Position numbers and translations under genes: made by a program
Sequence record: OZ346160.1
DNA length: 51,691 nt
Source of the DNA: a phage
Reading direction: 5' to 3' (one strand)
The notes under the pieces: generated by a model
Database searches by the model: none
Seen by the model: only the letters and a program-made list of their open reading frames with translations
Told to the model about the DNA's origin: nothing
Shown here: piece after piece, positions 1 to 51,691 of the stretch
Layout of the letters: each line of letters opens with the position of its first letter
How positions within the stretch are numbered: the stretch's first letter is position 1

Positions 1-1569
1 ATGATCATATGGGAAGATTTGACGGCGGCGCAAAAGCGAGCCATTAAAGAAATCAGTGAGCATTCATTCGAAAAGATGATCAGAATCTGGTTCCAATTAT
101 TGCAGGGGCAGAAATTCCAGAGCAACTGGCATTTTAGCTTATTGTGCAGTGAGGTAGAGAAGATCATCAATGGAGAGTCGCAGAATGTGATTTTCAACAT
201 TACGCCAGGTAGCGGCAAGACTGAGATTTTCTCGATCCACATGTCACCCTACGCGTCATTGAAAAGCCGGAAAGTGAGAAACCTTAACCTTTCGTTTAGT
301 GATGGCCTTGTCCAGCAAAACAGCAACCGGATAAAGGAGATTATCGGTTCTCCTGAGTGGCAAGAGCTATGGCCTGGAAAACTGGCAAAGGCGAGCGCTA
401 AAGATCTGATAGTCACCGAAGGCGGCAAGGTTAAATTGCAAGTTAACTCACGTTCTATTGGCGGCCAGGTAACAGGTTTGCGTGGCGGCTATATGGATGA
501 TGGTTTTACTGGTATGCTGGTTCTTGACGATCCAGACAAGCCGGATGATATGCTTTCTAAGGTCAAGCGCGAGGCTATTCACATGCGGTTAAAAAACACA
601 GTGCGATCGCGTCGAATGAAAGACACCACGCCAATTGTTATGGTGCAACAGCGACTACACGTTAATGATTCCACCTGGTTCATGCTTAATGGCGGGATGG
701 GTGGTATTGAGTTTAAAGTCGTGAGCATTCCGGCGCTGGTTACGAAAGAATACCGCGAAACGCTTCCTGATTGGTTGAAGCCTGAATTTGATCGTGATGT
801 GCTGTCAAGTAAGCCAGTGATGATAGATGGCGTCGCTCATTATTCATTTTGGCCTGCGAAGGAAAGCGCGGAGGAGTTGCTTGCATTGCGCAATGCAGAT
901 CCTTACACGTTTGCCAGTCAATACCAACAGCAACCAATCGCGCTTGGCGGGAACGTGTTTAAAACAGAGTGGTTCCAGTATTACGGCAGCGGCGAAAAGT
1001 GCGCACTACCAAAACCGGATCGCTTTGAATACACATTTATTACTGGAGATACCGCGCAGAAGGCCGGAGAGCTTAACGACTATTCAGTTTTTTGTTATTG
1101 GGGGATGTATAAGAATCGCGTTTACTTCATTGATGGCATTCGCGGAAAGTGGGAAGCGCCGGATCTTGAATTAAATTTTATTGCCTTCGTTAACCAGTGC
1201 TGGAAGCGCAATAAGGAGTGTGGCAGCTTGCGACGTATCCACATTGAGGATAAGGCCAGCGGCACTGGTTTGATTCAGGGGGCCAAAAAGAAGATCCCGA
1301 TTGATATAAATCCCGTTCAGCGAAGCAATGACAAGGTAACGCGAGCAATGGACGCCGCGCCAGTGATGAGGGCCGGACGTGTGGCGCTGCCAGAAAATCA
1401 CCCCATGCTGCCTGAGATACTGGCAGAGGTTGCAGCATTCACTTTTGATGATTCTCATCCCCATGATGATATTGTCGATAATATAGTTGATGCTGTTAAC
1501 GTCGAAATGAACTTGGCAGATGATCCGGTGGCAAGGATGAAAAAGCTGGCTGGTCTACGCAATAAATAG
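1..1569 (+). CDS. terL: terminase large subunit
   Basis: 522-aa ORF beginning at base 1, directly upstream of portal gene; size and position fit a packaging ATPase/nuclease; family call from recall, no search. Confidence 0.75.
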   Translation: MIIWEDLTAAQKRAIKEISEHSFEKMIRIWFQLLQGQKFQSNWHFSLLCSEVEKIINGESQNVIFNITPGSGKTEIFSIHMSPYASLKSRKVRNLNLSFSDGLVQQNSNRIKEIIGSPEWQELWPGKLAKASAKDLIVTEGGKVKLQVNSRSIGGQVTGLRGGYMDDGFTGMLVLDDPDKPDDMLSKVKREAIHMRLKNTVRSRRMKDTTPIVMVQQRLHVNDSTWFMLNGGMGGIEFKVVSIPALVTKEYRETLPDWLKPEFDRDVLSSKPVMIDGVAHYSFWPAKESAEELLALRNADPYTFASQYQQQPIALGGNVFKTEWFQYYGSGEKCALPKPDRFEYTFITGDTAQKAGELNDYSVFCYWGMYKNRVYFIDGIRGKWEAPDLELNFIAFVNQCWKRNKECGSLRRIHIEDKASGTGLIQGAKKKIPIDINPVQRSNDKVTRAMDAAPVMRAGRVALPENHPMLPEILAEVAAFTFDDSHPHDDIVDNIVDAVNVEMNLADDPVARMKKLAGLRNK

Positions 1570-1595
1570 CACTAATTGCTAAAAAGTTATATAAT
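1565..1595 (+). promoter_or_regulatory. conserved intergenic cassette copy (variant AATAGCACTAATTGCTAAAAAG + TATAAT)
   Basis: Motif overlaps terL stop TAG; TATAAT at 1590..1595; followed by hairpin and T-run. Confidence 0.5.
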
Positions 1596-1596
1596 C

Positions 1597-1625
1597 AAGG
1601 CTGGATTTTTCCAGCCTTTTTTATT
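1597..1625 (+). terminator. rho-independent terminator/attenuator between terL and portal
   Basis: AAGGCTGG-attttt-CCAGCCTT followed by T-run. Confidence 0.55.
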
Positions 1626-1639
1626 ATGGAGATTTGACG

Positions 1640-2932
1640 ATGAGTGAAAAAACAAGGCTAGTTAAGGCCGATGGATACAACGAGATTTTCAAGGGCAGCA
1701 AGGGCAATGGGCGTGTGGAGTTGCCTTTCTTTATGCAAGGGTTCGAATACACCACGCACGCTGATTTTTACATTCGCGACGGCCTAGCAAAACGAATCAT
1801 CGACGTTGTTCCAGAAGAAATGGTGACGCCTGGATTTAATATTGACGGCGTGGAAGACGAGGAAAGTTTTAGATCTTTGTGGGATGAGAAGCGACTAAAC
1901 GATAAAATCATTGATGCGCTTTGCTGGTCGCGTCTTTTTGGTGGCGCTGCAATCGTGGCAATCGTTCAGGATGGCAGGGCATTAAAGTCACCTGTAGCGC
2001 CTGGTGCAATCCTTGAAGATGTTCGCGTTTACGATCGCTTTCAGGTTCGCGTAGAAAAGCGAGAAACCAATCCGCGCAAGGTGCGATATGGTGAGCCATT
2101 GATTTACACCATTACACCTGGTGCTGACCTGCCAGAATACCAGGTTCACTATTCGCGAGTCTGTATTATCGACGGTGAGCGGCTACCAAATCAGCGACGT
2201 CAGTCAAATGATGGTTGGGGTGAGTCGATCCTGAATAAGCGACTTGTTGAGGCCATTTGTGATTATAACTACTGCGAAAACTTAGCAACTCAATTGTTGC
2301 GACGTAAGCAACAGGCGGTATGGAAAGCTAAAGGTCTTGCTGATCTTTGTGATGATGATGATGGTGTTAACGCCGCACGTTTGCGCCTTGCTCAAGTTGA
2401 TGATGAGGGTGGAGTTGGCCGTGCGATCGGCATTGATGCGGAAGATGAGGAATATGATGTTTTAAATTCTGATATTTCCGGCGTCGATTCATTTCTGGAA
2501 AAGAAGATGGATCGCATTGTATCTCTTTCCGGTATCCATGAAATCATCCTCAAAAACAAGAACGTTGGCGGTGTTAGCGCGAGCCAAAACACGGCGCTTG
2601 AAACCTTCTACAAGCTGATCGACAGAAAGCGAAAGGAAGAATACAAACCAATCCTTGAATTTCTGATCCCGTTCCTGATTCAAGAACAAGAATGGAGTAT
2701 TCAGTTTGCGCCGTTAAGCGTTCCAAGCGAAAAGGACCAGGCCGAGATCTTGAACAAGAATATTGATTCTTTGAGCAAGGCTATTGACGGTCAATTCATG
2801 GATACAGAGGAGGCGCGCGACACATTGCGAGCCATTGCGCCTAACGTTAAACTAAAAGACGGCAATAACATTAAATTACCTGAGCAGGACGTAGAGCCGG
2901 AGCCAGGAGCAACCGAGGGTAGCAATCAATGA
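1640..2932 (+). CDS. portal protein
   Basis: 430-aa ORF after terL; GGAG RBS about 8 nt upstream of ATG at 1640 (track start 1634 is a TTG); stop overlaps next start (ATGA). Confidence 0.75.
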   Translation: MSEKTRLVKADGYNEIFKGSKGNGRVELPFFMQGFEYTTHADFYIRDGLAKRIIDVVPEEMVTPGFNIDGVEDEESFRSLWDEKRLNDKIIDALCWSRLFGGAAIVAIVQDGRALKSPVAPGAILEDVRVYDRFQVRVEKRETNPRKVRYGEPLIYTITPGADLPEYQVHYSRVCIIDGERLPNQRRQSNDGWGESILNKRLVEAICDYNYCENLATQLLRRKQQAVWKAKGLADLCDDDDGVNAARLRLAQVDDEGGVGRAIGIDAEDEEYDVLNSDISGVDSFLEKKMDRIVSLSGIHEIILKNKNVGGVSASQNTALETFYKLIDRKRKEEYKPILEFLIPFLIQEQEWSIQFAPLSVPSEKDQAEILNKNIDSLSKAIDGQFMDTEEARDTLRAIAPNVKLKDGNNIKLPEQDVEPEPGATEGSNQ

Positions 2933-3684
2933 TAGTGAAAGGCGTCGTTAAACAATGGCGCTTTCCTGAAGCAAGCGAGCGGCAATTGCGCCGCTCAATT
3001 CAGGAGGCGATAAGGGATCTTGTTGTGCTGATGCGCAGCAAAACAAAGGAAATGAAATTTGACGCGGACACCGAAGAAATCAACGCCGCAGAGGATGAGA
3101 TTAGTAGCTTCGCGTTAAAGCTAATAGCTGGCATCGCCGCATCACTTCCGGCTATCGGCCTTGCTGTTTATAAATTCAACGCAAAGCAATTTATTAACGT
3201 AGCGAAATCAACGGGAGGTAAGTCAAATTCCGCTGTTATCATTCTTATGGCTATTGGGGCCAATGCGAATGAGAGTTGGTATAGGACGCTATACGGTCAA
3301 TGGCATGACATGACGATCGCATCTCTTCAAAAGCTATTTGGAAACATCGTGTCTGACTGGTCAACCAATATTAGATCGGCAAACTTTCGCGGAATGAGAG
3401 ATAGTCAGGTTAATGAATTGGCTGGTAAGAGATTTGCAGTGTATAGCTCTTGGGGTAAGACAAGGGCTGAAAATATCATAGGCGCTTGGAATAGTAGACT
3501 CATGCGCCAGCGTCTTTATGATGCAAAAGTAACTCATTATTTTTGGCATGGTATGCTTGATGACAGAGAACGATTGCAGCATGTACAATGGGAGGGTAAG
3601 CGCATTGCGCTAGATTCTGAACATGATTTTCCTGGTGAGCCTTTCGGTTGTCGTTGTTGGGCCATACCAGATTGGAACAGTTAA
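2929..3684 (+). CDS. minor head / head morphogenesis protein
   Basis: 251 aa, translationally coupled to portal; position between portal and scaffold. Confidence 0.5.
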   Translation: MIVKGVVKQWRFPEASERQLRRSIQEAIRDLVVLMRSKTKEMKFDADTEEINAAEDEISSFALKLIAGIAASLPAIGLAVYKFNAKQFINVAKSTGGKSNSAVIILMAIGANANESWYRTLYGQWHDMTIASLQKLFGNIVSDWSTNIRSANFRGMRDSQVNELAGKRFAVYSSWGKTRAENIIGAWNSRLMRQRLYDAKVTHYFWHGMLDDRERLQHVQWEGKRIALDSEHDFPGEPFGCRCWAIPDWNS

Positions 3685-3694
3685 GAGGTGTTAA

Positions 3695-4810
3695 ATGAAG
3701 GCAAAACAAAGATTTGATAGCGCCAAAGTAAAGGCGCACTTTGATGATAACGGGTTTTTAGTTGATCGCCCTATCGTGGCGCGAATTGGTTTACAAGTCT
3801 ATCAGACTCCTTTCGGTGAGCGCAGAGAATTTCGTCCGGCGTCCGAAGTATTCAAGGCCGACTCGCTCGCCACCTTCGCAGGTAAGCCAGTCACGGTTGG
3901 TCACGTCACGGTAACGCCAGAAAACGCCGAAAAGGTTGTGGTTGGTTCTTGTGCTGGCGCTGGCGTGCCGAACGGGATCGGCGTAGAGGTTCCGTTAAGC
4001 ATTTACTCAAAACGAGCAATCGAAAGCGCGAAGAAGCGAGACACGGCGGAAATTTCAGTTGGTTATACATCGGTTGATATTGATAAACCAGGCTGGGGCA
4101 ATAATAAAACTGGTGAGTACGTTTTCGATGAGGATGTTAGCGAAGACTGGAAACCTGATTCTCCTGATTGGGTTAAGTTTGATGCAATCCAGACTGAAAT
4201 CAAGGTAAACCACATCGCGTTAGTTTTCCGAGGTCGAGCTGGCATTGCAAAATTAAACCTTGATAGCCAGCAAGATTTTCCGTATAGTGACGACGTTATT
4301 AACAACAAAGAGGATCAAATCATGACTGTAAAAATTAAACTGGATGGCGCTGTAGAGTTTGACGTGCCAAAAGCAGTTGCGGATCACATTGAATCACTGA
4401 AAGCTGATGCAAAAGCACAGAAAGAAAAGGCGGACGGCCTGGAAGCTGAGCGAGACGCACTGCAAACCAAAGTAGATGGCATTCAGGATCAGATTGATGC
4501 CGCAGTCAAGAAGGCCAAAGAAGATGCCGAGCAATATGCTCAATTAGTGGCAGACGCTAAAGAGTTAGGCATCAAGTGCGACGGCCTGGATGCGAAAGCA
4601 ATCAAGGTTGCATACATCAAAGAAGTTATGGGTAATGACGTTTCCGATAAAACTGATGCCTATATCGAAACAGCTTTCGACATCGCCAAAAACTCTGATA
4701 AAATGGCGGCGCAGCGTAAGAGCATTAAAGGTGACTCTTTCGCGAATGAAAAGCAGGATGACGCAGGTTCTAAGCTGAATCCTAACGCTCGTTTTGAGAA
4801 ACTGAAATAA
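3695..4810 (+). CDS. scaffolding protein (possible prohead protease-scaffold, DUF2213-like)
   Basis: 371 aa with globular N-terminal half and charged coiled-coil C-terminal half (KADAKAQKEKADGLEAERDALQTK); GAGGTG RBS; precedes decoration and capsid genes. Confidence 0.5.
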   Translation: MKAKQRFDSAKVKAHFDDNGFLVDRPIVARIGLQVYQTPFGERREFRPASEVFKADSLATFAGKPVTVGHVTVTPENAEKVVVGSCAGAGVPNGIGVEVPLSIYSKRAIESAKKRDTAEISVGYTSVDIDKPGWGNNKTGEYVFDEDVSEDWKPDSPDWVKFDAIQTEIKVNHIALVFRGRAGIAKLNLDSQQDFPYSDDVINNKEDQIMTVKIKLDGAVEFDVPKAVADHIESLKADAKAQKEKADGLEAERDALQTKVDGIQDQIDAAVKKAKEDAEQYAQLVADAKELGIKCDGLDAKAIKVAYIKEVMGNDVSDKTDAYIETAFDIAKNSDKMAAQRKSIKGDSFANEKQDDAGSKLNPNARFEKLK

Positions 4811-4822
4811 GGAGTAATTAAA

Positions 4823-5302
4823 ATGGCTAAAATTGGAGCAAGTTATTTTGACACTATGGCGATCGCACTACCTGGCATGGTTGCTGACACTTCTAAATAC
4901 AACATTGACGGCGCTTGCGTCGTTAGTGAAGGTGGAGAAATTCTTGTTGGTACTGCCGTGCAGGTTGTCGCAGTGCAAGCGGTTGAAGGTCATAAACTTA
5001 TTAAGCGCATGGAAACAGGAAAATATCCTTACGGTGTGGCAATTCGTTCTCACTGGCAAACTGTTAACTCTCAAGGACAGATGGTTTATGAAGAAGGAAG
5101 CGCAATCAACGTAATGACATCTGGCAGAGTTTGGATTCTTTCAAAGTCCAGCGCAGCACCAGTCTTCGGCACTGCGGTTAAACTTGATGTTGATGGTCAT
5201 GAAAAATCAGACGGCACAATCACTACTAACTGGACCTACGCTGGCGGATTTGTCAAATATAAAGATATTAATCTTGTAGAAGTTCAGTTGCAGCAACTGT
5301 AA
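4823..5302 (+). CDS. head decoration-like protein (DUF2190-like)
   Basis: 159 aa; paralogous to N-terminal 150 aa of next ORF (shared YNIDGACV, SHGRVW, AGGFVK motifs); AGGAG RBS; followed by terminator. Confidence 0.5.
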   Translation: MAKIGASYFDTMAIALPGMVADTSKYNIDGACVVSEGGEILVGTAVQVVAVQAVEGHKLIKRMETGKYPYGVAIRSHWQTVNSQGQMVYEEGSAINVMTSGRVWILSKSSAAPVFGTAVKLDVDGHEKSDGTITTNWTYAGGFVKYKDINLVEVQLQQL

Positions 5303-5317
5303 TTAGAGTTTAATATT

Positions 5318-5349
5318 GGGGCCATCCTTTTGGATGGTCCTTTTTTTTA
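5318..5349 (+). terminator. rho-independent terminator
   Basis: GGCCATCC-tttt-GGATGGTCC followed by T9. Confidence 0.6.
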
Positions 5350-5362
5350 TGGAGAAATTATT

Positions 5363-6376
5363 ATGGCTTATGAAAATTTAATGCTGAACTATGCATGTCC
5401 TGGCAATCTCTCTGATACTTCAACCTATAACATTGATGGCGCTTGTGTTGCTCAAGGTGATATTGAGTTTGGATCAGCGGTTCGGGTTGTCGGAATAGTG
5501 GATGGAATGAGGGTTGTGACGGCGCTTTCTGATGGTGAAACTCCTTACGGCATCGCTTTTCGTTCACAATATGAGCACCTGAGCGGTAAAATTCTCGACG
5601 GAGAGGTGTGTAACGTCGTTTCTCACGGTCGGGTGTGGGCGCTTACTTCTCTTAGTGAAGCCCCGAAATCATTCTCAAAACTAAAAATCGGTGTTGGAGG
5701 AGTAGTAACTGGCGTAGATGATTATGTTGGCTGGACCTTTGCTGGTGGCTTTGTTAAGCACGAAGACGGTCACATTATTGAGGTTCAGGTGAAGCAAAAT
5801 GCTCTCATCGTTCCACCCCCTCCGCCTCCTGTGGTGCTGGTAGAGTCTGCAACAATTAACACTGACAAGGAGAGTCCGCAGCCAAACAATGCTCCCGTAA
5901 AATGCAGTATCACAGTAGAGCCTGGCAACGCCACCGATAAAACTGGTGTTTGGTCTGTTGATGCTGTAAACATTGCGACTATTGATGCCGATACCGGTAT
6001 TCTAACTCCTGTTGGTGGTGATGCATTCGGTAGTGTAAACGTAAGTTGGACGGCTAACGATGCAAGCAAGACTAAGGCCACGATTGTTTATCAATTCGAA
6101 AAAGCTGTTGTTAGCGTCGCTAGTGCAACCGTAAGCCTTGAGAAAAATTCTGCAATTGTTGGTGAAACCGTTCAGGCGAGCGTTGTCGTTGCTCCAGAAG
6201 ATGCTACCAATAAATCCGGTTCTTGGTCTTTGTCAAGTGGTGATTTTGCATCTGTAGATCCTGGTACTGGACTAGTAACTACTATCGCCGCTGGCGAGGT
6301 TGATGTTATCTGGACCGCTGCTGATGGTTCTGGCGTTAAAGGTCAGCAAAGACTAACCATTACCGATCCTGAATAA
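5363..6376 (+). CDS. head decoration-like protein with poly-Pro linker and two Ig-like (Big_2-type) C-terminal domains
   Basis: Start taken at MAYENL (GGAG RBS 9 nt upstream); N-terminal domain paralogous to 4823..5302; PPPPPP linker; two similar repeats of about 90 aa rich in T/S/V. Confidence 0.5.
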   Translation: MAYENLMLNYACPGNLSDTSTYNIDGACVAQGDIEFGSAVRVVGIVDGMRVVTALSDGETPYGIAFRSQYEHLSGKILDGEVCNVVSHGRVWALTSLSEAPKSFSKLKIGVGGVVTGVDDYVGWTFAGGFVKHEDGHIIEVQVKQNALIVPPPPPPVVLVESATINTDKESPQPNNAPVKCSITVEPGNATDKTGVWSVDAVNIATIDADTGILTPVGGDAFGSVNVSWTANDASKTKATIVYQFEKAVVSVASATVSLEKNSAIVGETVQASVVVAPEDATNKSGSWSLSSGDFASVDPGTGLVTTIAAGEVDVIWTAADGSGVKGQQRLTITDPE

Positions 6377-6395
6377 CATAAAAACGCTTTGACGC

Positions 6396-6414
6396 TTTAA
6401 CAAAAAGTGCTATC
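6396..6414 (+). promoter_or_regulatory. conserved motif, inverted orientation, embedded in sigma70-like promoter upstream of major capsid gene
   Basis: TTTAACAAAAAGTGCTAT lies between TTGACG (6388..6393) and TATCAT (6410..6415), 16-nt spacer. Confidence 0.45.
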
Positions 6415-6457
6415 ATCTAGGCCGTTACATTTAACGGCCTTTTATGGAGGAAACAAA

Positions 6458-7429
6458 ATGGCTAAAAAATACGATGAATTAGATGCTACTATTGTAGCAA
6501 ATCATTTGCAGATTCAGGGTGTTAAGTCCGACGCTTCTGATATGGGTATTTGGACCGCTCAAGAGCTACACAAGATCCGCTCTAACGCATACGAGAAAGA
6601 GTATCCGGCAGGTTCCGCGCTTCGCGTATTCCCTGTAACAAACGAGCTTTCTGATACTGACAAGACTTTCGAATATCAGACTTTTGATAAGGTTGGCTAC
6701 GCGAAAATTATCGCCGACTACACCGATGATCTGCCAACTGTGGACGCGCTGATGACTTCTGAGTTTGGCAAAGTGTTCCGCCTGGGTAACGCTTATCTGA
6801 TCTCCATTGATGAGATTAAAGCAGGTCAGCGAACTGGCAAGAGCCTGTCAACTCGCAAGGCTAACGCTGCGCAAAATGCGCATGATCAGATGATTAACTT
6901 CCTGGTGTTCAAAGGTTCCAAGCCTCATAAGATCGTTTCCGTTTTCGATCATCCTAACCTTACGAAAATTGCATCCAAAGGCTGGATGAGCAATGACGGC
7001 AATACCAAGTTCCCACAGGTAGCAAGCGATGAACTGGAGGCTGCAATCGAAACGATCGAGGAAGTGACCAAAGGCCAGCACCGCGCGACCAACATCCTGA
7101 TCCCGCCGTCCATGCGTAAAGTCCTAACGGTTCGAATGGAAAATACCACTGAAAGTTATCTTGAATACTTTCAGAAGCAAAACGGCGGTATCACTATCGA
7201 CTCTATCGCAGAGCTTGAGGATATTGACGGCAAAGGTACGAAAGGTTGCTTGGTTTACGAAAAAGATCCAATGAACATGAGCATTGAGATTCCAGAAGCG
7301 TTTAACATGCTTCCGGCGCAGCCAAAAGACCTGCATTTCAAGGTTCCTTGCACTTCCAAGTGTACTGGCCTTACGATTTATCGTCCGTTTACGATGGTGC
7401 TTATTACTGGCTTGAAAAAAGCTGAGTAA
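6458..7429 (+). CDS. major capsid protein
   Basis: 323 aa from MAKKYDELD with GGAGG RBS; follows scaffold and decoration genes; strong terminator downstream. Confidence 0.7.
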   Translation: MAKKYDELDATIVANHLQIQGVKSDASDMGIWTAQELHKIRSNAYEKEYPAGSALRVFPVTNELSDTDKTFEYQTFDKVGYAKIIADYTDDLPTVDALMTSEFGKVFRLGNAYLISIDEIKAGQRTGKSLSTRKANAAQNAHDQMINFLVFKGSKPHKIVSVFDHPNLTKIASKGWMSNDGNTKFPQVASDELEAAIETIEEVTKGQHRATNILIPPSMRKVLTVRMENTTESYLEYFQKQNGGITIDSIAELEDIDGKGTKGCLVYEKDPMNMSIEIPEAFNMLPAQPKDLHFKVPCTSKCTGLTIYRPFTMVLITGLKKAE

Positions 7430-7440
7430 TTAGATAACAT

Positions 7441-7468
7441 GGGGAGCCTTAAGGGTTCCCCTTTTTTA
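7441..7468 (+). terminator. rho-independent terminator after major capsid gene
   Basis: GGGGAGCC-ttaa-GGGTTCCCC followed by TTTTTTA. Confidence 0.6.
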
Positions 7469-7485
7469 TTTATGGAGTACACAAA

Positions 7486-7752
7486 ATGAGCAAAAATTTA
7501 AAACTTAAAGTAACTGGCGTTTGCATGATTATTATGGACGGTAAGCGTTATCATCCTGGTGATGAAATTGAAATTGAATCTGAACGCATTAATGATTCCG
7601 CAGTTGAATACCTGATCGCTCGCGGTGATGTGGAAGTTAAAGACAATTCCGAAATTAACGAGCAAATCAAGGCGAAAGCGGAGAAGAAGCGCAAAAAAGA
7701 TCCTACCGAGGGTAAGAGCCGCAAAGAGCTAGAGGACGGCGGCGAATATTAA
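7486..7752 (+). CDS. hypothetical protein (head module)
   Basis: 88-aa ORF with GGAG RBS; lysine-rich C-terminus. Confidence 0.45.
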
Positions 7753-7798
7753 TAATTGGGGCGCTTATGCGCCCTTTGTCACATCTGGAGAAAACAAA

Positions 7799-8218
7799 AT
7801 GGTAGATGAATTTTACACAGACGCTGAAATCATGCAGCAAATCGTAAAGTTAGCGCCGCCAATGCAACAAGTTGATCCCGATTTAATTGTGGCATGGATT
7901 GAGCTTGCTAAAGAGTTTGTTTGCAAAAAGCGGTTTAAAAACTCATACCCGAAAGCGGTTGCGCTTTACACTCTTCACCTTATGACCTTAGACGGGGCAA
8001 TGAAACAGGAAGGTGAAAGCGTAGAAAGCTATTCCCGCCGCGTTGCCTCGTTCACTCTGACTGGTGAGTTTAGTCAGACGTTTGATCGAATTTCTTCCGA
8101 TACAAGCGGAAAGCAGATCCGACAAACTCCGTGGGGCAAAATGTACGAAGTGTTAAACCGTAAGCACGGTGGCGGCTTTGGCCTTGTGACTGGATTGCGC
8201 CGGAGATGCTGCCGATGA
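7799..8218 (+). CDS. head-tail connector / adaptor protein (putative)
   Basis: 139 aa; position between capsid and tail genes. Confidence 0.4.
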
Positions 8219-8586
8219 ACTACAATGAGATTGCAAGAATGGCTACGGCTGGGATTAACTTTTTCAGCGACGCTAACGGTATGTTTAAGTGCATCACGCA
8301 GCAGGGAGGGGTTGAGATTATCGGAGGAGAGGAAGTTACCAAGCCGGAGATTTCAGTGATGATAAAGGGGCTTGTTAGATCTCCGAGGACTAGAGAGGTT
8401 GACGGTGAAACAATCCGAGTAACCGACAAGTTGGGGATATTCACCAATGAAACTGAGATCAAAAATGGTTATCAGATTGAAATTGATGGCGAACGTTATG
8501 TTGTCGTTGAAGCAAGACCAGTCAGGCAGACTAACATCACGGCGGCTTATCGTCCGATATTAAGGAGGATTGCTGTGCATGGCTGA
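8206..8586 (+). CDS. head closure / head-tail joining protein (putative)
   Basis: 126 aa; overlaps neighbours in coupled arrangement. Confidence 0.4.
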
Positions 8587-9022
8587 TAATTATAAGATCA
8601 GGGAATTTCACGGTGATATAAGCAGGTGGATTGATTCAGTAAGCAGCGGCCTTGTTGATTGCGTTGAAATGTTCGCGACAAACGTCCACGAGGATCTTGT
8701 AAATCGCTCGCCAGTTGATACGGGCCGATATAAAGCCAACTGGCAGATAACAGCAAACAAGCCGCCGCTATATGCGCTCAACCAATACGATCGCGATGGT
8801 AGTAAAACCATTGCAGAAGGCAAGCGAGCAATATATGCAATCATGCGTGGCGGTGGCGCGGTGCGGTCAATCTATTTTTCAAACATGCTCATTTACGCCA
8901 ACGCGCTTGAATACGGTCATTCAAAACAAGCGCCGTCCGGCGTACTTGGAATCGTGGCGGTAAAGCTGCGATCTTATATGGCTAAGGCAATAAAGGATTC
9001 GAGGGCAAAAAATGCACTATGA
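8579..9022 (+). CDS. tail component, HK97 gp10-like (putative)
   Basis: Start taken at MADNYK; size and position typical. Confidence 0.4.
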   Translation: MADNYKIREFHGDISRWIDSVSSGLVDCVEMFATNVHEDLVNRSPVDTGRYKANWQITANKPPLYALNQYDRDGSKTIAEGKRAIYAIMRGGGAVRSIYFSNMLIYANALEYGHSKQAPSGVLGIVAVKLRSYMAKAIKDSRAKNAL

Positions 9023-9413
9023 TTTAATGTTGGCGGCAAGAAAGGCGCTGGCGGCTGAATATGAATCACGATTTAAGATAGCATATGAAAACGTTGATTT
9101 TGTGCCGCCTGGAGATGGTTCTATGTGGTTAAAATTTGACTACATGGAAGCAGACACGGATCGCATATCTCTTGATAGAAAATGTGTTTCTTATATCGGT
9201 TTGGTTCAGGTTGGAATTGTCATTCCTCCTGGCGGCGGCACTGATAAAGCGCGTTTGCTGGCTAAAGAGATTGCGAGATTTTTCTATGATGGTAGAATGA
9301 TTGAAACTGGCTATATTAGCGAGGGGGCAAACGTCCACACATTACTAAAAAGTGAAACAGGTTGGTTATTGCCGATCCGTTTCAGTGTTAGGCTTGATAC
9401 AAAGGAGGAATAA
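9012..9413 (+). CDS. tail terminator / tail completion protein (putative)
   Basis: 133 aa immediately upstream of major tail protein. Confidence 0.4.
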   Translation: MHYDLMLAARKALAAEYESRFKIAYENVDFVPPGDGSMWLKFDYMEADTDRISLDRKCVSYIGLVQVGIVIPPGGGTDKARLLAKEIARFFYDGRMIETGYISEGANVHTLLKSETGWLLPIRFSVRLDTKEE

Positions 9414-9415
9414 TC

Positions 9416-10078
9416 ATGCACTTGCCTAATGGTTCTCAAATTTTCATCGGCGTTAATATGGGTGAGCCTATTCAGGCTACGGCTATTTCAAATGCTGATG
9501 ATCCTGTTTTTACGACTGCAAACACTCAAAGCATCAAAAAAGGCGCTTATGTTCTTATTGAAACATCTTCCTGGGGCAAACTTGTTAGTCGCGTGCTTCG
9601 AGTTAAGGAGGTATCAGATGATGCAAGCGTTACTCTTGAGGGTGTAAGCACGAAAGACACCAATGTTTTTCCGGCTGGTTCTAATACAGCAACTTTCCGA
9701 GAGGTGAAATCTTGGGTAGAGATTCCTTGCGTACAGGATCTTGCGCAGGACGGCGGCGAACAACAGTATTACACTTATCAGTGTTTGGCTGATGACCAGG
9801 AGCAGCAGTTACCGACCTATAAGAGCGCCGTTTCTCTTACCTACACTTTCGCGCATGAATATGATAACCCGATTTATCCGATCTTGCGCGAGGCTGAGGA
9901 ATCCGGCGACGTAACCGCTTTGCGTATGTACGTTCCGAAAGCTAAAGAGATGCGTTGCTGGGCTGGCGTATTGTCCTTTAATGACATTCCGCAAACCACT
10001 ATGAACGAAATGGAAACTGTTTCCCTTTCCGTATCTCTGAAAGGTCGATTTACGTTCTTATCTTCCGACATCAATTAA
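9416..10078 (+). CDS. major tail protein
   Basis: 220 aa; AGGAGG RBS; followed by strong terminator; precedes chaperone and tape measure genes. Confidence 0.6.
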   Translation: MHLPNGSQIFIGVNMGEPIQATAISNADDPVFTTANTQSIKKGAYVLIETSSWGKLVSRVLRVKEVSDDASVTLEGVSTKDTNVFPAGSNTATFREVKSWVEIPCVQDLAQDGGEQQYYTYQCLADDQEQQLPTYKSAVSLTYTFAHEYDNPIYPILREAEESGDVTALRMYVPKAKEMRCWAGVLSFNDIPQTTMNEMETVSLSVSLKGRFTFLSSDIN

Positions 10079-10081
10079 AAC

Positions 10082-10106
10082 AAGGGGCGTTGCGCCCCTT
10101 TTTTCA
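10082..10106 (+). terminator. rho-independent terminator after major tail gene
   Basis: AAGGGGCG-ttg-CGCCCCTT followed by T6. Confidence 0.65.
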
Positions 10107-10145
10107 TTCCTGTAAAATCAATCTATCAAATAAATCAATTCCACT

Positions 10146-10164
10146 TTTAACAAAAAGTGCTATA
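10146..10164 (+). promoter_or_regulatory. conserved motif, inverted orientation, upstream of tail chaperone/tape measure operon
   Basis: TTTTAACAAAAAGTGCTAT immediately followed by AAGGAG RBS and ATG 10178. Confidence 0.45.
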
Positions 10165-10177
10165 AGGAGATCTTGAG

Positions 10178-10495
10178 ATGGCAAAGATGAAACTAACGTT
10201 AGGCCCACTGCCTGATTTTAAGCTACCTGTTTCTTTCGTGCTTCCAAATGGTGATGAGCAAGTTATTGTTTTTACCGTGCGCCACAAGAAGGCAAGCGAG
10301 ATTCACGAACGATACACGGCAGAAAAGCCGATGAGCGACGTAGAAATGATCACCTTCCTTGCTTCCGATTGGGATCTGGAAGATGAATTTAACGAGGAAA
10401 ACGTTGCTAAATTGCTGGATTATTACCCTTCTGCGTCATTATCGCTGACTGGTCATTATATGAAAGCACTTGCGGGGCAGCGGGTAAAAAACTAA
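10178..10495 (+). CDS. tail assembly chaperone (G-like)
   Basis: 105 aa immediately upstream of tape measure gene; ends at slippery A AAA AAC. Confidence 0.65.
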   Translation: MAKMKLTLGPLPDFKLPVSFVLPNGDEQVIVFTVRHKKASEIHERYTAEKPMSDVEMITFLASDWDLEDEFNEENVAKLLDYYPSASLSLTGHYMKALAGQRVKN

Positions 10496-10812
10496 AGCGG
10501 GCGGTTTACCTGTTTTACCTCAAGCCGCCAACTGACGCACAATTAGAGGCCGTCGGCCTATCCCGTTCAGACTACGAAGGGGAGGATCCGCCGGAGGTAA
10601 TTTTTGATGAATCAATGTTTCAATCTTGGGATCTGTTTTGCGCTATGCAGACGCAATGGAGATCGACTAGCGGCAGCGTGTATGGGTTCGACTATAACGT
10701 TTTGCCTATGCTTTTTGACATTTACAAGATTGAGGATCGGGAGATGGCGCTAAATGATTTGCGCATCATGGAACAAAAGGCGCTAGAAATGATTCATTCA
10801 AACAAAACATAA
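10178..10812 (+). CDS. tail assembly chaperone frameshift product (GT-like, -1 PRF)
   Basis: -1 frame is open from the slippery heptamer A_AAA_AAC (about 10486..10492) to the stop at 10810..10812; canonical arrangement upstream of tape measure. Confidence 0.5.
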
Positions 10813-10851
10813 GCGCCGCAAGGCGCTTTTTTAATATCTGGAGGTTTTAAA

Positions 10852-13533
10852 ATGGCTGAGAAATACGCTGGCCTAACGCTAGGCGTTGACGTGTCGCAGG
10901 TCAACAATGCTGTTAAATCATTGCAGCAATTCAAGAAGGCAAACGACGACGCAAAAAAAAGCGTTAATGAATTTGTTGATTCTGAGGTTGTGGCGCGACA
11001 GCAAGCTAAACAGTTTGCCGAAGAATTGGCGCGCCAGAAAGCAGAATTTAAGAAAATCCAGGAGTCAATTGATCCCACCGCGTCAAAGATGGATAAGCTG
11101 CGAAAGGCAGCGACACAGCTTGATGCGCTATGGAAAAAGGGTATTGTTCCTGATGAGACTTTTTTTGAGCTTGGGGCAATTCTTGAGACACAGCAAAACA
11201 AGCTGATCGCAACCAAAAAAGCGATGACAGAGGAAGGCCGCGCGGCGCTTGAGGAATCAAAGAACAAAGCGCGTGCAGCGGAAGAGGCTAAAAAATTCAT
11301 CCAGGCTTTGCGTGAGCAGGAAGAAGCAGCCGGAAAAAGCAAGTCTGAATTGCTGGAAATGAAAGCGGCACAGCTTGGAGTTAGCCAGGAGGCAGCACCT
11401 TACATCGCAAGACTGAAAGAGCAGGAAAAGCAGATCCAAAAACTTGGGATTTCTACAGGCCAATACAATCAAGCAATGAAGCTATTGCCAATGCAGATCA
11501 CAGACGTGGTGACTTCACTTGCTTCTGGTATGCCTGTTTGGTTGGTAGCAATCCAGCAGGGCGGACAGATTAAGGATTCTTTTGGTGGCGCATCCAATGC
11601 TTTAAAAGCGTTGCTATCTTTCCTTAATCCGGTAAACGTGGCGTTTGGCTTGCTTTCCGGCACGCTGGCAATTGCTGCATATAATGCCTACAAAACACAG
11701 ACAGAGTTTGAGGCAATTAAAAAAACCGTTCAGGAAACAACTGGCTTGACTGGTGATTTTGCCGAAAAGATTGCTACCGGAATACAGGAGCTTTCCGACA
11801 AGACAGGCGAAAGCGCAGAAGATCTGGCAAAGGCTTACATCACCACGAAAGACGGCGCGAGCGAGGCGATTAAAAAACTGGTTGACGTTGGCATGACTTA
11901 TGATGATGCAAAAAAGAAAGTCAACGAGTACAAAGGCGCGTCTAGCTTTGTCAGCTTGAATAACGAAATTGCAAACCACAAAAACAAAGTCCTTGAGTTG
12001 GGCGACTCGTGGTATGAAGTTTTGAAAGCGAAGCGTGATTACGCTTCCCCGTCCGGCGGCCTGTTAGGTAAAGAGCTTGGCTATGTTAATCCTATGCTTA
12101 AGTTTGCACTTAACACTTATGAAGACATTGGAAAGGTCGTAAAAGATGCGAATAAGGACATGGCTGAACGAGCGGAGAGAATCGACAAAGAAAACCTTGC
12201 CTTGAACAGAGTGAGAGCAGCGCAGGAGGCTTTAAACAAAGCCATTGAGGATCAGAAGGGCGTGGCGCGTTCGGCTGATGAAGAACTGAAAAAGCGCGCG
12301 GCTGAAAACGTGGAGTTCAGGCGCAAAGAGCTTGAGGAGATCAAGAAGCAGGAGCAGAAAAAGAAAGAGGCTAAAGGCGGAATAGTTCGCGGCCCAACTG
12401 AGCAGCTTGATAAAGAGTTGTACGTTTTAAAAGCGCAACTGGAAACGCTTAAAGAGCATCGCACTGTTAACGATGTTATTTCTCGCCAGCGTAAATCTTT
12501 ATGGAGTATCGAAAAGCAGATCGAGATCCTGGAGGATGCGCAGAGCAAGCGTAAATTGACCGGAGCGGAACAGGCGCTACTAAACGAGCAAAAAGCCGTT
12601 TTGGAAATGGCAAGGCAAAAGGCTGAATTAGGGGATCAGATTGTTTTGCAGGAGCGCAAAAACAAGCTGGAGCAAGATAGCATTAAGTTTATCCGTGAAA
12701 CGCAGGCGGCTATTGATGTGCTTGGCCTTAAGCAACTTGGCTACACTGAAAAGCAGATCGAGCGTGAGCTAGAGTTACGCAAGCTGCGCACCGACTACGA
12801 GGCGCAAGGAGGAAGCGTTAGCGATGAAGTTTTTCAGCAAATGGAGGAGAAACTTAAGCTGTATTATCAGACACAGGATGAGGTTCAAGGCAACTGGTTG
12901 GCAGGAGCAAAAAACGCATGGGAGGTGTTCGCGGAAGATGCAAACAATGCCTATGGCAATGTTCAGCAGATCGCAAGCGAGGCGTTAAACGGCCTTACAA
13001 ACCAATTAGCGAATTTTATCGCTACTGGCAAGGCAAACTTTAAAGACTTCTCGACGGCTATCATCAAAATGATTATTCAGATGATCACGAAAATGGTTGT
13101 CTTTAATGCGTTATCTGGCCTGATGGGTGGTCAAACCTGGACGATGGGGAGCTTGCTTAAGAACATTGGCGGATTTGCTGGCGGTGGATACACTGGCGAC
13201 GGCGGGAAGTATGAGCCAGCCGGAATTGTCCATAAAGGTGAATTTGTCATGACGAAGGAGGCGACGCAGCGTATCGGGGTAGGCAACTTGTACCGCATGA
13301 TGCGAGGCTATGCTAACGGCGGCGTTGTTGGTAGTTCCGGCTATACTGGCGGCGGCGCTGTCACTGGTGGAACACCTCAATTTAACATTGGTGGGATTGA
13401 TGTTAGCATCAATAACGGCAGCGATCCGAAGGGCATCGAAACTGGCGTTAAGATGATCTTTACTGATATGATTAAACGTTCCTGTATGCAGGGCGGGGAG
13501 GTTTACGAATTTGTTATGAGCAAGCGAGGTTGA
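10852..13533 (+). CDS. tail tape measure protein
   Basis: 893 aa, long coiled-coil N-terminal region, Gly-rich C-terminal region; largest tail gene after chaperone. Confidence 0.85.
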   Translation: MAEKYAGLTLGVDVSQVNNAVKSLQQFKKANDDAKKSVNEFVDSEVVARQQAKQFAEELARQKAEFKKIQESIDPTASKMDKLRKAATQLDALWKKGIVPDETFFELGAILETQQNKLIATKKAMTEEGRAALEESKNKARAAEEAKKFIQALREQEEAAGKSKSELLEMKAAQLGVSQEAAPYIARLKEQEKQIQKLGISTGQYNQAMKLLPMQITDVVTSLASGMPVWLVAIQQGGQIKDSFGGASNALKALLSFLNPVNVAFGLLSGTLAIAAYNAYKTQTEFEAIKKTVQETTGLTGDFAEKIATGIQELSDKTGESAEDLAKAYITTKDGASEAIKKLVDVGMTYDDAKKKVNEYKGASSFVSLNNEIANHKNKVLELGDSWYEVLKAKRDYASPSGGLLGKELGYVNPMLKFALNTYEDIGKVVKDANKDMAERAERIDKENLALNRVRAAQEALNKAIEDQKGVARSADEELKKRAAENVEFRRKELEEIKKQEQKKKEAKGGIVRGPTEQLDKELYVLKAQLETLKEHRTVNDVISRQRKSLWSIEKQIEILEDAQSKRKLTGAEQALLNEQKAVLEMARQKAELGDQIVLQERKNKLEQDSIKFIRETQAAIDVLGLKQLGYTEKQIERELELRKLRTDYEAQGGSVSDEVFQQMEEKLKLYYQTQDEVQGNWLAGAKNAWEVFAEDANNAYGNVQQIASEALNGLTNQLANFIATGKANFKDFSTAIIKMIIQMITKMVVFNALSGLMGGQTWTMGSLLKNIGGFAGGGYTGDGGKYEPAGIVHKGEFVMTKEATQRIGVGNLYRMMRGYANGGVVGSSGYTGGGAVTGGTPQFNIGGIDVSINNGSDPKGIETGVKMIFTDMIKRSCMQGGEVYEFVMSKRG

Positions 13534-13535
13534 TA

Positions 13536-13886
13536 ATGAAGCTGGATCAGTTTAAGTGGTGTACGCAGGTTCAGAACGGCGGCGGGTCCATGACGTCATC
13601 AAATAACGATCGAGAGATTGCATTCGGTAACGGATACACACAGGTAGCATCTGGAGGCTTTAACACAATCCGGCGAGAGTTTAGCATTGTTTACGCTGGG
13701 CTTGATTACAGAGATGTTGTCAAGTTCCTGAATGAGCACAGGCTAAAACCTTTCTTGTGGATCATGCCAGATGGAAGCCCTGGATTGTTTAGGGTGAAAA
13801 GCGGTAGCGTCGGGCTTACCCCATTGTCGCCAACCGTTCAGGAAGTAAAAGCCACTTTTACGGAACAATTTACATCAATGCAGTAA
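13536..13886 (+). CDS. distal tail protein (lambda M-like)
   Basis: About 116 aa immediately after tape measure; GAGG RBS; terminator follows. Confidence 0.55.
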   Translation: MKLDQFKWCTQVQNGGGSMTSSNNDREIAFGNGYTQVASGGFNTIRREFSIVYAGLDYRDVVKFLNEHRLKPFLWIMPDGSPGLFRVKSGSVGLTPLSPTVQEVKATFTEQFTSMQ

Positions 13887-13890
13887 TTTT

Positions 13891-13917
13891 AAAGCCGCCT
13901 TTGTGCGGCTTTTTTCT
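13891..13917 (+). terminator. rho-independent terminator
   Basis: AAGCCGC-ctttgt-GCGGCTT followed by TTTTTCTT. Confidence 0.55.
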
Positions 13918-13949
13918 TGATGTTACAATGAGCAAAAAGGAGGTAGAAA

Positions 13950-14711
13950 ATGGCTAATAAAGAATCAGGTAGAGTTGAATTTGAGAACTGCCTACAAAGT
14001 TTGTACCCAGGCGAAATTATAACGCTTGTAGAGATTGACGGGACGAAGTTCGGAGCAAATATTTACCGATTTCACAATGAAAACATCTCTTATACTGCCG
14101 AAGAATTAATGCAAGCGCAGCAAACTGGAATCTTGCCGCCGAAAGATATTATTTTCCAGGGTGAGGTTTACGGAGCGCGGCCTTTCGGTGTGAGCGGGAT
14201 TAACTTCACAAGTAACGGCAGGGCAGATAAGCCTCAGCTTATGGTGTCAAACCTTGACAGCAGGGTTAGCGCAATGATCAGAAATTACAATGGCATGATG
14301 CAAGCAAAAGTGACTTTCTGGATCACGGCAAAGGAATTTATCGGAGAAGGCGGGGCAATCAAAGATGGCGCTTACAGAAAATTGGTTTATTACATTGAGC
14401 GCCCAAGCCAGTATAATAGAGAGGTGGCGAAATTTGATCTGACATCGCCTTACGATATGGATGGAATCATGATACCGCCGCGCATCACTCAAAGCGTTTG
14501 CTATTGGGCGCAAAGGGGATGGTACAGGAGCGGAAAGGGTTGCTCTTATAACGGATCGGCAATGTTCGATAAAGACAATAAGCCAGTAACAGATCCATCA
14601 CAAGACTATTGCGCCGGAACTGTAACGGCTTGCAAATTGAGATTCGGTCAGAAAAACGAATTGGATTTCGGCGGCTGCGCGGTTGCTTCACTGCTACGGA
14701 GGAATCAATAA
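13950..14711 (+). CDS. minor tail protein (lambda L-like)
   Basis: 253 aa with C-terminal Cys cluster (CYWAQ..GKGCSYNG..CAGTVTAC..GGCAV); AGGAGG RBS. Confidence 0.65.
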   Translation: MANKESGRVEFENCLQSLYPGEIITLVEIDGTKFGANIYRFHNENISYTAEELMQAQQTGILPPKDIIFQGEVYGARPFGVSGINFTSNGRADKPQLMVSNLDSRVSAMIRNYNGMMQAKVTFWITAKEFIGEGGAIKDGAYRKLVYYIERPSQYNREVAKFDLTSPYDMDGIMIPPRITQSVCYWAQRGWYRSGKGCSYNGSAMFDKDNKPVTDPSQDYCAGTVTACKLRFGQKNELDFGGCAVASLLRRNQ

Positions 14712-15442
14712 TGATTAGTGCAAAAATTAAACTTGAAATAATGCAGCACGTTAAAGAGGAATACCCTAAAGAGGCTTGCGGCGTCATAACTCAAAAATCA
14801 CGGGTACAGAAATATCACCGCATAACCAACGTGCATGACGATCCAGAAAATCATTTTGAAATGGACGCCGTAGAATACGCTGAATCGCTCGACAAAGGCG
14901 AATTAATCGCGGTGGTGCATTCCCATTGCGGGGATGGTGCTAGTACGATACCGAGCGCGCACGACTCATGTATGTGCGATGAAATGGGTGTGTCGTGGAT
15001 TATAGTGTCATGGCCCGAAGGTGATATGAGAATTGTCGAGCCGCAGGAGAGGCCGCTTATCGGTCGCCCGTGGTCGCTTGGGTCGTTCGATTGCTGGGGT
15101 CTTATCATGGCGTGGCATAAACAGCACGGAGTAGTATTGAATGACTTCCGAAAGCCTTACGAGTGGTGGAAGTCAGAATATGGTGAAAATCTTTACCAAG
15201 ATAATTATTTGAAAGAGGGATTTGTTGAAACTAACGAGCCTCCAAAACCGGGTGATATGGTGATTATGCAACTATCATCTCCAGTCTGGAATCATGCGGG
15301 GATTTATTTGGGTAACAACCAGCTATTACATCATGCGTTTGGAAAGCTATCTCGCATCGACTTGTATTCTGGATGGTATCAGGAGCACACTGTAAAAATT
15401 TGTCGACATAAGGATCTGAAATATGACATTGAAAGTAATTAA
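14711..15442 (+). CDS. tail assembly protein (lambda K-like; JAB/MPN metalloprotease + NlpC/P60 domains)
   Basis: Start at MISAKI; JAMM-like motif HSHCGDGASTIPSAHD; C-terminal Cys/His region. Confidence 0.7.
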   Translation: MISAKIKLEIMQHVKEEYPKEACGVITQKSRVQKYHRITNVHDDPENHFEMDAVEYAESLDKGELIAVVHSHCGDGASTIPSAHDSCMCDEMGVSWIIVSWPEGDMRIVEPQERPLIGRPWSLGSFDCWGLIMAWHKQHGVVLNDFRKPYEWWKSEYGENLYQDNYLKEGFVETNEPPKPGDMVIMQLSSPVWNHAGIYLGNNQLLHHAFGKLSRIDLYSGWYQEHTVKICRHKDLKYDIESN

Positions 15443-16019
15443 GTTATCTGGTTCCCTGGGGCGTAGATTTGGCGTCTTTCACAAAATGGCGGTTGACTCA
15501 TACCCCGAAGCAATACGCGCATTATCTTCCCAGGTTGAAGGATTCAAAGACTACATGCAAAGCGAAGTAGGATCGCGAATGAAGTATGCTGTATTCGTTG
15601 ATGGAAAAAACGTTGGTCAGCATGATGAAAAATCATGGAAGTGCGCGCGAGAGGTTCGAATAGTTCCTGTTCCAACTGGTTCTAAGTCAGGCGGCCTGTT
15701 CAATGTTGTTTTTGGTGCTGTAATTATGGCTACTGCGTTCATTACTGGCGGTGCAAGCCTGGCGGCTATGGGCGCTTTTGCATCTTCCGCATTTATGATG
15801 GGTGGTGCTATCGCGCTTGGCGGTGTCATGCAAATGATCTCACCGCAGCAGGGAGGAATGAAACTGCAAAGCCAATCAGCGGAAAACAAGCCTTCTTACG
15901 CTTTCGGCGGTGCAGTAAATACCACGGCGGCAGGTTATCCGGTTCCGTTGCCATATGGATATAGGACAGTCGGCGGCGCGATCTGGTCGGCTGGCAGCTA
16001 CGCAGAGGACAAAGCATAA
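15423..16019 (+). CDS. tail assembly protein (lambda I-like)
   Basis: 198 aa, hydrophobic Gly/Ala-rich central segment; overlaps K-like gene. Confidence 0.6.
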   Translation: MTLKVIKLSGSLGRRFGVFHKMAVDSYPEAIRALSSQVEGFKDYMQSEVGSRMKYAVFVDGKNVGQHDEKSWKCAREVRIVPVPTGSKSGGLFNVVFGAVIMATAFITGGASLAAMGAFASSAFMMGGAIALGGVMQMISPQQGGMKLQSQSAENKPSYAFGGAVNTTAAGYPVPLPYGYRTVGGAIWSAGSYAEDKA

Positions 16020-16063
16020 ATAGCACAATATGTTAAAGCGAAAACGGATTTTCGCTTTACAAT
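16019..16063 (+). promoter_or_regulatory. degenerate cassette copy upstream of HNH endonuclease
   Basis: AATAGCACAATATGTTAAAGC overlapping I-like gene stop; hairpin GCGAAAA..TTTTCGC; TACAAT at 16058..16063 (motif positions 40-45). Confidence 0.45.
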
Positions 16064-16080
16064 TAATTAAGGAGGTGATC

Positions 16081-16557
16081 ATGTGGCGTGATATTTTTTA
16101 TTATAATGACGGTAAGTTATTTTGGGCTGTAGACGTAGGAAGAAGGATAAAGAAAGGAAGTGAGGCAGGAAGCGTAAGCAAAAGCAAGAAGAGTGGAGAA
16201 AGGGTTAGAATATCAATTGATGGAGAAAGATACTACAGGAGCAGGATAGTTTGGGAAATTCATAATGGAGAAATACCGCATGGAATGCAAGTTGATCACA
16301 TAGATCACAACACAATGAACGACAATATTTCAAACTTAAGACTTGTTAGAATGAGTGTTAACAACAAGAATAAGTCGCTTTACAGGAACAGCAAGACGGG
16401 AATTACTGGGGTAAACTTTAGTCGCGGAAAATGGATTGCAAGAGCAAAGATTGATGGTGTTAGGCATGAATTTTACTTTGATTCATTTCAGGATGCGGCA
16501 GAAAAGAGGATAGAGATTGAAGTTTTAAACAAATTCCACATAAACCACGGAAAGTAG
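16081..16557 (+). CDS. HNH homing endonuclease with AP2-like DNA-binding domain
   Basis: Start at MWRDIF with AAGGAGG RBS; HNH motif HGMQVDHIDHNTMNDNISNLRLV; AP2-like GITGVNFSRGKWIARAKIDG; A-rich codon usage differs from neighbours. Confidence 0.75.
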   Translation: MWRDIFYYNDGKLFWAVDVGRRIKKGSEAGSVSKSKKSGERVRISIDGERYYRSRIVWEIHNGEIPHGMQVDHIDHNTMNDNISNLRLVRMSVNNKNKSLYRNSKTGITGVNFSRGKWIARAKIDGVRHEFYFDSFQDAAEKRIEIEVLNKFHINHGK

Positions 16558-16561
16558 ATTT

Positions 16562-16586
16562 AACCAGCATTGCGCTGGTTTTTTTG
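16562..16586 (+). terminator. rho-independent terminator after HNH gene
   Basis: AACCAGC-attgc-GCTGGTT followed by T7. Confidence 0.55.
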
Positions 16587-16598
16587 TGCCTTTATAAT
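16570..16598 (+). promoter_or_regulatory. putative sigma70 promoter for J-like gene
   Basis: TTGCGC - 17 nt - TATAAT (16593..16598), overlapping the HNH terminator hairpin. Confidence 0.3.
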
Positions 16599-16634
16599 GT
16601 GCAAACCAAGAAACAGCACAAAGGGTTAAAAGTC

Positions 16635-19600
16635 ATGGCTAAATATATGATAAGCGGCAGTAAGGGCGGAAGCAAAAAGCCATACGTGCCAAAAGAGATG
16701 GAAGATAACCTGATCTCGATAAACAAGATTAAAGTTTTGCTGGCTGTATCTGATGGCGAGTGCGATCCAGATTTCACGTTGCGCGATCTTTATCTTGATG
16801 ATGTTCCGGTTATTGCCAGCGATGGCACTGTTAACTATGAGGGTGTAACGGCTGAATATAGACCGGGCACACAGACGCAAGATTACATCCAGGGGTTTAC
16901 TGACACATCAAGCGAGGTGACAGTTTCGCGAGATATTACAATAGACAATCCCTATATTATCTCTGTAACAAACAAAAATCTTTCTGCAATCAGAATCAAG
17001 ATTCTGATGCCAACTGGCATAAAGCAGGAGGATAACGGCGATCTGGTAGGTGTTAGTGTCACATATGCCGTTGATATGGCGGTTGATGGCGAATCTTACA
17101 AAGAAGTTTTGCTGGACACCATTAACGGTAAAACGAGAACAGGTTACGACCGCAGTCGCCGTATCGACTTGCCGAAGTTCAATGATCGCGTATTGTTCCG
17201 CGTTCGACGAGTTACGCCAGACAGCACATCTTCAAAGGTGACTGATAAAATCAAACTGCAAAGTTACGCTGAGGTTGTGGATGCAAAATTCCGTTATCCT
17301 CTGACTGGCCTTGTATTTGTAGAATTTGACAGCGAATTGTTTCCTACACAAATCCCTAACATTTCTATAAAAAAGAAATGGAAGATTATTAATGTGCCAA
17401 GCAACTATGATCCAATATCAAGAGAATATCATGGGTCATGGGATGGGACTTTTAAGAAAGCGTGGTCAAATAATCCTGCATGGGTTCTTTATGATCTGGT
17501 GACGAATCAGCGTTATGGACTTGACCAGCGAGAGTTAGGAATACAGATCGACAAGTGGAGCTTATACGAGGCAGGCGTTTACTGTGATCAGAAAGTTCCA
17601 GACGGTAAGGGCGGTACAGAGCCTCGCTACCTATGCGATGTGGTGATTCAGAATCAAGTTGAGGCTTATCAGCTAATCCGTGACATTTGCTCAATCTTTC
17701 GCGGAATGAGCTTTTGGAATGGTGAGAGCTTATCAATCGTGATTGATAAGCCGCGCGATCCATCATACGTGTTTACTAATGAAAACGTCATCAACGGTGA
17801 TTTTCAGTACACAACCGCAAGCGAAAAAAGCATGTACACGCAGTGTAACGTGACGTTTGACGACGAACAAAACATGTATCAGCAGGACGTAGAGGGGGTT
17901 TTTGATACTGAGGCGGCATTACGATTTGGATACAATCCAACAAGCATTACAGCGATCGGGTGTACACGCAGGAGCGAAGCGAATCGTCGCGGTCGGTGGG
18001 TTTTGAAAACAAACCTTAGAAGCACTACTGTAAACTTTGCTACCGGACTAGAGGGGATGATTCCATCAATAGGTGATGTGATTGCTATCGCTGATAATTT
18101 TCATAGCAGCAACCTAACGTTAAACCTATCGGGCCGAGTGATGGAAGTTTCAGGATTGCAGGTTTTCGTTCCGTTTAAGGTTGATGCTCGTCCTGGTGAT
18201 TTTATTATCATCAACAAGCCGGACGGCAAGCCAGTTAAGCGCACGATTTCAAAGGTGAGCGCAGACGGAAAAACCATTGAGTTAAATATTGGCTTTGGTT
18301 TTGATGTTAAGCCTGATACTGTTTTTGCGATTGACCGTACTGACCTTGCGTTGCAGCAATACGTTGTGACAACTATCAGCAAGGGTGATGATGAAAACGA
18401 GTTTACCTTTTCAATCACGGCTGTGGAGTACGATCCGAACAAATACGACGAGATTGATTACGGCGTAAACATTGATGACAGGCCAACTTCAATTGTTCAG
18501 CCTGACGTGATGGTAGCGCCTGAGAACGTGCAGATCTCATCTTATTCTCGCGTTGTGCAGGGTGTCAGCGTTGAAACTATGGTTGTGTCGTGGGAAAAAG
18601 TGCCTTATGCGTCACTGTATGAAATGCAATGGCGAAAGGGTGATGGTAACTGGCTGAATACGCCGCAGACCGCTAACAAAGAGATAGAGGTAGAAGGAAT
18701 TTATTCAGGCAACTACCAAGTAAGGGTGAGATCCGTTTCTGCAAGCGGTAACACTTCCCCGTGGTCAAAGATTGCAACCGCAACCCTGACAGGTAAAGTT
18801 GGCGAGCCAGGAGCGCCGATTAATCTTACAGCTTCTGATAATGAAGTTTTTGGCATTCGTGTCAAATGGGGTATGCCGGAAGGGTCAGGAGATACGGCTT
18901 ACATCGAGCTTCACCAATCGCCAGATGGAACGGTGGAAAACTCAAGTTTGCTTACGCTGATCCCGTATCCTCAATATGAGTATTGGCATGGCACGTTACC
19001 AGCTGGGCAAGTTGTATGGTATAGAATCCGTAGCGTTGACAGGATCGGCAATGTTTCCGGCTGGACTGACTTTGTTCGCGGCATGGCGTCAGATGATGTT
19101 GATTCTGTTTTAGGCGACATTCTGGACAAGATTTTTGATACCGAAGCTGGTCAAGAAATCAAAGAGAACGCCATAGACAGCGCCAACAAAATCAAAGACC
19201 AGGCGCAATCAATCATTCAGAACGCTTTGGCAAATGATTCTGATGTTAGAGTTATGAAAAAGGAGAATGGGAAACGGAAAGCTGAATTTAGGCAATCTAT
19301 ACAGATGATTGCTGATGAAACAGAAGCAAGGGTGACAGCGTTAACGCAATTAAAAGCAGAATTTGATGAGGAGATAACTAGCGAAGTAACAAGACTTGAT
19401 CAGGCGATCGCAACAGAATCAGAAACGCGAGCAACAGCTATAGAGGAATTAAAATCACAGATTGGTGATGATATACAGGGGCAGTTAACTAGAGTTGAGG
19501 AAGCGATTGCAAGCGAAACAGAGGCGCGCGTTTCTGCCGATACTGCATTAACGGCAAAGTTTGGTGATCTTGAGTCGGCACTTACTGAAAAACTTGATTC

Positions 19601-20060
19601 ATGGGCTGGCGTTGATGGAGTTGGCGCACAGTACGCAATGAAACTTGGATTGACATACAACGGGCAGAAGTACAGCGCTGGTATGGTGATGCAGCTTTCG
19701 CAGGGTTCATCCGGCCTTATTTCGCAGATTTTGTTTGATGCGAACAGGTTCGCTATCATGACAAGTTCGACTGGAGGGTCGTATACATTGCCTTTTGTGG
19801 TAGAAAATAACCAAGTTTTCATTAACAGTCTGTTAGTGAAAAGCGGATCAATCACAAACGCCATGATCGGTAACTTCATCCAATCAAACAATTACGTTTG
19901 GAATCAAACAGGATGGAGGCTGGATAAAAACGGCACGTTTGAAAATTATGGTTCTACTCCTGGAGAAGGGGCCATGAAAATGACAAACGAAACGATCAGC
20001 GTTAGGGATGTAAACGGAGTTTTGCGTGTTCAGATTGGTAGGCTGACTGGTACGTGGTAA
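16635..20060 (+). CDS. tail tip / host specificity protein (lambda J-like central fibre)
   Basis: 1141 aa from MAKYMISG; size, position after I-like gene, fibronectin III-like segments in middle. Confidence 0.8.
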   Translation: MAKYMISGSKGGSKKPYVPKEMEDNLISINKIKVLLAVSDGECDPDFTLRDLYLDDVPVIASDGTVNYEGVTAEYRPGTQTQDYIQGFTDTSSEVTVSRDITIDNPYIISVTNKNLSAIRIKILMPTGIKQEDNGDLVGVSVTYAVDMAVDGESYKEVLLDTINGKTRTGYDRSRRIDLPKFNDRVLFRVRRVTPDSTSSKVTDKIKLQSYAEVVDAKFRYPLTGLVFVEFDSELFPTQIPNISIKKKWKIINVPSNYDPISREYHGSWDGTFKKAWSNNPAWVLYDLVTNQRYGLDQRELGIQIDKWSLYEAGVYCDQKVPDGKGGTEPRYLCDVVIQNQVEAYQLIRDICSIFRGMSFWNGESLSIVIDKPRDPSYVFTNENVINGDFQYTTASEKSMYTQCNVTFDDEQNMYQQDVEGVFDTEAALRFGYNPTSITAIGCTRRSEANRRGRWVLKTNLRSTTVNFATGLEGMIPSIGDVIAIADNFHSSNLTLNLSGRVMEVSGLQVFVPFKVDARPGDFIIINKPDGKPVKRTISKVSADGKTIELNIGFGFDVKPDTVFAIDRTDLALQQYVVTTISKGDDENEFTFSITAVEYDPNKYDEIDYGVNIDDRPTSIVQPDVMVAPENVQISSYSRVVQGVSVETMVVSWEKVPYASLYEMQWRKGDGNWLNTPQTANKEIEVEGIYSGNYQVRVRSVSASGNTSPWSKIATATLTGKVGEPGAPINLTASDNEVFGIRVKWGMPEGSGDTAYIELHQSPDGTVENSSLLTLIPYPQYEYWHGTLPAGQVVWYRIRSVDRIGNVSGWTDFVRGMASDDVDSVLGDILDKIFDTEAGQEIKENAIDSANKIKDQAQSIIQNALANDSDVRVMKKENGKRKAEFRQSIQMIADETEARVTALTQLKAEFDEEITSEVTRLDQAIATESETRATAIEELKSQIGDDIQGQLTRVEEAIASETEARVSADTALTAKFGDLESALTEKLDSWAGVDGVGAQYAMKLGLTYNGQKYSAGMVMQLSQGSSGLISQILFDANRFAIMTSSTGGSYTLPFVVENNQVFINSLLVKSGSITNAMIGNFIQSNNYVWNQTGWRLDKNGTFENYGSTPGEGAMKMTNETISVRDVNGVLRVQIGRLTGTW

Positions 20061-20065
20061 AATCA

Positions 20066-20090
20066 AAGCGGGGCGCTTGCCCCGCATTTA
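20066..20090 (+). terminator. terminator-like hairpin after J-like gene
   Basis: GCGGGGCG-ctt-GCCCCGC with weak T-run. Confidence 0.4.
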
Positions 20091-20103
20091 TGGAGGTTTA
20101 ATA

Positions 20104-20409
20104 ATGGCTGAGTATGGAATTTCAACGTGGGATGCAAACGGTAATTATAATAACTATGGGATCAAACCTGTTTCAGTTGTTGGTGTTATAAGCCTTTCCG
20201 CTGGTCAGACAAGCGGATCGTGGAGTTTTAGCATTCCAAGTGGTTTTAAGGTTGGGTATGTTGTTTCACTTGATGAGGGCGCTAGAGGGGTTGGGAGGGA
20301 AATAGTGGCATCTGGAAACACAATAAGAATTAGTCCTACATCGTCAGTTGGTCCAAATAGGTATTCTTCCTCAAAGTGCGAGTTAGTTGTTTTTCTTGAG
20401 AGGGCTTAA
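20104..20409 (+). CDS. hypothetical tail-associated protein (MAEYG family)
   Basis: Start MAEYGISTWD with GGAGG RBS; N-terminus paralogous to next gene. Confidence 0.4.
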   Translation: MAEYGISTWDANGNYNNYGIKPVSVVGVISLSAGQTSGSWSFSIPSGFKVGYVVSLDEGARGVGREIVASGNTIRISPTSSVGPNRYSSSKCELVVFLERA

Positions 20410-20410
20410 A

Positions 20411-21049
20411 ATGGCTGAATATGGAGCAATGTTATCTTTACCAAATGGGAATCCATTTATCACACCAAAATCAACGCCATTTTGCTTATATGGCAAGTAC
20501 ACTTATTCATCTTCTGGCACTTCTGCCTATCATAGCGCAAGCGCAAATATACCATTAAATCAATCTTATCCATGTATGGCATTTATAAAAACAACAAACA
20601 CACAGCAGCCAACCGCATTAATAGCTTACAGGAACGGTGGCAACATTTATGTAAACGGAGGCAATCCATACGGGCAATCATTTACAATGACTGTTTATAT
20701 ATTTGCTATCTTCCCTCAAACTCTACCCAAATATGGTATGGCAATATGGGATGAAAGCGGAAAGTTGGTTTTAACTAATGAGAGCAGGGTACTAACAGAC
20801 CTTGTAACAATTGGTACTCCTGGATCTTCTGGTGGGACGAATATAGATCAGACATTGTCTGGTTCTTATGCTGTTTGCCCATCAAGGCTTGGTGCGGTTA
20901 TAGGTATGGGTGCGTCTGACATATACACATCGTGCAGGTATAATGGTTCAAGCACAAGGATAAGTGCGGCAAGGACAACTCCAGGAACAGGATCTATAAC
21001 AAACAACGGAAATTCAATAATTGCAATAAAGACTGATATTTACGACTAA
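20411..21049 (+). CDS. hypothetical tail-associated protein (MAEYG family)
   Basis: Start MAEYGAMLS; contains internal repeat of the MAEYG/WD..G motif (KYGMAIWDESGK); bidirectional terminator downstream. Confidence 0.45.
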   Translation: MAEYGAMLSLPNGNPFITPKSTPFCLYGKYTYSSSGTSAYHSASANIPLNQSYPCMAFIKTTNTQQPTALIAYRNGGNIYVNGGNPYGQSFTMTVYIFAIFPQTLPKYGMAIWDESGKLVLTNESRVLTDLVTIGTPGSSGGTNIDQTLSGSYAVCPSRLGAVIGMGASDIYTSCRYNGSSTRISAARTTPGTGSITNNGNSIIAIKTDIYD

Positions 21050-21051
21050 TT

Positions 21052-21083
21052 AAAAAAAGGGGCTTTTGCCCCTTTGTTTTTAT
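21052..21083. terminator. bidirectional terminator between convergent tail and lipoprotein genes
   Basis: A-run, GGGGC-tttt-GCCCC, T-run. Confidence 0.6.
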
Positions 21084-21311
21084 TTAAAGACTGCAATCAG
21101 CGTTTTTAAAGTTATCAATGCTTACCCACTGAAAATTAAATGGATAGCCAGCCTTAACAAGAGTGCGATCGCCAACTCGTTTTGCCCCAAAGATAGCAAC
21201 TGAATACTGCATTCCGCTATTTTCATAAATAGCCGTGCATTCACGTTTAGGCATATTTGCGCAACCAGTCAGCGCAACGGCTGCGATTAAAACGGCAATT
21301 AACTTTTTCAT
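21084..21311 (-). CDS. small lipoprotein, Cor-like superinfection exclusion candidate
   Basis: 75 aa; signal peptide with lipobox LTGC; convergent with tail genes, as for cor genes that follow tail fibre genes in T1/phi80-type phages; assignment by position and lipoprotein character only. Confidence 0.5.
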   Translation of the reverse strand: MKKLIAVLIAAVALTGCANMPKRECTAIYENSGMQYSVAIFGAKRVGDRTLVKAGYPFNFQWVSIDNFKNADCSL

Positions 21312-21340
21312 CTTTTCATCTCCTTTGTTGTTGTTGGTTC

Positions 21341-21385
21341 AACTATACACGATTTTAAGGCGCGCGTTTAGCAAAAAGTGCTACT
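21341..21385 (-). promoter_or_regulatory. cassette copy upstream of Cor-like lipoprotein gene
   Basis: Reverse-complement reads AGTAGCACTTTTTGCTAAACG followed by TATAGT about 39 nt downstream. Confidence 0.45.
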
Positions 21386-21489
21386 TGTTATTTTTTGTTT
21401 TCCGGTGTTATCGGATTTAAGACGGCGTAAATTTAGCGCAAATTTTAGCCAACATAAGAACAATAAATAATCAATAAAATAGATATATA

Positions 21490-21700
21490 CATATAAAATC
21501 AATAGTTTATTTATTTATGTATGTATATTTGTTTTTTCTTGTTGTCTGTGTTTCTTGTGGTTTTGGTTGTTTGTGGTGATTTTTCTTTCTGAGTATCTGT
21601 ATGTGCCATCATTCATGTGTATGTATATAATCCGGCGTATCTGAGAGAACAAGGGAACAAGAAAAATAACACATATTAATCATTGACTTACGTTTCAAAT
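21490..21700. repeat. AT/TG-rich regulatory region, paralogue A
   Basis: Shares TTATTTATTTAT(G)TATGTAT, T/G-rich TTGTNGT tracts and GGGAACAAGAAAAA with 42500..42770. Confidence 0.5.
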
Positions 21701-21753
21701 TTGTTTTCTTGCAATCTAAGAACGTTTAGAAAACAGAAAAAACAAAACAACTA

Positions 21754-21781
21754 TTGACTAAATCAACCAAATGGCTACAAT
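21754..21781 (+). promoter_or_regulatory. sigma70 promoter (recombination operon)
   Basis: TTGACT (21754..21759) - 16 nt - TACAAT (21776..21781); AAGGAG RBS and ATG 21812 follow. Confidence 0.6.
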
Positions 21782-21811
21782 GCACACACAAAGCAACAAG
21801 GAGCATCAAAG

Positions 21812-22867
21812 ATGAGTGATTTTAACGCCTACACTAGCGAAGAAATGAGCAATGAGCTTTATCATGATCCTAACGCGTGGACGGCTGAATACGTCAGCGG
21901 TTCCAGCTTGGCGGAGATTTACAGCACTTGCCCGGCGTACTGGAAGTACAAGCCTCGCCAGGAAACTAAGGCACTTGTTTTCGGTACGCAGTCGCATACC
22001 AATTTTGAAAGCAAGGAGTTATTCGAAAAAACATATCGCCGCGCACCGTCGCAGGATGACTTTAAAGATCTGATCGCAAGCCAAACGGCGTTGGCTTCAA
22101 AGCTGAAATCTTTTGGCCTGAAAGGCACGACGGGTAAGCAGTATCCAGAATTGCTGGAAATGCTGTACAAGTGCGGTGAGGATCTCAATGTATGGTGGCT
22201 TATCGAAATGATGGCAGAATGCCAGGCCGCAGCGGACGGAGTGCAGTTAATCGACGCGAAAGACTATGATGCCTGTGTAGCGATGCGGCGCGTACTTGAG
22301 GCAATACCTGAGCATAATGCTTGCATGAATAGCCCAACCGCGCAGCGTGAAATGTCAATATTCGGGATCATCAATGGCGTAAAAGTTAAAGTGCGTCTTG
22401 ATCACGTTGACGTAAACAAGGATGTAAAGGCCACAATCATTAACGGTTACGACGAAAAAGGCCGACCGATTTATGAAGAAGTCATCTATCCAGAAGCTGT
22501 GATTATCACTGACTATAAAACAACGGTTAGCGCAAATCCGGTTGACTTCCAGCGCCTGGCTTACAATCACGGCTATTATCTCAAAATGGCTTTGCAGCAT
22601 GATTTATTTAAAAAGGCGTATCCAGACGAGGAAAGGCCAGTAATTGTGAGATTGCTTGCTCAAGAGAAGAAAGAGCCTTACTTGCCGCTCGCATTCCGCA
22701 TGAACATTGAGCAATTGAAGATCGGGCGTATCCAGTACATGAGCGTGATCAACAAGTTCAACGTTTGCCAACAGTTAGATGAATGGCCTTCGTATGCAAA
22801 CGGGCAACCAGAAATTGATCTTGATACTCCTGATTGGGTGCGCGCTCAATTCAGGCAGTATCTGTGA
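21812..22867 (+). CDS. recombination exonuclease (PD-(D/E)xK, RecE/YqaJ-like)
   Basis: 351 aa; D-x-K nuclease motif VIITDYKTT; first gene after consensus sigma70 promoter; followed by annealing protein and SSB. Confidence 0.55.
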   Translation: MSDFNAYTSEEMSNELYHDPNAWTAEYVSGSSLAEIYSTCPAYWKYKPRQETKALVFGTQSHTNFESKELFEKTYRRAPSQDDFKDLIASQTALASKLKSFGLKGTTGKQYPELLEMLYKCGEDLNVWWLIEMMAECQAAADGVQLIDAKDYDACVAMRRVLEAIPEHNACMNSPTAQREMSIFGIINGVKVKVRLDHVDVNKDVKATIINGYDEKGRPIYEEVIYPEAVIITDYKTTVSANPVDFQRLAYNHGYYLKMALQHDLFKKAYPDEERPVIVRLLAQEKKEPYLPLAFRMNIEQLKIGRIQYMSVINKFNVCQQLDEWPSYANGQPEIDLDTPDWVRAQFRQYL

Positions 22868-22942
22868 CAAACTAAACAAATAGCTAAACTTTTATAATGG
22901 TTGGTGATATAATTCGCCAACCAGATAACGGGAGAATGAGAG

Positions 22943-23200
22943 ATGACAGATAAAGACAATGCCACATTATTGCATTTAGAACGATTCATTGATCGAGTAA
23001 CCATTGCAATGAAAGAATTTATTAAGCCGATGAACATTAAAGAGTCGGAAGAAATGAAGACTTACATCAAGGACGTGGTTGCATCCATTGACAACGTTAT
23101 CCTTGTTGCAACGATGAGCAAGGGAAACAAAGAGCGCGAGAGGTTGGTTGCTGAATCAACAGAAGAATTTATTAAAATGCTTGAAAGCGAGAAGGAATAA
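22943..23200 (+). CDS. hypothetical protein
   Basis: 85-aa ORF between exonuclease and Erf-like gene. Confidence 0.45.
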   Translation: MTDKDNATLLHLERFIDRVTIAMKEFIKPMNIKESEEMKTYIKDVVASIDNVILVATMSKGNKERERLVAESTEEFIKMLESEKE

Positions 23201-23857
<657 letters not shown>

Positions 23858-23860
23858 TAA

Positions 23861-23884
23861 ACGGGGCGCTTGCGCCCCTTTTGT
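23861..23884 (+). terminator. rho-independent terminator between Erf-like gene and ssb
   Basis: GGGGCGC-tt-GCGCCCC followed by TTTT. Confidence 0.55.
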
Positions 23885-23900
23885 CATAGGAGAAAACAAA

Positions 23901-24353
23901 ATGCACGTTATTACAGGTGAGATCAGAAAAGAGCCAAAAGTAAAGCAAATGCCTAACGGCAGCACGCTATATGTTGTTGAGCTTTCCGAGCGATACAAAG
24001 ACAGAGAAGGAAATTGGCAGTATACAAACTATGTGTTTTTCTTTAACGCGAAAACAGATGGCCTGAATGGTTGGTATGCTGAGGCGTTCCAGGTTGGTAA
24101 GGTTATTTCTGTTTCCTGCGATACCTTGCGGGTTGAAACGCGAGAATACAACGGAAAGATTTACAGCACCGTGCAGCCTGGCGGATTTGCAAACTTGCTA
24201 TTTAGCCAGCGAGGTGAAAGCCAGCAACAATATCAGCAGCGAACGCAAGGAGGCTGGGGGCAACCACAACAGCAACAGCAACAAAACCATCAACAGCAAC
24301 CACAGCAAAGCAATCAGCCTCCGATTGACTTTGACGACGACATACCCTTCTAA
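23901..24353 (+). CDS. ssb: single-stranded DNA-binding protein
   Basis: Start MHVITGEIRKEPK with GGAG RBS; OB-fold-like N-terminus, Gln/Gly/Pro-rich linker, acidic C-terminal tip DFDDDIPF typical of SSB. Confidence 0.8.
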   Translation: MHVITGEIRKEPKVKQMPNGSTLYVVELSERYKDREGNWQYTNYVFFFNAKTDGLNGWYAEAFQVGKVISVSCDTLRVETREYNGKIYSTVQPGGFANLLFSQRGESQQQYQQRTQGGWGQPQQQQQQNHQQQPQQSNQPPIDFDDDIPF

Positions 24354-24355
24354 TA

Positions 24356-24390
24356 ACAAAAATCCCCGCACAAGCGGGGATTTTTTTATT
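24356..24390. terminator. bidirectional terminator between ssb and tail fibre
   Basis: A-run, TCCCCGC-acaa-GCGGGGA, T7. Confidence 0.65.
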
Positions 24391-26596
24391 CTGTATCTGT
24401 TGGATTGTTGATTAATTTCGCTACCGCTTTTTTTAGATCCTCTATCTCTTTCTCCATTTTCTCAATTTTGTTTCCCATGTAGACCATAGCGCAAGCCATA
24501 TCAGCCATTATAACGTTATTGTCAAGAGCTAGTGTATCATCTGCTTTGTCAACCACAATCTGACGATCCACATATTCTTCACCTTCATCATTAACGCCTA
24601 TAACATCTGCAAAAATGTCCCCTCCAGGTATTAGCTTTACATATTCAGGATCTATTTTTAACAGATCCTGCGCTATCATCCCGAATCGCTGGATGTTGCT
24701 TCCATTGTATTTAAACATTGTCGGCAGCCACTGCATAACGCGATCATAGCTTTCCTTTCCATCTGTATAAATTATATCGTGCTTTAAATCTCTGTCAGAG
24801 TTAGCGGCCTTTTGAAAAATGAAATTTCCACTTGATGACCATGTGGTTATATCGTTTGATACTGGATTAAAATGGAAGTTACAGAAAAAATCATGATCAC
24901 CACGAAGCCTTAACGAGCAAAGAGGCCATGCATTATTACCTTGTGAGATAAGACCCCAAGTTGCACGAATCGGGTATCCACCAGTTGATTGTGTAGCCCA
25001 AGATAACCCAGGACACCAGCCGCCATCATTATTGGTTATAATTTCACCCCAAACAAGAGCATTACCCCAATAATTTGGATCGTCCCACCCCATTTGTTGA
25101 GTTTTTCCGGTGTATTGAGCAGAATGCGTTTTTCCGTCAGGGTAAAACTTGTGCATATAGCTTTGAACACCATGCTTATACAGTTCAATCCCAAAAGACT
25201 CAATTTGGGCAGCACCACCTCTGATCAAACCTGCGATAGCGTAATCATTATACCAGTGGTACTGGCTTAAACCAGTCCATGCGTTTATCTGTGGGTTCAC
25301 AACTGAAAAGAATCGTGACGGATTGTGATCATTTCCGTCAGCATAAAAACCCTCACCAGGAGCTAAAGCTACCTTTTTTGGACCAGTAAAATTACCATTT
25401 ACATCAAACTGATAATACTGTGATAACCCGTTGTGAAACACACCTATTGTATGCTTTCCTACGCCTACTTGAGTTTCAAAATAAGACTGAGAAGATCCAA
25501 TATCCTCACCTTGTGTATTCTTTAGTGTTGAATGGTATATACCTGCGTTTGCAGTAGTTGCATTTTCCGTTTCGTTTTCAACATTAAGACGCAAAAACTT
25601 TGGTGAATGTTTTTCGCCAAGTCCTATATTGTTTCTGATGCCATTTGCGTCAATAGCTCCAGTGCCACCAGAAGAAATAGCTAAAGGAACAGTTTCAAAT
25701 GACCCAGACCCTGATACGTCCCTCTGGAAAACAAGAAGACCATCATCTCTGATAACAAGCCTATATTCTCTATTTCTAGAGTACAAGATAGTATGCACGT
25801 AGTCCTGAAAAAATGAATCAATGCTAAGCGTCCGGCGAGCTTCATCAATGTCAGAAAGATATTTAAGGTTCTGATCCTTATGCACTAGATTTTCAGGATT
25901 TACCTGTTGCGCCCACTGGCGAGCTTCATCACGCGCAGTTTCAGCGCCAGCCTTTGCATTATTTGCCTCAACGGCATGATTGCCAGCAGTATCGCGCGCC
26001 AGTTCAGCCTGATCGCGAGCATCAAAAGCCTCCTGTTTAATAGCTTCCGTTTCTGCAATAGCAGAATCCTTTATCTGTTGCGTTTGAGTTTTGATTGCGT
26101 CAGTATCCGCTTTAATTTGATTTGACTCAGCGACAGCAGAATCCTTTATCTGTTGAGTGTCATTTTTTAATTGTTCAGTGGCTGCGCGATCTGTTGCTAC
26201 TTGTTGCGCAGATTCCTTAGCTTGATTCACCAGATCCTTTAAGCCATCCAAATCAAAATCTTTAAAAAACTCTATTGCTTCTGCAATTTCTGTTTCCTTG
26301 CTCTGGTAATAACGCAAAGTTTCCGCTACATCCTGCGCAAGCCCGTCAACCGTTAACGAGTCATGAAGCAAGATCAGGTAATTTGTCTTCTGGACTACCG
26401 CGCCGCCAGTAGTAATTGCGCGAATGCTTGTATCGCTAATCACTTCTGTGATCACAGCAGCTTGCAAAGGTTGAGTGAGAAAGAAAATGGTTGCACCTGG
26501 GCGAATCAATGTTAATTGCTCGCGCCATTTTGTGTCGTAACCAGTTACATAACCTTGAGCGTCCATAGACGCTTGGCCTTGTCTGTAAATCGCCAT
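24386..26596 (-). CDS. tail fibre protein with C-terminal intramolecular chaperone (S74-like autoproteolytic) domain
   Basis: Start MAIYRQ with AGGAGG RBS; coiled-coil repeats ([10 protein letters not shown] / [10 protein letters not shown]); C-terminal region has Ser/Lys pair in ANSDRDLK followed by about 120 aa. Confidence 0.7.
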
Positions 26597-26611
26597 TTGT
26601 AAAATCCTCCT

Positions 26612-26646
26612 AAATAGCACTTTTTGCTAATGACAATTCAGATAAT
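26612..26646 (+). promoter_or_regulatory. conserved motif copy adjacent to tail fibre start (inverted relative to that gene)
   Basis: AATAGCACTTTTTGCTAATGAC then GATAAT; on - strand the motif abuts AGGAGG RBS of the tail fibre gene. Confidence 0.4.
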
Positions 26647-26661
26647 AGCATTTTCAAATGC

Positions 26662-26688
26662 AAAAAAAAACCCCGCATAAGCGGGGCA
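26662..26688 (-). terminator. rho-independent terminator after primase (- strand)
   Basis: On - strand CCCCGC-ttat-GCGGGG followed by T9. Confidence 0.6.
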
Positions 26689-26702
26689 ATACTAGCGGAG
26701 TT

Positions 26703-27632
26703 TTATAGTAGTGATTCGGGCTTGTAGAGTTTTCTTTCTACGCCCTGTTTAAAATTATCGTCAACAGGCATCATTATGTCAAGACCTCTTTCCTCTGCCG
26801 CGATTATCACATCACGATCATCTTTCCGGCAGACTACTCGCATTCTTCTTTCTCCTTTATATCTATGCGCAACCATTTCAAGATTTGAAGGAGTAAAGCA
26901 AGCCCACACCTCTTGACCAGTTGATAAATGAACATGCTGGGAATCAACCCAATCAAGGCACAAATAGATCGTCTTATCTGTGCTACCTGTTTTAACAACA
27001 GATCCGCGCGTGTAGTCGCGAGCTAAAAACCAATCCTTTCCATCCTCATCAATGAAAAGCACGTTACACATTTCATCATCAAGCCCGTCATCATGCACCA
27101 AGTGACAAGGTAGCGCGTGAATGTATCGACCATCCTTGACGCCGCAATCATAATGACAACCTTCCGTCGGATATATCCCCTCATAAACGCTTAAAGGTGT
27201 GCGATCGAATTTTAATGTTTTTGCCATCACTTTTTCGCAGCATTCATGACTTGCCTGTTTCCCGAACGAGTAACCAGAAGAACGCGAAGCGCGTTTGTTT
27301 GCTCTGATCCTGTAATCCTGCGGCACTTTTCCGAGGAAGCGACCCAAAATATTGATGGCCTCGCTGTAAGGTTCGCCAGTTAATTTCATTAACCAACCGA
27401 TCCCCGTGTCGTTACCGCATACGTTGCAGATAGCGCCGCCGTCGCCCTCTTCATTTAGCTTATCAGTCCATCTAAAACGATCCTTGCCGCCGCAGTGTGG
27501 GCAAGGCTGATGCTTTTTGTTGAAAACATCGCTATGCAGTCCGCAAATGCTTTGTAGTGCTTCACGCCATAACCCCTTCATATATGGCAAAACATCTTCT
27601 TTCTGATAGGTCATAAAGTTTTCAGTATTCAT
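26703..27632 (-). CDS. DNA primase (zinc-finger type)
   Basis: Start MNTENF with GAGG RBS; Cys4 zinc motif CPHCGG..CNVCG near N-terminus; terminators on both sides; upstream of helicase region. Confidence 0.55.
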   Translation of the reverse strand: MNTENFMTYQKEDVLPYMKGLWREALQSICGLHSDVFNKKHQPCPHCGGKDRFRWTDKLNEEGDGGAICNVCGNDTGIGWLMKLTGEPYSEAINILGRFLGKVPQDYRIRANKRASRSSGYSFGKQASHECCEKVMAKTLKFDRTPLSVYEGIYPTEGCHYDCGVKDGRYIHALPCHLVHDDGLDDEMCNVLFIDEDGKDWFLARDYTRGSVVKTGSTDKTIYLCLDWVDSQHVHLSTGQEVWACFTPSNLEMVAHRYKGERRMRVVCRKDDRDVIIAAEERGLDIMMPVDDNFKQGVERKLYKPESLL

Positions 27633-27644
27633 GGCAAACCTCAA

Positions 27645-27680
27645 TAAAAAAGCCCAGCAAATATTATCATTTCGCTGGGC
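27645..27680 (-). terminator. terminator/attenuator between HTH gene and primase
   Basis: On - strand GCCCAGC-(15-nt loop)-GCTGGGC followed by TTTTTTATT. Confidence 0.45.
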
Positions 27681-27687
27681 CTTATCA

Positions 27688-28164
27688 TTAGCTATTCGTG
27701 CTGTTATCACCTTTGTAGAATCGTCCGCCTGGTTCGTAGTCTGAATTTTTGACTACGCGCAACATTTCGTATTTGTCGCAACGGGTAGTAAGAGGCTTGC
27801 CGTTAGAATCAAACCGCAGATCTGGACGACAAAACGAGGCGCGGTATCCTTTGCATCCATTATATTTGTAGTCGTTATGCACCTTTTGTGCTCCAGCGGC
27901 TGAAATCATACCACGCTTTCGCCACTGGTTAACGACTTGCTGAGATACGCGCAGACGTCGAGCCATAGCAGGAACACCGCCGTAATACTCGATCAGAATG
28001 TCAAGGCGAGATTTTAGGCTTGCTTTTACCTCATCTCGCAGGATAAGAAATCCGGTTCGGTGTTTTCGTGGCTTTTTGTCTTTACCTCGTCGCGTTCCGT
28101 TGTTACCGTTAATAGTGCGCTTGTCGATCTCACCCGTAGATACTGCAATTCGTGCATCTTTCAT
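27688..28164 (-). CDS. HTH DNA-binding protein (putative transcriptional regulator)
   Basis: 158 aa; HTH-like segment GGVPAMARRLRVSQQVVNQWRKRG; basic N-terminus; divergent from helicase gene. Confidence 0.45.
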   Translation of the reverse strand: MKDARIAVSTGEIDKRTINGNNGTRRGKDKKPRKHRTGFLILRDEVKASLKSRLDILIEYYGGVPAMARRLRVSQQVVNQWRKRGMISAAGAQKVHNDYKYNGCKGYRASFCRPDLRFDSNGKPLTTRCDKYEMLRVVKNSDYEPGGRFYKGDNSTNS

Positions 28165-28174
28165 CTAGTCACCT

Positions 28175-28219
28175 CATAGCATTTTTTGTTAAAACAGTTT
28201 ATTGTAATGAGTCTATTAT
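28175..28219 (+). promoter_or_regulatory. cassette copy upstream of helicase
   Basis: CATAGCATTTTTTGTTAAAAC; TATTAT at motif positions 40-45. Confidence 0.5.
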
Positions 28220-28251
28220 ATACTCCAAATGGCATTTTTTAAAGGTTTAAG

Positions 28252-30249
28252 ATGATTCCAAATATCGAAAAACAAATATCAGCGTTAGGCGAGGCAGTAA
28301 TAAAAAGCATCCAAGAGCGATTCACGGTTGGCAATATAGTGCCTTATCCTTATCAGTGCGTTGCGTATGCCGAGATCGCAAAGCGCATGAAAAACTATGA
28401 GCATCCTTTCTTCGTTAAGGCTTCTGTGTCGGCTGGCAAAACTTTGATGTTTGCGATGGTTGCTGCGCAATGCCGCAAAATGGGATTGAAAATGATGGTA
28501 CTTGCTCGCCAAGCTGAAATTGTTGATCAGGATTCGGAAGAGATCAGCAATCTTGGCGTGCCAAACTCAATCTATTGCGCCGGACTGAAAACAAAAAGCG
28601 CATACTTTCCGATCGTAGTCGGTTCTGAGGGCACTGTAGTAAACGGATTGTTTAAGTCGTTAGGTGATTATGTTCCGCACGTTATCGGTATTGATGAATG
28701 TCACCAGGTGGATTGGGAGGATCTCGCTGATGCGATAGAAAATAATGAATCTTACCAGCAGATGACCACTAAGAAGGATTTGCCTGTACTGATTGGAGAA
28801 GAACAGCAATTTGATTCCAATGGCGATCCAATGTTCGGAACAGGGCGCACACAGTACACCGTAATAATCATGGAAATGATGCGCAGGTGTCGCGAGGCAT
28901 ACGGGCACGAATTGCGAATATTCGGTATGACTGGATCTGAGTTTCGCGGCGTGGTTCCAATACTGGTTGAAGATAAGAACAAAAAGGGATTCTGGCGTGA
29001 GCAGGTGACTAACATAGACACAAACTACTTAATCAAATTCGGTTCGGTAGTGCCAACAAATTTCGGCGACGTAGGCGAGCTGGGGTATGACCTTTCAGAG
29101 TTCGAAGCCAGTAGCGAGGATGGCGTTTCAGACTTTGACGCTAAAACATTGCGCAAGATGGAAGAAAAAATCCATCAAGACGCAACAATGACACAGAAAA
29201 TCATGGCTAAAGTCCATGAGATATGCAAAGACAGGAACGGAGTTTTAGTTACATGCGCAGGGGAAAGACACTGCAAGGAGGCCGCCGCCGCACTGCCGCC
29301 AAGCGTTGAATACAGGATCATAACTGGCAAGACTGGAGATAATCAGCGTAAAGAGTGGCTGAGGGAGGCATACGAGGGAAAAGTAAAATACATCTTCCAG
29401 GTACAGGCGCTTACCACTGGCGTTAACGTTCCGTTTTGGGATACTTCTGTAATACTGAGAAAGATAGGATCTCTAACATTGCTTATCCAGCTTTTGGGGC
29501 GCGGTATGCGACTGCTTAAGCAATGGCACATTGAGCAGGGATTCAAGAAAAAAGACCATCTTGTATTGGATTTTGCCGGTACTATGGATGAGTTAGGGGA
29601 TTTGTATTTCGATCCAATCCTTGAGCAAGCGCAATTCCAAAAGAGATTTACAAACGGGAAAGAGCCTAAGACTTGTCCGATATGTGGAACGCTAAACAGC
29701 TTTTACGCTCGCCGATGTATGCACGTAGACGATAACGGGAAGAGATGCGAGCATTTTTGGACTTACAGAATTTGCGAGGACCAGGTAGATCCGAGAACGA
29801 AAAAGATAATCAAGCGCGGTTGCGGAACAAAAAACGACGTAGTGGCGAGAGTATGCCGTTGTTGCGATATTTCTCTTGTCGATCCTAACGAGAAGTTAAG
29901 CGGCAAGCACTACACCAAAAACGATTGGTGCAACGTTAAATCTTTCCGCGTTGATATGACGAAAAACCAGAAAGGAATTGTTTTTTGCTATGAGCTTGAG
30001 GCCAACGGCGACACGTTCAAGGCATACGAAAGATTTTTCCCTGAGTCAGAAAGCAACATTTGCCGGACGATATGGAGAAAAATAGCATTGCAGCACATAC
30101 CGGATCGCAAGATTGCTGGTATGGTGGCGAGCTATAGAAATGCGCGTAAAATAATGTCATACGCTCATCACATCATGCCTCCTGTACGCGTAACGCATCG
30201 CAAAAACGGCAAAGGTGAGGATAACATTGCAAAACGGGAGTTTGTTTAA
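28252..30249 (+). CDS. superfamily-2 DNA helicase with C-terminal zinc-ribbon region
   Basis: 665 aa; Walker A SVSAGKT; DECH box (GIDECHQ); motif VI-like LLGRGMR; C-terminal CPICG..C and CRCCD clusters. Confidence 0.75.
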   Translation: MIPNIEKQISALGEAVIKSIQERFTVGNIVPYPYQCVAYAEIAKRMKNYEHPFFVKASVSAGKTLMFAMVAAQCRKMGLKMMVLARQAEIVDQDSEEISNLGVPNSIYCAGLKTKSAYFPIVVGSEGTVVNGLFKSLGDYVPHVIGIDECHQVDWEDLADAIENNESYQQMTTKKDLPVLIGEEQQFDSNGDPMFGTGRTQYTVIIMEMMRRCREAYGHELRIFGMTGSEFRGVVPILVEDKNKKGFWREQVTNIDTNYLIKFGSVVPTNFGDVGELGYDLSEFEASSEDGVSDFDAKTLRKMEEKIHQDATMTQKIMAKVHEICKDRNGVLVTCAGERHCKEAAAALPPSVEYRIITGKTGDNQRKEWLREAYEGKVKYIFQVQALTTGVNVPFWDTSVILRKIGSLTLLIQLLGRGMRLLKQWHIEQGFKKKDHLVLDFAGTMDELGDLYFDPILEQAQFQKRFTNGKEPKTCPICGTLNSFYARRCMHVDDNGKRCEHFWTYRICEDQVDPRTKKIIKRGCGTKNDVVARVCRCCDISLVDPNEKLSGKHYTKNDWCNVKSFRVDMTKNQKGIVFCYELEANGDTFKAYERFFPESESNICRTIWRKIALQHIPDRKIAGMVASYRNARKIMSYAHHIMPPVRVTHRKNGKGEDNIAKREFV

Positions 30250-30668
30250 TGGCTATAACTGATAAAGGAGATTATCTTGAGTTTTACGAAAGGGATCCAA
30301 CCGACACGAGAAGGGAAGTTAATCACCAGATAGATAGTTTTCAGTGGTTGACTTATGCTCATCCTTATTTGCTGGCGTGGCATACGGTAAACGAGAATGA
30401 GAAGTCTAAAGCAACGGCGATGATTGATCAGCAGTCCGGCTTGGTTAAGGGAGTAAGCGATTTCATCATCCTGATTGGTTTAAACGGAAAATACCCCTTT
30501 GCAGCGATTGAGATCAAACGAGTGAATAAATCAGGCAAGGGGAAAGCATCACCAGTCAGCGATGAACAAAAGGCTTTTTTGCGTCGCGTTCGCAGCTTAG
30601 GAGGATTCGCTGCGGTAGCCTACGGATTCAATCAGTTTAAGTTGGCTATTGAATACATGCTTAAATAG
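30249..30668 (+). CDS. VRR-NUC family nuclease
   Basis: 139 aa; PD-(D/E)xK signature GVSDFIIL..AIEIKR; start overlaps helicase stop (TAATG). Confidence 0.55.
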   Translation: MAITDKGDYLEFYERDPTDTRREVNHQIDSFQWLTYAHPYLLAWHTVNENEKSKATAMIDQQSGLVKGVSDFIILIGLNGKYPFAAIEIKRVNKSGKGKASPVSDEQKAFLRRVRSLGGFAAVAYGFNQFKLAIEYMLK

Positions 30669-30708
30669 CACTTTTTGTTAAAACTGGCGCGATGGATTGC
30701 GCCATAAT
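30664..30708 (+). promoter_or_regulatory. cassette copy upstream of Dam methylase
   Basis: AATAGCACTTTTTGTTAAAAC overlapping upstream stop TAG; hairpin GGCGC..GCGCC; CATAAT at 30703..30708. Confidence 0.55.
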
Positions 30709-30748
30709 TCAATAACACGAGATGGCTTTTAATAGCGGAGAAATGAAA

Positions 30749-31474
30749 ATGGCTAAAGATATTTTAGATAAAGACACCCATGACGCATTCGTTAGCTTTG
30801 AGCAGTTGGAGAGAGAAACGTTTATAGGGAATGCCCTTGCAACTGGAGGCCATTACCAGGCAGTAAAGACAAATCAATATTATAAGGTAAGCGGAAACCG
30901 ATACGCTGGAAGCACTACGCCGGACGTTGTGCGAGATATGTGGAGCACGCCTCAAGAGATCGTGGAGTGGATGGAATCAGAATTTGGTGAATACGATCTC
31001 GATGCGGCAGCAAGCCAGGAAAACGCAGTTTGCGAGAAGTTCTATAGCAAGGAAACAAACTGCTTAAAGCGTTGGTGGGGTAGCAATAAGCACGTATGGC
31101 TTAACCCGCCGTACAGCAACCCAACTCCATTTATCAAGAAAGCAATTGAGCAAATGGAGCACAACAACCAAATTGATGTTTTGTTGCCAGCCGACAACTC
31201 TACAGCATGGTTTTATGAGGCGCAGAAAAACGCGGCTGAAATCATCTGGATCACTGGTGAGGTTTACGAAGAGGGTGGAGTAGAATACTCCCGCACCGGA
31301 AGAATTGCCTTTGTGTCTGGATTGACTGGTGAGCCTGTGCAGGGAAACAACAAGGGAAGCGTGATTTTTGTCATGCGCAAACTTAAAGAAGGCGAGGAGC
31401 AGAAAACGCGATACGTTAAGATCAGCGATATTTGCCCTTCTGTAACCGAACGTCGCGCACGCAAACGGAGCTAA
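30749..31474 (+). CDS. dam: DNA N6-adenine methyltransferase (phage Dam family)
   Basis: NPPY catalytic motif (HVWLNPPYSNP); start chosen at MAKDIL (GGAG 8 nt upstream; alternatives at 30722/30743). Confidence 0.7.
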   Translation: MAKDILDKDTHDAFVSFEQLERETFIGNALATGGHYQAVKTNQYYKVSGNRYAGSTTPDVVRDMWSTPQEIVEWMESEFGEYDLDAAASQENAVCEKFYSKETNCLKRWWGSNKHVWLNPPYSNPTPFIKKAIEQMEHNNQIDVLLPADNSTAWFYEAQKNAAEIIWITGEVYEEGGVEYSRTGRIAFVSGLTGEPVQGNNKGSVIFVMRKLKEGEEQKTRYVKISDICPSVTERRARKRS

Positions 31475-31478
31475 CACG

Positions 31479-31736
31479 ATGGAAAAAGAGAGAAGCGTTT
31501 ATTTAAATGAAACTGGCGAGTGGTTGTTATTTCGCGCTATGGTGTGCGATGCACTTGATAAAAACCCTAACGTGAAAAAGATGATTGATTGCGATCCGTG
31601 GGAATTTTCAAGCGCATTAGATATGAGCTTTGAGGAGACAAGAAAACTCCCGCTTGAAAAATGGCACGAACAAATCAGAAATGACATGCAAGAGTTTGTT
31701 GATTCGTGGAATTTTCAGCACGGAATGATCCACTAA
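31479..31736 (+). CDS. hypothetical protein
   Basis: 85-aa ORF; stop codon embedded in cassette motif. Confidence 0.45.
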   Translation: MEKERSVYLNETGEWLLFRAMVCDALDKNPNVKKMIDCDPWEFSSALDMSFEETRKLPLEKWHEQIRNDMQEFVDSWNFQHGMIH

Positions 31737-31779
31737 TAGCACTTTTTGTTAAAACGCCCGGCCTAGTGTCGGGCATAAT
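31735..31779 (+). promoter_or_regulatory. cassette copy
   Basis: Consensus motif overlapping stop; hairpin GCCCGG..CGGGC; CATAAT at 31774..31779. Confidence 0.55.
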
Positions 31780-31811
31780 TATTTCAACGAAGCAAACATG
31801 AGGAAATAAAA

Positions 31812-31991
31812 ATGGTGGTATTCGATAAACGCGCTTTTAATCTTGCTCAAGAAGTAGCAAAAGGTTCAGTAGAGGGCGGATCAAAGGAAGGATTCCAGTT
31901 TGATTGGGGAATCGCGATGTTCTTACTGAAAGTTGCATACGGTCACGCGCCAATTGAACAAGCGGAGGCATATTATAAGCATGAAGGTTGA
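31812..31991 (+). CDS. hypothetical small protein (59 aa, not in ORF track)
   Basis: ATG preceded by GAGGA; sits one cassette-to-ATG distance downstream of cassette 31735; hand-translated MVVFDKRAFNLAQEV... Confidence 0.35.
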   Translation: MVVFDKRAFNLAQEVAKGSVEGGSKEGFQFDWGIAMFLLKVAYGHAPIEQAEAYYKHEG

Positions 31992-32223
31992 GCAAGGAAG
32001 AGATGCGGTATGGAATCACGCTAAAGAATGCGGTATTGCCGACGATATAAAGAAGATCGCGCAATACTTTGATATTGCAGATGTGAGCATAATTAGCGGC
32101 GACAAGATGACTTTCCTCAAGGAAAGGCCGCGAAAAATGGTAAGAGTTCCAGCAGTTCCAACAAAAATTGATTTCAAAGAGGCAATGGCTAAAATCCGAG
32201 AGCCTCGCAAATATTATAAATGA
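31981..32223 (+). CDS. hypothetical protein
   Basis: Start MKVEQG overlapping previous stop; GGAGG 12 nt upstream. Confidence 0.4.
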   Translation: MKVEQGRDAVWNHAKECGIADDIKKIAQYFDIADVSIISGDKMTFLKERPRKMVRVPAVPTKIDFKEAMAKIREPRKYYK

Positions 32224-32317
32224 GGATAGTTATCATGTGGCGCTTGTTTGTTCTACCGTTACCCGTTATCATCGCTGTTACAGTTATGTACCATATAGTA
32301 ATGAGATAGGTAGCAGA

Positions 32318-33433
32318 ATGAAAAATGTAAAAATTACAGATGAGCAATTCAAGATCGAACGGGCGGCGGGTAAGACATATAAACAGATCGCTCAAGAGTA
32401 CGGGATGAATGTGAGAAGCGTCGAGCGTCGCGCTGCGCGTCTTGCAAAACAAGGACAGGTGTCAACCATTGGAGCGCCTGGTTTTGGTGTTCATGGTGAG
32501 TCAGTAATGACAGACAAAGAAGGCAATATAATCCTCAAGTGGACAAAAACCAGCAAGGACAAAGAGCAATTAGAAGCATTGATGCGCGCAGCAATGGAGG
32601 CGTTTAGCGAGGAAGTGCCGCGATTAGATCCAGTTCCATTGCAGGAGCGTAACTATAATGAAACGCTTTCATTGTATCCGATCTTTGACATGCACTTAGG
32701 AGCTATGGCACATAAGCACGAATGCGGAGAAAATTGGGATACAGCTACGGCTGAGCGCGTTATGAATAACTTTATCGACTATGCTTTGATGTGCGCACCG
32801 GACAGCGAAAAGGCTGTTATCCTGATTGGTGGCGATATGCTGCATAGCGACGGCCTGGAGGCGGTGACACCTGCAAGCGGTCACGTACTTGATCAAGATA
32901 GCCGATATGCAAAATTGGTTTACGTTGCAATCCGTGCAATGCGTCGCGCAATTAATAAAATGCTGTTAAAGCATAAACATGTTGAGGTGCAGATCGTAGA
33001 GGGGAATCACGACCAATCAGGAATGATTTGGCTACGCGCAGCAATGGCGGCAGCATATGAGAACGAGCCGCGCGTTTACGTTGATGTTTCTCCTCGCGTT
33101 GTTCACCACACGCAATACGGAAAAACTTTCCTTGCGTACCATCACGGGCACACAGTGCGCAAACCTGAGACTTTGCTAATGATGTGCGCGTCAGATTGGC
33201 GGGAGGACTTCGGAAACTCAAAAACGATGTATGCGCACGTAGGGCACTGGCATCACCAGACCGTGACAGAAACGTCGCTTGGCATCGTGGAAGTGCATAG
33301 CACCCTGGCGGCAAAAGACGCATACGCCGCGCGCGGTGGCTGGAGATCTCGACGCCGTGCGGCGGTTATCATTTACGACAAAGAGCATGGAGAAGTCGGG
33401 CGATTTGTTCACTATCCAGAAATGATGAATTGA
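32318..33433 (+). CDS. calcineurin-like metallophosphoesterase with N-terminal HTH domain
   Basis: Start MKNVKIT; HTH-like KTYKQIAQEYGMNVRSVERRAARL; phosphoesterase motifs DMH, GGDMLHSD, GNHD, HHGH, GHWHH. Confidence 0.65.
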   Translation: MKNVKITDEQFKIERAAGKTYKQIAQEYGMNVRSVERRAARLAKQGQVSTIGAPGFGVHGESVMTDKEGNIILKWTKTSKDKEQLEALMRAAMEAFSEEVPRLDPVPLQERNYNETLSLYPIFDMHLGAMAHKHECGENWDTATAERVMNNFIDYALMCAPDSEKAVILIGGDMLHSDGLEAVTPASGHVLDQDSRYAKLVYVAIRAMRRAINKMLLKHKHVEVQIVEGNHDQSGMIWLRAAMAAAYENEPRVYVDVSPRVVHHTQYGKTFLAYHHGHTVRKPETLLMMCASDWREDFGNSKTMYAHVGHWHHQTVTETSLGIVEVHSTLAAKDAYAARGGWRSRRRAAVIIYDKEHGEVGRFVHYPEMMN

Positions 33434-33480
33434 TGAATTTTTATTTAAATCAATGACAAATTAAATCAAAAACTTGCAAA

Positions 33481-33510
33481 GGGGCGGCGTTTGTCGCCTC
33501 TTTTTTTTGT
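33481..33510 (+). terminator. terminator-like element before lysis cassette
   Basis: GC-rich imperfect hairpin followed by T8. Confidence 0.4.
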
Positions 33511-33578
33511 TTAATTTTTTACCATGTGCGTTTATCATGCGGTCAATATATTGACTTTAATTAATATGGAGAATAAAA

Positions 33579-33794
33579 ATGAAAGATTTTATTAACGCAG
33601 CTACCGCCGGATCTGGCGGTTCATCTATCGCAAGCGCCGCTACAGGGCAGTTAACCATTGCTATTGCCAGTTTTGTTTTAATGGCTGCATTCGGTGCGTG
33701 GGGCGCTTACCTTCGCTGGCGTGATAGTAAAAAATTCCACGAGGCGATCGAAAAAGGTGATATTCAAAAAGCTATTGAGATCAGGGGCAAGTAA
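33579..33794 (+). CDS. holin (pinholin-like)
   Basis: 71 aa, Gly/Ala-rich hydrophobic segments, charged C-terminus; immediately upstream of SAR endolysin. Confidence 0.55.
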
Positions 33795-34285
33795 TGAGCA
33801 TAAAGAACAGGGTAGCGGCTGCGGCCTTTGGCGTTGCGGTTGCCTTGACTTCTCCACTTCTTGAAGAAATCGAAGGGGTAAGATACAAGCCATACAAAGA
33901 TATTGCGGGGGTATGGACGGTTTGCGCAGGAATCACCGGACCCGATGTTATCCTGGGGAAAACGTACACTAAAAAAGAGTGTGATGCTTTGTTGGCTAAG
34001 CATATCCAGGTTGCCAAAAAGGAAGTTGATAAGCAAGTTAAGGTTGACATTCCTGATAGTATGCGTGCAGCAATGTACTCATTCACTTACAATGCAGGTG
34101 TGGGAGCTTTCAGAAATTCAACAATGCTGAAACTCATCAACCAGGGGAAACTAAAAGATGCTTGCGATCAGCTTTATCGTTGGACGTATTACCACAACCC
34201 CAAAACAGGAAGGCGCGAGAAGTCTAAAGGCTTACTTAACAGGCGCAAGGTCGAATACAAATATTGCACAATGGATCTGAAATGA
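33794..34285 (+). CDS. SAR endolysin (T4-type lysozyme, GH24)
   Basis: Catalytic E-x8-D-x5-T triad ([16 protein letters not shown]); weakly hydrophobic Ala/Gly-rich N-terminal signal-arrest-release segment. Confidence 0.8.
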
Positions 34286-34677
34286 TGAAGAAATTTTTAC
34301 TTACACCAATCGCAATGGCGGTGATCTTGTCTGGATGTTCAAGCGTTACGCCACTGACCGGATTAATCGGCAGTAAGCCGGAAATCACAGCACAGGCTGG
34401 CGCGGAGAACGTGAAGCAGACAGTTGGCATTACAGCAAAGCAGGACGCCAGCACAAAACAGAAAACCACAATAAAGGAATCTTCGGTTGACAAGGTGGAT
34501 ACGTCCAGCAAGAAGGATTTCACAACATCAACCATTCAGGCCAATACCATCAAGGCAGAAAAAATTCAGGTCGTGCAGGGTAATAACGGCAGATGGTACG
34601 ATCCAATAATCATATGCGTGGTTGTGTTCATTGTGCTGATTTGTCTTTACTGGAGGGAAAAGAAAAAGGAGGCTTAA
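34282..34677 (+). CDS. unimolecular spanin (u-spanin)
   Basis: Start MMKKFLL; lipobox LSGCS at N-terminus and single C-terminal transmembrane segment ([16 protein letters not shown]); last gene of lysis cassette. Confidence 0.65.
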
Positions 34678-34693
34678 TGCCTCCTTTATTTTT
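34662..34693. terminator. bidirectional terminator after spanin gene
   Basis: AGGAGGC-ttaat-GCCTCCT followed by TTTATTTTTAT; spanin stop codon lies in loop. Confidence 0.6.
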
Positions 34694-34916
34694 ATGCGTC
34701 GGGCCACATATGAGTTTCGTTTGTTGGCTTGTTCGATTCGTCGTACTGCCTTACTTCAATGCTGCAAGTGTCGCCGTACAGTTCTGCAATCTTGCGCTCA
34801 TTTTCAACCGCCGATTGCTCACTCCATCCAAAATCCCTGTCGTAAATTGTCGGTATTTCAGCAGAAGATCCGTTGTCATGATTATATACGCGAACTACTA
34901 AAAACTTGCTGGACAT
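34692..34916 (-). CDS. hypothetical protein
   Basis: 74-aa ORF downstream of cassette 34953..34997 on - strand. Confidence 0.45.
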   Translation of the reverse strand: MSSKFLVVRVYNHDNGSSAEIPTIYDRDFGWSEQSAVENERKIAELYGDTCSIEVRQYDESNKPTNETHMWPDA

Positions 34917-34952
34917 AATTTTACCTTTTGGTTGTTTCGTTTCGATGAAACA

Positions 34953-34997
34953 AATATACCCGACACTAGGCCGGGCGTTTTAACAAAAAATGCTATT
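34953..34997 (-). promoter_or_regulatory. cassette copy (near-identical inverted copy of 31735..31779)
   Basis: Reverse-complement AATAGCATTTTTTGTTAAAACGCCCGGCCTAGTGTCGGGTATATT. Confidence 0.55.
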
Positions 34998-35113
34998 CCA
35001 TACGCTTTACCGTAACCAGTAATACACCATCATCATTGCATAAAACATGTTCAGTGGTGCTAAAAGCGCGCATATCTGAATAAAGTAGCGTAAGTAAAGC
35101 ATGAATAAAATCC

Positions 35114-35509
35114 TCATGTGATATTGAATTTACGGCGCAGTGCTTCAAGATCTTGTCTATTAGCTTTTGCCTGGAACAATTCATCATCGCCCATCTCCCC
35201 TATTCTCGCCATATCCCTGATCCAGTCGTTGCGCATACCATCCAGGCTATACAATTCGAATCCGAAAGGCCGCTTTGACGATCCTTTGGACCAGTATTTT
35301 CCGCAGACCCCATCTATATAACCAGCCGTCATCATTCTTGCGCAAAATTCCTTAGATGCAAGGCTGGCGAACATTCGCGGCGTAAGTCCGGCGGCCCGTG
35401 CGAGCCGCTCGCATTCTCTATGCTGATAGATAAATTTGGCTATGTGCTGCCTGTTAAACCAGTCGTATGACTCACACCATTTATACAGATCAAGCAAAAA
35501 CATAATCAT
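35114..35509 (-). CDS. hypothetical protein
   Basis: 131 aa, translationally coupled (ATGA) to upstream NTPase gene. Confidence 0.45.
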   Translation of the reverse strand: MIMFLLDLYKWCESYDWFNRQHIAKFIYQHRECERLARAAGLTPRMFASLASKEFCARMMTAGYIDGVCGKYWSKGSSKRPFGFELYSLDGMRNDWIRDMARIGEMGDDELFQAKANRQDLEALRRKFNIT

Positions 35510-37086
35510 CCCAGCAGTATTGGATTGACAAAAATAACACCATTAATAACACAAACATAATTTCTTTCTTCCAGCATTGGCAGCAAGTGCCCTTCTATCC
35601 TCTTCATTACTCCAGCCTGACCAACGAAAGGTTTTACCTTTCTCGCTGATTCGTACAGGGCGCGGATATTCAGAATCCCTTTATTAGCCTTGCCGTGTCT
35701 AGTGATCAATTCAATCAATTTACCCATTTCAGCATCATCACCAGCATAACCAGAAGCATTGGCGGCGCTAATGTATGTTTTGCTCAATTCCTGAAACATG
35801 ATCAGCGCCTCTTGCATTGTTTCCACGTCGATCTCTTTCGACTTCTGCGGGTATCCGGCAGGATTAAACCAGTTGCGGATAACATGCAGGACGGAAGCAA
35901 GCCTGATCACCTGTTTATCCATTTTACCCAGCGCACCGCGTAACATTGTATGAGAATACTTTCCGCCGTCTGCAAGATGCGGTTCCATATCCTGGCGAGC
36001 AATGTTGAGCACTCGCATAGCTGAACGGCTTATTTTCAGCGATATATTTGATTCGCTCATGATGTTATGCACCAATTGATAATATTGGGCCTTCAATTCA
36101 GGATCCACTGCCTCATAGGTAGAATCACCATTTTCATCAATGAATGAGCGACGGCCTAAGAATGATTCCTCACGGACCAACAAAAAGCGCTCACTCACAC
36201 CGATACCGCGCGATCCAGCGTCCATGATTCCGCTTATCGTTTCATCCTGGGCTATAACGCTCATACATCCAAGTGCGCGAAAACTCATGTTATTGTCAGC
36301 ATTAGCACGGGCAATTGATACGTGACCATTATCCCACGCCTTAAGCACTAGCTCACTGTTAGTCTTCCTTTCGCTATTGGCATAGGTCAAGCCTAACAGA
36401 CTGTTAATACTTGTTGCTTCGTCAGATATTACGGCAAAGTTACCTTGCTTGTTGTTGATTTTTGCCAAGCCTTCTGGAGTTGTATCTGAAACAGGGAAAG
36501 TTATATCACACATCTTTTCCAGCTTCTCCTCCAGATCCTCTTTTTCCTGGTATAGAGATTCCATATCAGCGCCTGATCTTTCGCTTTTCATCTCCTTTGC
36601 AAGACCTGCCAACTTTGCCTGTATTTTCTTTCTTTCCTTGCGGCGTTGCTCGTTGATCTTCTCAACTTCCGCAATCATCGGAGCAATAGCCATACTATTG
36701 ATCGCAGATTTACCAGTTGACGGCGGCTGGCTTGTAACGACGTAAAGCGCAGTCGGCTGATCGGTCCCGTGATAGTCAACCGTAAAGCGTCCAAGCATAG
36801 CGGCAGAAATGCAGCCGATAAAGTGCATGTAAGCCGATGATTCAGGGAATTGAACGGATCGCGCAATACTTCGTGATAACTTTCCGACAACATCAATATC
36901 ATTACCAAGAGAAATGACGGGGTAGCGATCGTGACCGCTATTTACATCCTTTACGTCGCCCCAAAAGCTGGACGACTGGCGATAGCCGTTAGCCTGAATT
37001 GATACGCGAACTGGCGAAAGGTTCTGGCTTTCAGCCATAGCGATTATTTGCTGTGGAGTTAATTTGTTCGTTTCTAATGAAAACAT
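35506..37086 (-). CDS. P-loop NTPase of unknown function (DUF3987-like)
   Basis: 526 aa; Walker A-like QPPSTGKS; AGGAG RBS; own cassette upstream. Confidence 0.55.
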   Translation of the reverse strand: MFSLETNKLTPQQIIAMAESQNLSPVRVSIQANGYRQSSSFWGDVKDVNSGHDRYPVISLGNDIDVVGKLSRSIARSVQFPESSAYMHFIGCISAAMLGRFTVDYHGTDQPTALYVVTSQPPSTGKSAINSMAIAPMIAEVEKINEQRRKERKKIQAKLAGLAKEMKSERSGADMESLYQEKEDLEEKLEKMCDITFPVSDTTPEGLAKINNKQGNFAVISDEATSINSLLGLTYANSERKTNSELVLKAWDNGHVSIARANADNNMSFRALGCMSVIAQDETISGIMDAGSRGIGVSERFLLVREESFLGRRSFIDENGDSTYEAVDPELKAQYYQLVHNIMSESNISLKISRSAMRVLNIARQDMEPHLADGGKYSHTMLRGALGKMDKQVIRLASVLHVIRNWFNPAGYPQKSKEIDVETMQEALIMFQELSKTYISAANASGYAGDDAEMGKLIELITRHGKANKGILNIRALYESARKVKPFVGQAGVMKRIEGHLLPMLEERNYVCVINGVIFVNPILLG

Positions 37087-37114
37087 TCGTTAGCTTCTCC
37101 TTTGTGGGCCGTAA

Positions 37115-37159
37115 ATTTTAACGGCCCAATACTACCCCGTTTTGTCAAAAAGTGCTATT
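37115..37159 (-). promoter_or_regulatory. cassette copy (TTGACA variant) upstream of P-loop NTPase gene
   Basis: AATAGCACTTTTTGACAAAAC; hairpin GGGCCG..CGGCCC; TAAAAT at positions 40-45. Confidence 0.5.
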
Positions 37160-37376
37160 TGATCCGCTCTATTGCAACCAGAAGTCGATCAGGCTGGCGG
37201 TCGCTGTAGCATTCTCCTGTAATCCCATCCTTAAACGTAAAGTAAAGCGCCTTATGATATGAAAAACCAATCAGCCAACCTACCGCCGTTTTTTTGATGG
37301 GCCTGACTATATCGCCAGGCTTGAAAGTCTTTGTGGTAGAATGCGTTACTTTGTAACGGTTTTCACTGTTTATCAC
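37155..37376 (-). CDS. hypothetical protein
   Basis: 73-aa ORF coupled to upstream gene; stop inside cassette motif. Confidence 0.45.
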   Translation of the reverse strand: MINSENRYKVTHSTTKTFKPGDIVRPIKKTAVGWLIGFSYHKALYFTFKDGITGECYSDRQPDRLLVAIERIK

Positions 37377-37759
37377 AGATATTTGCCCTCAAACAGATAA
37401 CAGCCGCCAGCAGAGAATCCGACCTCTTCACGGTACAGGTTCCAGCGATCGCCGCACTCATCAAAAACATAACCCGCAACGCTTCCAAGCGGTCGCCCTT
37501 TCTCGATCTGGTATCGCTTGCCCTGCTTAAAGTGCTTTTTGCACGGCATGTTATGATCTACAAACGTGCAAAGAACGGTTTTTGTGTTAATGGCGCGGTA
37601 ATCATCTCGGTTTGCTGGAAGCCAGCGGCTACCCTTAACAAGCGTCTTAACCTGGAACTCTTCCACCTCGATCACATCATCACTTCCTGCAATCTTCTGA
37701 TAAACCGTTTTAAAACGTCCTTTCATCAATACGTTGGTTTCATTACAGATAACATTCAT
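37373..37759 (-). CDS. hypothetical protein (Cys/His-containing)
   Basis: 128 aa; cassette 37789..37833 upstream. Confidence 0.5.
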   Translation of the reverse strand: MNVICNETNVLMKGRFKTVYQKIAGSDDVIEVEEFQVKTLVKGSRWLPANRDDYRAINTKTVLCTFVDHNMPCKKHFKQGKRYQIEKGRPLGSVAGYVFDECGDRWNLYREEVGFSAGGCYLFEGKYL

Positions 37760-37788
37760 GATCAGATCTCCTTTGTTTGTTCGGTGTG

Positions 37789-37833
37789 ATTATGCCAGGT
37801 TTTTACACCTGGCTTTTAACAAAAAGTGCTATT
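37789..37833 (-). promoter_or_regulatory. cassette copy
   Basis: Consensus motif overlapping methyltransferase stop; hairpin CCAGG..CCTGG; CATAAT at 40-45. Confidence 0.55.
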
Positions 37834-38539
37834 TTGAGTTTGACTCAAAGACGGCGCGAGCAAATCCGCGCGGAGTGAGGGAGCGGATCATCTTTGTGCG
37901 CGATGACTTACCGCCAGTTTTGGCCCAGCCTGGATTATCTTTGTCTTCCTCTTTCGGCAGGATTAAAGCGCGCGGAGGAATAACAAAGCCGTTGCCAGTC
38001 CAGAGGCACGTTTTCTTAAAATAGCGATCCCGTGCCGGAATAATATCAGGGAAGTCGGGATGTTTATCATCTTCCGGCAGATAGCCAGCGTAATCGCACG
38101 GATGGAACGTATAATCAGGCTTTCGCCATAACGTTGACAACTTGCCAACCGGATTTTCGATCATGTAAGGAACACCGAAATAATCAGCTATATCAGCCGC
38201 GATTCTGCAAGTGTCGGCGGCCTCATCCTGGAAAGATGGATTCTCAAGGCGTTTTTTGGCCCAATGGCGAGATCCGCTATTTGCAAGGTCGGTGCATGGT
38301 GGGAAGGCCATAATAAAATCAGGATTGCCCCACTCATTATTGATTGCCTTAACATAAAAAGCATCGTCAATCCAGACGTTAACGTATTCGATATTCTCAT
38401 GCTGTATGCGCACTGACTGGTAATCACCGTGATCGCCGCCGTCAGCATTAAAGCAAATGCACTTATAGCCATTATCAGCCCAATCTTTAACGGCTTTACC
38501 AGATCCATCAAATAGGGAGAATATTAAACCTTTATACAT
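37829..38539 (-). CDS. DNA (cytosine-5)-methyltransferase
   Basis: Start at MYKGLIFSLFDGSG (motif I FxGxG); PC motif FPPCTDLA (catalytic Cys); ENV motif MIENPVG. Confidence 0.75.
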   Translation of the reverse strand: MYKGLIFSLFDGSGKAVKDWADNGYKCICFNADGGDHGDYQSVRIQHENIEYVNVWIDDAFYVKAINNEWGNPDFIMAFPPCTDLANSGSRHWAKKRLENPSFQDEAADTCRIAADIADYFGVPYMIENPVGKLSTLWRKPDYTFHPCDYAGYLPEDDKHPDFPDIIPARDRYFKKTCLWTGNGFVIPPRALILPKEEDKDNPGWAKTGGKSSRTKMIRSLTPRGFARAVFESNSK

Positions 38540-38549
38540 CGTAATTACC

Positions 38550-38774
38550 TCAAAACGGAAAACAGCGCGCACAACCAGGATCGAAATCGCATCCACAATC
38601 ATTAACAATCATAGTGGGATCTGCAAATATTGCGCTTGATTCAAGATCCATATCCATATCACCTAAAGCCTCATCAAGAGTCTTAATTTTATATGCCACT
38701 TCAAGCGCCGCCTCTTTATTTAGTCCGGCATCTTCTGCCATTTGAAGGCGTTCAAAAAATCCGTCTTGACTCAT
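38550..38774 (-). CDS. hypothetical acidic protein
   Basis: 74-aa ORF; C-terminal Cys cluster CGCDFDPGCARC. Confidence 0.45.
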   Translation of the reverse strand: MSQDGFFERLQMAEDAGLNKEAALEVAYKIKTLDEALGDMDMDLESSAIFADPTMIVNDCGCDFDPGCARCFPF

Positions 38775-38887
38775 CGCATAATCTCCTTAATAACAACCAA
38801 GATAATAGCCAGGCCAGCAGCAGTAACCAAAAAGCCAGCCGCGCCAATAATCGAATAAAAAAAGAAATCAATAGCTTTATCCATCAT
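38771..38887 (-). CDS. small single-pass membrane protein (38 aa, not in ORF track)
   Basis: Hand-translated MMDKAIDFFFYSIIGAAGFLVTAAGLAIILVVIKEIMR; GAGGTG RBS; stop overlaps next start (ATGA); coordinates approximate. Confidence 0.35.
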   Translation of the reverse strand: MMDKAIDFFFYSIIGAAGFLVTAAGLAIILVVIKEIMR

Positions 38888-38904
38888 TTTTCACCTCATT
38901 TAAA

Positions 38905-38930
38905 AGGCGGCAAAACGCCGCCAGATTAAT
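38905..38930 (-). terminator. terminator-like hairpin (- strand)
   Basis: On - strand GGCGGCG-ttttg-CCGCC followed by TTTTAAAT. Confidence 0.35.
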
Positions 38931-39157
38931 TAAAGAGCGCGCCAACTTTGAATATAGAAAGCGTTTTCTTCCAGTAATTCTTTTACCTGATCTTTATTGT
39001 ATTTGCGCACCTTACCGCCTGGATGGATACCAATAAGATAGCCGCCTTTGCCCTCGGTGATAGTGATTTGGCTAATTCCGCAGGACTTATCAAGTTTTAC
39101 AGCCACGCGGTGATGAGCGTCAATAGTTGCCATAATGTTTAAAACTTTTGCTTTCAT
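38930..39157 (-). CDS. hypothetical protein
   Basis: 75-aa ORF with GAGGA RBS. Confidence 0.45.
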   Translation of the reverse strand: MKAKVLNIMATIDAHHRVAVKLDKSCGISQITITEGKGGYLIGIHPGGKVRKYNKDQVKELLEENAFYIQSWRAL

Positions 39158-39265
39158 TTAAATATCCTCAATTGAAATATGAATGACGTGGCGCTCTTTT
39201 TCCGTCGCCGCCGTAATGGTCATTTGCAACCGCCACCATCCAAGCGTTTTTGAAAATAAATAGCC

Positions 39266-39478
39266 TCATTTCTTATTTTTCAGCTTAAATTTATGACCTG
39301 GAACACCAGCGCCAATATACCCATCGTTGTATTCCATTAAATAAAGGTGAAGACCATTATCTGAAATTACATGAGGATCTTCTTTGAGATTTCCCATTAG
39401 TGGATATTCTTTTCCGCGCGTAAATTTCCAAATTGAGTTATAAGTTTCTACGCATTTAAGTTTTAATTGCTTTGCCAT
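39266..39478 (-). CDS. hypothetical protein
   Basis: 70-aa ORF from track. Confidence 0.45.
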   Translation of the reverse strand: MAKQLKLKCVETYNSIWKFTRGKEYPLMGNLKEDPHVISDNGLHLYLMEYNDGYIGAGVPGHKFKLKNKK

Positions 39479-39759
39479 TATGCGATCCCAGTTACGTTAA
39501 AACTTACAGCCCTTGTTGCGCTAAATACATAAGCATCAACAGCGCCGCCAAATACACGAATTTTACCCTGGCCGTACTGCGCATTCATATTTCGCCAAAC
39601 CGTTCTATTAGAGCAGAATGCGCTACCAGTCTTAATAAGCGTATCCATCTCTTTTCTTAGATCGCGATAGTCAAGCCAGAATCTAAAGGCGCGCTGTTTA
39701 ATTCGCGCCGCCTTGATTTTTTCTCTTGCGCTATTGAAATCATTCTTTTCGTATGCCAT
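39478..39759 (-). CDS. hypothetical protein
   Basis: 93-aa ORF, coupled to neighbours. Confidence 0.45.
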   Translation of the reverse strand: MAYEKNDFNSAREKIKAARIKQRAFRFWLDYRDLRKEMDTLIKTGSAFCSNRTVWRNMNAQYGQGKIRVFGGAVDAYVFSATRAVSFNVTGIA

Positions 39760-39956
39760 TAAATGATCTCCATGTATGTTTCAAAGCCATTTAACTTGAA
39801 CAGGCCGTTTTCACATTTGCGCACGTTCCAAGTTAGCCCTGAGTGGTACGCCTCCATATCATCAAGGTCAATGGTGATTTCAGCACCTTTCTTAAACAAA
39901 CCTTTTTCGTGAGACTTGTCACGCTGTACAACTTTAACATCAACTTGATTTTCCAT
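39759..39956 (-). CDS. hypothetical protein
   Basis: 65-aa ORF directly downstream of cassette 39988..40032 with GAGGA RBS. Confidence 0.45.
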   Translation of the reverse strand: MENQVDVKVVQRDKSHEKGLFKKGAEITIDLDDMEAYHSGLTWNVRKCENGLFKLNGFETYMEII

Positions 39957-39987
39957 TTTTAAATCCTCGTTCGTTGTCGATGCGCTT

Positions 39988-40032
39988 AATATACCAATCA
40001 GAGGCGCATCGGTTTTAACAAAAAGTGCTATT
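39988..40032 (-). promoter_or_regulatory. cassette copy
   Basis: Consensus motif; hairpin CGATGCGC..GCGCATCG with TATATT in loop. Confidence 0.5.
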
Positions 40033-40309
40033 CAACAACAGATCCAGTTAAAGAGATAAGCCGTCTTGTGATCTTTCGTCTACGATACTTACGCGCAACA
40101 ACCGGAAGATTTTCACCGCTTTGATGCCCAAAAGTGATCGGCAACTCTTCTCCTCCAGACATACCGAACTCAGTGTGTGTTGGTTTGTTCCGCCACCCCT
40201 GGATAAAGCCGAAACGGTCACGAGTTATGTACCTGTAGTTGTTAGGTAGGGGCAATTGTATCCCCTCAAAATCCACTGTGTCGGTGTAGCTGTAAAACTT
40301 AGAACTCAT
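40028..40309 (-). CDS. hypothetical protein
   Basis: Start taken at MSSKFYSY (track gives longer 40028..40360 ORF); the shorter start avoids overlap with the cassette-driven small ORF upstream. Confidence 0.4.
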   Translation of the reverse strand: MSSKFYSYTDTVDFEGIQLPLPNNYRYITRDRFGFIQGWRNKPTHTEFGMSGGEELPITFGHQSGENLPVVARKYRRRKITRRLISLTGSVVE

Positions 40310-40451
40310 AGTCAACAACTCCAAACTCGTTAACGATTTGCGCCTTGTAGAATCCGCCATTTTTCGCCAGGTTGTAACAAGCGGCTACGGTTTCAAATTC
40401 GCGCGCTTCCGGCTGGCTGTTTTCGTGTTCCCAGGTAATCAGAGTAACCAT
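40299..40451 (-). CDS. hypothetical small protein (50 aa, not in ORF track)
   Basis: Hand-translated MVTLITWEHENSQPEAREFE...; GAGGA RBS and leader nearly identical to cassette 40015 leader; coordinates approximate. Confidence 0.35.
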   Translation of the reverse strand: MVTLITWEHENSQPEAREFETVAACYNLAKNGGFYKAQIVNEFGVVDYEF

Positions 40452-40484
40452 TTTCAAATCCTCGCATTCGTTGTCGATGCGTGT

Positions 40485-40529
40485 AATGTACAGGAATACG
40501 AGGATTTAGTTTTAACAAAAAGTGCTATT
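40485..40529 (-). promoter_or_regulatory. cassette copy
   Basis: Consensus motif overlapping stop of 40529..40792; leader nearly identical to 39988..40032 copy. Confidence 0.5.
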
Positions 40530-40792
40530 TAGTCCAGGAATTCGATTTCACGCTCTCCAGTTAACGGATCCACAAGCCAGAATCCGAGCGCTTCGCCGTG
40601 AACACCGCCATAGAATCCAAGCGCAGTCAGATCTTCACCTTTAACGAATACCAGATTCCCGCTACGGCTTACGTGAGAAACGTTAACGATAACCGGAAAT
40701 GTGCGATCCTTAAATGCAGGCCGCAGGGCGTAACATCCGTTATTGAGCAAACGTGCTTTGCGCTTAACTGGAATAGGTGCATTAATTTTCAT
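40529..40792 (-). CDS. hypothetical protein
   Basis: 87-aa ORF with AAGGAG RBS. Confidence 0.45.
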   Translation of the reverse strand: MKINAPIPVKRKARLLNNGCYALRPAFKDRTFPVIVNVSHVSRSGNLVFVKGEDLTALGFYGGVHGEALGFWLVDPLTGEREIEFLD

Positions 40793-40799
40793 GGTTATT

Positions 40800-40880
40800 A
40801 CTCCTTATCGTAAAGATTTAAAGACGTATAGTTTATTGCGGTAACTATATATCCGCATTGTTATTTCTCGCAGTGCAATA
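40800..40880 (-). promoter_or_regulatory. degenerate cassette-like element
   Basis: ATTGCACTGCGAGAAATAACAATGC followed by hairpin GCGG..CCGC with TATATAGT in loop; upstream of gene 40529..40792. Confidence 0.3.
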
Positions 40881-41018
40881 TATTCCTTCCTGTTTTCCGG
40901 CAGACTGGCGAGCAATAACAGGCAGTATTTATAAGCGCGGTCAAGATTCCTTTCCGTGCCCCTGCAGTATCCCTTGTTGCGCCTGGAGCGGTACAGCCAT
41001 AACAATTTCTTTAACATT

Positions 41019-41228
41019 TCAGATACGCCCATACAGATCACAGACTTCATTGATAAAACAGCGTTGAGACTCTTTATCCTGCTTCTCAAACATCGCACGG
41101 CACTCATAGCGGTGATTATGCACGATGACAACAACCATATTTTCAGGCGCTGACGGGTGACGCGCGGAAGCATCGCAGATTGAAACATCCATACCCATCT
41201 CATGTGCTTTCTTGATCACATCCAACAT
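41019..41228 (-). CDS. hypothetical protein
   Basis: Start taken at MLDVIKK with AGGAG RBS (track 41019..41252). Confidence 0.4.
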   Translation of the reverse strand: MLDVIKKAHEMGMDVSICDASARHPSAPENMVVVIVHNHRYECRAMFEKQDKESQRCFINEVCDLYGRI

Positions 41229-41482
41229 TTTTTCTTCTCCTGCAATAAGCAAACATCATTGATAAAATCAGCGCGGCCCTTAATGTTGCTGATGTGGAAC
41301 GTCTTTTCAGCGTACAGGCCATCACCTTCAATCACGATCATTACGCGAGTCGGTTTATTCACGGGCGCACACGAAAAGAGTGGTCGCACCGGAAGAAATT
41401 TAGTAGCCACATCCAGGTTAGCCCTGGCGGCCCTGCAAAATGCCTCCGCCAGATCCAAATCATTTTCGGTAATCACCGCCAT
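41216..41482 (-). CDS. hypothetical protein
   Basis: 88-aa ORF; start overlaps upstream stop (TAATG). Confidence 0.45.
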   Translation of the reverse strand: MAVITENDLDLAEAFCRAARANLDVATKFLPVRPLFSCAPVNKPTRVMIVIEGDGLYAEKTFHISNIKGRADFINDVCLLQEKKKCWM

Positions 41483-41754
41483 TACTTCTTGATCTCCTCA
41501 CTGATAAATTTCAGCACCTGACGCAAGAAAACCTCGTTGTTGATAGTAGCTGGCAATTCTTCTTTCACTTCTTGCGGCAGATAGATATTGCCGTGCCAGG
41601 TCAAGCAATCGTAGTTGATACGATAAGAGCAAAGCCACTCGCAATCGTTATCTGCTTCCCAAATGCAGAGTTGCAGAACATCGCCAAAATCTTCAACAGT
41701 CAGATCCAGACCGTGACGCTTAGCGAAATTGAAAGTGGTTTTGCTGATGTTCAT
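41482..41754 (-). CDS. hypothetical protein
   Basis: 90-aa ORF downstream of cassette 41790..41834. Confidence 0.45.
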   Translation of the reverse strand: MNISKTTFNFAKRHGLDLTVEDFGDVLQLCIWEADNDCEWLCSYRINYDCLTWHGNIYLPQEVKEELPATINNEVFLRQVLKFISEEIKK

Positions 41755-41789
41755 TTACTATCTCCTGAGCGGTTCGTTTTGATGGGATA

Positions 41790-41834
41790 ACTATACCAGG
41801 TTATCCCGATCAGCTTTTAACAAAAAGTGCTATT
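41790..41834 (-). promoter_or_regulatory. cassette copy
   Basis: Consensus motif overlapping stop; hairpin GGGATAAC..GTTATCCC; TATAGT at 40-45. Confidence 0.55.
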
Positions 41835-42136
41835 TATTGTTTTGCGTGGCGCTCAATGTAAGCGCGGATAGTTTCAGCGGTGTCTTTCGCAGATCCAAAC
41901 GTGCCCTTTACATGGCGAGCGTCGCGGTAAGCCTGGAAGAATTTACGCGCGATATTTGCAAACATTGCACCAGTAACGCGAGCGTCGCCAAAATTTGTTT
42001 CAATGGCATTGCTGATGCCGTCCTGGAATTCATGCTCAGTCATGAACAGTTCAGCCATTTCTGCGGTTTCGAACAGGTCAGCCAGTGCTGCCATATTCTC
42101 GTGGTCTTTAGCGGTGAACAGGTTCATGTTAATCAT
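41834..42136 (-). CDS. hypothetical protein
   Basis: 100-aa ORF; first gene of - strand array, downstream of cassette 42177..42221. Confidence 0.5.
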   Translation of the reverse strand: MINMNLFTAKDHENMAALADLFETAEMAELFMTEHEFQDGISNAIETNFGDARVTGAMFANIARKFFQAYRDARHVKGTFGSAKDTAETIRAYIERHAKQ

Positions 42137-42176
42137 TGTTTGGTCCTCAGTAAGTGCGGTTCGTTTCGATGTGTGT

Positions 42177-42221
42177 AATGTACCCGATCAGGTGGCCTGA
42201 GTTTTAACAAAAAGTGCTATT
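42177..42221 (-). promoter_or_regulatory. cassette copy (first of - strand array)
   Basis: Consensus motif; TACATT at 40-45. Confidence 0.5.
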
Positions 42222-42251
42222 TGACGGTTATCGCCAGGATTGCGATCGAAA

Positions 42252-42339
42252 TAATCAAAAGCAATCATTCGTAATCAAATCACGTCAAAATGATGATTGC
42301 CTTTGCAAATTTGATGAGAAAAGTAATCACGCTTAATCA
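42252..42339. repeat. TAATCA iteron array with 10-bp periodicity
   Basis: TAATCA/CAATCA at 42252, 42262, 42272, inverted TGATTG at 42294, TAATCA at 42324 and 42334. Confidence 0.45.
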
Positions 42340-42499
42340 TTGGTTGCAGGGGAGATAGTGAAACCCTCCCCTCTTGCCTCACTTTTCCGCCTGGCTGTCA
42401 GTGGTTGTTATGTTACGTTCCCGCGTGTTCTTTTGTTGACCTTCCGCAAAATACGATAACAAAAAATAACAAACAATACCTATATAATACATTGAAAAA

Positions 42500-42770
42500 T
42501 AAGGATTATTTATTTATATGTATCTATATATTCTCTTTTGTTATCTTGGTTATTGTGGTATTTGGTGGGGGTATATAGTTTTTGTGTATCTATATGTGTG
42601 TATGGGTATGTAGGGGCATATATATCTATATGGCACTTTCCGCGAGAAAACTTCGATAACAAGCAATGATAACATTGATTTATAAGGAAAAATAACGCCC
42701 ATATTGTTATTGTGCCACCATATAAAATTGATAAAACACGCGGGAACAAGAAAAAACAGTTGACACATTA
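42500..42770. repeat. AT/TG-rich regulatory region, paralogue B
   Basis: Diverged direct repeat of 21490..21700; internal direct repeat TTCCGC..GATAACAA (about 42450..42680). Confidence 0.5.
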
Positions 42771-42788
42771 AATAGCATTATTGATAAT
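42760..42788 (+). promoter_or_regulatory. sigma70 promoter (start of + strand small-gene array)
   Basis: TTGACA (42760..42765) - 17 nt - GATAAT (42783..42788); AGGAGG RBS and ATG 42817 follow. Confidence 0.6.
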
Positions 42789-42816
42789 GCCCACACCTAA
42801 CAACCAGGAGGAAGAA

Positions 42817-43281
42817 ATGAGCGAGCAATCATTCACTGACACGCTGCGCCGTGCCGCTATTATGCTGGCTAATGGCGAGGAAGAGACGATCAAGATTCCT
42901 GACGCGTATTTGCAGGTCCACATGTTCGGCAAGAAGTCGGCAAGCAATCCGGCGGCCTACATTCGCCAGATCATGAGTCGAGTGCCAGAAGTCGCCGAGC
43001 GGGGGCGCGTATCCGTTACCCGTGGCGTTTACGGGCCGGAAGATGAAAACTTCGGTAGCACTTTCTACGAGGTAAGGATTGTTGAAGGCCGTCGCAAGGT
43101 TTACAACAAAGAGGCACTGGAAAGGGCAGTACGCCAGGCTAAGCGCAAGGTTGCAGAGGCGATCATTGATATGTCACCCAACCTGGCAAACTATGCGCCG
43201 GAAGAGTATGAAACATTATCAAAGGCCGTCGCTGACTTTCACGCGATGATCAAAAAAACTTTCCTGGAGGATGAGCAATGA
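42817..43281 (+). CDS. hypothetical protein
   Basis: Start MSEQSF with AGGAGG RBS; first gene after consensus sigma70 promoter. Confidence 0.5.
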   Translation: MSEQSFTDTLRRAAIMLANGEEETIKIPDAYLQVHMFGKKSASNPAAYIRQIMSRVPEVAERGRVSVTRGVYGPEDENFGSTFYEVRIVEGRRKVYNKEALERAVRQAKRKVAEAIIDMSPNLANYAPEEYETLSKAVADFHAMIKKTFLEDEQ

Positions 43282-43550
43282 AAAAGGCGTTAATCGGCGT
43301 TTTGGCGGCAATGGCATTCCTGACCGGATGCAAAGAAGATGGCGCGCATGTTGGCAATGTGCAGATGGCTAACCCTGGCGATGACTACAGCGTAAGGGAG
43401 CTATTCACCGCCGATGGTTGCACTGTTTACCGATTCTATGACGGTCGCACTGTTTACTTCACCAACTGCAAGGGCACTACTAGCTGGGAAGTGTCGAAAA
43501 GCAATGGCAAAGGCACGAAGACAGAACATATGACCGTCGAGACAAAATAG
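43278..43550 (+). CDS. small lipoprotein
   Basis: 90 aa; signal peptide with lipobox FLTGC; coupled (ATGA) to upstream gene. Confidence 0.55.
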   Translation: MKKALIGVLAAMAFLTGCKEDGAHVGNVQMANPGDDYSVRELFTADGCTVYRFYDGRTVYFTNCKGTTSWEVSKSNGKGTKTEHMTVETK

Positions 43551-43590
43551 CACTTTTTGTTAAAACGCCAGGCGCAAAGCCTGGCATAAT
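43546..43590 (+). promoter_or_regulatory. cassette copy
   Basis: Consensus motif overlapping stop; perfect hairpin GCCAGGC-gcaaa-GCCTGGC; CATAAT 43585..43590. Confidence 0.55.
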
Positions 43591-43622
43591 AGCCTCATCG
43601 AAACGAGATTGAGGAAACAAAA

Positions 43623-43808
43623 ATGGCACGTCGCATCACCAAAGACCTTAAAGTCCTGAACAAAGAAAACGTAGTTAAAATCCTGGTTATCTGGGGCTAC
43701 AACGAAGAAACAGCAAAGCAGAAGGTAGAGGCAGGTTATGACCTGGCTGTGAAAGCAATGCCAAACGACGACGCCAAAGGCATTGCAAACTATGTAGCTT
43801 TCTTTTAA
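43623..43808 (+). CDS. hypothetical protein
   Basis: 61-aa ORF about 75 nt downstream of cassette. Confidence 0.45.
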   Translation: MARRITKDLKVLNKENVVKILVIWGYNEETAKQKVEAGYDLAVKAMPNDDAKGIANYVAFF

Positions 43809-43823
43809 TTAGCAGGTGAATAA

Positions 43824-44009
43824 ATGAAAACGAAATTAGTCCATAAGTCAGAAATCAAGATCGGCGATACTGTGATTCACAACGGAGAGCTTAGAACGGT
43901 TGGCAAAGAGTCAATAAGCCACGATGAATTTATGGGGATCTTGTTGTTCGGTGACTCTTATCGTCTTGGTTACAAGATGGTTGAGCTTGTGGAAGAAGTG
44001 AAATTCTAA
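43824..44009 (+). CDS. hypothetical protein
   Basis: 61-aa ORF. Confidence 0.45.
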   Translation: MKTKLVHKSEIKIGDTVIHNGELRTVGKESISHDEFMGILLFGDSYRLGYKMVELVEEVKF

Positions 44010-44053
44010 ATAGCACTTTTTGTTAAAACTCAAAAACGATAACCAGGCATAAT
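44009..44053 (+). promoter_or_regulatory. cassette copy
   Basis: Consensus motif after stop TAA; CATAAT 44048..44053; hairpin GGGCG..CGCCC downstream. Confidence 0.5.
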
Positions 44054-44108
44054 AAATCACATAGGGCGGCACGGGGTCGCCCAGTTAAACCAATCAGGAG
44101 AAAGCACC

Positions 44109-45002
44109 ATGTTAAAACTTGCTGACATTAAATTCCCGATCACCTTCGAATCTCGCGGCATTGGTCATTACATTTTTACCGATGAAAAAACATGCCATAA
44201 GGTTGATATGAATAGCGACAAACTAAGCCCATCAACAATGGAGATTGAACACTTTATTGATGCACACAATACGCACTACCACGCCCTTAAAGACTATGGC
44301 TATGCAATGCCAGGCTACACATGTTTGCACTACAAGCCATATAAGGGCCAGGTGTTACCAGTGCGCTCACCGGAACGCGCAGAGATTCCGATGGTCCACA
44401 TGAAAACCTGCGACTACAAAAAGCTGTGGTGCTTAAGCGTGGATAATATCAAGTATCCGATCACGTTCCACACGACTGGTAAGTCAACGATTCGCTACAC
44501 ATCGCGCGACAATGGCGTTTATAGCGATGGCACGAAATCAGAGTTGAAAGTTGATTTCTTTGTCAACGGTCACAACAAATTCAATCCGCACAACGAAGAG
44601 GATAAAGTGTACTACGTGGAAGACATTACAAAACACTTGTTTGGAGAAACTCCATTCGGCGGCGGAAAGACGTCAATTCAAAAAATCATTGGCGAGGAGA
44701 TCCACAAAGCGGCTGCCGAAATGAAAGCGCCTGGAGGATGGCGTATTGATAAGAGCGCCTTTGCAAATCAAGAAATCGTAACGCAGGGCGCGATTGAAGA
44801 TATGCCAGTTGCAGCCACGCTAAAAGGAGTCCGGCTTGATGACGGCACCTGGTATGAATTAACGGCTACACCAAAGACGATCGAGATTCATGATGATGTT
44901 GTTATTCTCCTGCTTCACTATGGCGGCACTAAAAACCGGACTGTTGCGGGTGAGATCAGCATCAAGCGCGGAACGATGGTTAAGTGGAAGGTCAAAGTGT
45001 AA
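44109..45002 (+). CDS. hypothetical protein with internal tandem duplication
   Basis: 297 aa; repeated segment (LADIKFPITFESRG.. and VDNIKYPITFHTTG..). Confidence 0.5.
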   Translation: MLKLADIKFPITFESRGIGHYIFTDEKTCHKVDMNSDKLSPSTMEIEHFIDAHNTHYHALKDYGYAMPGYTCLHYKPYKGQVLPVRSPERAEIPMVHMKTCDYKKLWCLSVDNIKYPITFHTTGKSTIRYTSRDNGVYSDGTKSELKVDFFVNGHNKFNPHNEEDKVYYVEDITKHLFGETPFGGGKTSIQKIIGEEIHKAAAEMKAPGGWRIDKSAFANQEIVTQGAIEDMPVAATLKGVRLDDGTWYELTATPKTIEIHDDVVILLLHYGGTKNRTVAGEISIKRGTMVKWKVKV

Positions 45003-45045
45003 ATAGCACGAATTGTTAAAACTCAAATGTGGGGCCAGGTATAAT
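45002..45045 (+). promoter_or_regulatory. cassette copy (GAATTG variant)
   Basis: AATAGCACGAATTGTTAAAAC; hairpin GGGCC..GGCCC with TATAAT in loop (45040..45045). Confidence 0.5.
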
Positions 45046-45075
45046 GGCCCTACTTTCAACGAGAGGGGAAACGCG

Positions 45076-45303
45076 ATGGAAAGTTTAATCATCCAGAAAA
45101 AAATGAAGTGTGTCAGTGTAGCGCCAGGTTGCGGTTTTATGTTCACAGTGGGGCATATCTACTCCGCGCAGAAAATGAGAACATCAACCGGATCGTTTTA
45201 CGTCAATAACAATCAAGGATTCCGCATGTTCCTGAACGGTCAAAACGGCAACGAAATTTGCGCTTACGCAGACATTATCGCAACCTTTGAGGAAGTGAAA
45301 TAA
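45076..45303 (+). CDS. hypothetical protein (paralogue pair A)
   Basis: Start MESLII with RBS; C-terminal half similar to next gene (FLNGQNGNEI.. vs YLNGENGTEI..). Confidence 0.45.
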   Translation: MESLIIQKKMKCVSVAPGCGFMFTVGHIYSAQKMRTSTGSFYVNNNQGFRMFLNGQNGNEICAYADIIATFEEVK

Positions 45304-45539
45304 TGATCATCGAAAACAACTTTCTTTGCGTTAAGAGCAATCGACCATTCTTCACGCCTGGCAAGGTGTACCAGGGCAAGAAGGACACAAGAGATGGTCA
45401 CTCTTATCATGTTCACTGCAACAACGGATACAAGTTTTACCTTAACGGCGAGAATGGAACTGAGATTGTTGCTTTTGAAAACGTAGTTGCTGAGTTTGAG
45501 CAGCTTACAGACGCTGAATTTGAGGAAGTGAAAGAATGA
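45303..45539 (+). CDS. hypothetical protein (paralogue pair B)
   Basis: 78 aa; similar to preceding gene; coupled starts. Confidence 0.45.
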   Translation: MIIENNFLCVKSNRPFFTPGKVYQGKKDTRDGHSYHVHCNNGYKFYLNGENGTEIVAFENVVAEFEQLTDAEFEEVKE

Positions 45540-45721
45540 TTGTCTACGTTGTGCATGGTGATATTTACTACGACGGAGAATACTTTGAGGGAGCTTTCAG
45601 CGAATTTGATAAGGCAGAACAGCACGCTGAGACGCTTACGGATTGTTACGACGAAGTAACAATACGCGAGATAAAACTTGATGATCCAACATATGATGGC
45701 GACAAATGGAACGTAAAATGA
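45536..45721 (+). CDS. hypothetical acidic protein
   Basis: 61-aa ORF coupled to neighbours. Confidence 0.4.
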   Translation: MIVYVVHGDIYYDGEYFEGAFSEFDKAEQHAETLTDCYDEVTIREIKLDDPTYDGDKWNVK

Positions 45722-46428
45722 AAAAATACACTTTCGAACTGTGGGGCAAAAAGTACGAATTAATCACCAGCAAGCCGATTGTTATCGTTGACCTGGACGG
45801 CACATTATCGGACGGATCGCATCGTTTGCATTTGCTGCCAACTGAAAACTTGCACCTTACGGAATCGTGGCGCGAGTTTAACAGGGCCGCCGCCGGAGAT
45901 TCACCGATTAAAAGCACTATCGCGGTTATTAACGGTTTATGGGTGTCGGGATTTGCCATCGTCATCTTGACCGGACGCAGCGACGAGGTTCGCTATGAAA
46001 CCTGCAAATGGTTGAATGAGAACGGCGTGAAGTTTGACGAAATCATCATGCGCCGCCAGGAGGACAACCGAAAGGATACGGTTATTAAAGAAGAAGCCTT
46101 GCGCGCTATTGGCCTGGACAACATTGTTTGCGCCTTTGACGATTCGCCTAACGTGGTTAAGCACTTCCGCAGCTTGGGGATCACAACCTATCAGGTCACG
46201 GAATACGACAAGCCACACGCTCACATACAATCTCACGGCGTGGAATCAATCAAGATCACGAAGCGCGCCCGATTCGTCGGCAGCAAAGACAGCCTGGTCA
46301 ATGCCAGTTTTACCAGAGGAATAGCCTATGACGTTGTTTCTTATCATGACAAGAGTTTTATAGTTCATGATGATTCTGGATGCGCCTGGTCATTCAATCA
46401 TAGTGACGGCGATTTTGTTAATGCGTAA
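45718..46428 (+). CDS. HAD-superfamily phosphatase (polynucleotide 3'-phosphatase-like)
   Basis: Start MKKYTF; HAD motif I VIVDLDGTL near N-terminus. Confidence 0.6.
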   Translation: MKKYTFELWGKKYELITSKPIVIVDLDGTLSDGSHRLHLLPTENLHLTESWREFNRAAAGDSPIKSTIAVINGLWVSGFAIVILTGRSDEVRYETCKWLNENGVKFDEIIMRRQEDNRKDTVIKEEALRAIGLDNIVCAFDDSPNVVKHFRSLGITTYQVTEYDKPHAHIQSHGVESIKITKRARFVGSKDSLVNASFTRGIAYDVVSYHDKSFIVHDDSGCAWSFNHSDGDFVNA

Positions 46429-46471
46429 TAGCACTTTTTGTTAAAACATCTCAACGGGCTTGCGGTATAGT
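46427..46471 (+). promoter_or_regulatory. cassette copy
   Basis: Consensus motif after stop; hairpin GGGCTT..AAGCCC with TATAGT in loop (46466..46471). Confidence 0.5.
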
Positions 46472-46502
46472 AAGCCCATCAACAACAAACGAGGATTAAA
46501 TC

Positions 46503-46766
46503 ATGGCTAACAAGATCGAGTTTTTTAAAGCGGTAGACATTATTGATGGCGCGCCTAGCTTCTTTGCGATCCATTCTATTGACGGCAAGGATATTGGGTA
46601 CAACGTTATCCGTCGAGATGGAATATCAAAACTTAGTGACCTGGTAGGCCATATTGTGTCAATCGGGAAATGCGCATGGCCCGATTCGCCACGAGAGCCG
46701 CGCCGCCGCGACATGATTAATCCTGAATTGCTTTACACGCTGGTAGTAGAGGGAGAAAATAAATGA
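46503..46766 (+). CDS. hypothetical protein
   Basis: 87-aa ORF downstream of cassette. Confidence 0.45.
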   Translation: MANKIEFFKAVDIIDGAPSFFAIHSIDGKDIGYNVIRRDGISKLSDLVGHIVSIGKCAWPDSPREPRRRDMINPELLYTLVVEGENK

Positions 46767-46948
46767 TTTGGTTACTTGCTTTTTTGGTTGTTTTTCTTTA
46801 CATTTCAGGCTTGTTTACGTTCCGCGCGTTGGTGAAATATTCTGACGCGACAGACAAAGACGATAAAATCGTTCTCGCTTTCTGGTTTGTTTGGGTGTGG
46901 TTAGCAATTTACGAGATCATCAGAGACAAACAGAAATTTGAGTGGTGA
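46763..46948 (+). CDS. small membrane protein (two predicted TM segments)
   Basis: 61 aa, hydrophobic stretches LLAFLVVFLYISGLF and IVLAFWFVWVWLAIY. Confidence 0.4.
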   Translation: MIWLLAFLVVFLYISGLFTFRALVKYSDATDKDDKIVLAFWFVWVWLAIYEIIRDKQKFEW

Positions 46949-47158
46949 TTCTTGCTATGGCGCATTCATGCAGTGCGCCATGTTGAGAAAACCTAAAGGG
47001 GGAAATGATGCGTAACTTTGAAAAATCATTACCAAAAAGAAGCGTCGCGGATACGATGAGCATGTAGAGTTTGTGAACAAGCAACGCAAGAAGCGCAACG
47101 AAGACAAGAAGCGTGGGAAAAAATTTAATGCGATTTTTCGCTATGGAGATCATTAATC

Positions 47159-47749
47159 ATGAAACGAGACATTATCATCCTTAATGGGCCGCCAGGTTGC
47201 GGGAAGGACACTATTGCAGCTTACCTAACTGGCCATCGTTACCCTGCCGTCAAGGCGTCATTCAAACAGCCGATGTTCGATATTGCTTTTTCTATGCTGG
47301 GCGTGTACCGATACGATGAATTTATGGACCTGTACAACGACCGAGAGCAAAAAGAAAAGCCTCAAGTTATCTTGGGCGGCAAGTCACCTCGACAATTCAT
47401 GATCTGGATTAGCGAGGACGTAATGAAGCCAGTTTTTGGGGATCACTATTTCGGGCGTCGAATGGTTGAAGAGATTCACGAGATGTACCGAGATTTGGCG
47501 GTTGTGATCAGTGATGGCGGATTCCCCGAAGAAATCAAGCCGCTGGTTAAGGCAGGGCATGAAGTGCATATTTGCCGATTGCATCGCGACGGCTTCACGT
47601 TTGCTGGCGATTCGAGAGACTACATTGACCTGAGCGGTTATCACTATCGAATCCACCACTATGATTTCCACTTGCAGGACGGCAAGCCAGATCTGGCTGT
47701 AAACGAGATCGTCAATACGGTCAAATGGAAGCACACACAGATTAAATAG
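47159..47749 (+). CDS. P-loop nucleotide/polynucleotide kinase (putative)
   Basis: 196 aa; Walker A ILNGPPGCGKDT at N-terminus; same array as HAD phosphatase. Confidence 0.55.
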   Translation: MKRDIIILNGPPGCGKDTIAAYLTGHRYPAVKASFKQPMFDIAFSMLGVYRYDEFMDLYNDREQKEKPQVILGGKSPRQFMIWISEDVMKPVFGDHYFGRRMVEEIHEMYRDLAVVISDGGFPEEIKPLVKAGHEVHICRLHRDGFTFAGDSRDYIDLSGYHYRIHHYDFHLQDGKPDLAVNEIVNTVKWKHTQIK

Positions 47750-47789
47750 CACGAATTGCTAAACGCGGGGTTATCGGCCCCGCTATAAT
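47745..47789 (+). promoter_or_regulatory. cassette copy (GAATTGCTAAAC variant)
   Basis: Motif overlapping stop TAG; hairpin GCGGGG..CCCCGC; TATAAT 47784..47789. Confidence 0.55.
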
Positions 47790-47819
47790 GCTCACATCAA
47801 CAATCAAGAGGAAATCACA

Positions 47820-48200
47820 ATGGTTAACATTCGAAAAATCCGCGTCGGCACTAAATTCTTAGTTACTTACGCAATTCCAGATAGCGGAATGAAGAAGGGC
47901 CAGATTGTTAAGGTTGATAGCAAAAGGTTCGGAATCCCTGGTATCAATGGCTATCTAATCAATAGAGATCTTGGATTCGACGGCTTCGCTATCCGTGCGC
48001 TTGAGGGTATTGTTGCCACTCTTAAACGAATCACTAATCATCGCGGCTGCCCAATCAAGACGATTAAAGCGCCAGTAAATTACGGCAAACTGGATAATCG
48101 TCGAATCCGCCGCCTGGCGCGTAACGCGTTAAAATTCCGTGGCGTAGGCGATGATTTCTACTATGGATACAAGAGGATTGCGCGCAATGCTGGGAAATAA
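47820..48200 (+). CDS. hypothetical basic protein
   Basis: 126-aa ORF downstream of cassette. Confidence 0.45.
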   Translation: MVNIRKIRVGTKFLVTYAIPDSGMKKGQIVKVDSKRFGIPGINGYLINRDLGFDGFAIRALEGIVATLKRITNHRGCPIKTIKAPVNYGKLDNRRIRRLARNALKFRGVGDDFYYGYKRIARNAGK

Positions 48201-48299
48201 CAATAACGCAACGAATCCTAAGCCACCTTTTGATTTTCATTCCGCAATGATTGCGGTATTATCAATGCTACTTTTTCTTTATAGCATGAGGGCGCTACT

Positions 48300-48548
48300 A
48301 TGGTTTTTAACGCATTGAAACGAATGTTTAAGCCGGAATACCGGATCGTATTTTGCCGCGACTGTTCTACTTATCATGTGCAGCGACGCAGCTTAGGCGG
48401 CAATTGGCACTATGTTACAGACGACTTTTTCGGCATCATTGCCACTGAATTTAAGTATTACAGTGATGCTTATATGTACGTGAAGAAGCGCCACCGCTTA
48501 CGCAAGTGTCGTTTTTCCGTGCTGATTCACGTTAATGATTGTTACTGA
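48300..48548 (+). CDS. hypothetical protein (Cys-containing)
   Basis: 82-aa ORF. Confidence 0.4.
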   Translation: MVFNALKRMFKPEYRIVFCRDCSTYHVQRRSLGGNWHYVTDDFFGIIATEFKYYSDAYMYVKKRHRLRKCRFSVLIHVNDCY

Positions 48549-48738
48549 GGTGAAAATGAAAACTGGTATTATTATTCTTTTCCTGATCCTTTTCGGTAGC
48601 CATTTAACCATTAACTATGAGGGCATTATGGCCTTTTGGGGCAACTTGATGATTTTTGCCGCTGGTTCAATTACTGGCTACTCTGACGGGAAAAAGGACG
48701 GCGTTCGCAAGATGCTGATGGGACTTAAACAAAAATAA
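48535..48738 (+). CDS. small membrane protein
   Basis: 67 aa with hydrophobic segments; true start may be the internal MKTG. Confidence 0.35.
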   Translation: MIVTEVKMKTGIIILFLILFGSHLTINYEGIMAFWGNLMIFAAGSITGYSDGKKDGVRKMLMGLKQK

Positions 48739-48749
48739 GGGGATCTGAA

Positions 48750-49040
48750 ATGGCAAACAAAACTTACCGCAAACTACTGGTTAACGCTTTTGAAAACATC
48801 GCGCAGTCTAACAAGTGGAACGACTCTAAACACTCGCCAGTCACAATGAAGCGCGCCGGATTCAAAAATGCTCGTTCATGGGCGCGAGCTTTCGCAGCTT
48901 GCTATATGCCGGATGGTGGGCTAGGAACGATGAACGATTTTTTGATCAACATGATAGAGGAAGCGGCGCGAGAGGATCGACCGCTGACACAGCGAGATTT
49001 TGACGACTTCGCGCGCGATGAGCTTTACTATCTGAGCTAA
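48750..49040 (+). CDS. hypothetical protein
   Basis: 96-aa ORF; stop embedded in cassette motif. Confidence 0.45.
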   Translation: MANKTYRKLLVNAFENIAQSNKWNDSKHSPVTMKRAGFKNARSWARAFAACYMPDGGLGTMNDFLINMIEEAAREDRPLTQRDFDDFARDELYYLS

Positions 49041-49083
49041 TAGCACTTTTTGTTAAAACTTCCGCAAGGGCATTTGATAAAGT
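49039..49083 (+). promoter_or_regulatory. cassette copy
   Basis: Consensus motif after stop TAA; hairpin AAGGGCA..TGCCCTT with GATAAA in loop. Confidence 0.5.
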
Positions 49084-49115
49084 GCCCTTATTGAAGCGAA
49101 ACAGAGGAAAGCGCA

Positions 49116-49328
49116 ATGAAAATCAAAATCACCAAAATCGACACCATCAACGGCGACGGATCAATCACTCTTGAGCAATGCGGTTTGGTTGTTGGTGATG
49201 TGCTGGAGGTTGACGGTCATTTCAGCGACGGATCTTATTGTGTTATTGCGCCGCGTAACAGCGAGTTTATCAAGGCTGGCGACAATATTAGTGTTAACCA
49301 TGACGAATGCGAGGTAGTAGAAGAATGA
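49116..49328 (+). CDS. hypothetical protein
   Basis: 70-aa ORF downstream of cassette. Confidence 0.4.
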   Translation: MKIKITKIDTINGDGSITLEQCGLVVGDVLEVDGHFSDGSYCVIAPRNSEFIKAGDNISVNHDECEVVEE

Positions 49329-49588
49329 TCACGATTAACCTGTCAGAGCAGCAAGCGCGCATTATGTTAGCGGCCTTTGGCTGGCGAGATGATGACGGCA
49401 TCCAGGCAACGGTTAAAATTCCTGAGCAAGTGGCGCGTGAAGTTTTCAGCCAGCTAGAACACGCATTTGATCCTGCTGGGACTGAGCAAGCGGAAACTGC
49501 CGCATGGTTCGGAGAGAACGGATACAGAGATCAGCAAGTCGAAAACTGGAAGCGCATAAACGAGACTATGGAGGAATCAGGTTTATGA
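49325..49588 (+). CDS. hypothetical protein
   Basis: Start MITINL overlapping previous stop (ATGA). Confidence 0.4.
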   Translation: MITINLSEQQARIMLAAFGWRDDDGIQATVKIPEQVAREVFSQLEHAFDPAGTEQAETAAWFGENGYRDQQVENWKRINETMEESGL

Positions 49589-49899
49589 TTTACATTCACT
49601 ACTACCAAATCGGAACTAACGAGAACAAAAAAGAGCATCGTTTCATCCACGATGATTTGGACAAGGCAAAGGCCCAGCAACAGGTTTTAGGCGGCGTCAT
49701 TCAGGCTTTTGAGCCTGTAGAAGATATTGAGTACCGCGAGCATTTAAAAGATGTTGTTATTGATGAGATCTCTTGCTTGATTGATGATATGACAAATCAC
49801 GGCCCTGGTTCCCCGTGGGAAGACGCAGGATCTGTAACGTGGGACAAGGCCAAAATTAAGACGCTAAACAACTTTCGAGAGATTCTCGACGGTTTTTAA
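49585..49899 (+). CDS. hypothetical protein
   Basis: Start MIYIHYY with GAGGA RBS, coupled to previous gene. Confidence 0.4.
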   Translation: MIYIHYYQIGTNENKKEHRFIHDDLDKAKAQQQVLGGVIQAFEPVEDIEYREHLKDVVIDEISCLIDDMTNHGPGSPWEDAGSVTWDKAKIKTLNNFREILDGF

Positions 49900-49969
49900 T
49901 TAAAAACTCATAGCCGTTAGAGCGCCTCAATCGCATTCTAACGAGCTATTTTTCTGGTAAGGTGATTTA

Positions 49970-50098
49970 ATGGATGAGTACAAACAACCTTCGCAGTGGT
50001 GCAAAGAGAAGCAAGAAGAGGCACTGGAGCGCGGAGATGTGGAAGAAGCTATGAACTATTTCAAACTTGCGGAAGAATGGAAGGGGAGAGGATACTGA
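49970..50098 (+). CDS. hypothetical small protein (42 aa, not in ORF track)
   Basis: Hand-translated MDEYKQPSQWCKEKQEEALERGD...; AAGGTGA RBS; stop overlaps next start. Confidence 0.3.
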   Translation: MDEYKQPSQWCKEKQEEALERGDVEEAMNYFKLAEEWKGRGY

Positions 50099-50328
50099 TG
50101 TTCGGCATGAATGAGGCGCAATTCAACGCAGCTAAACGCCAGGCTAAAAAGTGCGGCGAGGCGATGAAAGCGGATGTGGAAAAGCGCGGGAAGTATGTTG
50201 ATGAAGTAATGAAGGGCATCATTGCAGAACACTACCAGCCAATCGCGCCAATGTTGACGATCACTCAATTCATTTGGCTGTGTGGTTACTTGCGCGGACG
50301 TTGGGGGAACGCTTTCGACAGGGAATGA
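50098..50328 (+). CDS. hypothetical protein
   Basis: Start MFGMNEAQ with GGGGAGAGG RBS (track 49996..50328). Confidence 0.4.
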   Translation: MFGMNEAQFNAAKRQAKKCGEAMKADVEKRGKYVDEVMKGIIAEHYQPIAPMLTITQFIWLCGYLRGRWGNAFDRE

Positions 50329-50489
50329 TTGACAACTCTTTCCTGATTGGTTAGCATGGCGTCGTTTACATAAGAGCGGCTTAGTCCGAACGCGTGACGC
50401 GATAGTCACACAACAACGGCGATATGCAGGAGGTTTTTGCATTGCAAAATAATCCGTAAGACGTATCGCCTTTTTAATGGGGATCCAAA

Positions 50490-50723
50490 ATGATTAAATA
50501 CAAATTAACCGTTTCTTTCCGTGATACCGTTATTCATCCTTTCCTCAAGAGCTTTGTTAAATGCTTTACGGTAGAAGTTACAGAGGATCAGCTAGACGGT
50601 GACGAAACTTGCATTTCTATCGGCAATGTTGCTTATCCGATTCACAACATTACCAGCATTAAGCGTGAGGTTGTCGCTGATGAATTACAAAGTAAAGATG
50701 ACGATCCGGCGAATGGGGCGTAA
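50490..50723 (+). CDS. hypothetical protein
   Basis: 77-aa ORF. Confidence 0.4.
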   Translation: MIKYKLTVSFRDTVIHPFLKSFVKCFTVEVTEDQLDGDETCISIGNVAYPIHNITSIKREVVADELQSKDDDPANGA

Positions 50724-50865
50724 TTGCCAATCATGCAAACAGGAATATGAATGCGTAGTTGATGCTCTTGATGAACTGGAAGCAGTAGCAAAAGCAAAAG
50801 AGCAATCGGGCGCTAATCCTGAAACACATCAATTTTCAATTAACCTTGTGAGGGCTTTACAATGA
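50680..50865 (+). CDS. hypothetical protein (Cys-containing)
   Basis: Start ambiguous (50680/50698/50713) within track ORF 50599..50865; overlaps previous gene. Confidence 0.3.
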   Translation: MNYKVKMTIRRMGRNCQSCKQEYECVVDALDELEAVAKAKEQSGANPETHQFSINLVRALQ

Positions 50866-51086
50866 TCGCATTATCTTTCTGCATTGGTTTTATCATGGCT
50901 ATCATTATCTTTTCCGTTGTCATGCGCTTTGCTTATAAGTTCGTGATTAATAAAGGTTGGTACGCTTCTGCCATCTGGAGCGAAAAACAAAAGAAATGGC
51001 TTGTCCGTGGTCAATACCTGATGATCGGTAGCAAGATCCTAAATTCCATTCGAGCCAAAGATGGGAAAGTAAAATATACAGCTTAA
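50862..51086 (+). CDS. small membrane protein
   Basis: 74 aa with N-terminal TM segment; strong terminator downstream. Confidence 0.4.
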   Translation: MIALSFCIGFIMAIIIFSVVMRFAYKFVINKGWYASAIWSEKQKKWLVRGQYLMIGSKILNSIRAKDGKVKYTA

Positions 51087-51118
51087 AAATCACCCGCCGC
51101 ACGGCGGGTTTTTTATTG
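51087..51118 (+). terminator. rho-independent terminator before terS promoter
   Basis: ACCCGCCG-cac-GGCGGGT followed by TTTTTTATT. Confidence 0.65.
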
Positions 51119-51127
51119 CCCGTTGTT

Positions 51128-51136
51128 TGGTATAAT
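51128..51136 (+). promoter_or_regulatory. extended -10 promoter upstream of terS
   Basis: TGgTATAAT immediately downstream of strong terminator, 30 nt upstream of ATG 51165. Confidence 0.45.
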
Positions 51137-51164
51137 CAGGCATCTAACCAAAGGAGGATTAACA

Positions 51165-51691
51165 ATGGCTAAAAACGTTGAGCCTGCTGTAAAGGCATTA
51201 AATTTCAAAGAGTTATATAATAAAACCTATGGCGATATTGTTACGCTAAACAACCGCCACAAGTACACGCCGGAACAGGTTTTTGATATGGCGATCCGCT
51301 ATTTTACGTGGGCCGAAGAGAATCACATCCAGGCGGCTGAAACAGCTTCCTTTCAGGGTGACGTGTACGAGAGCAGAGTTTACAAGCCTCGCGTTTTCAC
51401 GGTTAACGGATTCAGCTTGTATCTCGGCGTTACTGAGGCGGCTGTAAGCAAATGGCGTAAAGAGCCTGGATTCTGCGATGTGATGGAGTTTGTTGATAAA
51501 GTAATTTACGAGCAAAAATTCCAGCTTGCGGCAAATAACATGATTAACGCTGGATTTATCGGTAAAGAGATCGGAGTAGAGAAGCCAGCAACAGTGAGCG
51601 TTGAAGCGAGCGCGGCAGCTAATGCAAGCATTGACGCAGTAACTGCCGATGAGGTGAAAGAGGCTGTGATTGATATTCTGGAGCAACTTTA
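51165..51691 (+). CDS. terS: terminase small subunit (3'-partial in linear window; completes with base 1)
   Basis: ATG with AAGGAGG RBS; not in ORF track because no stop inside window; final TA plus base 1 A gives TAA overlapping terL ATG; precedes terL. Confidence 0.6.
   Translation, partial: MAKNVEPAVKALNFKELYNKTYGDIVTLNNRHKYTPEQVFDMAIRYFTWAEENHIQAAETASFQGDVYESRVYKPRVFTVNGFSLYLGVTEAAVSKWRKEPGFCDVMEFVDKVIYEQKFQLAANNMINAGFIGKEIGVEKPATVSVEASAAANASIDAVTADEVKEAVIDILEQL

What the first reader, a model, noticed from the sequence alone, without database searches (positions are those of the whole stretch)
21490..21790. Two paralogous AT/TG-rich non-coding regions, each ending in a near-consensus sigma70 promoter
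Regions about 21490..21790 and 42480..42790 share diverged blocks (TTATTTATTTATGTATGTAT..., T/G-rich tracts, GTATCT(G/A)TATGTG, GGGAACAAGAAAAA). Both end in strong promoters (TTGACT-16-TACAAT; TTGACA-17-GATAAT) driving the recombination operon and the + strand small-gene array. These are the only long gene-free stretches in the genome and are candidates for immediate-early promoters or replication origins.
Basis: seen in the sequence. Interest (0 to 1): 0.6.

Follow-up and report, generated by a model that had tools for sequence, protein, structure and literature searches.

The report
Paired origin-like modules in T1-like phage
The two long non-coding gaps of this T1-like coliphage are diverged copies of one compound element, and each looks like a replication origin placed next to a strong early promoter, which gives testable candidates for the still-unmapped replication origins of the T1 phage family.

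Summary
Window 21450-21605 and 42447-42598 align far better than composition allows: score 80, against 23±3 for global shuffles and about 30±6 for local-composition shuffles. Both stated sigma70 promoters exist and are conserved, and they match promoters P51 and P01 already predicted in silico for phage TLS.

The window is a Warwickvirus (Drexlerviridae) genome. Each region lies between divergent transcription units and has the same anatomy:
- a leftward promoter of the published 21-nt "DR" type
- a ~25-bp element rich in TGTT/AACA boxes
- an A-rich to T/G-rich core
- the same ~25-bp element inverted
- the rightward sigma70 promoter.

The two cores are the two least stable duplex stretches of the genome. 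The same holds in T1, TLS, haarsle and Rtp. The A/B pair is similar within every genome tested (z = 4-35), which indicates concerted evolution.

Best reading: each region combines an early promoter with an origin-like module. This rests on anatomy only; nothing has been tested experimentally. Region B also lies next to the pac region.

The parts
21367..21383 (-). Copy of the published 21-nt direct repeat (core TAGCACTTTTTGCTAAA). With TATAGT 20 nt downstream, it forms the leftward promoter-like unit for cor (21084..21311).
   Evidence: TLS paper
21384..21412 (+). Left ~25-bp box-rich element of region A (cTTGTTATTTTTTGTTTTCCGGTGTTATC). Its TGTT boxes sit at 21386, 21396 and 21406, with 10-bp phasing.
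   Evidence: conserved block in alignment A2
21450..21605 (.). Paralogous core of region A. It has an A-rich arm (21450-21505), a centre near 21506, and a T/G-rich tract (21506-21605). It contains the least stable 60-bp duplex of the genome, which starts at 21462.
21642..21674 (-). Right box-rich element of region A, an inverted copy of the left one. It includes GAGAACA, GGGAACAAGAAAAA and AATAACA.
21754..21781 (+). Sigma70 promoter TTGACT-16-TACAAT, with an A-tract upstream, driving recE-erf-ssb (21812..24353). It is the homolog of TLS P51.
42203..42219 (-). DR repeat copy (TAGCACTTTTTGTTAAA). With TACATT 20 nt downstream, it forms the leftward promoter-like unit for the minus-strand operon that runs from 42136 down to about 35114 and includes the DUF3987 helicase.
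42240..42345 (.). ATCA/TGAT-repeat stretch, present only in region B. It is the positional equivalent of the place where the T1, TLS, Rtp and haarsle records are opened; in TLS the mapped pac cut lies there. It adjoins the paralogous block but is not part of it.
   Evidence: the placement in the window is an inference from homology
42404..42432 (+). Left box-rich element of region B (gTTGTTATGTTACGTTCCCGCGTGTTCTT).
   Evidence: (I1)
42447..42598 (.). Paralogous core of region B. It has an A-rich arm, a centre near 42505, and a T/G-rich tract. It contains the second least stable 60-bp duplex of the genome, which starts at 42480.
42636..42677 (+). Composite CCGCGAGAAAAC-TTCGATAACAAGCAATGATAACA. 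It is the equivalent of the conserved CCGGCGTAAAT-nn-GTGAACA-nn-GGAACA block to the right of the core in region A of relatives, and of the corresponding block in TLS region B.
42732..42760 (-). Right box-rich element of region B, an inverted copy of the left one. It shares an exact 13-nt GTTCCCGCGTGTT arm with the left element and includes GGGAACAAGAAAAA.
42760..42788 (+). Sigma70 promoter TTGACA-17-GATAAT, driving the plus-strand small-gene array that starts at 42817. It is the homolog of TLS P01.
35506..37086 (-). Candidate trans factor: a DUF3987, MCM-like (SF6) helicase with a C-terminal winged helix at residues 449-519.
   Evidence: PMC4889955
26703..27710 (-). P4-alpha-type primase (zinc ribbon plus TOPRIM region). 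BLASTP E = 5e-15 to P4 alpha residues 20-263.
27688..28164 (-). Cro/YdaS-like HTH protein encoded just upstream of the primase. It is the alternative candidate for binding the boxes.

Best explanation
Each region is a compound control element that lies between divergently transcribed units. At its right end is a strong host-sigma70 early promoter. At its left end is a DR-type promoter. Between them lies an origin-like module.

The module is a very AT-rich core that melts easily, flanked by two inverted copies of a ~25-bp element. Each copy carries 2-3 short TGTT/AACA boxes about one helical turn apart.

Proposed mechanism (inferred, not shown):
1. The phage's MCM-like DUF3987 helicase binds the flanking boxes through its C-terminal winged helix, as SaPI Rep self-loading helicases do.
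2. Divergent early transcription adds negative supercoiling between the two promoters.
3. The core opens, and two helicase rings load in opposite directions.
4. The P4-alpha-type primase starts synthesis.

Outward from the centre, one strand is T/G-only and the other A/C-only. Neither strand can fold on itself once unwound, which would keep both open for the helicase, SSB and primase.

The two copies would act either as two origins or as an origin plus an auxiliary cis site. They are kept alike within each genome because they must fit the same protein.
For: Shown:
- The A/B similarity is real. It is present within every genome tested: window z = 8, T1 7.1, TLS 10.2, haarsle 4.4, and Rtp score 141, z = 35.
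- In T1, A resembles B (score 66) more than either resembles its orthologs in other lineages (31-44). This indicates concerted evolution.
- The two cores are the first and second least stable 60-bp duplex windows in all five genomes, about 5 sd from the mean and well separated from third place.
- Four copies of a ~25-bp element are arranged + ... core ... - in both regions. The profile built from them finds no other copy in the window.
- The boxes are among the most conserved non-promoter columns across genera and show about 10-bp phasing.
- Lineage-specific boxes concentrate in the two regions, which make up about 2.4% of each genome: T1 TGTAACA 6/6 and GTGTAACA 4/4; haarsle AGATAACA 4/5; TLS GTGAACA 4/8.
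- The literature describes SaPI Rep origins as short iterons on both sides of an AT-rich centre in opposite orientation, read by a C-terminal winged helix (PMC9371898). It classes DUF3987 proteins as replicative SF6 helicases with a winged helix (PMC4889955).
- A distant phage whose helicase is 36% identical has, at the head of the helicase operon, a 130-bp AT core flanked by 9 copies of ACACGCCCACG in both orientations.
- Both strands of the T/G tracts are structure-free: MFE of 0 to -1.2 kcal/mol per 80 nt, against -3.4 to -8.7 for controls.
- The origin of T1-like phages is reported as not found.
Against: - There is no experimental evidence of any kind: no marker frequency, binding or transcription-start data (searches found none).
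- In the window itself the boxes are short and degenerate (GATAACA 5/19, GGGAACA 2/3). Each flank inverted repeat is only modestly significant on its own (p of 0.002-0.05).
- AT-rich composition inflates the k-mer enrichment.
- The binder is unidentified. The helicase winged helix and the Cro-like HTH both co-vary with box type, but this only follows phylogeny.
- The helicase shows no sequence similarity to P4 alpha or to any PDB chain.
- Unlike SaPI origins, these modules are not next to the helicase gene.
- The T/G tract is weak in the T1 group (0.68), so it is not a universal requirement.
- AT-rich, box-flanked DNA upstream of strong promoters is equally what a regulatory region looks like.
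Confidence: 0.55

Rival explanations
1. The regions are purely transcriptional control regions. The AT-rich core and the flanking boxes are upstream regulatory DNA for the two main immediate-early promoters and the divergent DR promoters: operators for the phage Cro/YdaS-like HTH protein, and/or curved DNA bound by host H-NS, Fis or IHF. The two copies stay alike because they respond to the same regulator.
For: - Both regions end in conserved consensus sigma70 promoters, which are two of only three in TLS.
- Both are divergent promoter regions.
- The phage encodes an HTH regulator whose recognition helix differs between lineages that have different boxes.
- The distance from core to promoter is similar in A and B, about 250 bp.
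- One IHF consensus lies at the centre of region A.
Against: - The third sigma70 promoter region (28165-28251) has no such module, and in T1 the specific boxes are absent from it (TGTAACA 6/6 lie in A and B).
- The conserved block lies 100-330 bp upstream of the promoters, far beyond UP-element range.
- The IHF match is not enriched: 5 observed, 4.3 expected.
- Extreme duplex instability, and T/G against A/C strand segregation that leaves both strands structure-free, have no obvious role in regulation.
- A distant relative shows a textbook iteron-plus-AT-core layout.
Confidence: 0.25
2. The regions are packaging or recombination elements. The paralogous block belongs to the pac site or to terminase recognition, or it is a recombination hotspot and module junction for the RecE/Erf system.
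For: - The T1, TLS, Rtp and haarsle records are all opened inside the region B homolog.
- In other Warwickviruses the similarity to region B stops inside the T/G tract and a different allele follows.
- Region A sits next to recE and erf.
Against: - The pac position lies about 200 bp to the left of the AT core, in a TGAT/GATC-repeat stretch that region A lacks. The part shared by A and B is therefore not the pac part.
- Region A is colinear and conserved across genera, with no mosaic break.
- A junction role does not explain the inverted box elements or the conserved duplex instability.
Confidence: 0.08
3. The regions encode non-coding RNA genes or small proteins.
For: - They are long, conserved stretches with no long ORFs.
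- Some depositors annotate tiny ORFs of 29-72 aa there.
- ORFs of 72-79 aa exist on the minus strand of region B.
Against: - Rfam finds nothing at gathering thresholds, and nothing meaningful at E <= 1.
- The tracts have essentially zero folding energy, and the hairpin potential of the core is weak (z of -0.9 to -2.6).
- No promoter reads into the core.
- The T/G tract keeps its composition but not its sequence.
- The ORFs translate to low-complexity sequence and are broken by indels in FritzSarasin.
Confidence: 0.03

Closest known systems
SaPI/PICI Rep origins, with self-loading SF3/SF6 helicase-initiators (SaPIbov1 Rep, SaPI1 Rep, SaPI5 PriRep); also SCCmec Cch
   Same: - The initiator-helicase has a C-terminal winged helix.
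- Short repeats lie on both sides of a central AT-rich region and point in opposite directions.
- A separate or fused primase is present.
- The anatomy is as described in PMC9371898.
   Different: - The host element here is a virulent siphophage, not a satellite.
- There are two copies per genome.
- The modules lie 5-7 kb and about 14 kb from the helicase gene, not directly downstream of it.
- The boxes are degenerate and embedded in a ~25-bp element.
- There is an extra T/G-rich tract.
- Each module is flanked by divergent promoters.
- Binding has not been shown.
Satellite phage P4 ori plus crr, bound by the alpha protein
   Same: - Two separate cis regions carry the same short repeats in both orientations with 10-11-bp phasing (P4 record).
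- The primase is homologous to the alpha primase domain (E = 5e-15).
- In several relatives the box reads GTGAACA/TGTTCAC, which is 7 of the 8 bases of the P4 type 1 repeat TGTTCACC.
   Different: - The helicase is MCM-like and a separate protein, with no similarity to alpha.
- The window's own boxes are GATAACA and GGGAACA, and none of its 7 GTGAACA copies lies in the two regions.
- P4 crr is a tandem 120-bp duplication without an AT-rich core of this kind.
Predicted sigma70 promoters P01 and P51 and the 21-nt direct repeats of phage TLS (PMC11447400)
   Same: The two promoters of this finding are the homologs of TLS P01 and P51. The leftward units carry the published repeat aaATAGCACnnnTTGnTAAAA.
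   Different: The TLS paper did not describe the paralogy of the two regions, the AT-rich cores or the flanking inverted elements. It states that no origin-like repeats were found.
Bacillus phage SPP1 oriL and oriR: two related origins bound by G38P (from my own knowledge, not checked here)
   Same: One phage genome carries two related origin regions far apart, each with repeated boxes next to an AT-rich stretch.
   Different: The initiator family is different (a replisome organiser plus a DnaB-type helicase).

Membership tests
SaPI-type Rep origin (self-loading helicase origin) | The element encodes an AAA+ (SF3 or SF6) helicase-initiator with a C-terminal winged-helix domain | tested here: met
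SaPI-type Rep origin (self-loading helicase origin) | A central AT-rich region with at least two short iterons on each side, in opposite orientations | tested here: met
   The cores are the two least stable duplexes of the genome. TGTT boxes lie at 21386, 21396 and 21406 (-), against AACA boxes at 21645, 21653 and 21665 (+). Inverted ~25-bp elements are present in both regions. Caveat: the boxes are degenerate in the window. They are clearer in T1 and in L055.
SaPI-type Rep origin (self-loading helicase origin) | The origin lies immediately downstream of the rep gene | tested here: not met
   The helicase gene is at 35506..37086. Region B is about 5 kb away, at the head of the same operon, and region A is about 14 kb away.
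SaPI-type Rep origin (self-loading helicase origin) | The helicase binds and melts its cognate origin, and the origin supports replication | not testable with these tools
   This needs EMSA or footprinting, and plasmid-amplification or marker-frequency experiments.
P4 ori/crr system | An alpha-type DnaG-like primase | tested here: met
   BLASTP E = 5e-15 over 253 aa to P4 alpha residues 20-263. Zn_Ribbon_Prim domain.
P4 ori/crr system | An SF3 (D5-type) helicase and origin-binding domain of alpha | tested here: not met
   No similarity between the window's helicase and P4 alpha. No PDB sequence hit. The fold is MCM-like.
P4 ori/crr system | TGTTCACC type 1 repeats shared by two separate cis regions | tested here: not met
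   Two regions that share repeats do exist. However, none of the window's 7 GTGAACA copies lies in them; its boxes are GATAACA and GGGAACA. The relatives TLS and FritzSarasin do carry GTGAACA or TGTTCACC there.
Host sigma70 early promoter | Near-consensus -35 and -10 hexamers with a 16-18-nt spacer, conserved in relatives, and correctly placed before a gene with an RBS | tested here: met
   10/12 and 11/12 matches. TTGAC and TAnAAT are invariant in 14 relatives. They are the homologs of TLS P51 and P01. The RBS and ATG lie 18-30 nt downstream.
Host sigma70 early promoter | Transcripts start there early in infection | not testable with these tools
   No transcription-start data for T1-like phages were found.
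pac site (headful packaging start) | Coincides with the mapped packaging cut or terminase recognition repeats | tested here: not met
   The mapped TLS pac lies at record coordinate ~1, in TGAT/GATC repeats about 200 bp to the left of the AT core. The window's equivalent (42240-42345) lies outside the paralogous block and is absent from region A.
Known RNA family (Rfam) | A match to a covariance model | tested here: not met
   No hits at gathering thresholds. At E <= 1 there are only two chance snoRNA-model hits.

The most novel reading that the evidence does not exclude
T1-like phages (Drexlerviridae) initiate replication at a coupled pair of origins that serve a phage-encoded MCM-like self-loading helicase. 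The pair would be either two origins or an origin plus a crr-like partner site. It is kept matched within each genome by concerted evolution. The T/G against A/C strand-segregated tract next to the melting core would be a purpose-built zone where neither single strand can fold, used for helicase loading and first priming. The excess of C followed by T in the tract could mark primase start sites.
Probability: 0.3. Interest if true: 0.65.

Novelty: new member of a known kind. Interest (0 to 1): 0.5.

Why it matters
T1 is one of the classical T phages, yet its replication origin has never been located. The 2024 re-annotation of TLS states explicitly that no origin-like repeats were found.

If these paired modules are the origins, that question becomes directly testable with simple experiments: marker frequency, origin-plasmid amplification and helicase footprinting. 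It would also extend the paradigm of a self-loading MCM-like helicase with iterons around an AT-rich centre from staphylococcal satellites to a large family of virulent enterobacterial phages. These phages matter as fermentation contaminants and as therapy candidates.

The result also clarifies genome layout for annotators. The two gaps are regulatory and replicative DNA, not places to call tiny ORFs. The promoter part is already known from in-silico work on TLS.

Tried and rejected
- GC skew as an origin locator. It simply follows gene orientation, so it is uninformative.
- IHF site at the centre of region A. There is one consensus hit, but it is not enriched genome-wide: 5 observed, 4.3 expected.
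- Cruciform or hairpin formed by the A-rich and T-rich arms. The self-complementarity is real (score 55-59), but it is not clearly above block shuffles (null maximum 60-67) and is energetically weak (z of -0.9 to -2.6).
- P4-alpha-like origin-binding domain. No sequence similarity.
- Co-variation of box sequence with the helicase winged helix or with the Cro-like HTH. Both follow phylogeny, so this does not discriminate between them.
- Strictly lineage-specific boxes. This idea is weakened by FritzSarasin, whose region B carries GTGAACA, GTTAACA and TGTTCACC, while its region A is about 96% identical to the window's.
- Anchoring region B homologs on the flanking genes. The genes are too variable, and only 1-2 loci were found.
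- Promoters inside the core. None reaches the scan threshold. The perfect TATAAT at 42483 has no -35 hexamer or TG extension.
- Literature on T1-like transcription start sites or origins. None was found in the library.
- Greedy ORF tiling to list gaps. It produced artefacts: it picked spurious ORFs at 41837..42178 and 42510..42749. The gap claim therefore rests on the ORF list and on relatives' annotation.

Full report
**What the window is.** Both regions match T1-like coliphages at 95-98% identity. The closest is atuna, and the NorthRox record places them in Drexlerviridae, Tempevirinae, Warwickvirus. The window is a whole genome that starts at terL, and terS runs to its end.

Region A (21312-21811) lies between cor on the minus strand (21084..21311) and recE on the plus strand (21812..). 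Region B (42137-42816) lies between a minus-strand operon of small genes, which runs down to the DUF3987 helicase gene, and the plus-strand array of small early genes. Both are therefore divergent promoter regions.

**Checking the observation.** The best A/B local alignment is 21450-21605 against 42447-42598. It scores 80, against 22.8±2.6 for dinucleotide shuffles and about 30±6 (maximum 60) for shuffles that keep composition in 10-30-nt blocks. The similarity is therefore not a composition effect.

All quoted motifs and both promoters are present as described. A (500 bp) and B (680 bp) are the only gene-free stretches longer than about 200 bp. The tiny ORFs some depositors call there are low-complexity and are not conserved. 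The cores rank first and second in the genome for AT content and for T+G strand bias.

**What is already known.** The 2024 re-annotation of TLS (PMC11447400) lists only three intergenic sigma70-like promoters:
- P01, before the first early gene, which is the region B homolog
- P51, before recE, which is the region A homolog
- P57, for the regulator-primase operon.

It also lists 18-21 copies of a 21-nt direct repeat, aaATAGCACnnnTTGnTAAAA, whose function the authors call an open question. They state that no origin-like repeats were found.

I found the same repeat 22 times in the window where 0.5 would be expected. One copy faces left in each region (21367-21383 and 42203-42219), and each is followed 20 nt later by a -10-like hexamer. 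Across 14 relatives whose region A is on average 63% identical, TTGAC and TAnAAT are invariant.

**Anatomy of the shared module.** Both regions read, from left to right:
1. a DR unit facing left
2. in region B only, a stretch of ATCA/TGAT repeats and a GGGGAG/CTCCCC hairpin
3. a ~25-bp element, TGTTAT-TTTT-TTG-TTCC-CG-GTGTT
4. an A-rich arm
5. a centre
6. a T/G-rich tract
7. the same ~25-bp element inverted
8. the sigma70 promoter.

The four copies of the element are the only hits of a profile built from them in the whole window. The profile also finds the orthologous elements in haarsle and FritzSarasin. Inside the elements, TGTT/AACA boxes recur about every 10 bp: 21386/21396/21406 and 42732/42742/42752. 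In the cross-genus alignment these blocks are, with the promoter, the most conserved columns. The T/G tract keeps its composition but not its sequence.

**A family-wide physical property.** By nearest-neighbour free energy, the two cores are the first and second least stable 60-bp duplexes in the window: -56.8 and -59.3 kcal/mol, against -65.6 for third place and a genome mean of -81.9 with sd 5.0. The same holds in T1, TLS and haarsle and in Rtp. These five genomes span three subfamilies.

Both strands of the T/G tracts are essentially unable to fold: 0 to -1.2 kcal/mol per 80 nt, against -3.4 to -8.7 for ordinary 80-mers.

**Concerted evolution.** A and B are significantly similar within each genome: window z = 8, T1 7.1, TLS 10.2, haarsle 4.4. 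In Rtp they share a 123-bp block at about 80% identity (score 141, z = 35). In T1, A and B resemble each other (score 66) more than either resembles its orthologs in other lineages (31-44).

The short boxes differ by lineage and are concentrated in the two regions:

| Genome | Box | Copies in the two regions / genome total |
|---|---|---|
| T1 | TGTAACA | 6/6 |
| T1 | GTGTAACA | 4/4 |
| haarsle | AGATAACA | 4/5 |
| TLS | GTGAACA | 4/8 |
| window | GATAACA | 5/19 |
| window | GGGAACA | 2/3 |

This pattern is what two sites reading the same trans-acting protein would show. The boxes are degenerate, though. FritzSarasin's region B has GTGAACA, GTTAACA and TGTTCACC, while its region A is like the window's.

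**Candidate proteins.**
- A P4-alpha-type primase: zinc ribbon, and E = 5e-15 to alpha residues 20-263.
- A Cro/YdaS-like HTH protein encoded just upstream of the primase.
- A DUF3987 helicase.

**Comparison with known systems.** SaPI Rep proteins are self-loading helicases. Their C-terminal winged helix reads 5-6-nt iterons. The origin has an AT-rich centre with at least two iterons on each side, pointing in opposite directions, and the SaPIbov1 type is MCM-like (PMC9371898). That is the layout seen here.

P4 supplies a second analogy. Its record shows TGTTCACC repeats with 10-11-bp phasing, in both orientations, in two separate cis regions: ori and crr. Some relatives of the window carry GTGAACA or TGTTCACC boxes. 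The window's own boxes differ, however, and the helicase is unrelated to alpha, so membership in the P4 system fails.

A distant phage whose helicase is 36% identical has, at the head of the operon containing that helicase, a 130-bp AT core that is its least stable duplex. The core is flanked by 9 copies of ACACGCCCACG in both orientations. This is a clear iteron-plus-unwinding-element origin layout, and it travels with the same replication module.

**The pac rival.** The reference records of T1, TLS, Rtp and haarsle are all cut inside the region B homolog. [quoted passage not shown] That point lies in TGAT/GATC repeats about 200 bp to the left of the AT core. The window's equivalent (about 42240-42345) is absent from region A. 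So pac adjoins the shared module in region B but is not part of it.

**Other rivals.** Rfam finds nothing. No promoter reads into the cores. GC skew only mirrors gene strand.

A purely regulatory reading remains the main rival. It explains promoter proximity and a shared regulator. It does not explain the extreme duplex instability, the structure-free strands, the absence of the module at the third sigma70 promoter, or the L055 architecture.

**Verdict.** The promoter part is already known. The origin part is a new and testable proposal for a phage family whose origin is unmapped. It belongs to a known kind: an origin with iterons around an AT-rich centre, served by a helicase-initiator with a winged helix. 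Everything about function is inferred from anatomy and comparison.

Noticed in passing
window, 22 sites, e.g. 30666-30682(+), 43548-43564(+), 37815-37831(-), 42203-42219(-): The published 21-nt direct repeat of T1-like phages (core TAGCACTTTTTGYTAAA) occurs 22 times where 0.5 would be expected. In about 16-17 copies a -10-like hexamer (cATAAT, TATAGT or TACATT) lies exactly 20 nt downstream. In about 9 copies the spacer is a GC-rich perfect palindrome whose sequence differs from site to site. TTGTTA sits about 5 nt too far upstream to serve as a -35 hexamer, so these look like activator- or UP-element-dependent promoters. The TLS paper lists their function as an open question.
   Followed up: partly
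window 6396-6412(-), 10146-10162(-), 26615-26631(+): Three copies of the direct repeat point against the local direction of the genes. This does not fit a simple reading in which there is one promoter per gene.
   Followed up: no
window 42240-42375: A stretch of ATCA/TGAT repeats is followed by a GGGGAG...CTCCCC hairpin (42349-42375). This is the positional equivalent of the place where the T1, TLS, Rtp and haarsle records start and where TLS pac was mapped, so it is probably the pac region of this phage.
   Followed up: partly
window 42430-42816 vs L054 (FritzSarasin): Within one genus, the left 290 bp of region B are about 97% identical and the AT core is conserved. From the T/G tract rightwards, including the first early genes, a different allele is present. 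Many relatives match only query 20-432 (window 42156-42568). The module is therefore a mosaic junction.
   Followed up: partly
L055 2159-2540 (JGI metagenome contig Ga0617948_0001043): A distant phage whose DUF3987 helicase is 36% identical has a 130-bp (TA)n/AT-rich core flanked by 9 copies of ACACGCCCACG in both orientations, inside a 555-bp divergent gap. This is a very clear origin-like architecture.
   Followed up: partly
window 21521-21600 and 42516-42600; region A homologs in L004-L043: In the T/G tracts, nearly every C is followed by T. By eye this is 12 of 12 in the window. Across 19 distinct relatives it is 81 of 102, where 59 would be expected. These could be primase start sites, or simply the recurring GTATCT and TTTCTT words. 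The sequences are related, so the counts are not independent.
   Followed up: partly
phage database records MG0656xx ('Campylobacter phage' E6, A139, A118 and others): About 18 records labelled as Campylobacter jejuni phages match this coliphage's non-coding region A at about 75% identity over 94% of its length. They are about 47-50 kb, like T1-like phages. The label is probably wrong, or the sequences are contaminants.
   Followed up: no
window 21056-21075: A perfect 8-bp stem (AAAGGGGC/GCCCCTTT) with T-runs on both strands lies between the end of the plus-strand tail genes and the end of cor. It looks like a bidirectional intrinsic terminator.
   Followed up: no
window 28165-28251: This is the third divergent gap, 87 bp, between the HTH-primase operon and the DEAD-box helicase gene. 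It is the third most AT-rich 100-nt window in the genome. It carries a direct-repeat copy (28177-28193, +) and corresponds to TLS P57, but it has no A/B-type core or box elements.
   Followed up: partly
L001 1270-1600 and L002 1176-1669 (NorthRox annotation): Three tiny CDSs are annotated inside each of regions A and B: 29-44 aa in A, and 35, 37 and 72 aa in B. They are low-complexity and not conserved, so they are probably over-calls by the gene finder.
   Followed up: partly

What the first reader, a model, noticed from the sequence alone, without database searches (positions are those of the whole stretch)
24386..26596. Tail fibre gene with self-cleaving chaperone-like C-terminus lies outside the tail module, on the opposite strand
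The 736-aa protein has coiled-coil repeats and a C-terminal segment with a Ser/Lys pair in SDRDLK, matching the catalytic dyad arrangement of intramolecular chaperone (S74) domains. It sits between ssb and primase, flanked by two bidirectional terminators, with the conserved motif at its RBS. Displaced receptor-binding genes are hot spots for host-range switching.
Basis: partly seen in the sequence, partly recalled or inferred. Interest (0 to 1): 0.5.

Follow-up and report, generated by a model that had tools for sequence, protein, structure and literature searches.

The report
T1-type lateral tail fibre gene
This is the ordinary side tail fibre gene of a T1-like coliphage, with a self-removing folding domain at its end, sitting where every phage of this family keeps it; the gene, its position and its swappable tip have all been described before.

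Summary
Window 24386-26596 (- strand) encodes a 736-aa protein with four parts: an N-terminal anchor domain, a heptad alpha-helical shaft, a beta-rich receptor-binding region, and a C-terminal Peptidase_S74 intramolecular-chaperone domain. The S74 Pfam hit scores 32.4 bits against a cut-off of 22. Ser600 and Lys605 have the same +5 spacing as the T5 pb1 dyad Ser1264/Lys1269.

The window is a Drexlerviridae (Warwickvirus) genome. T1 itself and dozens of relatives carry the lateral tail fibre gene at this spot, convergent with ssb and downstream of the primase.

Published work already covers the main points:
- the locus and its hypervariable distal part;
- the S74 domain;
- the presence of the homologue in virions.

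The distal 480 aa are about 78% identical to fibres of T5-like phages and E. coli prophages. This is a typical swapped host-range cassette.

Two corrections to the finding. Only the ssb-side terminator is bidirectional. The "conserved motif at the RBS" is the known 21-nt T1-family repeat, which here lies in inverted orientation inside the leader of the fibre's own extended -10 promoter.

That inversion is conserved across subfamilies and is the only mildly new point.

The parts
24386..26596 (-). Lateral tail fibre gene, 736 aa (81.9 kDa precursor)
   Evidence: ORF, start codon and SD. PHROG 5481 tail fiber 5e-183. Relatives that are 92-99% identical are annotated as tail fiber protein.
26249..26596 (-). 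N-terminal anchor domain, aa 1-116, the conserved part that attaches the fibre to the virion
   Evidence: [quoted passage not shown] DNA conservation with FritzSarasin and tonijn resumes at 26249 and 26217.
25901..26248 (-). Alpha-helical heptad shaft (coiled coil), aa 117-232
   Evidence: Single long helix in AF2, pLDDT 70-79. Heptad a/d-type hydrophobic phases. Profile match to the T7 gp17 shaft, 2.4e-6.
26081..26155 (-). 75-nt (25-aa) in-frame duplication within the shaft, absent from MikeNSara. Its placement is ambiguous within the repeat.
   Evidence: Alignment A1. Self-similarity peak at offset 25.
25607..25684 (-). Conserved fibre 'GGTGA ... NIGLG' motif, aa 305-330, at the junction to the distal cassette
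   Evidence: Matches the SU10 tail fibre 7z47. The region 78% identical to the prophage fibre starts at aa 320.
24800..25639 (-). Beta-rich receptor-binding region, aa 320-599. Receptor unknown.
   Evidence: AF2 with alignment gives pLDDT 80-94, all beta. 78% identical to fibres of T5-like phages and E. coli prophages. No solved fold matched.
24389..24799 (-). Peptidase_S74 intramolecular chaperone domain, aa 600-736 (15.6 kDa). Predicted to be cut off between Asn599 and Ser600.
   Evidence: Pfam PF13884, 32.4 bits against cut-off 22. Profile hits to 6f45, 8hqz and 7dc3. The T5 pb1 precedent is the Thr1263|Ser1264 cut. Masses.
24782..24799 (-). SDRDLK: Ser600 (nucleophile) and Lys605 (general base)
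   Evidence: Same S..K +5 spacing as T5 pb1 Ser1264/Lys1269.
24358..24385 (.). Bidirectional intrinsic terminator shared by the ssb and fibre transcripts
   Evidence: 12-bp stem with A-run and T-run. -20 and -21.2 kcal/mol, z -5.6 and -4.5 on the two strands. T1 has annotated terminators on both strands at the same place.
26670..26687 (-). Intrinsic terminator after the primase gene, - strand only
   Evidence: 7-bp GC stem plus U9 on the - strand. No U-run on the + strand.
26642..26650 (-). Extended -10 promoter-like element, TGcTATTAT, for the fibre gene (inferred)
   Evidence: Sequence. TGnTAnnAT is conserved at this position, just after the primase terminator, in upstream sequences from diverse Drexlerviridae loci.
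26611..26632 (+). Inverted copy of the 21-nt T1-family repeat (TAAATAGCACtttTTGCTAATG), abutting the fibre SD
   Evidence: Inverted GTGCTAT lies 22-30 nt before the ATG in 19 distinct upstream sequences, including T1. The repeat was described for TLS in PMC11447400.

Best explanation
The gene encodes the lateral (side) tail fibre of a T1-like siphovirus.

Assembly. Three chains assemble from the C-terminus. The S74 domain trimerises through its long C-terminal helix and templates folding of the beta-rich receptor-binding region. Once that region is correctly folded, Ser600, activated by Lys605, cuts the Asn599-Ser600 bond. The 15.6-kDa chaperone then leaves.

Mature fibre. The 66-kDa mature chain (aa 1-599) is held on the tail by the conserved N-terminal anchor domain. 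A heptad coiled-coil shaft projects it outward. It makes the first, reversible contact with a surface glycan (O-antigen or LPS). Irreversible binding is done by the separate receptor-binding protein at the gpJ tip.

Gene organisation. The gene is a self-contained transcription unit in the order: primase terminator, extended -10 promoter, leader, CDS, bidirectional terminator. It sits in the recombination/replication region. This is the family's normal layout, and it lets the distal cassette be exchanged without touching the rest of the tail module.

What is shown and what is inferred. Shown here: domain composition, the conserved dyad, synteny, the mosaic breakpoints and the conserved signals. 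Inferred from homologues: cleavage, virion location, glycan binding and promoter use.
For: Domains. Pfam S74 lies above its cut-off. PHROG tail-fibre families match. The N-terminal anchor matches solved spikes. The helical shaft is supported.

Dyad. D601 and K605 are invariant and S600 is present in at least 90% of 69 homologues. The mechanism and the cut on the N-terminal side of the Ser are documented for T5 pb1 and K1F (PMC4690869).

AF2 secondary structure of aa 600-736. It shows short helices and strands, a long beta-hairpin (aa 660-684) and a 38-residue C-terminal helix. This matches the published description of the pb1 chaperone.

Virion location. The syntenic S74-bearing fibre of T1-like phage SH6 (ORF54) was found in purified virions at 42% coverage (PMC5238451). 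Sfin-1 CDS61, next to its primase, was found likewise (PMC6714547).

Synteny. It holds in T1, MikeNSara, FritzSarasin, tiwna, tonijn and G29-2, and in about 30 IMG/VR loci with the primase directly upstream and ssb convergent downstream.

Role as a glycan-binding lateral fibre with a hypervariable distal part: PMC8594841.

Cassette exchange. aa 253-729 are 78% identical to a T5-like phage fibre. aa 320-730 are 78% identical to an E. coli prophage fibre. Breakpoints against congeners fall at aa ~116-127, ~253 and ~602.
Against: - No experiment on this protein exists.
- Neither T5 pb1 nor the endosialidase chaperone was reached by sequence or profile search of the PDB.
- Equivalents of the T5 sensor residues Asp1239 and Arg1250 were not identified.
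- The receptor is unknown. Maffei et al. themselves state that glycan binding by Drexlerviridae lateral fibres 'has never been directly demonstrated'.
Confidence: 0.85

Rival explanations
1. The C-terminal S74 domain is retained. It helps trimerisation but does not cut itself off, so the virion carries the full 82-kDa chain.
For: Cleavage was not observed here. The upstream Asp/Arg sensor residues known from T5 pb1 could not be mapped. One homologue in alignment A2 has Cys instead of the Ser.
Against: Ser600, Asp601 and Lys605 are conserved with canonical spacing. In T5, the retained chaperone blocks receptor binding, so retention would probably inactivate the fibre.
Confidence: 0.07
2. The distal region is an enzyme (a glycan depolymerase, esterase or deacetylase tailspike) rather than a purely binding fibre.
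For: Proteins with the same N-terminal anchor in Klebsiella T1-like phages are capsule depolymerases. The fold of aa 320-599 matches nothing solved.
Against: No enzymatic Pfam domain was found and there is no beta-helix. The region is only about 280 aa of antiparallel beta structure. It is shared with L-shaped-fibre-type proteins of T5-like phages.
Confidence: 0.06
3. The gene is a recent displacement or insertion peculiar to this phage, as the word 'displaced' in the finding implies.
For: It lies 4.3 kb beyond the tail module, on the other strand, bracketed by terminators.
Against: The same position and orientation are found in T1 (Tunavirinae) and in loci whose primase is only 42-60% identical. 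The position is described as fully syntenic in PMC8594841.
Confidence: 0.02

Closest known systems
Phage T1 tail fibre ST26 (FibB) and the Drexlerviridae lateral tail fibre locus (Maffei et al. 2021, PMC8594841; SH6 ORF54, PMC5238451)
   Same: Same locus, convergent with the gene after erf and downstream of the primase, with bidirectional terminators. Same N-terminal anchor, an S74 C-terminus and a variable middle.
   Different: The distal receptor-binding cassette is a different allele. T1 shares only about 70% DNA identity, over a 130-nt N-terminal stretch.
T5 pb1 L-shaped tail fibre and its intramolecular chaperone (PDB 4UW7/4UW8; PMC4690869)
   Same: C-terminal chaperone of about 135 aa, a Ser/Lys dyad spaced +5, and cleavage expected just before the Ser. 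The role is lateral fibre for O-antigen.
   Different: No detectable sequence match to pb1 itself in PDB searches. Here the shaft is 116 aa, against about 1,000 aa of fibre in pb1. The receptor-binding fold could not be equated with the pb1 'bullet'.
DT57C LtfA (PDB 8hqz) and S16 gp37 (PDB 6f45)
   Same: These are the closest solved S74 domains by profile, at 4.5e-8 and 1.2e-9. The Ser and Lys align.
   Different: Only the chaperone domain is related. The rest of those fibres is unrelated.
Klebsiella T1-like phage depolymerases Depo32 (7vyv/7vz3) and 7lzj
   Same: Anchor domain and helical bundle, aa 1-183, E 1e-51.
   Different: Their distal part is a beta-helix capsule depolymerase without S74. 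In those phage loci, ssb lies upstream on the same strand.
Endosialidase (K1F/K1E) C-terminal intramolecular chaperone and the MYRF ICA domain
   Same: Same Pfam family. MYRF 7dc3 is reached by the domain profile at 0.009.
   Different: The relationship is distant. The cargo there is a triple beta-helix or stalk, not this beta-rich tip.

Membership tests
Peptidase_S74 / intramolecular chaperone auto-processing domain | Match to the curated family profile above its gathering score | tested here: met
   PF13884, 32.4 bits against 22, aa 600-654, profile positions 1-58 of 58.
Peptidase_S74 / intramolecular chaperone auto-processing domain | Nucleophilic Ser at the domain start with Lys five residues downstream | tested here: met
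   S600 and K605. K605 and D601 are invariant and S600 is present in at least 90% of 69 homologues. The equivalents in T5 pb1 are Ser1264/Lys1269.
Peptidase_S74 / intramolecular chaperone auto-processing domain | Located at the extreme C-terminus, directly after a trimeric beta-structured fibre or spike domain | tested here: met
   aa 600-736 of 736, preceded by an all-beta region with pLDDT 80-94.
Peptidase_S74 / intramolecular chaperone auto-processing domain | Three-dimensional fold: mixed alpha/beta part, long beta-hairpin 'tentacle', central trimeric helix | tested here: inconclusive
   The order of secondary-structure elements fits. However, pLDDT is 50-70, the model is a monomer, and there was no specific PDB hit. 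BFVD hits to predicted S74 fibres are significant but mix sequence and structure terms.
Peptidase_S74 / intramolecular chaperone auto-processing domain | Autoproteolytic release after folding | not testable with these tools
   Needs expression of wild type against S600A/K605A, or virion mass spectrometry.
Drexlerviridae lateral tail fibre (T1 ST26 type) | Conserved N-terminal anchor domain | tested here: met
   aa 1-183 match 7lzj/7vyv at 1e-51. 79 IMG/VR loci were recovered using this domain.
Drexlerviridae lateral tail fibre (T1 ST26 type) | Position between the recombination genes (erf, ssb) and the primase | tested here: met
Drexlerviridae lateral tail fibre (T1 ST26 type) | Component of the virion | not testable with these tools
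   Homologues were detected by LC-MS/MS in SH6 and Sfin-1 virions. TLS Gp55 is proposed to be a 78-kDa structural protein.
T5 pb1-type L-shaped fibre tip ('bullet' domain) | Receptor-binding domain homologous to pb1 970-1263 | tested here: not met

The most novel reading that the evidence does not exclude
The 21-nt T1-family repeat is known but has no assigned function. The proposal is that it is the binding site of one dimeric regulator that acts in opposite ways depending on where the site lies.

Copies at promoters. In about 15 copies in this window the dyad TAGCA-N5-TG(C/T)TA lies at a fixed distance from a -10-like hexamer, which starts 38 nt after the ATAGCAC. That centres the dyad near -42, the position of a class II activator, and these promoters have no -35 element.

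Copies in leaders. At the lateral fibre gene the site is inverted and lies between the fibre's own extended -10 promoter and the SD, at about +5 to +21. Similar inverted copies lie in front of the major capsid gene and the gene after the major tail protein. In that position a bound protein, or the RNA element itself, would delay or tune expression of late structural genes. This would explain how a late virion gene can sit inside the early replication region.
Probability: 0.2. Interest if true: 0.5.

Novelty: already known. Interest (0 to 1): 0.15.

Why it matters
It matters little beyond annotation. The result confirms that this phage has the standard two-tier host recognition of T1-like phages: a swappable lateral fibre plus a gpJ-tip receptor-binding protein. 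It also places the module boundaries at aa ~116, ~253, ~320 and 600, which could guide fibre swapping for host-range engineering. The one thread worth following is regulatory. The conserved, inverted 21-nt repeat in the fibre leader gives a concrete handle on the unanswered question of what that repeat does in T1-like phages.

Tried and rejected
- Single-sequence AF2 of the whole protein gave pLDDT 40.5 and was unusable except for the helical shaft.
- Tandem Repeats Finder found no DNA tandem array in the shaft. The 25-aa duplication appeared only on comparison with MikeNSara.
- TTTAGGAGGA was tested as 'the conserved motif' and is not enriched: 3 sites against 2.7 expected. The enriched motif is GTGCTATTTA, immediately upstream.
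- I considered that the inverted repeat drives a + strand promoter running antisense to the primase. I rejected this because TTGCTA and GATAAT are only 11 nt apart, against 22 nt in the functional-looking copies, and the transcript would run straight into the terminator stem.
- The weak Pfam hits GW (0.015) and Herpes_UL25 (0.42) were dismissed because they fall below their cut-offs.
- The influenza HA2 hits of the S74 profile were dismissed as coiled-coil noise.

Full report
What is there.

Window 24386-26596 (- strand) is a 736-aa ORF that starts at the ATG at 26596, with an AGGAGG Shine-Dalgarno 9 nt upstream. The mechanical ORF list extends it to a GTG at 26620. That codon lies upstream of the SD, and all homologues start MA(I/L)YR, so the ATG is the start.

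The window as a whole is a T1-like siphovirus genome. The 4-kb region around the gene is 98% identical to Escherichia phage MikeNSara and 96% identical to phage atuna (Drexlerviridae, Tempevirinae, Warwickvirus).

Anatomy of the protein.

1. aa 1-116 (and on to about 183) match the N-terminus of solved spikes of T1-like Klebsiella phages (7lzj, 7vyv, 7vz3; E 1e-51, about 67% identity). The Depo32 paper calls this the conserved N-terminal anchor domain followed by a helical bundle (PMC10581125).

2. aa 117-232 form an Ala/Gln/Asp/Lys/Glu-rich helix. It is one continuous helix even in a single-sequence AF2 run. Hydrophobic residues are enriched in two heptad phases three apart. A profile built from homologues matches the coiled-coil shaft of T7 gp17. 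A 25-aa unit (75 nt, 26081-26155) is duplicated here relative to MikeNSara, so shaft length varies between near-identical phages.

3. aa 305-330 carry the widespread fibre motif GGTGA...NIGLG.

4. aa 320-599 are an all-beta region that AF2, given a 69-sequence alignment, models with pLDDT 80-94. It matches no solved fold.

5. aa 600-736 are a Peptidase_S74 domain. Pfam scores 32.4 bits against a gathering score of 22, and profile position 1 falls on Ser600.

The Ser/Lys pair.

SDRDLK is at aa 600-605. In 69 homologues that are 25-92% identical, Asp601 and Lys605 are invariant and Ser600 is present in at least 90%. A profile of the domain alone reaches the S74 domains of S16 gp37 (6f45, 1.2e-9) and DT57C LtfA (8hqz, 4.5e-8), and the eukaryotic MYRF ICA domain (7dc3, 0.009). 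The Ser and Lys align in each.

For T5 pb1, the crystallographic paper shows cleavage of the Thr1263-Ser1264 bond, with Ser1264 activated by Lys1269. This is the same +5 spacing. The chaperone masks the receptor-binding tip until it is released (PMC4690869). By analogy the cut here falls between Asn599 and Ser600, giving a 66.3-kDa mature chain and a 15.6-kDa released chaperone.

The AF2 secondary structure of aa 600-736 shows short helices and strands, a long beta-hairpin and a 38-residue terminal helix. This agrees with the published description of that domain. Confidence is only 50-70, however, and PDB fold searches were uninformative, so the structural test is inconclusive rather than positive. 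A search of predicted viral structures returned 61 hits at E <= 0.001. Most of the named top hits are phage tail fibres, and several are annotated as carrying S74 or intramolecular-chaperone domains; they include L-shaped fibres of T5-like phages and TLS Gp55.

Position in the genome.

The upstream gene on the same strand is a primase (PF08273; PHROG 510). The downstream convergent gene is an SSB (PHROG 44, with a DDDIPF tail), which is preceded by erf and an exonuclease. The tail module ends with a gpJ-like gene at 16584-20060 on the other strand.

The position is nonetheless the rule for the family:
- Phage T1 has its tail fibre ST26 on the minus strand between ST27 and primase ST24. Terminators are annotated on both strands at the ST27 side.
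- MikeNSara, FritzSarasin, tiwna, tonijn and G29-2 have the same layout.
- Among 79 IMG/VR loci recovered with the anchor domain, those of T1-like genome size either share this layout or, in the Klebsiella-type group, have ssb upstream on the same strand.

Maffei et al. 2021 already describe the lateral tail fibre locus of Drexlerviridae. They report that it is flanked by conserved recombination and primase/helicase genes, and that only the 5' end of the fibre gene is conserved (PMC8594841). Hamdi et al. 2017 noted the Peptidase_S74 domain in the corresponding fibre of SH6 and detected that protein in virions by LC-MS/MS at 42% coverage (PMC5238451). Sfin-1 gave a similar result (PMC6714547).

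Host-range cassette.

- Against FritzSarasin, DNA similarity is lost between about 24790 and 26249, that is codons ~116 to ~602. The proximal break falls exactly at the start of the S74 domain.
- Against tiwna, everything distal to codon ~253 is replaced.
- Against tonijn, codons ~127 to ~728 are replaced.
- aa 253-729 are 78% identical to fibres encoded on 108-118-kb T5-like contigs.
- Similar cassettes sit behind a different N-terminal domain (PF08400) in phages of about 60 kb.
- aa 320-730 are 78% identical to an E. coli prophage fibre.

The receptor itself remains unknown. No enzymatic domain was detected.

Signals around the gene.

The hairpin at 24358-24385 has an A-run before it and a T-run after it. 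It folds at about -20 kcal/mol on both strands, so it can serve both ssb and the fibre. The hairpin at 26670-26687 is followed by nine U only on the minus strand, so it terminates the primase transcript but is not bidirectional.

Directly after it comes TGcTATTAT (26650-26642), an extended -10 element. The arrangement 'terminator, then TGnTAnnAT' recurs in the upstream regions of most of the related loci. The fibre gene therefore looks like an autonomous unit: terminator, promoter, gene, terminator. Promoter use is inferred, not shown.

The 'conserved motif at the RBS'.

TTTAGGAGGA is not enriched. GTGCTATTTA is: 19 sites with up to 1 mismatch against 3.8 expected. It is the 5' half of the 21-nt repeat aaATAGCACnnnTTGnTAAAA. 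Kropinski and colleagues described this repeat in TLS, T1, Rtp and Rogue1. They found it oriented with transcription and listed its function as an open question (PMC11447400).

In this window, 15 of 19 full copies have a -10-like hexamer starting exactly 38 nt after the ATAGCAC, and one more has it at 37 nt, with no -35 element. Related loci show the same 37/38-nt spacing. The TAA or TAG inside the repeat often serves as the stop codon of the preceding gene.

The copy at the fibre gene (26611-32) is the exception. It is inverted relative to transcription. It lies between the extended -10 element and the SD. It has no properly spaced -10 on its own strand.

This inverted copy, 22-30 nt before the ATG, is present in 19 distinct upstream sequences. 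These include T1 and loci whose primases are only 42-47% identical to the one here. It is absent from the Klebsiella-type and Hanrivervirus-type loci. Two further inverted copies in the window lie just upstream of the major capsid gene (6397-6413) and of the gene after the major tail protein (10145-10163, also abutting its SD).

The repeat is a dyad (TAGCA-N5-TGCTA). One protein that activates from about -42 and blocks from about +10 would therefore fit, and an RNA-level role in the leader is equally open. This is speculation. I did not find it in the papers I read, and I give it a probability of about 0.2.

Verdict.

The feature is the standard, already published lateral tail fibre of T1-like phages, and near-identical proteins are already annotated as tail fibre or Peptidase S74 proteins in public records. 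Interest is low. The only lead worth keeping is the inverted regulatory repeat in the leader.

Noticed in passing
window-wide, e.g. 30665, 31736, 37832(-), 40528(-), 41833(-), 43547, 44010, 45003, 46428, 47746: The 21-nt T1-family repeat ATAGCAC-N3-TTGnTAAAA is followed at a fixed distance by a -10-like hexamer, which starts 38 nt after the ATAGCAC. There is no -35 element. The spacer is variable and often hairpin-forming, and a conserved CATCRAMAACGA follows the hexamer. This looks like a dedicated promoter class whose upstream element is centred near -42. The TAA or TAG inside the repeat is often the stop codon of the preceding gene.
   Followed up: partly
window 6397-6413 and 10145-10163: Two more copies of the repeat are inverted relative to transcription. 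They lie just upstream of the major capsid gene (ATG 6458) and of the gene after the major tail protein (ATG 10178, where the copy abuts the SD AAGGAG). The fibre leader has the same arrangement.
   Followed up: partly
window 26081-26155: A 75-nt in-frame duplication in the coiled-coil shaft relative to the 98%-identical phage MikeNSara (736 against 711 aa). Homologues of 711, 731 and 736 aa coexist, so shaft length varies in steps.
   Followed up: yes
window ~24790 (codon ~602): The recombination breakpoint against phage FritzSarasin coincides with the first residues of the S74 domain. The chaperone domain and the receptor-binding region are therefore exchanged as separate modules.
   Followed up: partly
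alignment A2 (homologue of the fibre): One homologue reads NCDRDLK, with Cys in place of the nucleophilic Ser. This could be a functional Cys nucleophile, an inactive variant or a sequencing error.
   Followed up: no
window 26754-26782 (- strand): A near-consensus sigma-70 promoter-like site (TTGACA-17-GATAAT, 11 of 12) lies inside the 3' end of the primase gene, upstream of the primase terminator.
   Followed up: no
GenBank MG065643, MG065649, MG065657, MG065680, MG065681: Fourteen unannotated records named 'Campylobacter phage', 49,946 bp in the five listed, match this E. coli T1-like locus; the five listed match at 82% identity over 91% of the query. The host label looks doubtful.
   Followed up: no
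L006 (G29-2) 849-2674; also slyngel: Hanrivervirus relatives carry four extra small genes between ssb and the fibre gene. They also lack the inverted repeat in the fibre leader.
   Followed up: no
L018-L050 (IMG/VR, Klebsiella-type loci): In these relatives the anchor-domain protein has no S74 domain and is 750-1100 aa long, presumably a depolymerase. ssb lies upstream on the same strand, and the primase lies 3 kb further up. This is a different local arrangement of the same region.
   Followed up: partly

Follow-up and report, generated by a model that had tools for sequence, protein, structure and literature searches.

An open reading frame (ORF; 27,688 bp–28,164 bp, minus strand) in a 51,691 bp phage sequence (accession: OZ346160.1; this whole stretch is termed the window here) was found to be interlocked with a repeated promoter box of T1-like phages. 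Its 158 amino acid product, a predicted DNA-binding protein, is the best available candidate for the factor that acts on this box. The gene had already been annotated as a 'putative transcriptional regulator' in >800 phage records (PHROG 2856). What is new here is the link between the repeat and the regulator, the switch formed by a −10 region that two divergent promoters share, a second box that overlaps the end of the ORF, and the contrast within the protein between an invariant N-terminal arm and a hypervariable recognition helix.

The regulator gene and its neighbourhood

Analysis of the 2 kb stretch around the ORF revealed ~99% identity to Escherichia phages tiwna, vB_Eco_Sip and others. 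As these phages belong to Drexlerviridae, Tempevirinae, Warwickvirus, the window was identified as the complete genome of a T1-like lytic siphophage, the sequence order of which is permuted relative to deposited T1-like records. The ORF is a real gene. It begins with an ATG that is preceded, 5 nt upstream, by the Shine-Dalgarno (SD) sequence GAGGTG (28,170 bp–28,175 bp, minus strand) and it corresponds to the Drexlerviridae core 'transcriptional regulator' (tiwna gp48, TLS gp57, PHROG 2856). The PHROG 2856 profile matched the product with an E-value of 1.6e-72, amino acids 4–144 aligning to positions 2–142 of the 165 in the profile. The orthologues share 52–100% identity with the ORF product and have the same synteny, promoter and box layout; they do not differ from it in kind, and 'regulator' in their names is a domain annotation only.

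Downstream of the ORF, and on the same strand, is a DNA primase gene (26,703 bp–27,632 bp, minus strand). The true start of the primase is the ATG at 27,632 bp, which has an SD sequence, GAGG, at 27,639 bp–27,642 bp, and not the GTG at 27,710 bp; therefore, the ORF and the primase gene do not overlap. On the other side, an SF2 helicase gene (28,252 bp–30,249 bp, plus strand) is the first gene of a divergent, box-driven operon. The gap between the ORF and the helicase gene is 87 bp and contains one copy of the box (28,176 bp–28,195 bp, plus strand), in agreement with a first-pass annotation of the window that had placed the ORF divergent from the helicase across a region holding a copy of the repeat. 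The order of primase (same strand), ORF and divergent helicase, and a box between the latter two, were kept in every locus examined, the most divergent included.

A Cro-fold protein with an invariant arm and a variable recognition helix

The first-pass annotation had noted a helix-turn-helix (HTH) segment and a basic N-terminus in the product. Both were borne out, as the protein has an all-alpha Cro fold with an HTH (codons 44–101; 27,862 bp–28,035 bp, minus strand) and amino acids 1–40 include 12 K/R residues against 4 D/E. The Pfam matches over amino acids 55–90 were to PF15943 YdaS_toxin (28.7 bits, cut-off 30) and PF14549 P22_Cro (19.9 bits, cut-off 30.2), and precomputed matches to these two families were present in many close homologues. 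A phmmer search of the PDB matched two Xylella prophage Cro proteins over amino acids 53–92, and the fold matches were all-alpha Cro proteins of the P22 Cro, Xfaso-1 Cro and YdaS family (PDB 1rzs, 3bd1, 5w8y and 8c7k). Proteins of this family are single-domain, 60–80 amino acids long, encoded by temperate phages and repress transcription as dimers bound to symmetric operators. The ORF product shares the all-alpha Cro fold with them in its central domain, whereas it is 158 amino acids long, belongs to a strictly lytic family, carries an invariant N-terminal arm and a C-terminal block and has a helix 3 that is not conserved. By its predicted fold it is thus a Cro-fold phage regulator, set apart by the arm and the C-terminal block.

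The basic N-terminal arm (codons 13–34, xDKRxxNGNNGTRRGxDxxxRx; 28,063 bp–28,128 bp, minus strand) is invariant in the family and predicted to be disordered; the predicted model left it unstructured, with a pLDDT of ~60. An alignment of 31 diverse members showed D14, R16, N19, G20, N21, N22, R26, D29 and R33 to be the invariant residues of the arm, and the most divergent arm-bearing members (P0105, P0107 and P0108) still had DKRKxNGNNGTxRGxDxxxR. The C-terminal block (codons 106–130, GYRASFCRPDLxFDxNGK..C; 27,775 bp–27,849 bp, minus strand) is likewise conserved in the family, and a fold search with it gave no match outside the family. In the same alignment the invariant residues were located in the arm and the C-terminal block, outside the HTH. 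Helix 3 of the HTH (codons 74–84, S-QQVVNQWRKR; 27,913 bp–27,945 bp, minus strand) is hypervariable and is followed by a conserved R84-G-M-I-S88. Mean column entropy was 0.61 bits for the arm and 1.98 bits for helix 3 across the 31 members, and the canonical base-contacting positions were the most variable of the protein, with 15 residue types at position 75 and 12 at position 79. A specific HTH reader whose target site is invariant would normally retain the residues that contact the bases, which helix 3 does not.

The box is part of a promoter module

The repeated motif that the first-pass annotation had called a cassette had already been published, as a 21-nt direct repeat in phage TLS. DeGiulio et al. 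(2024) described this repeat in TLS and also in T1, Rtp and Rogue1 (PMC11447400). The TLS repeat, aaATAGCACnnnTTGnTAAAA, is oriented with transcription and located ~76 nt upstream of start codons; its authors proposed that it may be a stoperator, an enhancer site or an UP element, treated its function as an open question and named no binding factor (PMC11447400). Their paper (PMC11447400) does not include the fixed 18-nt spacing to a −10 hexamer, the shared −10, the stop-codon box or the cassette hairpins that are described here.

A search with the consensus ATAGCACnnnTTGnTAAAA revealed 22 copies in the window at ≤2 mismatches, compared to 0.25 expected, and none of 100 shuffled sequences reached 22. 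The layout was rigid in ~19 copies and consisted of a 20-nt box, 18 nt of spacer (17 nt in 2 of the 19), a −10 hexamer and a leader, CATCGAAACGAA. The −10 hexamers (CATAAT, TATAAT, TATAGT, TATATT or TACATT) matched the consensus at 4–6 of 6 positions. When the hexamer was taken as −12 to −7, the box spanned −50 to −31, the C/A-rich leader began at the predicted +1 and G was favoured at −14/−13. An SD sequence and an ATG followed ~30–36 nt past the −10. The sequence of the spacer between the box and the −10 was free of conservation. This combination of fixed spacing and free spacer sequence indicates that the box and the −10 are read as one unit, and the cassettes are therefore promoters. The box is asymmetric and its best-conserved part is ATAGCAC. 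It also contains TTGnTA, at a distance of 22 bp from the −10; a normal −35 element would be 5 bp closer. The cassettes lack a correctly spaced −35. One copy of the box has exactly TTGACA.

Other classes of promoter were compared with the cassettes and rejected. TTGnTA was not accepted as an ordinary −35, given its 22 bp spacer and the lack of a −10-like hexamer 17 bp downstream. The sigma28 consensus is TAAA-N15-GCCGATAA, and a sigma28 promoter was rejected on comparison by eye with this sequence. An extended −10 was not a general feature, as TGn was found in only ~5 of 19 copies and was less common than the G at −14/−13. The box as a whole was not taken as an UP element because its ATAGCAC core has G/C and its span (−50 to −31) includes TTG; only the central T-tract is UP-like.

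A strong hairpin was found in 13 of 18 cassettes, located within the spacer or around the −10, and the stems were unrelated in sequence. The mean ΔG of the cassette hairpins was −11.4 kcal/mol, compared to −6.1 kcal/mol for random windows (Mann-Whitney p ~1e-4). Some were followed by a U-rich tract, and most lacked a U-run. A scan of the whole window at the Rfam gathering thresholds found no known RNA families.

A −10 region shared by the ORF and helicase promoters

The box of the helicase promoter (ATAGCATTTTTTGTTAAAAC, 20 nt) has one mismatch to the consensus, and its 5′-end directly abuts the SD sequence of the ORF. It is located at approximately −50 to −31 of the helicase promoter and, at the same time, at approximately +14 to +33 of the predicted transcript of the ORF. 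The hexamer TATTAT on the plus strand (28,214 bp–28,219 bp), 18 nt after the box, serves as the helicase −10 and overlaps TATAAT on the minus strand (28,220 bp–28,215 bp), the −10 of the ORF; together they make up the shared −10 region TATTATA (28,214 bp–28,220 bp, both strands). The promoter of the ORF is of the sigma70 type and has no box. Its −35 hexamer is TTTAAA (28,238 bp–28,243 bp, minus strand), separated from the −10 by a 17-nt spacer, and it is the orthologue of TLS promoter P57 (TTTAAA-17-TATAAT in the window, TTGACT-17-TATCAT in TLS). The arrangement of these elements predicts that the ORF is transcribed from one arm, the sigma70 arm that has no box, of a symmetric bidirectional promoter. 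The putative sigma70 promoter of the ORF thus shares its −10 with the box-dependent promoter of the helicase, which is new here. The start sites of the two arms, predicted from the −10 positions to lie near 28,208 bp on the minus strand and 28,226 bp on the plus strand, are ~18 bp apart, and the overlap of the −10 hexamers on both strands was present in every group of homologues defined by helix 3 (helix group).

Among the bidirectional promoters of Escherichia coli, a shared −10 with start sites ~18 bp apart is the commonest geometry, and activating one arm of such a promoter represses the other through polymerase competition (PMC12825309). The PacrA/acrR promoter of E. coli, with MarA/SoxS, resembles the present arrangement in having a regulator gene on one arm and an operon bearing an activator site on the opposite arm (PMC12825309). 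The arrangement described here differs in belonging to a lytic phage, in being conserved throughout a virus family and in having start sites that are predicted.

Three intergenic sigma70-like promoters were found in the TLS genome, and P57, which drives the orthologue of the ORF, is among them. Box-less sigma70-like intergenic promoters are likewise few in the window, and one of them drives the ORF. An orthologue of TLS promoter P01 was sought between 42,221 bp and 42,436 bp, where there was no convincing candidate. The spacer of the ORF promoter contains a palindrome, AAATGGCATTT, which L006 and TLS also have. Cro-type proteins typically bind symmetric operators as dimers, and AAATGGCATTT, the only palindrome in the gap, was considered as a candidate operator for such a dimer. 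As it was missing from the other helix groups, it was rejected as a family feature.

A degenerate second box overlapping the end of the ORF

A degenerate copy of the box, ACAGCACGAATAGCTAATGA (27,685 bp–27,704 bp, minus strand), overlaps the ORF's stop codon and the five codons before it and lies ahead of the putative hairpin/terminator that precedes the primase gene; this arrangement is described here for the first time. The degenerate box encodes the C-terminus ...STNS*, whereas the TLS type, ATAGCACTGATTGCTAAAA, encodes ...STDC*; the overlap of the second box with the stop codon explains these odd but conserved C-termini. A degenerate box was found at the same position in almost all related loci.

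The hairpin and its U-run (27,646 bp–27,681 bp, minus strand) form a predicted terminator or attenuator that also includes the presumptive core of the primase promoter. The stem, GCCCAGC/GCTGGGC (27,674 bp–27,680 bp and 27,652 bp–27,658 bp), is lengthened by extensions and the U-run occupies 27,646 bp–27,651 bp. Its ΔG is −26 kcal/mol (z = −2.9), and in related loci the values ranged from −17 to −32 in most, with −14.6 in Vibrio phage Vc1. The loop contains a −10-like hexamer, TAATAT (27,661 bp–27,666 bp), 18 nt after the degenerate box, and this is followed by the SD sequence and then the ATG of the primase. The hairpin is annotated as 'terminator' in phage vB_Eco_Sip, and the orthologous elements of the degenerate box and terminator in TLS are DR10 and T57. 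The first-pass annotation had described a hairpin attenuator between the ORF and the primase; the hairpin is there, but it is not a stand-alone attenuator, as it belongs to a degenerate cassette.

Distribution of the protein and the box

A tblastn search found the protein in 850 phage records, all of them T1-like, from hosts of the genera Escherichia, Klebsiella, Shigella, Salmonella, Citrobacter, Enterobacter, Pantoea, Erwinia and Vibrio. A profile search of 1.84e9 representative proteins returned ~14–20 full-length clusters (50% identity), and all of those with an examined genomic context were in T1-like settings. The remaining ~100 matches to the profile were armless Cro/YdaS-like proteins of 80–100 amino acids, which aligned to the central domain only.

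The loci compared were 80 from IMG/VR, the whole genome of Vc1 and the Logan contigs of two very distant homologues, and the invariance of the box was checked by de novo k-mers and by direct inspection of the loci. This revealed that the box, the 18-nt spacing and the leader were identical in every helix group, including Vc1 and the two distant contigs. Helix 3 reads DVCRLTNAY in Vc1 and SQQVVNQW in the window, with the same box in both, and no co-variation of box and recognition helix was found across the 80 IMG/VR loci, Vc1 and the two distant contigs. An invariant box together with a hypervariable helix 3 argues against base-specific reading of the box by helix 3. The interlocked layout (a box beside the SD sequence, a shared −10 and a stop-codon box) was kept in 73 distinct loci, in Vc1 and in the two distant relatives. 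The 5′-end of the box was 10–15 nt from the ATG of the regulator in most of the 73 loci, and the exceptions were probable mis-assignments of the start codon.

A search for box-N19-ATAAT identified 118 stretches among 2.9 million IMG/VR viral contigs. Nearly all of these were on contigs of ~44–53 kb, the rest being on a few shorter fragments, and many of the contigs were the same as those reached through the protein. In 596 Gb of bacterial genomes the same search gave 17 scattered single matches, none of them in Enterobacteriaceae. The cassette is therefore specific to the phage family and is not a type of host promoter or regulon. The protein and the box have the same phyletic range. The joint invariance of arm and box is compatible with an arm that contacts the box, or with one that binds a conserved partner in the host, for example RNA polymerase. 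The argument from phyletic co-occurrence applies equally to every family-specific gene.

Candidates for the factor acting on the box

If encoded by the phage, the reader of an invariant, family-wide box should be a core gene. Pfam and PHROG scans of 20 core ORFs gave no other DNA-binding assignment, which leaves the ORF product as the only recognisable DNA binder among them; in phage tiwna its orthologue is the only annotated regulator. The 'GntR-like' gp59 of Vc1 was considered as an alternative DNA binder and set aside, as it has no counterpart in the window. Additionally, ~15 small non-structural ORFs of unassigned function are conserved out to Vc1, and small core proteins of this kind, without a recognised fold, are possible alternative trans-factors. 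In the literature library that was searched, no binding, transcription start site or transcription-timing data were found for any T1-like phage.

The first-pass annotation had considered the product to be the clearest dedicated DNA-binding protein of the genome and a prime candidate for the factor reading the repeat. The former description holds among the core ORFs, as the product is the only non-structural core protein (out to Vc1) with a detectable DNA-binding domain. The latter was upheld in part: the DNA-binding fold, the phyletic range and the interlock of the promoters favour it, but helix 3 is hypervariable although the box is invariant, and the box is asymmetric. If the putative reading of the box is true, the arm and not helix 3 would be the conserved contact.

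A possible mechanism and its alternatives

We tentatively favour the reading that the ORF product acts at the boxes, more likely as an activator than as a repressor, and rate such action at the boxes at somewhat below an even chance. Under such a mechanism, host sigma70 holoenzyme would make the regulator early from the box-less arm, and the primase too, past the attenuating hairpin. The regulator would then act at the boxes (−50 to −31), most likely as a recruitment-type activator of the sigma70 holoenzyme, at promoters that have a good −10 and no correctly placed −35. The invariant arm, perhaps with the C-terminal block, would supply the conserved contacts to the box and/or RNA polymerase in place of helix 3, and the Cro domain would provide general docking on DNA. 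An arm lying in the groove over TTTTTGTTAAAA, or contacts to ATAGCAC, are placements that would fit. Once the helicase arm had been switched on, polymerase competition would shut off the regulator's own arm, giving a self-limiting switch. A repressor version, in which the box promoters are shut off, is a less likely sub-variant. A more specific proposal, which we consider rather improbable as it stands, is that of a new type of promoter-specificity factor, in which a disordered arm (DKRxxNGNNGTRRGxDxxxR) on a Cro fold would redirect sigma70 holoenzyme to family-wide, −35-less promoters with a 20-bp asymmetric box and a TTG displaced 5 bp upstream, the conserved contacts being made by the arm and not the recognition helix.

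A doubtful but substantial alternative is that host RNA polymerase alone reads the box, the UP-like T-tract and the displaced TTG making strong early promoters, and that the HTH protein is only a local Cro-like regulator which tunes the primase/helicase switch or binds operators that differ between phages. The T-tract, at approximately −43 to −39, coincides with the location of the proximal UP subsite, TTGnTA resembles a −35 hexamer and in one copy has its exact sequence, and an UP element was among the options of the TLS authors themselves. The box promoters also drive small, presumably earliest genes, and a hypervariable helix 3 would suit a variable, phage-specific operator, such as the AAATGGCATTT sequence of this phage, L006 and TLS. 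That palindrome, however, is not conserved across helix groups; with its G/C, the best-conserved stretch of the box (ATAGCAC) does not resemble an UP element; and 22 bp between TTGnTA and the −10 is outside the sigma70 range. As host genomes do not contain the composite of box and −10, promoters of this kind are not native to the host polymerase. In addition, the conservation of the N-terminal arm and the family-wide core status of the gene in fixed synteny would be left unexplained.

The strict primase–ORF–helicase synteny in every locus examined and the co-transcription of the ORF with the primase through the attenuating hairpin would also suit a replication factor, which would bind the origin or act as a DNA-binding adaptor alongside the primase and helicase and whose arm would contact a conserved replication partner; T1-like phages have no known origin or initiator (PMC11447400). 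We regard this as unlikely: there are no iterons or origin-like repeats besides the promoter boxes, the fold matches are transcriptional Cro proteins, and in genomes as compact as those of phages synteny by itself says little. More unlikely still is an antiterminator or processivity factor that acts at the cassette hairpins through binding of RNA or RNA polymerase by the arginine-rich arm. The arm is basic, invariant and predicted to be disordered, and resembles the arginine-rich motifs that lambdoid N proteins carry; the cassette hairpins are significant (−11.4 against −6.1 kcal/mol), some have U-rich tracts, and one hairpin lies directly downstream of the ORF. The stems and loops, however, differ in sequence between copies, so that there is no common RNA site, most of the cassette hairpins have no U-run, and no similarity of the ORF product to the N, Q or Nun families was found.

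Comparison with phage activators

Mu Mor and C and T4 MotA/AsiA are activators of middle or late phage promoters that lack a −35; the sites of Mor and C are dyads and the MotA box is at −30. If the ORF product does act at the boxes as an activator, the logic would be the same as for Mor/C and MotA, with a small DNA-binding protein that host polymerase makes early, a conserved box in place of the −35 or upstream of it and a retained sigma70 −10. In terms of the target promoters, the T1-like boxes fit the functional class of Mor/C and MotA (a sigma70 −10, no properly spaced −35 and a box at a fixed distance upstream), whereas they are asymmetric, unlike the dyads of Mor/C, and centred near −40, unlike the MotA box, and no AsiA-like co-factor was identified. 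No sequence or fold similarity of the ORF product to Mor/C or MotA was detected.

T1 is a classical coliphage, and Drexlerviridae are abundant and much used in therapy and in research on defence systems, yet the transcription programme of T1-like phages is essentially uncharted. The published 21-nt repeat is now defined as a promoter module, a single family-wide candidate DNA-binding protein, which is probably expressed early, was found interlocked with it, and the arm, as distinct from helix 3, is named as the part of the protein to mutate; these three points make the question of the repeat directly testable. If the proposal of a specificity factor that reads the box through its arm is true, the whole early/middle programme of Drexlerviridae, and the repeats of T1 and TLS, would run through one protein and its switch. 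If the protein does not read the box, host polymerase would recognise a promoter geometry that is absent from host genomes.

Most of the small genes presumed to act in host takeover are box-driven; a need for an activator would delay them, which would be unusual for a lytic phage and speaks against the activator reading.

Hairpins and leaders of the cassettes

A strong hairpin was present in 13 of the 18 well-formed cassettes of the window, a cassette being the predicted promoter module made up of the 20-nt box, an 18-nt spacer, a -10 and a leader. The mean dG was -11.4 kcal/mol compared to -6.1 for the background (p ~1e-4), and the hairpin stems showed no sequence kinship between copies. Two placements were found: the hairpin lay either within the 18-nt spacer up to the -10, as at 30685-30702, 31756-31773, 37795-37812 (minus strand) and 43567-43584, or with its stem around the -10, which was held in the loop, as at 37100-37138, 39975-40011 and 41780-41813 (all minus strand) and at 45023-45055, 46448-46480 and 49060-49095. 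The hairpins could terminate or stabilise upstream transcripts, and each cassette could then be a terminator-promoter module.

A leader rich in C/A and poor in G (CATCGAAACGAAC / CAACGAAACAAC) was conserved from the predicted transcription start onwards in most cassettes, for example in the +1 regions at 43591-43603 and 40455-40470 (minus strand). It was also retained in the T1-like Vibrio phage Vc1, and it may serve as an element of the initial transcribed sequence or as a translation enhancer. Additionally, the word CCAATCAG / CTGATTGG, encountered in the window at 40000-40008 (minus strand), was strongly enriched in Vc1 (L082; 20 copies) and in the TLS-like loci L046 and L059 (11-12 copies per 20 kb). 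Frequent sites were the cassette spacers, immediately 5′ of the -10, and the leaders, immediately 5′ of the SD.

Boxes at the borders of genes

Three boxes of the window were directed away from the neighbouring gene, their 5′-end immediately adjoining its SD; this end of the box read …GTGCTAT on the strand of that gene. These were 10144-10163 (minus strand), at the tape-measure chaperone gene (ATG 10178); 26614-26633 (plus strand), at the tail-fibre gene, the true start of which is the ATG at ~26605 (protein beginning MAIYRQ); and 28176-28195 (plus strand), at the gene of the 158-aa Cro-fold regulator itself. The boxes at 10144 and 26614 had a weak or absent -10 and led directly into terminators; they may be protein roadblocks, decoys or RNA-level elements.

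A sigma70-like promoter (TTGACG-16-TATCAT; 6389-6416, plus strand) was located 41 nt 5′ of the major capsid gene ATG. It overlapped a reversed box (6394-6413) that formed the promoter spacer, and its extended -10 (TGcTATCAT) was provided by the box end GTGCTAT.

At the other end of the regulator gene, the presumptive primase-promoter box (27685-27704, minus strand; related loci L041-L062) encoded the C-terminus of the regulator, …STNS* in the window and …STDC* in TLS-type phages, the stop codon TAA being part of the box TAAAA. The mechanically called primase ORF (26703-27710, minus strand) started at GTG 27710 and seemed to overlap the regulator gene; the true start, according to the annotation of the ~99% identical phage tiwna and to homologues, is ATG 27632 (SD GAGG, 309 aa).

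Small ORFs

A 100-aa ORF (41834-42136, minus strand; MINMNLFTAKDHEN…) was placed exactly between two cassettes, downstream of the box promoter 42201-42220 and with its stop codon adjoining the box 41814-41833. As it falls within a 674-bp stretch that has no annotation in the RefSeq record of tiwna, it is probably a missed gene.

The region 40299-40457 (minus strand) encoded an acidic protein of 50-52 aa (MVTLITWEHENSQPEAREFETVAACYNLAKNGGFYKAQIVNEFGVVDYEF; Pfam DUF7170, PHROG 4653). This protein showed 85% identity to its Vc1 counterpart, whereas the major capsid protein showed 75%, and it is a candidate for binding a conserved host machine.

Follow-up and report, generated by a model that had tools for sequence, protein, structure and literature searches.

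The window, a stretch of 51,691 nucleotides (OZ346160.1), is the near-complete genome of a T1-like phage (Warwickvirus, Drexlerviridae). It carries 22 co-oriented copies of a 21-nt motif with the consensus AATAGCACnnnTTGyTAAAAC, 12 on the plus strand and 10 on the minus strand, and nine of the 21-mers are fully identical. A strict search with AATAGCACTTTTTGTTAAAAC and up to three mismatches gave 17 matches, with 0.01 expected; looser matching and an unbiased repeat finder brought the number to 22, in line with the count of at least 22 in an earlier note on this DNA. The copies at 6414(−), 10164(−) and 26613(+) were absent from the list in that note.

As the note had also stated, the motif heads most early and middle genes. 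It forms the upstream half of a cassette of roughly 80 bases, which plays this part throughout the phage's family as well, and the stop codon of the previous gene lies inside or abuts it, often as the motif's own TAG. The start codon of the next gene follows about 76 nt past the motif start. Every copy with a −10 hexamer faces a downstream gene, and the ATG of that gene falls at motif positions 63–101, mostly 74–86. The features are as follows (coordinates in the window).

1565, 16019, 26613, 28175, 30664, 31735, 43546, 44009, 45002, 46427, 47745, 49039, plus strand: motif starts
6414, 10164, 21385, 34997, 37159, 37833, 40032, 40529, 41834, 42221, minus strand: motif starts
1565–1585, plus strand: motif copy in the gap between the terminase large subunit and portal genes, its TAG ending the terminase large subunit gene; the fixed offset holds no −10, and a terminator hairpin follows
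6394–6414, minus strand: inverted motif-only copy upstream of the major capsid gene, forming the 16-bp spacer of a plus-strand promoter TTGACG/TATCAT (6389–6416)
10103–10164, minus strand: antisense module in the tail-gene region, motif 10144–10164, −10 TAGATT at the fixed offset, facing into a bidirectional terminator (10084–10101)
16019–16080, plus strand: late-region module, motif AATAGCACAATATGTTAAAGC, −10 TACAAT 16058–16063, ATG 16081
21324–21385, minus strand: module with the diverged copy AGTAGCACTTTTTGCTAAACG, TATAGT one base closer, next ATG 21311
26613–26633, plus strand: motif-only copy that abuts the ribosome-binding site of the tail-fibre gene and runs opposite to that gene
27688–28164, minus strand: conserved 158-aa Cro-like helix-turn-helix regulator (phrog_2856; T1 gp23, TLS gp57, Rtp52), candidate motif reader
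28175–28236, plus strand: module of a helicase gene (ATG 28252), motif CATAGCATTTTTTGTTAAAAC 28175–28195, −10 TATTAT 28214–28219 overlapping the −10 of the divergent regulator promoter, predicted start near 28226
28215–28243, minus strand: regulator promoter, canonical sigma70-type TTTAAA-17-TATAAT, equivalent of TLS P57
30664–30725, plus strand: module, motif 30664–30684 with its own TAG as stop of the upstream ORF, spacer hairpin GGCGC/GCGCC, −10 CATAAT 30703–30708
31735–31796, plus strand: module, motif 31735–31755, spacer hairpin GCCCGG..CGGGC, −10 CATAAT 31774–31779, next ATG 31812
34936–34997, minus strand: module, motif 34977–34997, spacer hairpin as in the 31735 copy, −10 TATATT, then CATCGAAACGAA
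37098–37159, minus strand: module of the TTGACA variant, motif 37139–37159, −10 TAAAAT in the loop of the hairpin GGGCCGT/ACGGCCC, next ATG 37086 (helicase)
37772–37833, minus strand: module, motif 37813–37833, spacer hairpin GCCAGG/CCTGGC, extended −10 TGG+CATAAT
39971–40032, minus strand: module, motif 40012–40032, −10 TATATT, CATCGACAACGA
40468–40529, minus strand: module, motif 40509–40529, −10 TACATT
41773–41834, minus strand: module, motif 41814–41834, −10 TATAGT at the apex of the hairpin GGGATAA/TTATCCC
42160–42221, minus strand: first leftward module, motif 42201–42221, −10 TACATT, no strong hairpin, adjoining the non-coding genome-end region
42760–42788, plus strand: promoter of the first rightward gene (DUF7174), canonical TTGACA-17-GATAAT without the 21-nt motif, equivalent of TLS P01
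43546–43607, plus strand: module, motif 43546–43566, hairpin GCCAGGC-GCAAA-GCCTGGC, TGG+CATAAT, CATCGAAACGAG, next ATG 43623
44009–44070, plus strand: module, motif 44009–44029, −10 CATAAT 44048–44053, next ATG 44109
45002–45063, plus strand: module of the GAA variant, motif 45002–45022, −10 TATAAT one base closer (45040–45045)
46427–46488, plus strand: module, motif 46427–46447, −10 TATAGT at the apex of the hairpin GGGCTT/AAGCCC
47745–47806, plus strand: module of the GAA/C variant, motif AATAGCACGAATTGCTAAACG, hairpin GCGGGG/CCCCGC, −10 TATAAT
49039–49100, plus strand: module, motif 49039–49059, −10 TAAAGT in the loop of the hairpin AAGGGCA/TGCCCTT, next ATG 49116

Good intergenic −35/−10 pairs were found at only four places, before the regulator, the first rightward gene, the exonuclease VIII gene and the tail fibre gene. 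For TLS, only three sigma70-like promoters (P01, P51 and P57) were described (PMC11447400). The same publication reports 21-nt direct repeats, DR1–DR18, with the consensus aaATAGCACnnnTTGnTAAAA (German, Misra, Kropinski et al. 2024, PMC11447400), and mentions similar repeats in T1, Rtp and Rogue1. TLS belongs to a sister genus, and its repeat is the element described here: the copies are oriented with transcription and stand about 76 nt ahead of start codons, with the same T, G and A sub-variants. In the portion of the TLS paper considered here, however, the repeat is treated as an isolated element of unknown function (a stoperator, enhancer or UP element) and is not tied to a −10 at fixed spacing, a start site, hairpins or mosaic boundaries. 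Measured against that portion, the bare repeat is already known; what is new is that it is tied to a −10 box at a fixed distance, an arrangement pointing to a factor that assists host RNA polymerase.

The −10 hexamer and the predicted start site

TAnnnT occupied motif positions 40–45 in 12 copies and CATAAT in another 5, while the 45002 and 21385 copies carried TATAAT or TATAGT one base closer (39–44). Given a background frequency of 0.014 per position for such hexamers, 17 of 22 at a single offset has a P of about 1e-27. The at least 15 copies counted earlier at positions 40–45 thereby become 17, plus the two one base closer. Three copies (1565, 6414 and 26613) lack a usable hexamer. The distance from TTGyTA (positions 12–17) to the hexamer is 22 nt, as given previously for TTGTTA, which makes it unfit as a canonical −35.

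The spacing was kept when 386 distinct modules of other Drexlerviridae were aligned, contrary to the possibility raised before that it might dissolve: TAnnnT started at position 40 in 220 modules, at 39 in 19 and at 41 in 31, and at each remaining offset in 0–23. A comparison with related phages, also proposed then, gave equal motif/−10 spacing in T1, TLS, Rtp, Klebsiella phage PKP126 and Vibrio phage Vc1. The 18-bp spacer itself varies in sequence, so that the spacing is held despite spacer turnover.

Across 256 family-wide modules, the motif core ATAGCAC was invariant, with its G and C at 100%. Further downstream, G at −14 (82%), T at −17 (65%), C at −1 (64%) and A at +1 (85%), followed by TCGAAAC, were conserved at positions that had played no part in selecting the modules. 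The G at −14 is that of an extended −10, the invariant residues of the −10 are A−11 and T−7, and the predicted start block consists of C−1/A+1 and then ATCGAAACGA. No conserved −35 besides TTGyTA was found at 16–19 bp in the family-wide modules examined. Relative to the predicted start, the motif spans −51 to −31 with its centre near −42, where an imperfect dyad, TAGCA-N5-TG(C/T)TA, is also centred. Its arms match at 4 of 5 positions in the T variant, which dominates in the window; the chance probability of a 5-bp inverted repeat in a 21-mer is a few percent.

The −10 half, as read directly from the sequence, carries the invariant features that the host sigma70 holoenzyme reads, with no −35 at a usable distance. 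With the hexamer at a fixed offset in 17+2 of 22 copies and the conserved G−14, C−1 and A+1, the view of these elements as promoter cassettes is supported, and we read them as the phage's main early and middle promoters, of the sigma70 extended −10 type and fused to attenuator hairpins. On the coding strand, the previous stop codon is followed in turn by the motif, the spacer and the extended −10, with its G at −14 and TAnnnT over −12 to −7; the predicted start is the A of CA, 7 nt past the −10, and a brief A/C-rich leader (AUCGAAACGA) then runs to the Shine-Dalgarno sequence and the ATG. The literature on T1-like phages yielded no transcription start, RNA-seq or binding data.

Hairpins and mosaic boundaries

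GC hairpins of variable sequence lie in the spacer or around the −10. A minimum free energy of −12 kcal/mol or lower was reached by 47% of 130 de-replicated modules and by 4% of shuffles, and strong inverted repeats were present in 64 of the 130, with 4.7 expected. The internal mismatches of these repeats comprised 12 G·T and 0 A·C on the sense strand, and these wobble pairs indicate that the hairpin is under selection on the sense strand. The 3′ arms finish at motif position 40 or 51–57. Since the 5′ arm lies upstream of the predicted start site in every case, the hairpin would form only in RNA reading through from the upstream unit; terminal promoters without an upstream gene have no hairpins. 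The hairpins enclosing the −10 are not followed by a U-run and are therefore not classical terminators.

A precedent is found in the PeSL (promoter-early stem-loop) cassettes of the T4-type phages RB49, phi1, PST and nt-1 (Arbiol et al. 2010, PMC2839356; Comeau et al. 2014, PMC4122927), whose stem-loops were shown experimentally to terminate transcription (PMC2839356). They likewise combine a conserved promoter with a variable stem-loop, which contains G-T pairs and either separates the upstream box from the −10 or overlaps the latter. They also border small ORFs and are found where indels and replacements have their boundaries. However, the promoters of PeSL cassettes are of the canonical sigma70 type and have a 17-bp spacer, whereas TTGyTA here lies 22 bp from the −10 within a 21-bp invariant box, in another phage family (siphoviruses of about 50 kb). 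Moreover, terminator and promoter activity were measured for PeSLs, while those of the present cassettes are predicted from the sequence. Considering the strand-specific wobble pairs and this precedent, the hairpin in read-through RNA is likely to be an attenuator or 3′-end stabiliser that insulates successive units.

In comparisons with two relatives, 11 of 31 breakpoints in homology fell at module edges, against an expected 3.3%. Breakpoints lie at 41835 (41834 module), 44995/45001 (45002 module) and 46427 (46427 module); the 40032 and 40529 modules are the two edges of one cassette replaced relative to FritzSarasin, and the 16019 module heads an inserted ORF absent from FritzSarasin and tonijn. 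As judged by this comparison, the cassettes double as recombination points for gene-cassette swaps, because they are near-identical. Neither the hairpins nor the stop-codon overlap nor this boundary role had been noticed in the earlier note, which also overlooked the G at −14 of the extended −10, the conserved block at the start site and the prior publication of the repeat.

Candidate readers of the motif

With TTGyTA unusable and no other conserved −35, an extra reader of the upstream motif is the most economical idea. We give the overall reading, factor-assisted promoter cassettes with hairpins, a probability of about 50%. The chances are about even that a sequence-specific factor binds the motif at a class II position and so provides the upstream contact that is otherwise missing; such a factor would recruit or stabilise RNA polymerase. 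Class II activator sites are centred at −41.5 (CRP or FNR), −42 (lambda cI at PRM) or −43.5 (Mu Mor at Pm). As in these promoters, the site near −42 abuts or overlaps a −35 that is poor or absent, the −10 is often extended, helical phasing is strict and the imperfect dyad is of the kind expected for a helix-turn-helix dimer. Unlike in these promoters, the motif flanks are strongly asymmetric (AA versus AAAAC), the activator is only proposed, and the arrangement is used about 20 times per genome as a general type rather than at a few regulated promoters. The three motif-only copies without a −10 count in favour of an independently binding factor.

The reader is probably a phage protein, for which the Cro-like regulator is the best candidate: of about 40 early and middle proteins, no other is recognisable as DNA-binding. 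Its identity across subfamilies is 49–65%, whereas that of the first early gene is only 15–31%. Its gene would be served by one of the four canonical intergenic promoters, and its transcript crosses the inverted 28175 motif, a copy in its own leader that would give autoregulation. However, the predicted recognition helix varies (SQQ, SNQ, NLK, TPQ, SIQ) while the motif is unchanged from Escherichia phages to a Vibrio phage; the best-conserved parts are the disordered basic N-terminal arm and the C-terminal domain. The fold is that of Cro, and Cro-type proteins are mostly repressors. The assignment of the motif to this family-wide regulator is tentative, at somewhat more than one chance in three.

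Among the alternatives, it is unlikely that host RNA polymerase alone reads the cassette and the motif is a phage-optimised upstream element, a UP-element idea also listed by the TLS authors (PMC11447400). Here, alpha C-terminal domains would sit on the T5 and A4 tracts and sigma region 4 loosely on TTAAAA or TTGyTA, with the extended −10 boosted. TTAAAA of the T variant (positions 15–20) shares 4 of 6 positions with TTGACA, at a spacer of 19 bp, and the 45002 copy reaches a score of 10/12 at a spacer of 18 bp; still, spacers of 19 or 22 bp exceed the sigma70 range. Extended −10 promoters are able to work without an upstream factor, and G−14 and T−17 would make a −35 dispensable. That the motif stays constant even where the host is as remote as Vibrio fits a reader that is conserved universally, as RNA polymerase is, but host-read promoters normally vary far more than nine identical 21-mers per genome. 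Under an activator-only model, the activator would have to be present before the leftward genes are expressed, since even the first of the leftward promoters (42221) belongs to the motif type. The UP consensus spans −59 to −38 with an A-tract at −46 to −41; the motif is off this register, and its invariant core ATAGCAC is not A/T-rich. Host polymerase alone also leaves no role for the motif-only copies, one of them inside another promoter's spacer.

Just as improbable is an operator for a phage repressor, possibly the Cro-like regulator given its fold, that shuts off early and middle promoters of a factor-independent extended −10 type and blocks elongation like a stoperator, an analogy raised by the TLS authors (PMC11447400). 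The strict orientation of the copies agrees with it, as do the inverted copies in the regulator leader, at the tail-fibre and tail-chaperone ribosome-binding sites and in the capsid-promoter spacer (conserved in at least four genera), where a protein could only repress. Stoperators of mycobacteriophage L5 are likewise numerous, short, asymmetric, intergenic and oriented with transcription, but they are 13 bp long, bind the repressor of a lysogenic phage and are in no fixed position relative to a −10, whereas the window phage is virulent. A repressor, however, has no need of an 18-bp spacing kept within 1 bp amid complete spacer turnover, the promoters would be left without any upstream recognition, and one repressor for early genes and the major late capsid gene has no temporal logic unless it is also an activator.

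Sigma appropriation of the T4 middle type, with a MotA-like activator and an AsiA-like remodeller of sigma region 4, is very unlikely. The earlier note had suggested this resemblance, and the logic is shared: host polymerase is used, and many copies of a conserved upstream box accompany a good −10 where a usable −35 is missing. Many small early proteins of unknown function are available as candidates. However, the MotA box is centred at −30, 11–13 bp from the −10, and the box here is centred near −42, ends at −31 and has class II geometry. Its sequence also differs from the Mot box, TGCTT (PMC4122927), and no sigma, anti-sigma, MotA or AsiA relative was detected among the 40 early and middle proteins screened, so the resemblance does not hold.

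Finally, the 21-mer can practically be dismissed as the full promoter of a T7-like phage RNA polymerase starting at its 3′ end, since its length, strict conservation and orientation, and the sense-strand hairpins directly downstream (then 5′ stem-loops), would fit, but an RNA polymerase or sigma gene is absent from the window genome and TLS, and the −10 with A−11/T−7, the G−14 and the CA start at a fixed distance are left unaccounted for.

Motif copies and their fixed spacing to a −10 hexamer

The 21-nt motif was recovered 22 times in the window (12 copies on the + strand and 10 on the − strand) by relaxed matching and by an independent repeat finder, which agrees with the at least 22 recurrences claimed by the earlier note. 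All 22 copies fit the consensus aaATAGCACnnnTTGnTAAAA with 0–2 mismatches in the specified positions, and 17 matches at ≤3 mismatches were found against 0.01 expected. Counted from the first base of the motif, a −10-like hexamer (TAnnnT or CATAAT) occupies positions 40–45 in 17 copies and positions 39–44 in two further ones, while the copies at 1565, 6414, and 26613 (named by their start coordinates) carry none. Such hexamers have a background frequency of 0.014 per position, and their presence at one offset in 17 of 22 copies corresponds to P ~1e-27, so that the fixed offset reported from reading the sequence holds, as does the unusual 22-bp distance between TTGyTA and the hexamer. A downstream ATG follows at motif positions 63–101, mostly 74–86, in 17 of the 22 copies. 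As to the five exceptions, the motif stands alone at 1565, 6414, and 26613, and the flanking genes run in the opposite direction at 6414, 10164, and 26613.

At 51.7 kb, the window covers nearly all of the genome of a T1-like siphovirus (genus Warwickvirus, subfamily Tempevirinae, family Drexlerviridae), with 99.3% identity to Escherichia phage MikeNSara over 6 kb and 98–99% identity to the Warwickvirus phages tiwna, tonnikala, and FritzSarasin. T1 belongs to the original T phages, and its relatives, the Drexlerviridae, rank among the coliphages and Klebsiella phages most often met in therapy collections and fermentation outbreaks; the genome papers of the T1 family give only 3–10 recognisable promoters for ~80 genes. 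The gene order was assigned from an annotated relative:

1–21 kb, + strand: terminase, head, and tail genes
21–34 kb: recombination/replication block
34.9–42.2 kb, − strand: early arm of small genes, diverging from the other early arm
42.8–51.7 kb, + strand: early arm of small genes, diverging from the other early arm

Between the two early arms lies a non-coding, AT-rich gap of 0.55 kb (42222–42760) with irregular TATCTATAT and GTATGTGT-like repeats. This gap is the counterpart of the T1 genome-end/terminal-repeat region, and it may hold pac or origin functions. An Rfam scan of the window returned no family match.

Good intergenic sigma70-type promoters were found at only four places in the window, three of which have equivalents in phage TLS:

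42760–42788: promoter of the first rightward gene (DUF7174), equivalent of TLS P01
28243–28215: promoter of the regulator gene (a Cro-like protein), equivalent of TLS P57
21754–21781: promoter of the exonuclease VIII gene, equivalent of TLS P51
26782–26754: promoter of the tail fibre gene, within the 3′-terminal part of the primase gene

In their 2024 study, the TLS authors likewise accept only P01, P57, and P51 as promoters (PMC11447400). We consider the motif cassettes to be the main early and middle promoters, with the −10 half read by the host sigma70 holoenzyme, at a probability of roughly 0.9.

The same motif pattern occurs 23 times in T1 (Tunavirinae), 20 times each in TLS (Tlsvirus), where it recovers the published repeats, and Rtp (Braunvirinae), and 19 times in Klebsiella phage PKP126 (Webervirus), and an IMG/VR scan added many further Drexlerviridae-sized contigs. 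The comparison with related phage genomes suggested by the earlier note confirmed the spacing: among 386 distinct modules (motif, spacer, −10 hexamer, and leader), the first base of TAnnnT falls on position 40 in 220, on 39 in 19, and on 41 in 31, and every other offset accounts for ≤23. The 18 bp between motif and hexamer hold no conserved sequence (information 0.05–0.2 bit); hence the spacing rather than the sequence is kept, and the alignments indicate that it is under selection. The T1-like Vibrio phage Vc1 (MT360682) also has the box 18 bp from the −10, at 800, 3161, 6430(−), and 7496(−) of the 20-kb stretch from which its copies come, so the system extends beyond enterobacterial hosts. 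Klebsiella phage XY3 was set aside, being outside Drexlerviridae, with no motif and only a distant Cro-like match.

Cassette anatomy, hairpins, and mosaic breakpoints

The anatomy was profiled on 256 modules, and the conserved positions described here were not used in selecting them. Upstream of the predicted start the profile contains an extended −10 signature, with G at −14 in 82% and T at −17 in 65% of the modules. The predicted start block has A at +1 (85%) and C at −1 (64%), continuing as T-C-G-A-A-A-C and then rich in A. Counted from the conserved A at position 52 as the start, the motif would span −51 to −31. Its segments ATAGCAC, TTG, and TAAA are 95–100% invariant across the family. 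The box is fused to the end of a coding sequence in 17 cassette copies, as the upstream gene stops at the TAG of the motif itself (positions 3–5) in nine (e.g., 30664, 43546, and 47745) and at a TAA abutting the motif in eight. At the other end, the next start codon with its preceding Shine-Dalgarno sequence falls at motif positions 74–86 in most copies, which makes the unit a complete intergenic cassette of ~80 bp.

Folding was calculated for motif positions 19–64 of 130 de-replicated modules, using shuffles that hold motif and −10 fixed. The mean MFE was −10.4 kcal/mol versus −6.1 in the shuffles; values of ≤ −12 kcal/mol occurred in 47% of the modules versus 4% of the shuffles, and 88 of the 130 modules reached ≤ −8 kcal/mol. 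Strong gap-free inverted repeats are present in 64 modules, with 4.7 expected. The hairpin lies in the spacer in 31 modules, with a GC stem of 6–9 bp and a loop of mostly 4–6 nt, ending at position 40, whereas in ~53 it encloses the −10 hexamer at its apex or in its loop, the 3′ arm ending at positions 51–57. Three spacer-type hairpins of T1 (T1 coordinates 38973–39001, 39998–40024, and 41980–42007) were annotated there as rho-independent terminators.

On the coding strand, the internal stem mismatches comprise 12 G·T, no A·C, and seven others. With 12 G·T versus 0 A·C on the sense strand, selection acts on the pairing of a single strand, which points to RNA and disfavours a DNA cruciform as the basis of these hairpins. 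Since the 5′ arm is always upstream of the predicted start, the hairpin would form only in transcripts arriving from the upstream unit. Consistent with this, the terminal leftward promoters, which have no co-directional gene upstream, are hairpin-free in five of five genomes (MFE −1.2 to −8.0). The hairpins thus probably act on read-through RNA, as attenuators or 3′-end stabilisers.

This architecture resembles the promoter-early stem-loop (PeSL) cassettes of T4-type phages, which end with a Shine-Dalgarno sequence and start codon, and for which promoter and terminator activities were measured and inter-cassette recombination was demonstrated (PMC2839356; PMC4122927). Shared features are a stem-loop with G-T pairs that overlaps the −10 or stands between it and the upstream box, the inclusion of the upstream gene's stop in the cassette, and the coincidence of indel or replacement boundaries between close relatives with cassettes. 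In contrast, PeSL promoters have a normal 17-bp spacer, while here TTGyTA stands 22 bp from the −10. Judged by its sequence features, the cassette is PeSL-like and has an upstream box of the activator type.

Compared with FritzSarasin and tonijn, 11 of 31 homology breakpoints fall at module edges, where 3.3% are expected (binomial P ~2e-9, to be read with the breakpoints shared by the two comparisons in mind). Those at module edges include:

6372, 16020, 40032, 40510, 41835, 44995, and 46427: ends of homology blocks versus FritzSarasin or tonijn

The segment 40033–40509, with a motif copy at either end, is replaced wholesale. Between the tail assembly and tail tip genes (16020–16563), an ORF of ~158 aa with its ATG at 16081 is inserted exactly behind a motif copy, its Shine-Dalgarno sequence lying at the predicted 5′ end of the transcript; it is absent in FritzSarasin and tonijn.

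Promoter class and candidate reader of the box

A canonical sigma70 use of TTGyTA was rejected, as no −10 signal follows 16–19 bp on and positions 35–40 are without the A at the second place. Likewise, the 256-module profile has no conserved hexamer 16–19 bp upstream of the −10, TTGyTA being 5 bp too far. Because of this missing −35 and the family-wide invariance of the box, a factor is suspected; sequences that sigma70 and alpha alone read do not typically reach an invariance of 95–100%. We see about an even chance that the box acts as the binding site of a dedicated factor, placed in class II geometry. Class II activators bind at about −42, examples being CRP, FNR, lambda cI at PRM, and Mu Mor. 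Within the motif lies an imperfect dyad, TAGCA-N5-TG(C/T)TA, whose centre is motif position 10, i.e., at −42 if the start is at position 52, which is close to the activator site ~41.5 bp upstream of the start. The dyad is perfect in the C variant (57% of the family copies) and matches at four of five positions in the T variant, with asymmetric flanks. It is only suggestive, as the probability of meeting a 5-bp inverted repeat by chance somewhere in a 21-mer is a few percent.

It is unlikely that a host-only upstream element takes the place of a phage factor. The UP consensus is A/T-rich from −59 to −38 with an A-tract from −46 to −41, and the invariant G-47 C-46 A-45 C-44 core of the box and its reach to −31 do not fit such an element. 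To our knowledge, none of the host sites for CRP, FNR, IHF, Fis, ArcA, and DnaA fits the motif. That the box is a pure operator for shut-off is doubtful too; the TLS paper weighs stoperator, enhancer, and UP element as repeat functions (PMC11447400).

The likeness to T4 middle promoters (MotA/AsiA) proposed by the earlier note had to be dropped. The motif ends 18 bp before the −10 with its centre at about −41 to −42, whereas the T4 box is centred at −30, 11–13 bp upstream of the −10, and none of 40 early/middle proteins screened with PHROGs (10 also with Pfam) belonged to a MotA or AsiA family, a screen that very small or divergent members could escape. A sigma54 promoter (TGGCAC-N5-TTGC, GG/GC doublets 12 bp apart, start ~12 bp beyond the GC) is opposed by the TAGCAC-N3-TTGC found here, with AG for GG and 2 bp shorter, and by the sigma70-type −10 at a fixed distance downstream. 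A promoter for a phage RNA polymerase is excluded for practical purposes.

Within the dedicated-factor reading, the Cro-like regulator (158 aa, 27688–28164, − strand) is a possible but tentative reader of the box. It is the only recognisable DNA-binding protein among ~40 early/middle products screened, is 49–65% identical across subfamilies, and is present in 850 phage records; its modelled central domain (pLDDT >95) resembles all-alpha Cro proteins (Xfaso 1 Cro and N15 Cro). The regulator gene and the helicase gene are transcribed divergently, with −10s overlapping back to back at 28214–28220 (TATTAT on +, TATAAT on −), and the two promoters should therefore be mutually exclusive. This overlapping arrangement (28165–28252) is conserved in T1, TLS, Rtp, and PKP126. 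The regulator leader carries an inverted motif by its Shine-Dalgarno sequence, and the arrangement, kept in five genomes, is the one typical of an autoregulated switch. Against the regulator as reader count its predicted recognition-helix residues, which differ from one subfamily to another although the DNA box stays the same, and the fact that Cro-type proteins are usually repressors. A motif–regulator co-variation test is without power, since the motif shows no variation in any genome examined (T1, TLS, Rtp, PKP126, Vc1, and the IMG/VR contigs).

The most conserved segments of the regulator are residues 10–35 and 100–130, not the helix-turn-helix. These segments are a basic arm (DKRTINGNNGTRRGKDKKPRK), predicted to be disordered, and a C-terminal domain that contains Cys (GFRASFCRPD..NGKP..RC).

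DUF7174 (42817–43281, + strand), the first rightward gene, has the best canonical promoter in the genome. As an alternative reader its product was rejected: it is fast-diverging, with 15–31% identity between subfamilies, and the AF2 model, of moderate quality (pLDDT 76, two homologues), which predicts an N-terminal domain of mixed alpha/beta type and long helices at the C-terminal end, gave no meaningful match to a solved fold (TM ≤0.3).

Motif-only and inverted copies

The three motif copies without a −10 argue for binding of the box by itself. The strongest case is 6394–6414, where the inverted motif serves as the 16-bp spacer in a near-consensus promoter on the plus strand, TTGACG-16-TATCAT, in the stretch 6389–6446 just ahead of the major capsid gene (ATG 6459). 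This layout is kept in T1, TLS, PKP126, and three IMG/VR loci (L013, L025, and L029), and it suggests that the reader of the motif could repress the late capsid promoter. Directly after the promoter lies a hairpin (GGCCGTTA/TAACGGCC) plus TTTTAT, the 5′ arm of which overlaps the predicted start.

A far-reaching and rather improbable reading is that one conserved phage protein reads the box in two ways, activating ~17 early/middle extended −10 promoters from −42 and repressing its own and late genes from inverted copies. For activation, it could, in a new way, bridge or reposition sigma70 region 4 to the TTGyTA 22 bp from the −10. Repression would act at the inverted copy in the capsid promoter spacer and at others abutting ribosome-binding sites. 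Once the genome, with its more than 20 sites, replicates, the protein would be titrated and the programme would switch from early to late. If true, this would be a previously undescribed transcription strategy in the classical T1 family.

The repeat itself is already published. The TLS paper describes 21 copies with the consensus aaATAGCACnnnTTGnTAAAA, ~76 nt before start codons, between genes and along the direction of transcription, and states that similar repeats exist in T1, Rtp, and Rogue1 (PMC11447400). Searches for the motif sequence, transcription starts, and RNA-seq returned nothing beyond this paper, in a literature that lacks the T1 (2004) and Rtp (2006) genome papers. Within the same literature, no fixed 18-bp link to an extended −10, start block, strand-specific hairpins, stop-codon overlap, breakpoint enrichment, or capsid-promoter copy was found, and the extended −10 link and the cassette anatomy thus appear to be new. 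The analysis assigns ~17–19 promoters per genome, each with a box at −51 to −31, an extended −10, a predicted +1, and a leader, in an anatomy that holds family-wide. It makes the T1-family transcription programme directly testable and names a single candidate regulator. The cassettes are also ready-made, portable promoter and insulator parts, and as marks of gene-exchange points they help engineering and the reading of mosaicism.

Two of the antisense copies lie at tail genes. The antisense module 10078–10164 (− strand) has a good −10 (TAGATT) at the fixed offset and faces a bidirectional terminator (10084–10101); since it points into this terminator, its RNA would be ~38 nt long and antisense to the transcript end of the major tail gene. 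Its inverted motif lies directly against the Shine-Dalgarno sequence of the plus-strand gene that comes next (10178), and the same copy exists in T1 at 18851(−). Upstream of the tail fibre gene (− strand, 26590–26790), the promoter (26782–26754), a strong terminator (26670–26687), and an inverted motif (26613–26633) follow in this order. The latter directly adjoins the AGGAGG/ATG of the tail fibre gene and has equivalents in T1 (34901+) and Rtp (33761+). The GTG start of this gene at 26620 is probably wrong, and the ATG near 26596 is the likelier start.

Follow-up and report, generated by a model that had tools for sequence, protein, structure and literature searches.

Dam of phage T1 (M.EcoT1Dam, YP_003925.1) is a classic enzyme and methylates GATC. 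T1 DNA prepared from a dam- host is still sensitive to DpnI, a sensitivity that is gone upon deletion of the phage dam gene, and host Dam methylates T1 DNA only partly. T1 lacking dam shows a burst about 40% smaller in dam+ hosts, even when no restriction system is present (PMC10470545). A cytosine methyltransferase, referred to as Dcm, has been studied in phage K42. Its expression resulted in the detection of 5-methylcytosine (5mC) on msDNA by LC-MS, and a joint C82A/E128A/K175A/K176A mutant lost this signal and its activity (K42 preprint). K42 Dcm is the trigger of retron Ec86/Eco1, and the retron no longer responded to phage K42 when the CCTGG of its msDNA was altered (K42 preprint). CCWGG was assigned as the target of K42 Dcm by analogy with the host enzyme and from these msDNA mutants, in experiments with a dcm+ host. 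The msDNA mutations could equally disturb effector binding. A second retron, Sen2/Eco9, senses Dam.

We analyzed a window of 51,691 nucleotides (sequence record OZ346160.1), whose source genome is a T1-like, Warwickvirus-like coliphage (Drexlerviridae, Tempevirinae). Positions 30000 to 39000 are 98.5 to 98.7% identical to MikeNSara, Sip, tiwna, and FritzSarasin/Bas04. The genome carries two orphan DNA methyltransferase genes, one of the Dam type and one Dcm-like. Both are already known: they are labelled Dam-like or Dcm-like in dozens of near-identical GenBank phages, and FritzSarasin carries the same pair (bas04_0035 and bas04_0049, annotated as Dam-like and Dcm-like methyltransferases). The initial annotation had placed open reading frames (ORFs) for two methyltransferases of different chemistry at 30749-31474 and 37829-38539. 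Both ORFs were borne out, with these coordinates marking the best-supported starts, and both chemistries were identified, the first ORF coding for an N6-adenine Dam of the T1/HP1 type and the second for a C5-cytosine methyltransferase. The cytosine gene was also correctly located in a minus-strand array, a block of about 34.7 to 41.5 kb that consists mostly of small ORFs; the initial annotation proposed that this array is early, which it may be. A scan for consensus promoters and terminators revealed fewer promoter-like sites at 30 to 44 kb than in shuffled sequence. We looked for a third methyltransferase in ten more ORFs at 40 to 50 kb and found none there.

The Dam gene occupies positions 30749..31474 on the plus strand and codes for a DNA N6-adenine methyltransferase of 241 residues. 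The longest ORF begins at an in-frame upstream ATG (30722) and would yield 250 residues. ATG 30749 is preceded by a GGAG ribosome-binding site 8 nt upstream (30737..30740, plus strand) and is also the annotated Dam start in FritzSarasin. The protein matched PF05869 (E=1.1e-61, 207.9 bits against a cutoff of 28.1) and the TIGR01712 equivalog model (E=1.2e-53, 181 bits against a cutoff of 97.05), so a chance assignment can be dismissed, and it was assigned to PHROG 111. It is 67% identical to T1 Dam over 218 residues and 84% identical to the Dam of phage KarlJaspers (Bas06). The NPPY catalytic motif of phage Dam enzymes, already pointed out in the initial annotation, lies at residues 119 to 122 (31103..31114, plus strand) and is the same in the T1 and KarlJaspers enzymes. 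T1 Dam is also of similar length, and the T1 gene order is alike, with a helicase and a VRR-NUC-like ORF followed by Dam; the two proteins diverge, in contrast, over roughly their first 20 N-terminal residues. A sequence search revealed no relatives of Dam among PDB sequences. Judged by its sequence, this ORF is a T1-type Dam, with the N6 of adenine in GATC as its predicted target.

The second gene, at 37829..38539 on the minus strand, is 711 bp long and codes for a compact C5-cytosine DNA methyltransferase of 236 residues. The longest ORF starts at TTG 38608, and the ATG at 38539, with its GAGG ribosome-binding site (38548..38551, minus strand), gives the 711-bp gene; the upstream ORF, 38550-38774, has a stop codon that shares nucleotides with this GAGG. 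This is the same gene as that studied in phage K42. The dcm annotation in FritzSarasin is longer (774 bp, from an upstream start), but the 711-bp start with its GAGG is better supported.

Motifs I, IV, and VI of C5-cytosine methyltransferases are all present in this protein. The FxGxG and PC motifs that had been proposed were found as FDGSG and PPCT. FDGSG, the AdoMet-binding loop (motif I), covers residues 10 to 14 (38498..38512, minus strand), and 27 homologues show no substitution of its G12, S13, or G14. PPCT (motif IV; residues 80 to 83, 38291..38302, minus strand) contains the putative catalytic Cys82, conserved without exception in 43 homologues that range down to 33% identity. The proposed ENV motif stood in substance, as motif VI is there, but it reads E128-N129-P130-V131 (38147..38158, minus strand) and the literal ENV is absent. 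E128, N129, and P130 are invariant in the 43 homologues, and an hhalign comparison pairs the ENPV stretch with the ENV of E. coli Dcm. Near the end of the protein, the stretch IRSLTPRGFARAV (residues 218 to 230, 37850..37888, minus strand), with I218 to G225 unchanged across 27 homologues, in our reading resembles motif IX of C5 methyltransferases. We found no QxRxR and no clear C-terminal motif X in the protein. According to the superposition by the K42 authors, the motif VIII region is occupied by Y173-F-K175-K176 (38012..38023, minus strand); among the 43 homologues Y173 never varies and K175 hardly ever does, and the same authors proposed K175 and K176 as substrate-binding residues. A variable region of about 30 residues separates the last core strand (177 to 182) from helices starting at residue 202, with lower confidence over this stretch.

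The match to PHROG 757 (E=1e-85), together with 3034 homologues, rules out a chance call for the cytosine enzyme. Grouped at 50% identity, the Dcm-like lineage falls into about 1,200 clusters, and about 1,500 phage genomes encode a member. The protein itself had no match in Pfam or NCBIfam, with PF00145 absent even at E values up to 10; among the 43 homologues, only 5 matched PF00145, all weakly (best E, 0.0039). Likewise, searching PDB sequences with phmmer and with profiles returned only insignificant hits (E of 0.6 to 0.7), DNMT3B and HaeIII methylase among them. The protein has the fold of C5 methyltransferases. The closest solved structures are the catalytic domains of DNMT3A and DNMT3B, at 13 to 18% identity and a TM-score of only 0.4 to 0.57, the best match being DNMT3B, a DNA enzyme. 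These proteins differ from the phage enzyme in that they act on CpG, are oligomeric, and have solved chains of about 270 to 290 residues, compared to 236.

With E. coli Dcm and M.EcoRII, members of PF00145, the phage enzyme shares its chemistry, probably its motif, and an alignable segment from motif IV to motif VI. Conversely, E. coli Dcm has 472 residues, twice as many as the phage protein, which has no PF00145 match, and the hhalign comparison of the two was insignificant (probability 0.65%, E 0.089, 64 columns covering motifs IV to VI). Since there is no significant sequence similarity, specificity cannot be transferred from E. coli Dcm by homology. Rather than an orthologue of E. coli Dcm, the phage protein is its functional analogue and, at the level of the fold, a distant relative. 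Its close kin are in other phages: the dcm gene is 99.6% identical at the DNA level to those of FritzSarasin and tonijn, and the protein is 100% identical in phage orkinos. The Dcm proteins of KarlJaspers and K42 match it in length (236 residues, 711 bp), in the context of the ribosome-binding site, in their place upstream of a DUF3987 helicase, and in having C82, E128, K175, and K176 at identical positions. KarlJaspers Dcm is 90% identical and differs by 24 substitutions, mostly at residues 23 to 75 and 113 to 117. By analogy with its K42 orthologue, the enzyme is a likely maker of 5-methylcytosine, with predicted roles for Cys82, Glu128, and AdoMet.

We then compared motif counts with expectation. 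In the window, GATC (310 observed versus 308 expected) and CCWGG (126 versus 126) occur as often as expected, whereas 6-bp palindromes taken together are avoided (518 versus 824). Among relatives, the CCWGG observed/expected ratio was 0.79 to 1.31 (median, 1.10) in 45 loci with a full-length Dcm-like gene. Without the gene, CCWGG was scarce in IME347 (4 versus 74.8 expected) and SRT8 (8 versus 68.1), and the ratio was 0.21 to 0.28 in L080 to L083. Three loci with decayed Dcm-like copies (L056, L060, and L061) had 0 to 1 CCWGG where 26 to 28 were expected. T1 and Rtp, which also lack the gene, showed only mild depletion (0.82 and 0.78), and in L048/L079 an apparently truncated copy coincided with normal CCWGG counts. 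Since the loci are phylogenetically related, with roughly six Dcm-lacking lineages, Mann-Whitney p-values for these comparisons overstate independence. A second locus search, seeded with the DUF3987 helicase, covered at least 19 loci. The three decayed loci, which give a Dcm-like match in spite of their lack of CCWGG, were considered as counterexamples and rejected, their genes being truncated, frameshifted, or rearranged. The pattern was similar for GATC, with ratios of 0.74 to 1.37 in 68 Dam-carrying loci compared to 0.15 to 0.36 in 5 Dam-less loci; the whole genome of Rtp has 72 GATC where 207 are expected.

From the k-mer pattern and the K42 msDNA mutants, the target of the cytosine enzyme in this phage is most probably CCWGG. 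Alternatively, the enzyme could be active on another target, either a motif that is shorter or less strict or the outer cytosine of CCWGG. Three points favor such a target: the enzyme has nothing homologous to the E. coli Dcm recognition domain, its own recognition region is tiny (about 30 residues), and the K42 evidence is indirect and comes from a dcm+ host. However, an intact gene tracks the retention of CCWGG specifically, and in several lineages its absence or decay goes along with a 5- to 20-fold or stronger depletion of CCWGG. Moreover, if cytosines that follow a purine were methylated, the phage would be exposed to McrBC in its K-12 isolation hosts. Together with the loss of the K42 response upon the CCTGG change, these points make a target other than CCWGG unlikely. 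Our search of the literature returned nothing relevant on direct methylomes of these phages.

Taken together, we consider it likely that the phage combines a Dam acting on GATC with a minimal C5 enzyme, probably acting on CCWGG, each shielding its own motif only. According to this model, phage Dam would finish the GATC methylation that host Dam cannot complete on fast-replicating phage DNA. Each enzyme would protect one short, frequent motif (the 310 GATC and 126 CCWGG sites, respectively), probably against cognate restriction enzymes, those of the MboI/DpnII type in the first case and those of the EcoRII/SsoII type in the second. The presence of an enzyme may then substitute for purging its motif, and all other type II sites would be handled by strong palindrome avoidance. 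Methylation would also carry a cost, with Dcm being sensed by Eco1/Ec86 and Dam by Sen2/Eco9. We infer that anti-restriction is the selected function of both enzymes.

A different model would give the two enzymes a chiefly physiological function, for instance in replication, in packaging, or in escape from mismatch repair or Vsr, and treat protection from restriction as a by-product. The reduced burst of T1 without dam, seen in dam+ hosts and independently of restriction, speaks for it, and because of this phenotype Dam may act in physiology beyond anti-restriction. Nevertheless, the complementarity between methylating and purging a motif is what selection by site-specific nucleases predicts, and we assign this model a low probability as the main explanation. 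The physiological and anti-restriction roles are not mutually exclusive.

The initial annotation had suggested broad protection against restriction systems from the two enzymes jointly. In favor of this idea, two modification chemistries are present in one phage, and FritzSarasin was described among the few highly restriction-resistant Drexlerviridae (BASEL). Nevertheless, FritzSarasin, with the same two genes and 98.5% identity over positions 30000 to 39000, is still restricted by EcoRI (efficiency of plating [EOP] of about 0.01, range 0.004 to 0.012, or about 100-fold, with 4 sites) and by EcoCFT_II (EOP of about 3e-4, range 2e-4 to 1e-3, or 10^3- to 10^4-fold). It escapes EcoKI, EcoCFT_I, and EcoRV because it has no sites for them, so its resistance fits site absence, with restriction where sites exist. 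EcoRV, EcoCFT_II, and EcoP1 restrict KarlJaspers, another phage with both genes, and the BASEL authors saw no straightforward relation between the methyltransferases that a phage encodes and its resistance to restriction. Finally, the heavy avoidance of 6-bp palindromes in the window would be needless if methylation protected broadly. Broad protection is thus largely refuted and, in our judgment, very improbable. Instead, protection appears to be narrow and motif-specific, extending to GATC and probably to CCWGG; the k-mer comparison suggests that other palindromes are dealt with mostly by site avoidance. A role of the Dcm-like protein other than 5mC formation in DNA, such as carboxymethylation with carboxy-SAM or Dnmt2-type tRNA methylation, is scarcely credible given the LC-MS detection of 5mC in DNA upon expression of the K42 orthologue and the best match to a DNA enzyme, DNMT3B.

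These results bear on how such genes are read. The name "Dcm-like" masks the absence of sequence kinship with host Dcm. We tentatively propose, as a possibility somewhat short of even, that the cytosine enzyme belongs to a minimal C5 lineage invisible to Pfam (about 230 residues, with Lys-Lys in place of the motif VIII arginines and a recognition region of about 30 residues) that reached CCWGG independently of host Dcm, and that in Drexlerviridae an intact gene and motif purging are alternative states, with gene decay followed by motif loss. The methylate-or-purge pattern among relatives offers a cheap, testable predictor of specificity. In this phage group, sensitivity to restriction tracks site counts, and the methyltransferase pair should not be taken as broad anti-restriction armor. 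Together, these observations suggest that the methyltransferases are a shield against restriction and, at the same time, a liability against retrons.

Megablast of window positions 30000 to 39000 returned 85 phage records with at least 80% query coverage, the best matches (98.4 to 98.7% identity) being Escherichia phages MikeNSara, vB_Eco_Sip, tiwna, FritzSarasin (Bas04), and tonijn. FritzSarasin belongs to the genus Warwickvirus (Drexlerviridae, Tempevirinae), and its record names both genes studied here, as "Dam-like N6-adenine methyltransferase" and "Dcm-like C5 cytosine methyltransferase." The ORFs are arranged on the plan of phage T1. Structural genes extend along the plus strand to about 21 kb, followed by recombination genes; a tail fibre, primase, and regulator lie on the minus strand; and a helicase, a VRR-NUC protein, Dam, an exonuclease, and the lysis cassette are on the plus strand. 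As initially annotated, the cytosine methyltransferase gene falls within a minus-strand block (about 34.7 to 41.5 kb), together with a DUF3987 helicase. A plus-strand block of small genes begins at about 41.8 kb. Accessory ORFs include a DUF7174 protein (42781-43281; E value, 2e-28), a 297-amino-acid product without a Pfam match (44109-45002), and a polynucleotide-kinase-type HAD phosphatase (45706-46428; E value, 9e-21).

Both ORFs were borne out, and ribosome-binding sites, together with the FritzSarasin annotation for one and the K42 gene for the other, best support the starts originally assigned. The longest ORF for Dam (30749-31474, plus strand) begins at 30722; the ATG at 30749 has GGAG 8 nt upstream and is the start annotated in FritzSarasin. 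For the cytosine enzyme (37829-38539, minus strand), the longest ORF begins at a TTG at 38608. The ATG at 38539 is preceded by GAGG, which overlaps the upstream ORF's stop codon, and yields a 711-bp gene, as in phage K42, in which escape mutations located 9 bp before the dcm start lie within the equivalent GAGG. FritzSarasin dcm is annotated at 774 bp (9332-10105 of its locus, L001, including the equivalent of window 38540-38608), so that its beginning overlaps the upstream ORF. The shorter, 711-bp form, whose start has the GAGG, is better supported and is the one that has been used experimentally.

Several potential regulatory signals were observed around these blocks. An 18-nt G+C-rich hairpin, GCCCGGCCTAGTGTCGGG, occurs in identical copies on opposite strands at 31756-31773 (plus) and 34959-34976 (minus), against a chance expectation of 0.01 copies. 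Each copy has a small ORF just upstream and a T-rich tail after it, and the two are probably reused terminators. A symmetric hairpin, AAAGGAGGC...GCCTCCTTT (34665-34687), scores as a terminator on both strands and lies exactly at the junction of the plus-strand lysis genes and the minus-strand block. Within that block, a terminator-like hairpin, GGCGGCGTTTTGCCGCC followed by TTTT (38906-38922, minus strand), precedes the start of the cytosine methyltransferase gene by about 370 nt; therefore, this gene may rely on read-through or its own promoter. A near-consensus sigma-70 promoter-like site, TTGACA-17 nt-GATAAT (42760-42788, plus strand), lies about 1.3 kb beyond the minus-strand block, close to where the small-gene block begins, and overlaps the listed start of the DUF7174 ORF.

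The initial annotation proposed two enzymes of different chemistry, and this assignment holds. Dam (241 amino acids) matched PF05869 (E value, 1.1e-61) and the NCBIfam equivalog TIGR01712 (1.2e-53), both far over the curated cutoffs. Its identity is 67% to T1 Dam and 84% to the Dam of phage KarlJaspers (Bas06), with the NPPY motif and long flanking stretches invariant among the three; a sequence search of the structure database gave no related solved structure. Relatives are encoded in about 1,900 phage records. The protein is thus well supported, by homology, as a T1-type AdoMet-dependent N6-adenine methyltransferase. T1 Dam (YP_003925.1) targets GATC: T1 DNA from a dam-negative host is still DpnI sensitive, deletion of T1 dam abolishes that methylation and lowers burst size by about 40%, and host Dam methylates T1 DNA only partly (mBio 2023, PMC10470545).

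The cytosine enzyme (236 amino acids) matched PHROG 757, "DNA methyltransferase" (1e-85), and gave no match in Pfam or NCBIfam, even at permissive thresholds. Its family comprises 3,034 clusters at 90% identity and 1,195 representatives at 50% identity, mostly of 210 to 260 amino acids, and spans about 1,500 phage genomes of several families. Of the motifs reported initially, FxGxG (as FDGSG) and PC (as PPCT) were found, like NPPY in Dam; ENV is absent literally but has an equivalent, E-N-P-V. C82, E128, N129, and P130 are among the residues that never vary across 43 homologues, the most distant at 33% identity. Sequence resemblance to canonical C5 enzymes is no more than suggestive: DNMT3B (E value, 0.6) aligned at the FDG and PC motifs, HaeIII methylase gave an E value of 0.7, 5 of the 43 homologues weakly touched PF00145, and hhalign with Escherichia coli Dcm covered only the motif IV-VI segment (probability, <1%). 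The variable region is very short, and the protein stops just past a motif IX-like segment. Since the C5-family fold and motifs I, IV, and VI are present, but the protein fails the PF00145 profile and lacks a literal QxRxR, we regard it as a minimal and divergent C5 methyltransferase, an analogue and not an orthologue of host Dcm. Cys82 is the putative nucleophile, and Glu128 lies in the ENV-equivalent motif.

The Dcm of KarlJaspers is 90% identical to the window protein, without gaps, and phage K42 is a 95.4% relative of KarlJaspers at the genome level. Mutations disrupting the 711-bp gene allow K42 to escape retron Ec86, its expression is toxic only in retron-bearing cells and leads to 5mC in msDNA by LC-MS, and a C82A/E128A/K175A/K176A mutant is inactive (bioRxiv 10.1101/2023.08.16.553469). 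Later papers treat these results as established. Dcm is reported to trigger retron Eco1/Ec86, and Dam to trigger other retrons.

Dual modification had been taken to suggest broad protection against restriction systems. This did not survive comparison with the BASEL S5 table and raw efficiency-of-plating (EOP) data, in which FritzSarasin and KarlJaspers, both with both genes, are still restricted where sites exist. FritzSarasin has no EcoKI, EcoCFT_I, or EcoRV sites and is unrestricted by these systems; with 4 EcoRI and 52 EcoCFT_II sites, its EOP falls to 0.004 to 0.012 and 2e-4 to 1e-3, respectively. KarlJaspers, with no EcoRI site, is unaffected by EcoRI; EcoRV (1 site) lowers its EOP about 10-fold, and both type III systems restrict it strongly. 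The window itself has 0 EcoKI, 2 EcoRI, and 0 EcoRV sites. Avoidance of 6-bp palindromes is very strong (518 observed versus 824 expected over positions 1-51691), with 24 of 64 absent, among them TCCGGA (19.9 expected), AAGCTT (19), GGCGCC (16), AGGCCT (13.8), GATATC (12.7), and ATCGAT (10.8). GGATCC is depleted (5/16.5); TGATCA, at which BclI cleavage is blocked by Dam methylation, is not (30/24). GATC (310 versus 308 expected) and CCWGG (126 versus 126) show no avoidance. CCSGG is about 4-fold depleted (5 versus 21.3), which would fit escape from CCNGG cutters if CCWGG were methylated; T1 shows the opposite (65/44.9).

The comparison drew on IMG/VR loci, 56 surrounding a Dam relative and 19 (among the matches listed) surrounding a relative of the neighbouring helicase, and on the complete genomes of T1, SRT8, IME347, and Rtp. 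Both genes occur in the same arrangement in 52 of 75 loci. Observed/expected GATC ratios were 0.74 to 1.37 (median, 1.02) in the 68 loci with Dam and 0.15 to 0.36 in the five assessable loci without it; Rtp, with neither gene by tblastn, has 72 GATC versus 207 expected. For CCWGG, the 45 loci with a full-length Dcm-like gene gave 0.79 to 1.31 (median, 1.10). Without that gene, IME347 (Badaguanvirus) has 4 versus 74.8 expected, SRT8 (Sertoctavirus) has 8 versus 68.1, and a third group (L080 to L083) gave ratios of 0.21 to 0.28. Three loci with a Dcm-like match and 0 to 1 CCWGG (26 to 28 expected) were rejected as counterexamples, their copies (L056, 17261-18041; L060, 19097-19807; L061, 16289-17114) being truncated, frameshifted, or rearranged, through loss of the N-terminal motif, frameshifts, or inverted duplication. 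They suggest that gene loss was accompanied by CCWGG purging. As exceptions, T1 and the Rtp-like phages, without a Dcm-like gene, show only mild depletion (0.82 and 0.78 to 0.87), and L048 and L079 have an apparently shortened Dcm-like copy, yet normal CCWGG. The nominal P values (6e-5 and 2e-4) overstate independence, because the loci are related; the comparison involves only about six lineages lacking Dcm and two lacking Dam.

Site avoidance is lineage specific: GGWCC (AvaII/SinI) is nearly absent from relatives with 64 to 71% Dcm-like identity (L011 to L041 and L058; 4/181 pooled), IME347 (2/34), and SRT8 (0/23), and near expectation in the window (18/21.7).

The k-mer pattern is as expected if each enzyme guards one specific motif, replacing purging, and it is an independent argument for CCWGG as the motif that the cytosine enzyme covers and would target in this phage. 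McrBC follows the established RmC rule; because the phages were isolated on K-12 hosts, we infer that the modified cytosine should not come after a purine. The selected function would be a shield against MboI/DpnII-type and EcoRII/SsoII-type nucleases.

Both genes were previously annotated and their homologues experimentally characterised, and a pair of methyltransferases is ordinary for Drexlerviridae. The remaining interest is modest and lies in a compact C5 family invisible to Pfam and in a methylate-or-purge pattern that provides a clean, testable prediction of specificity.
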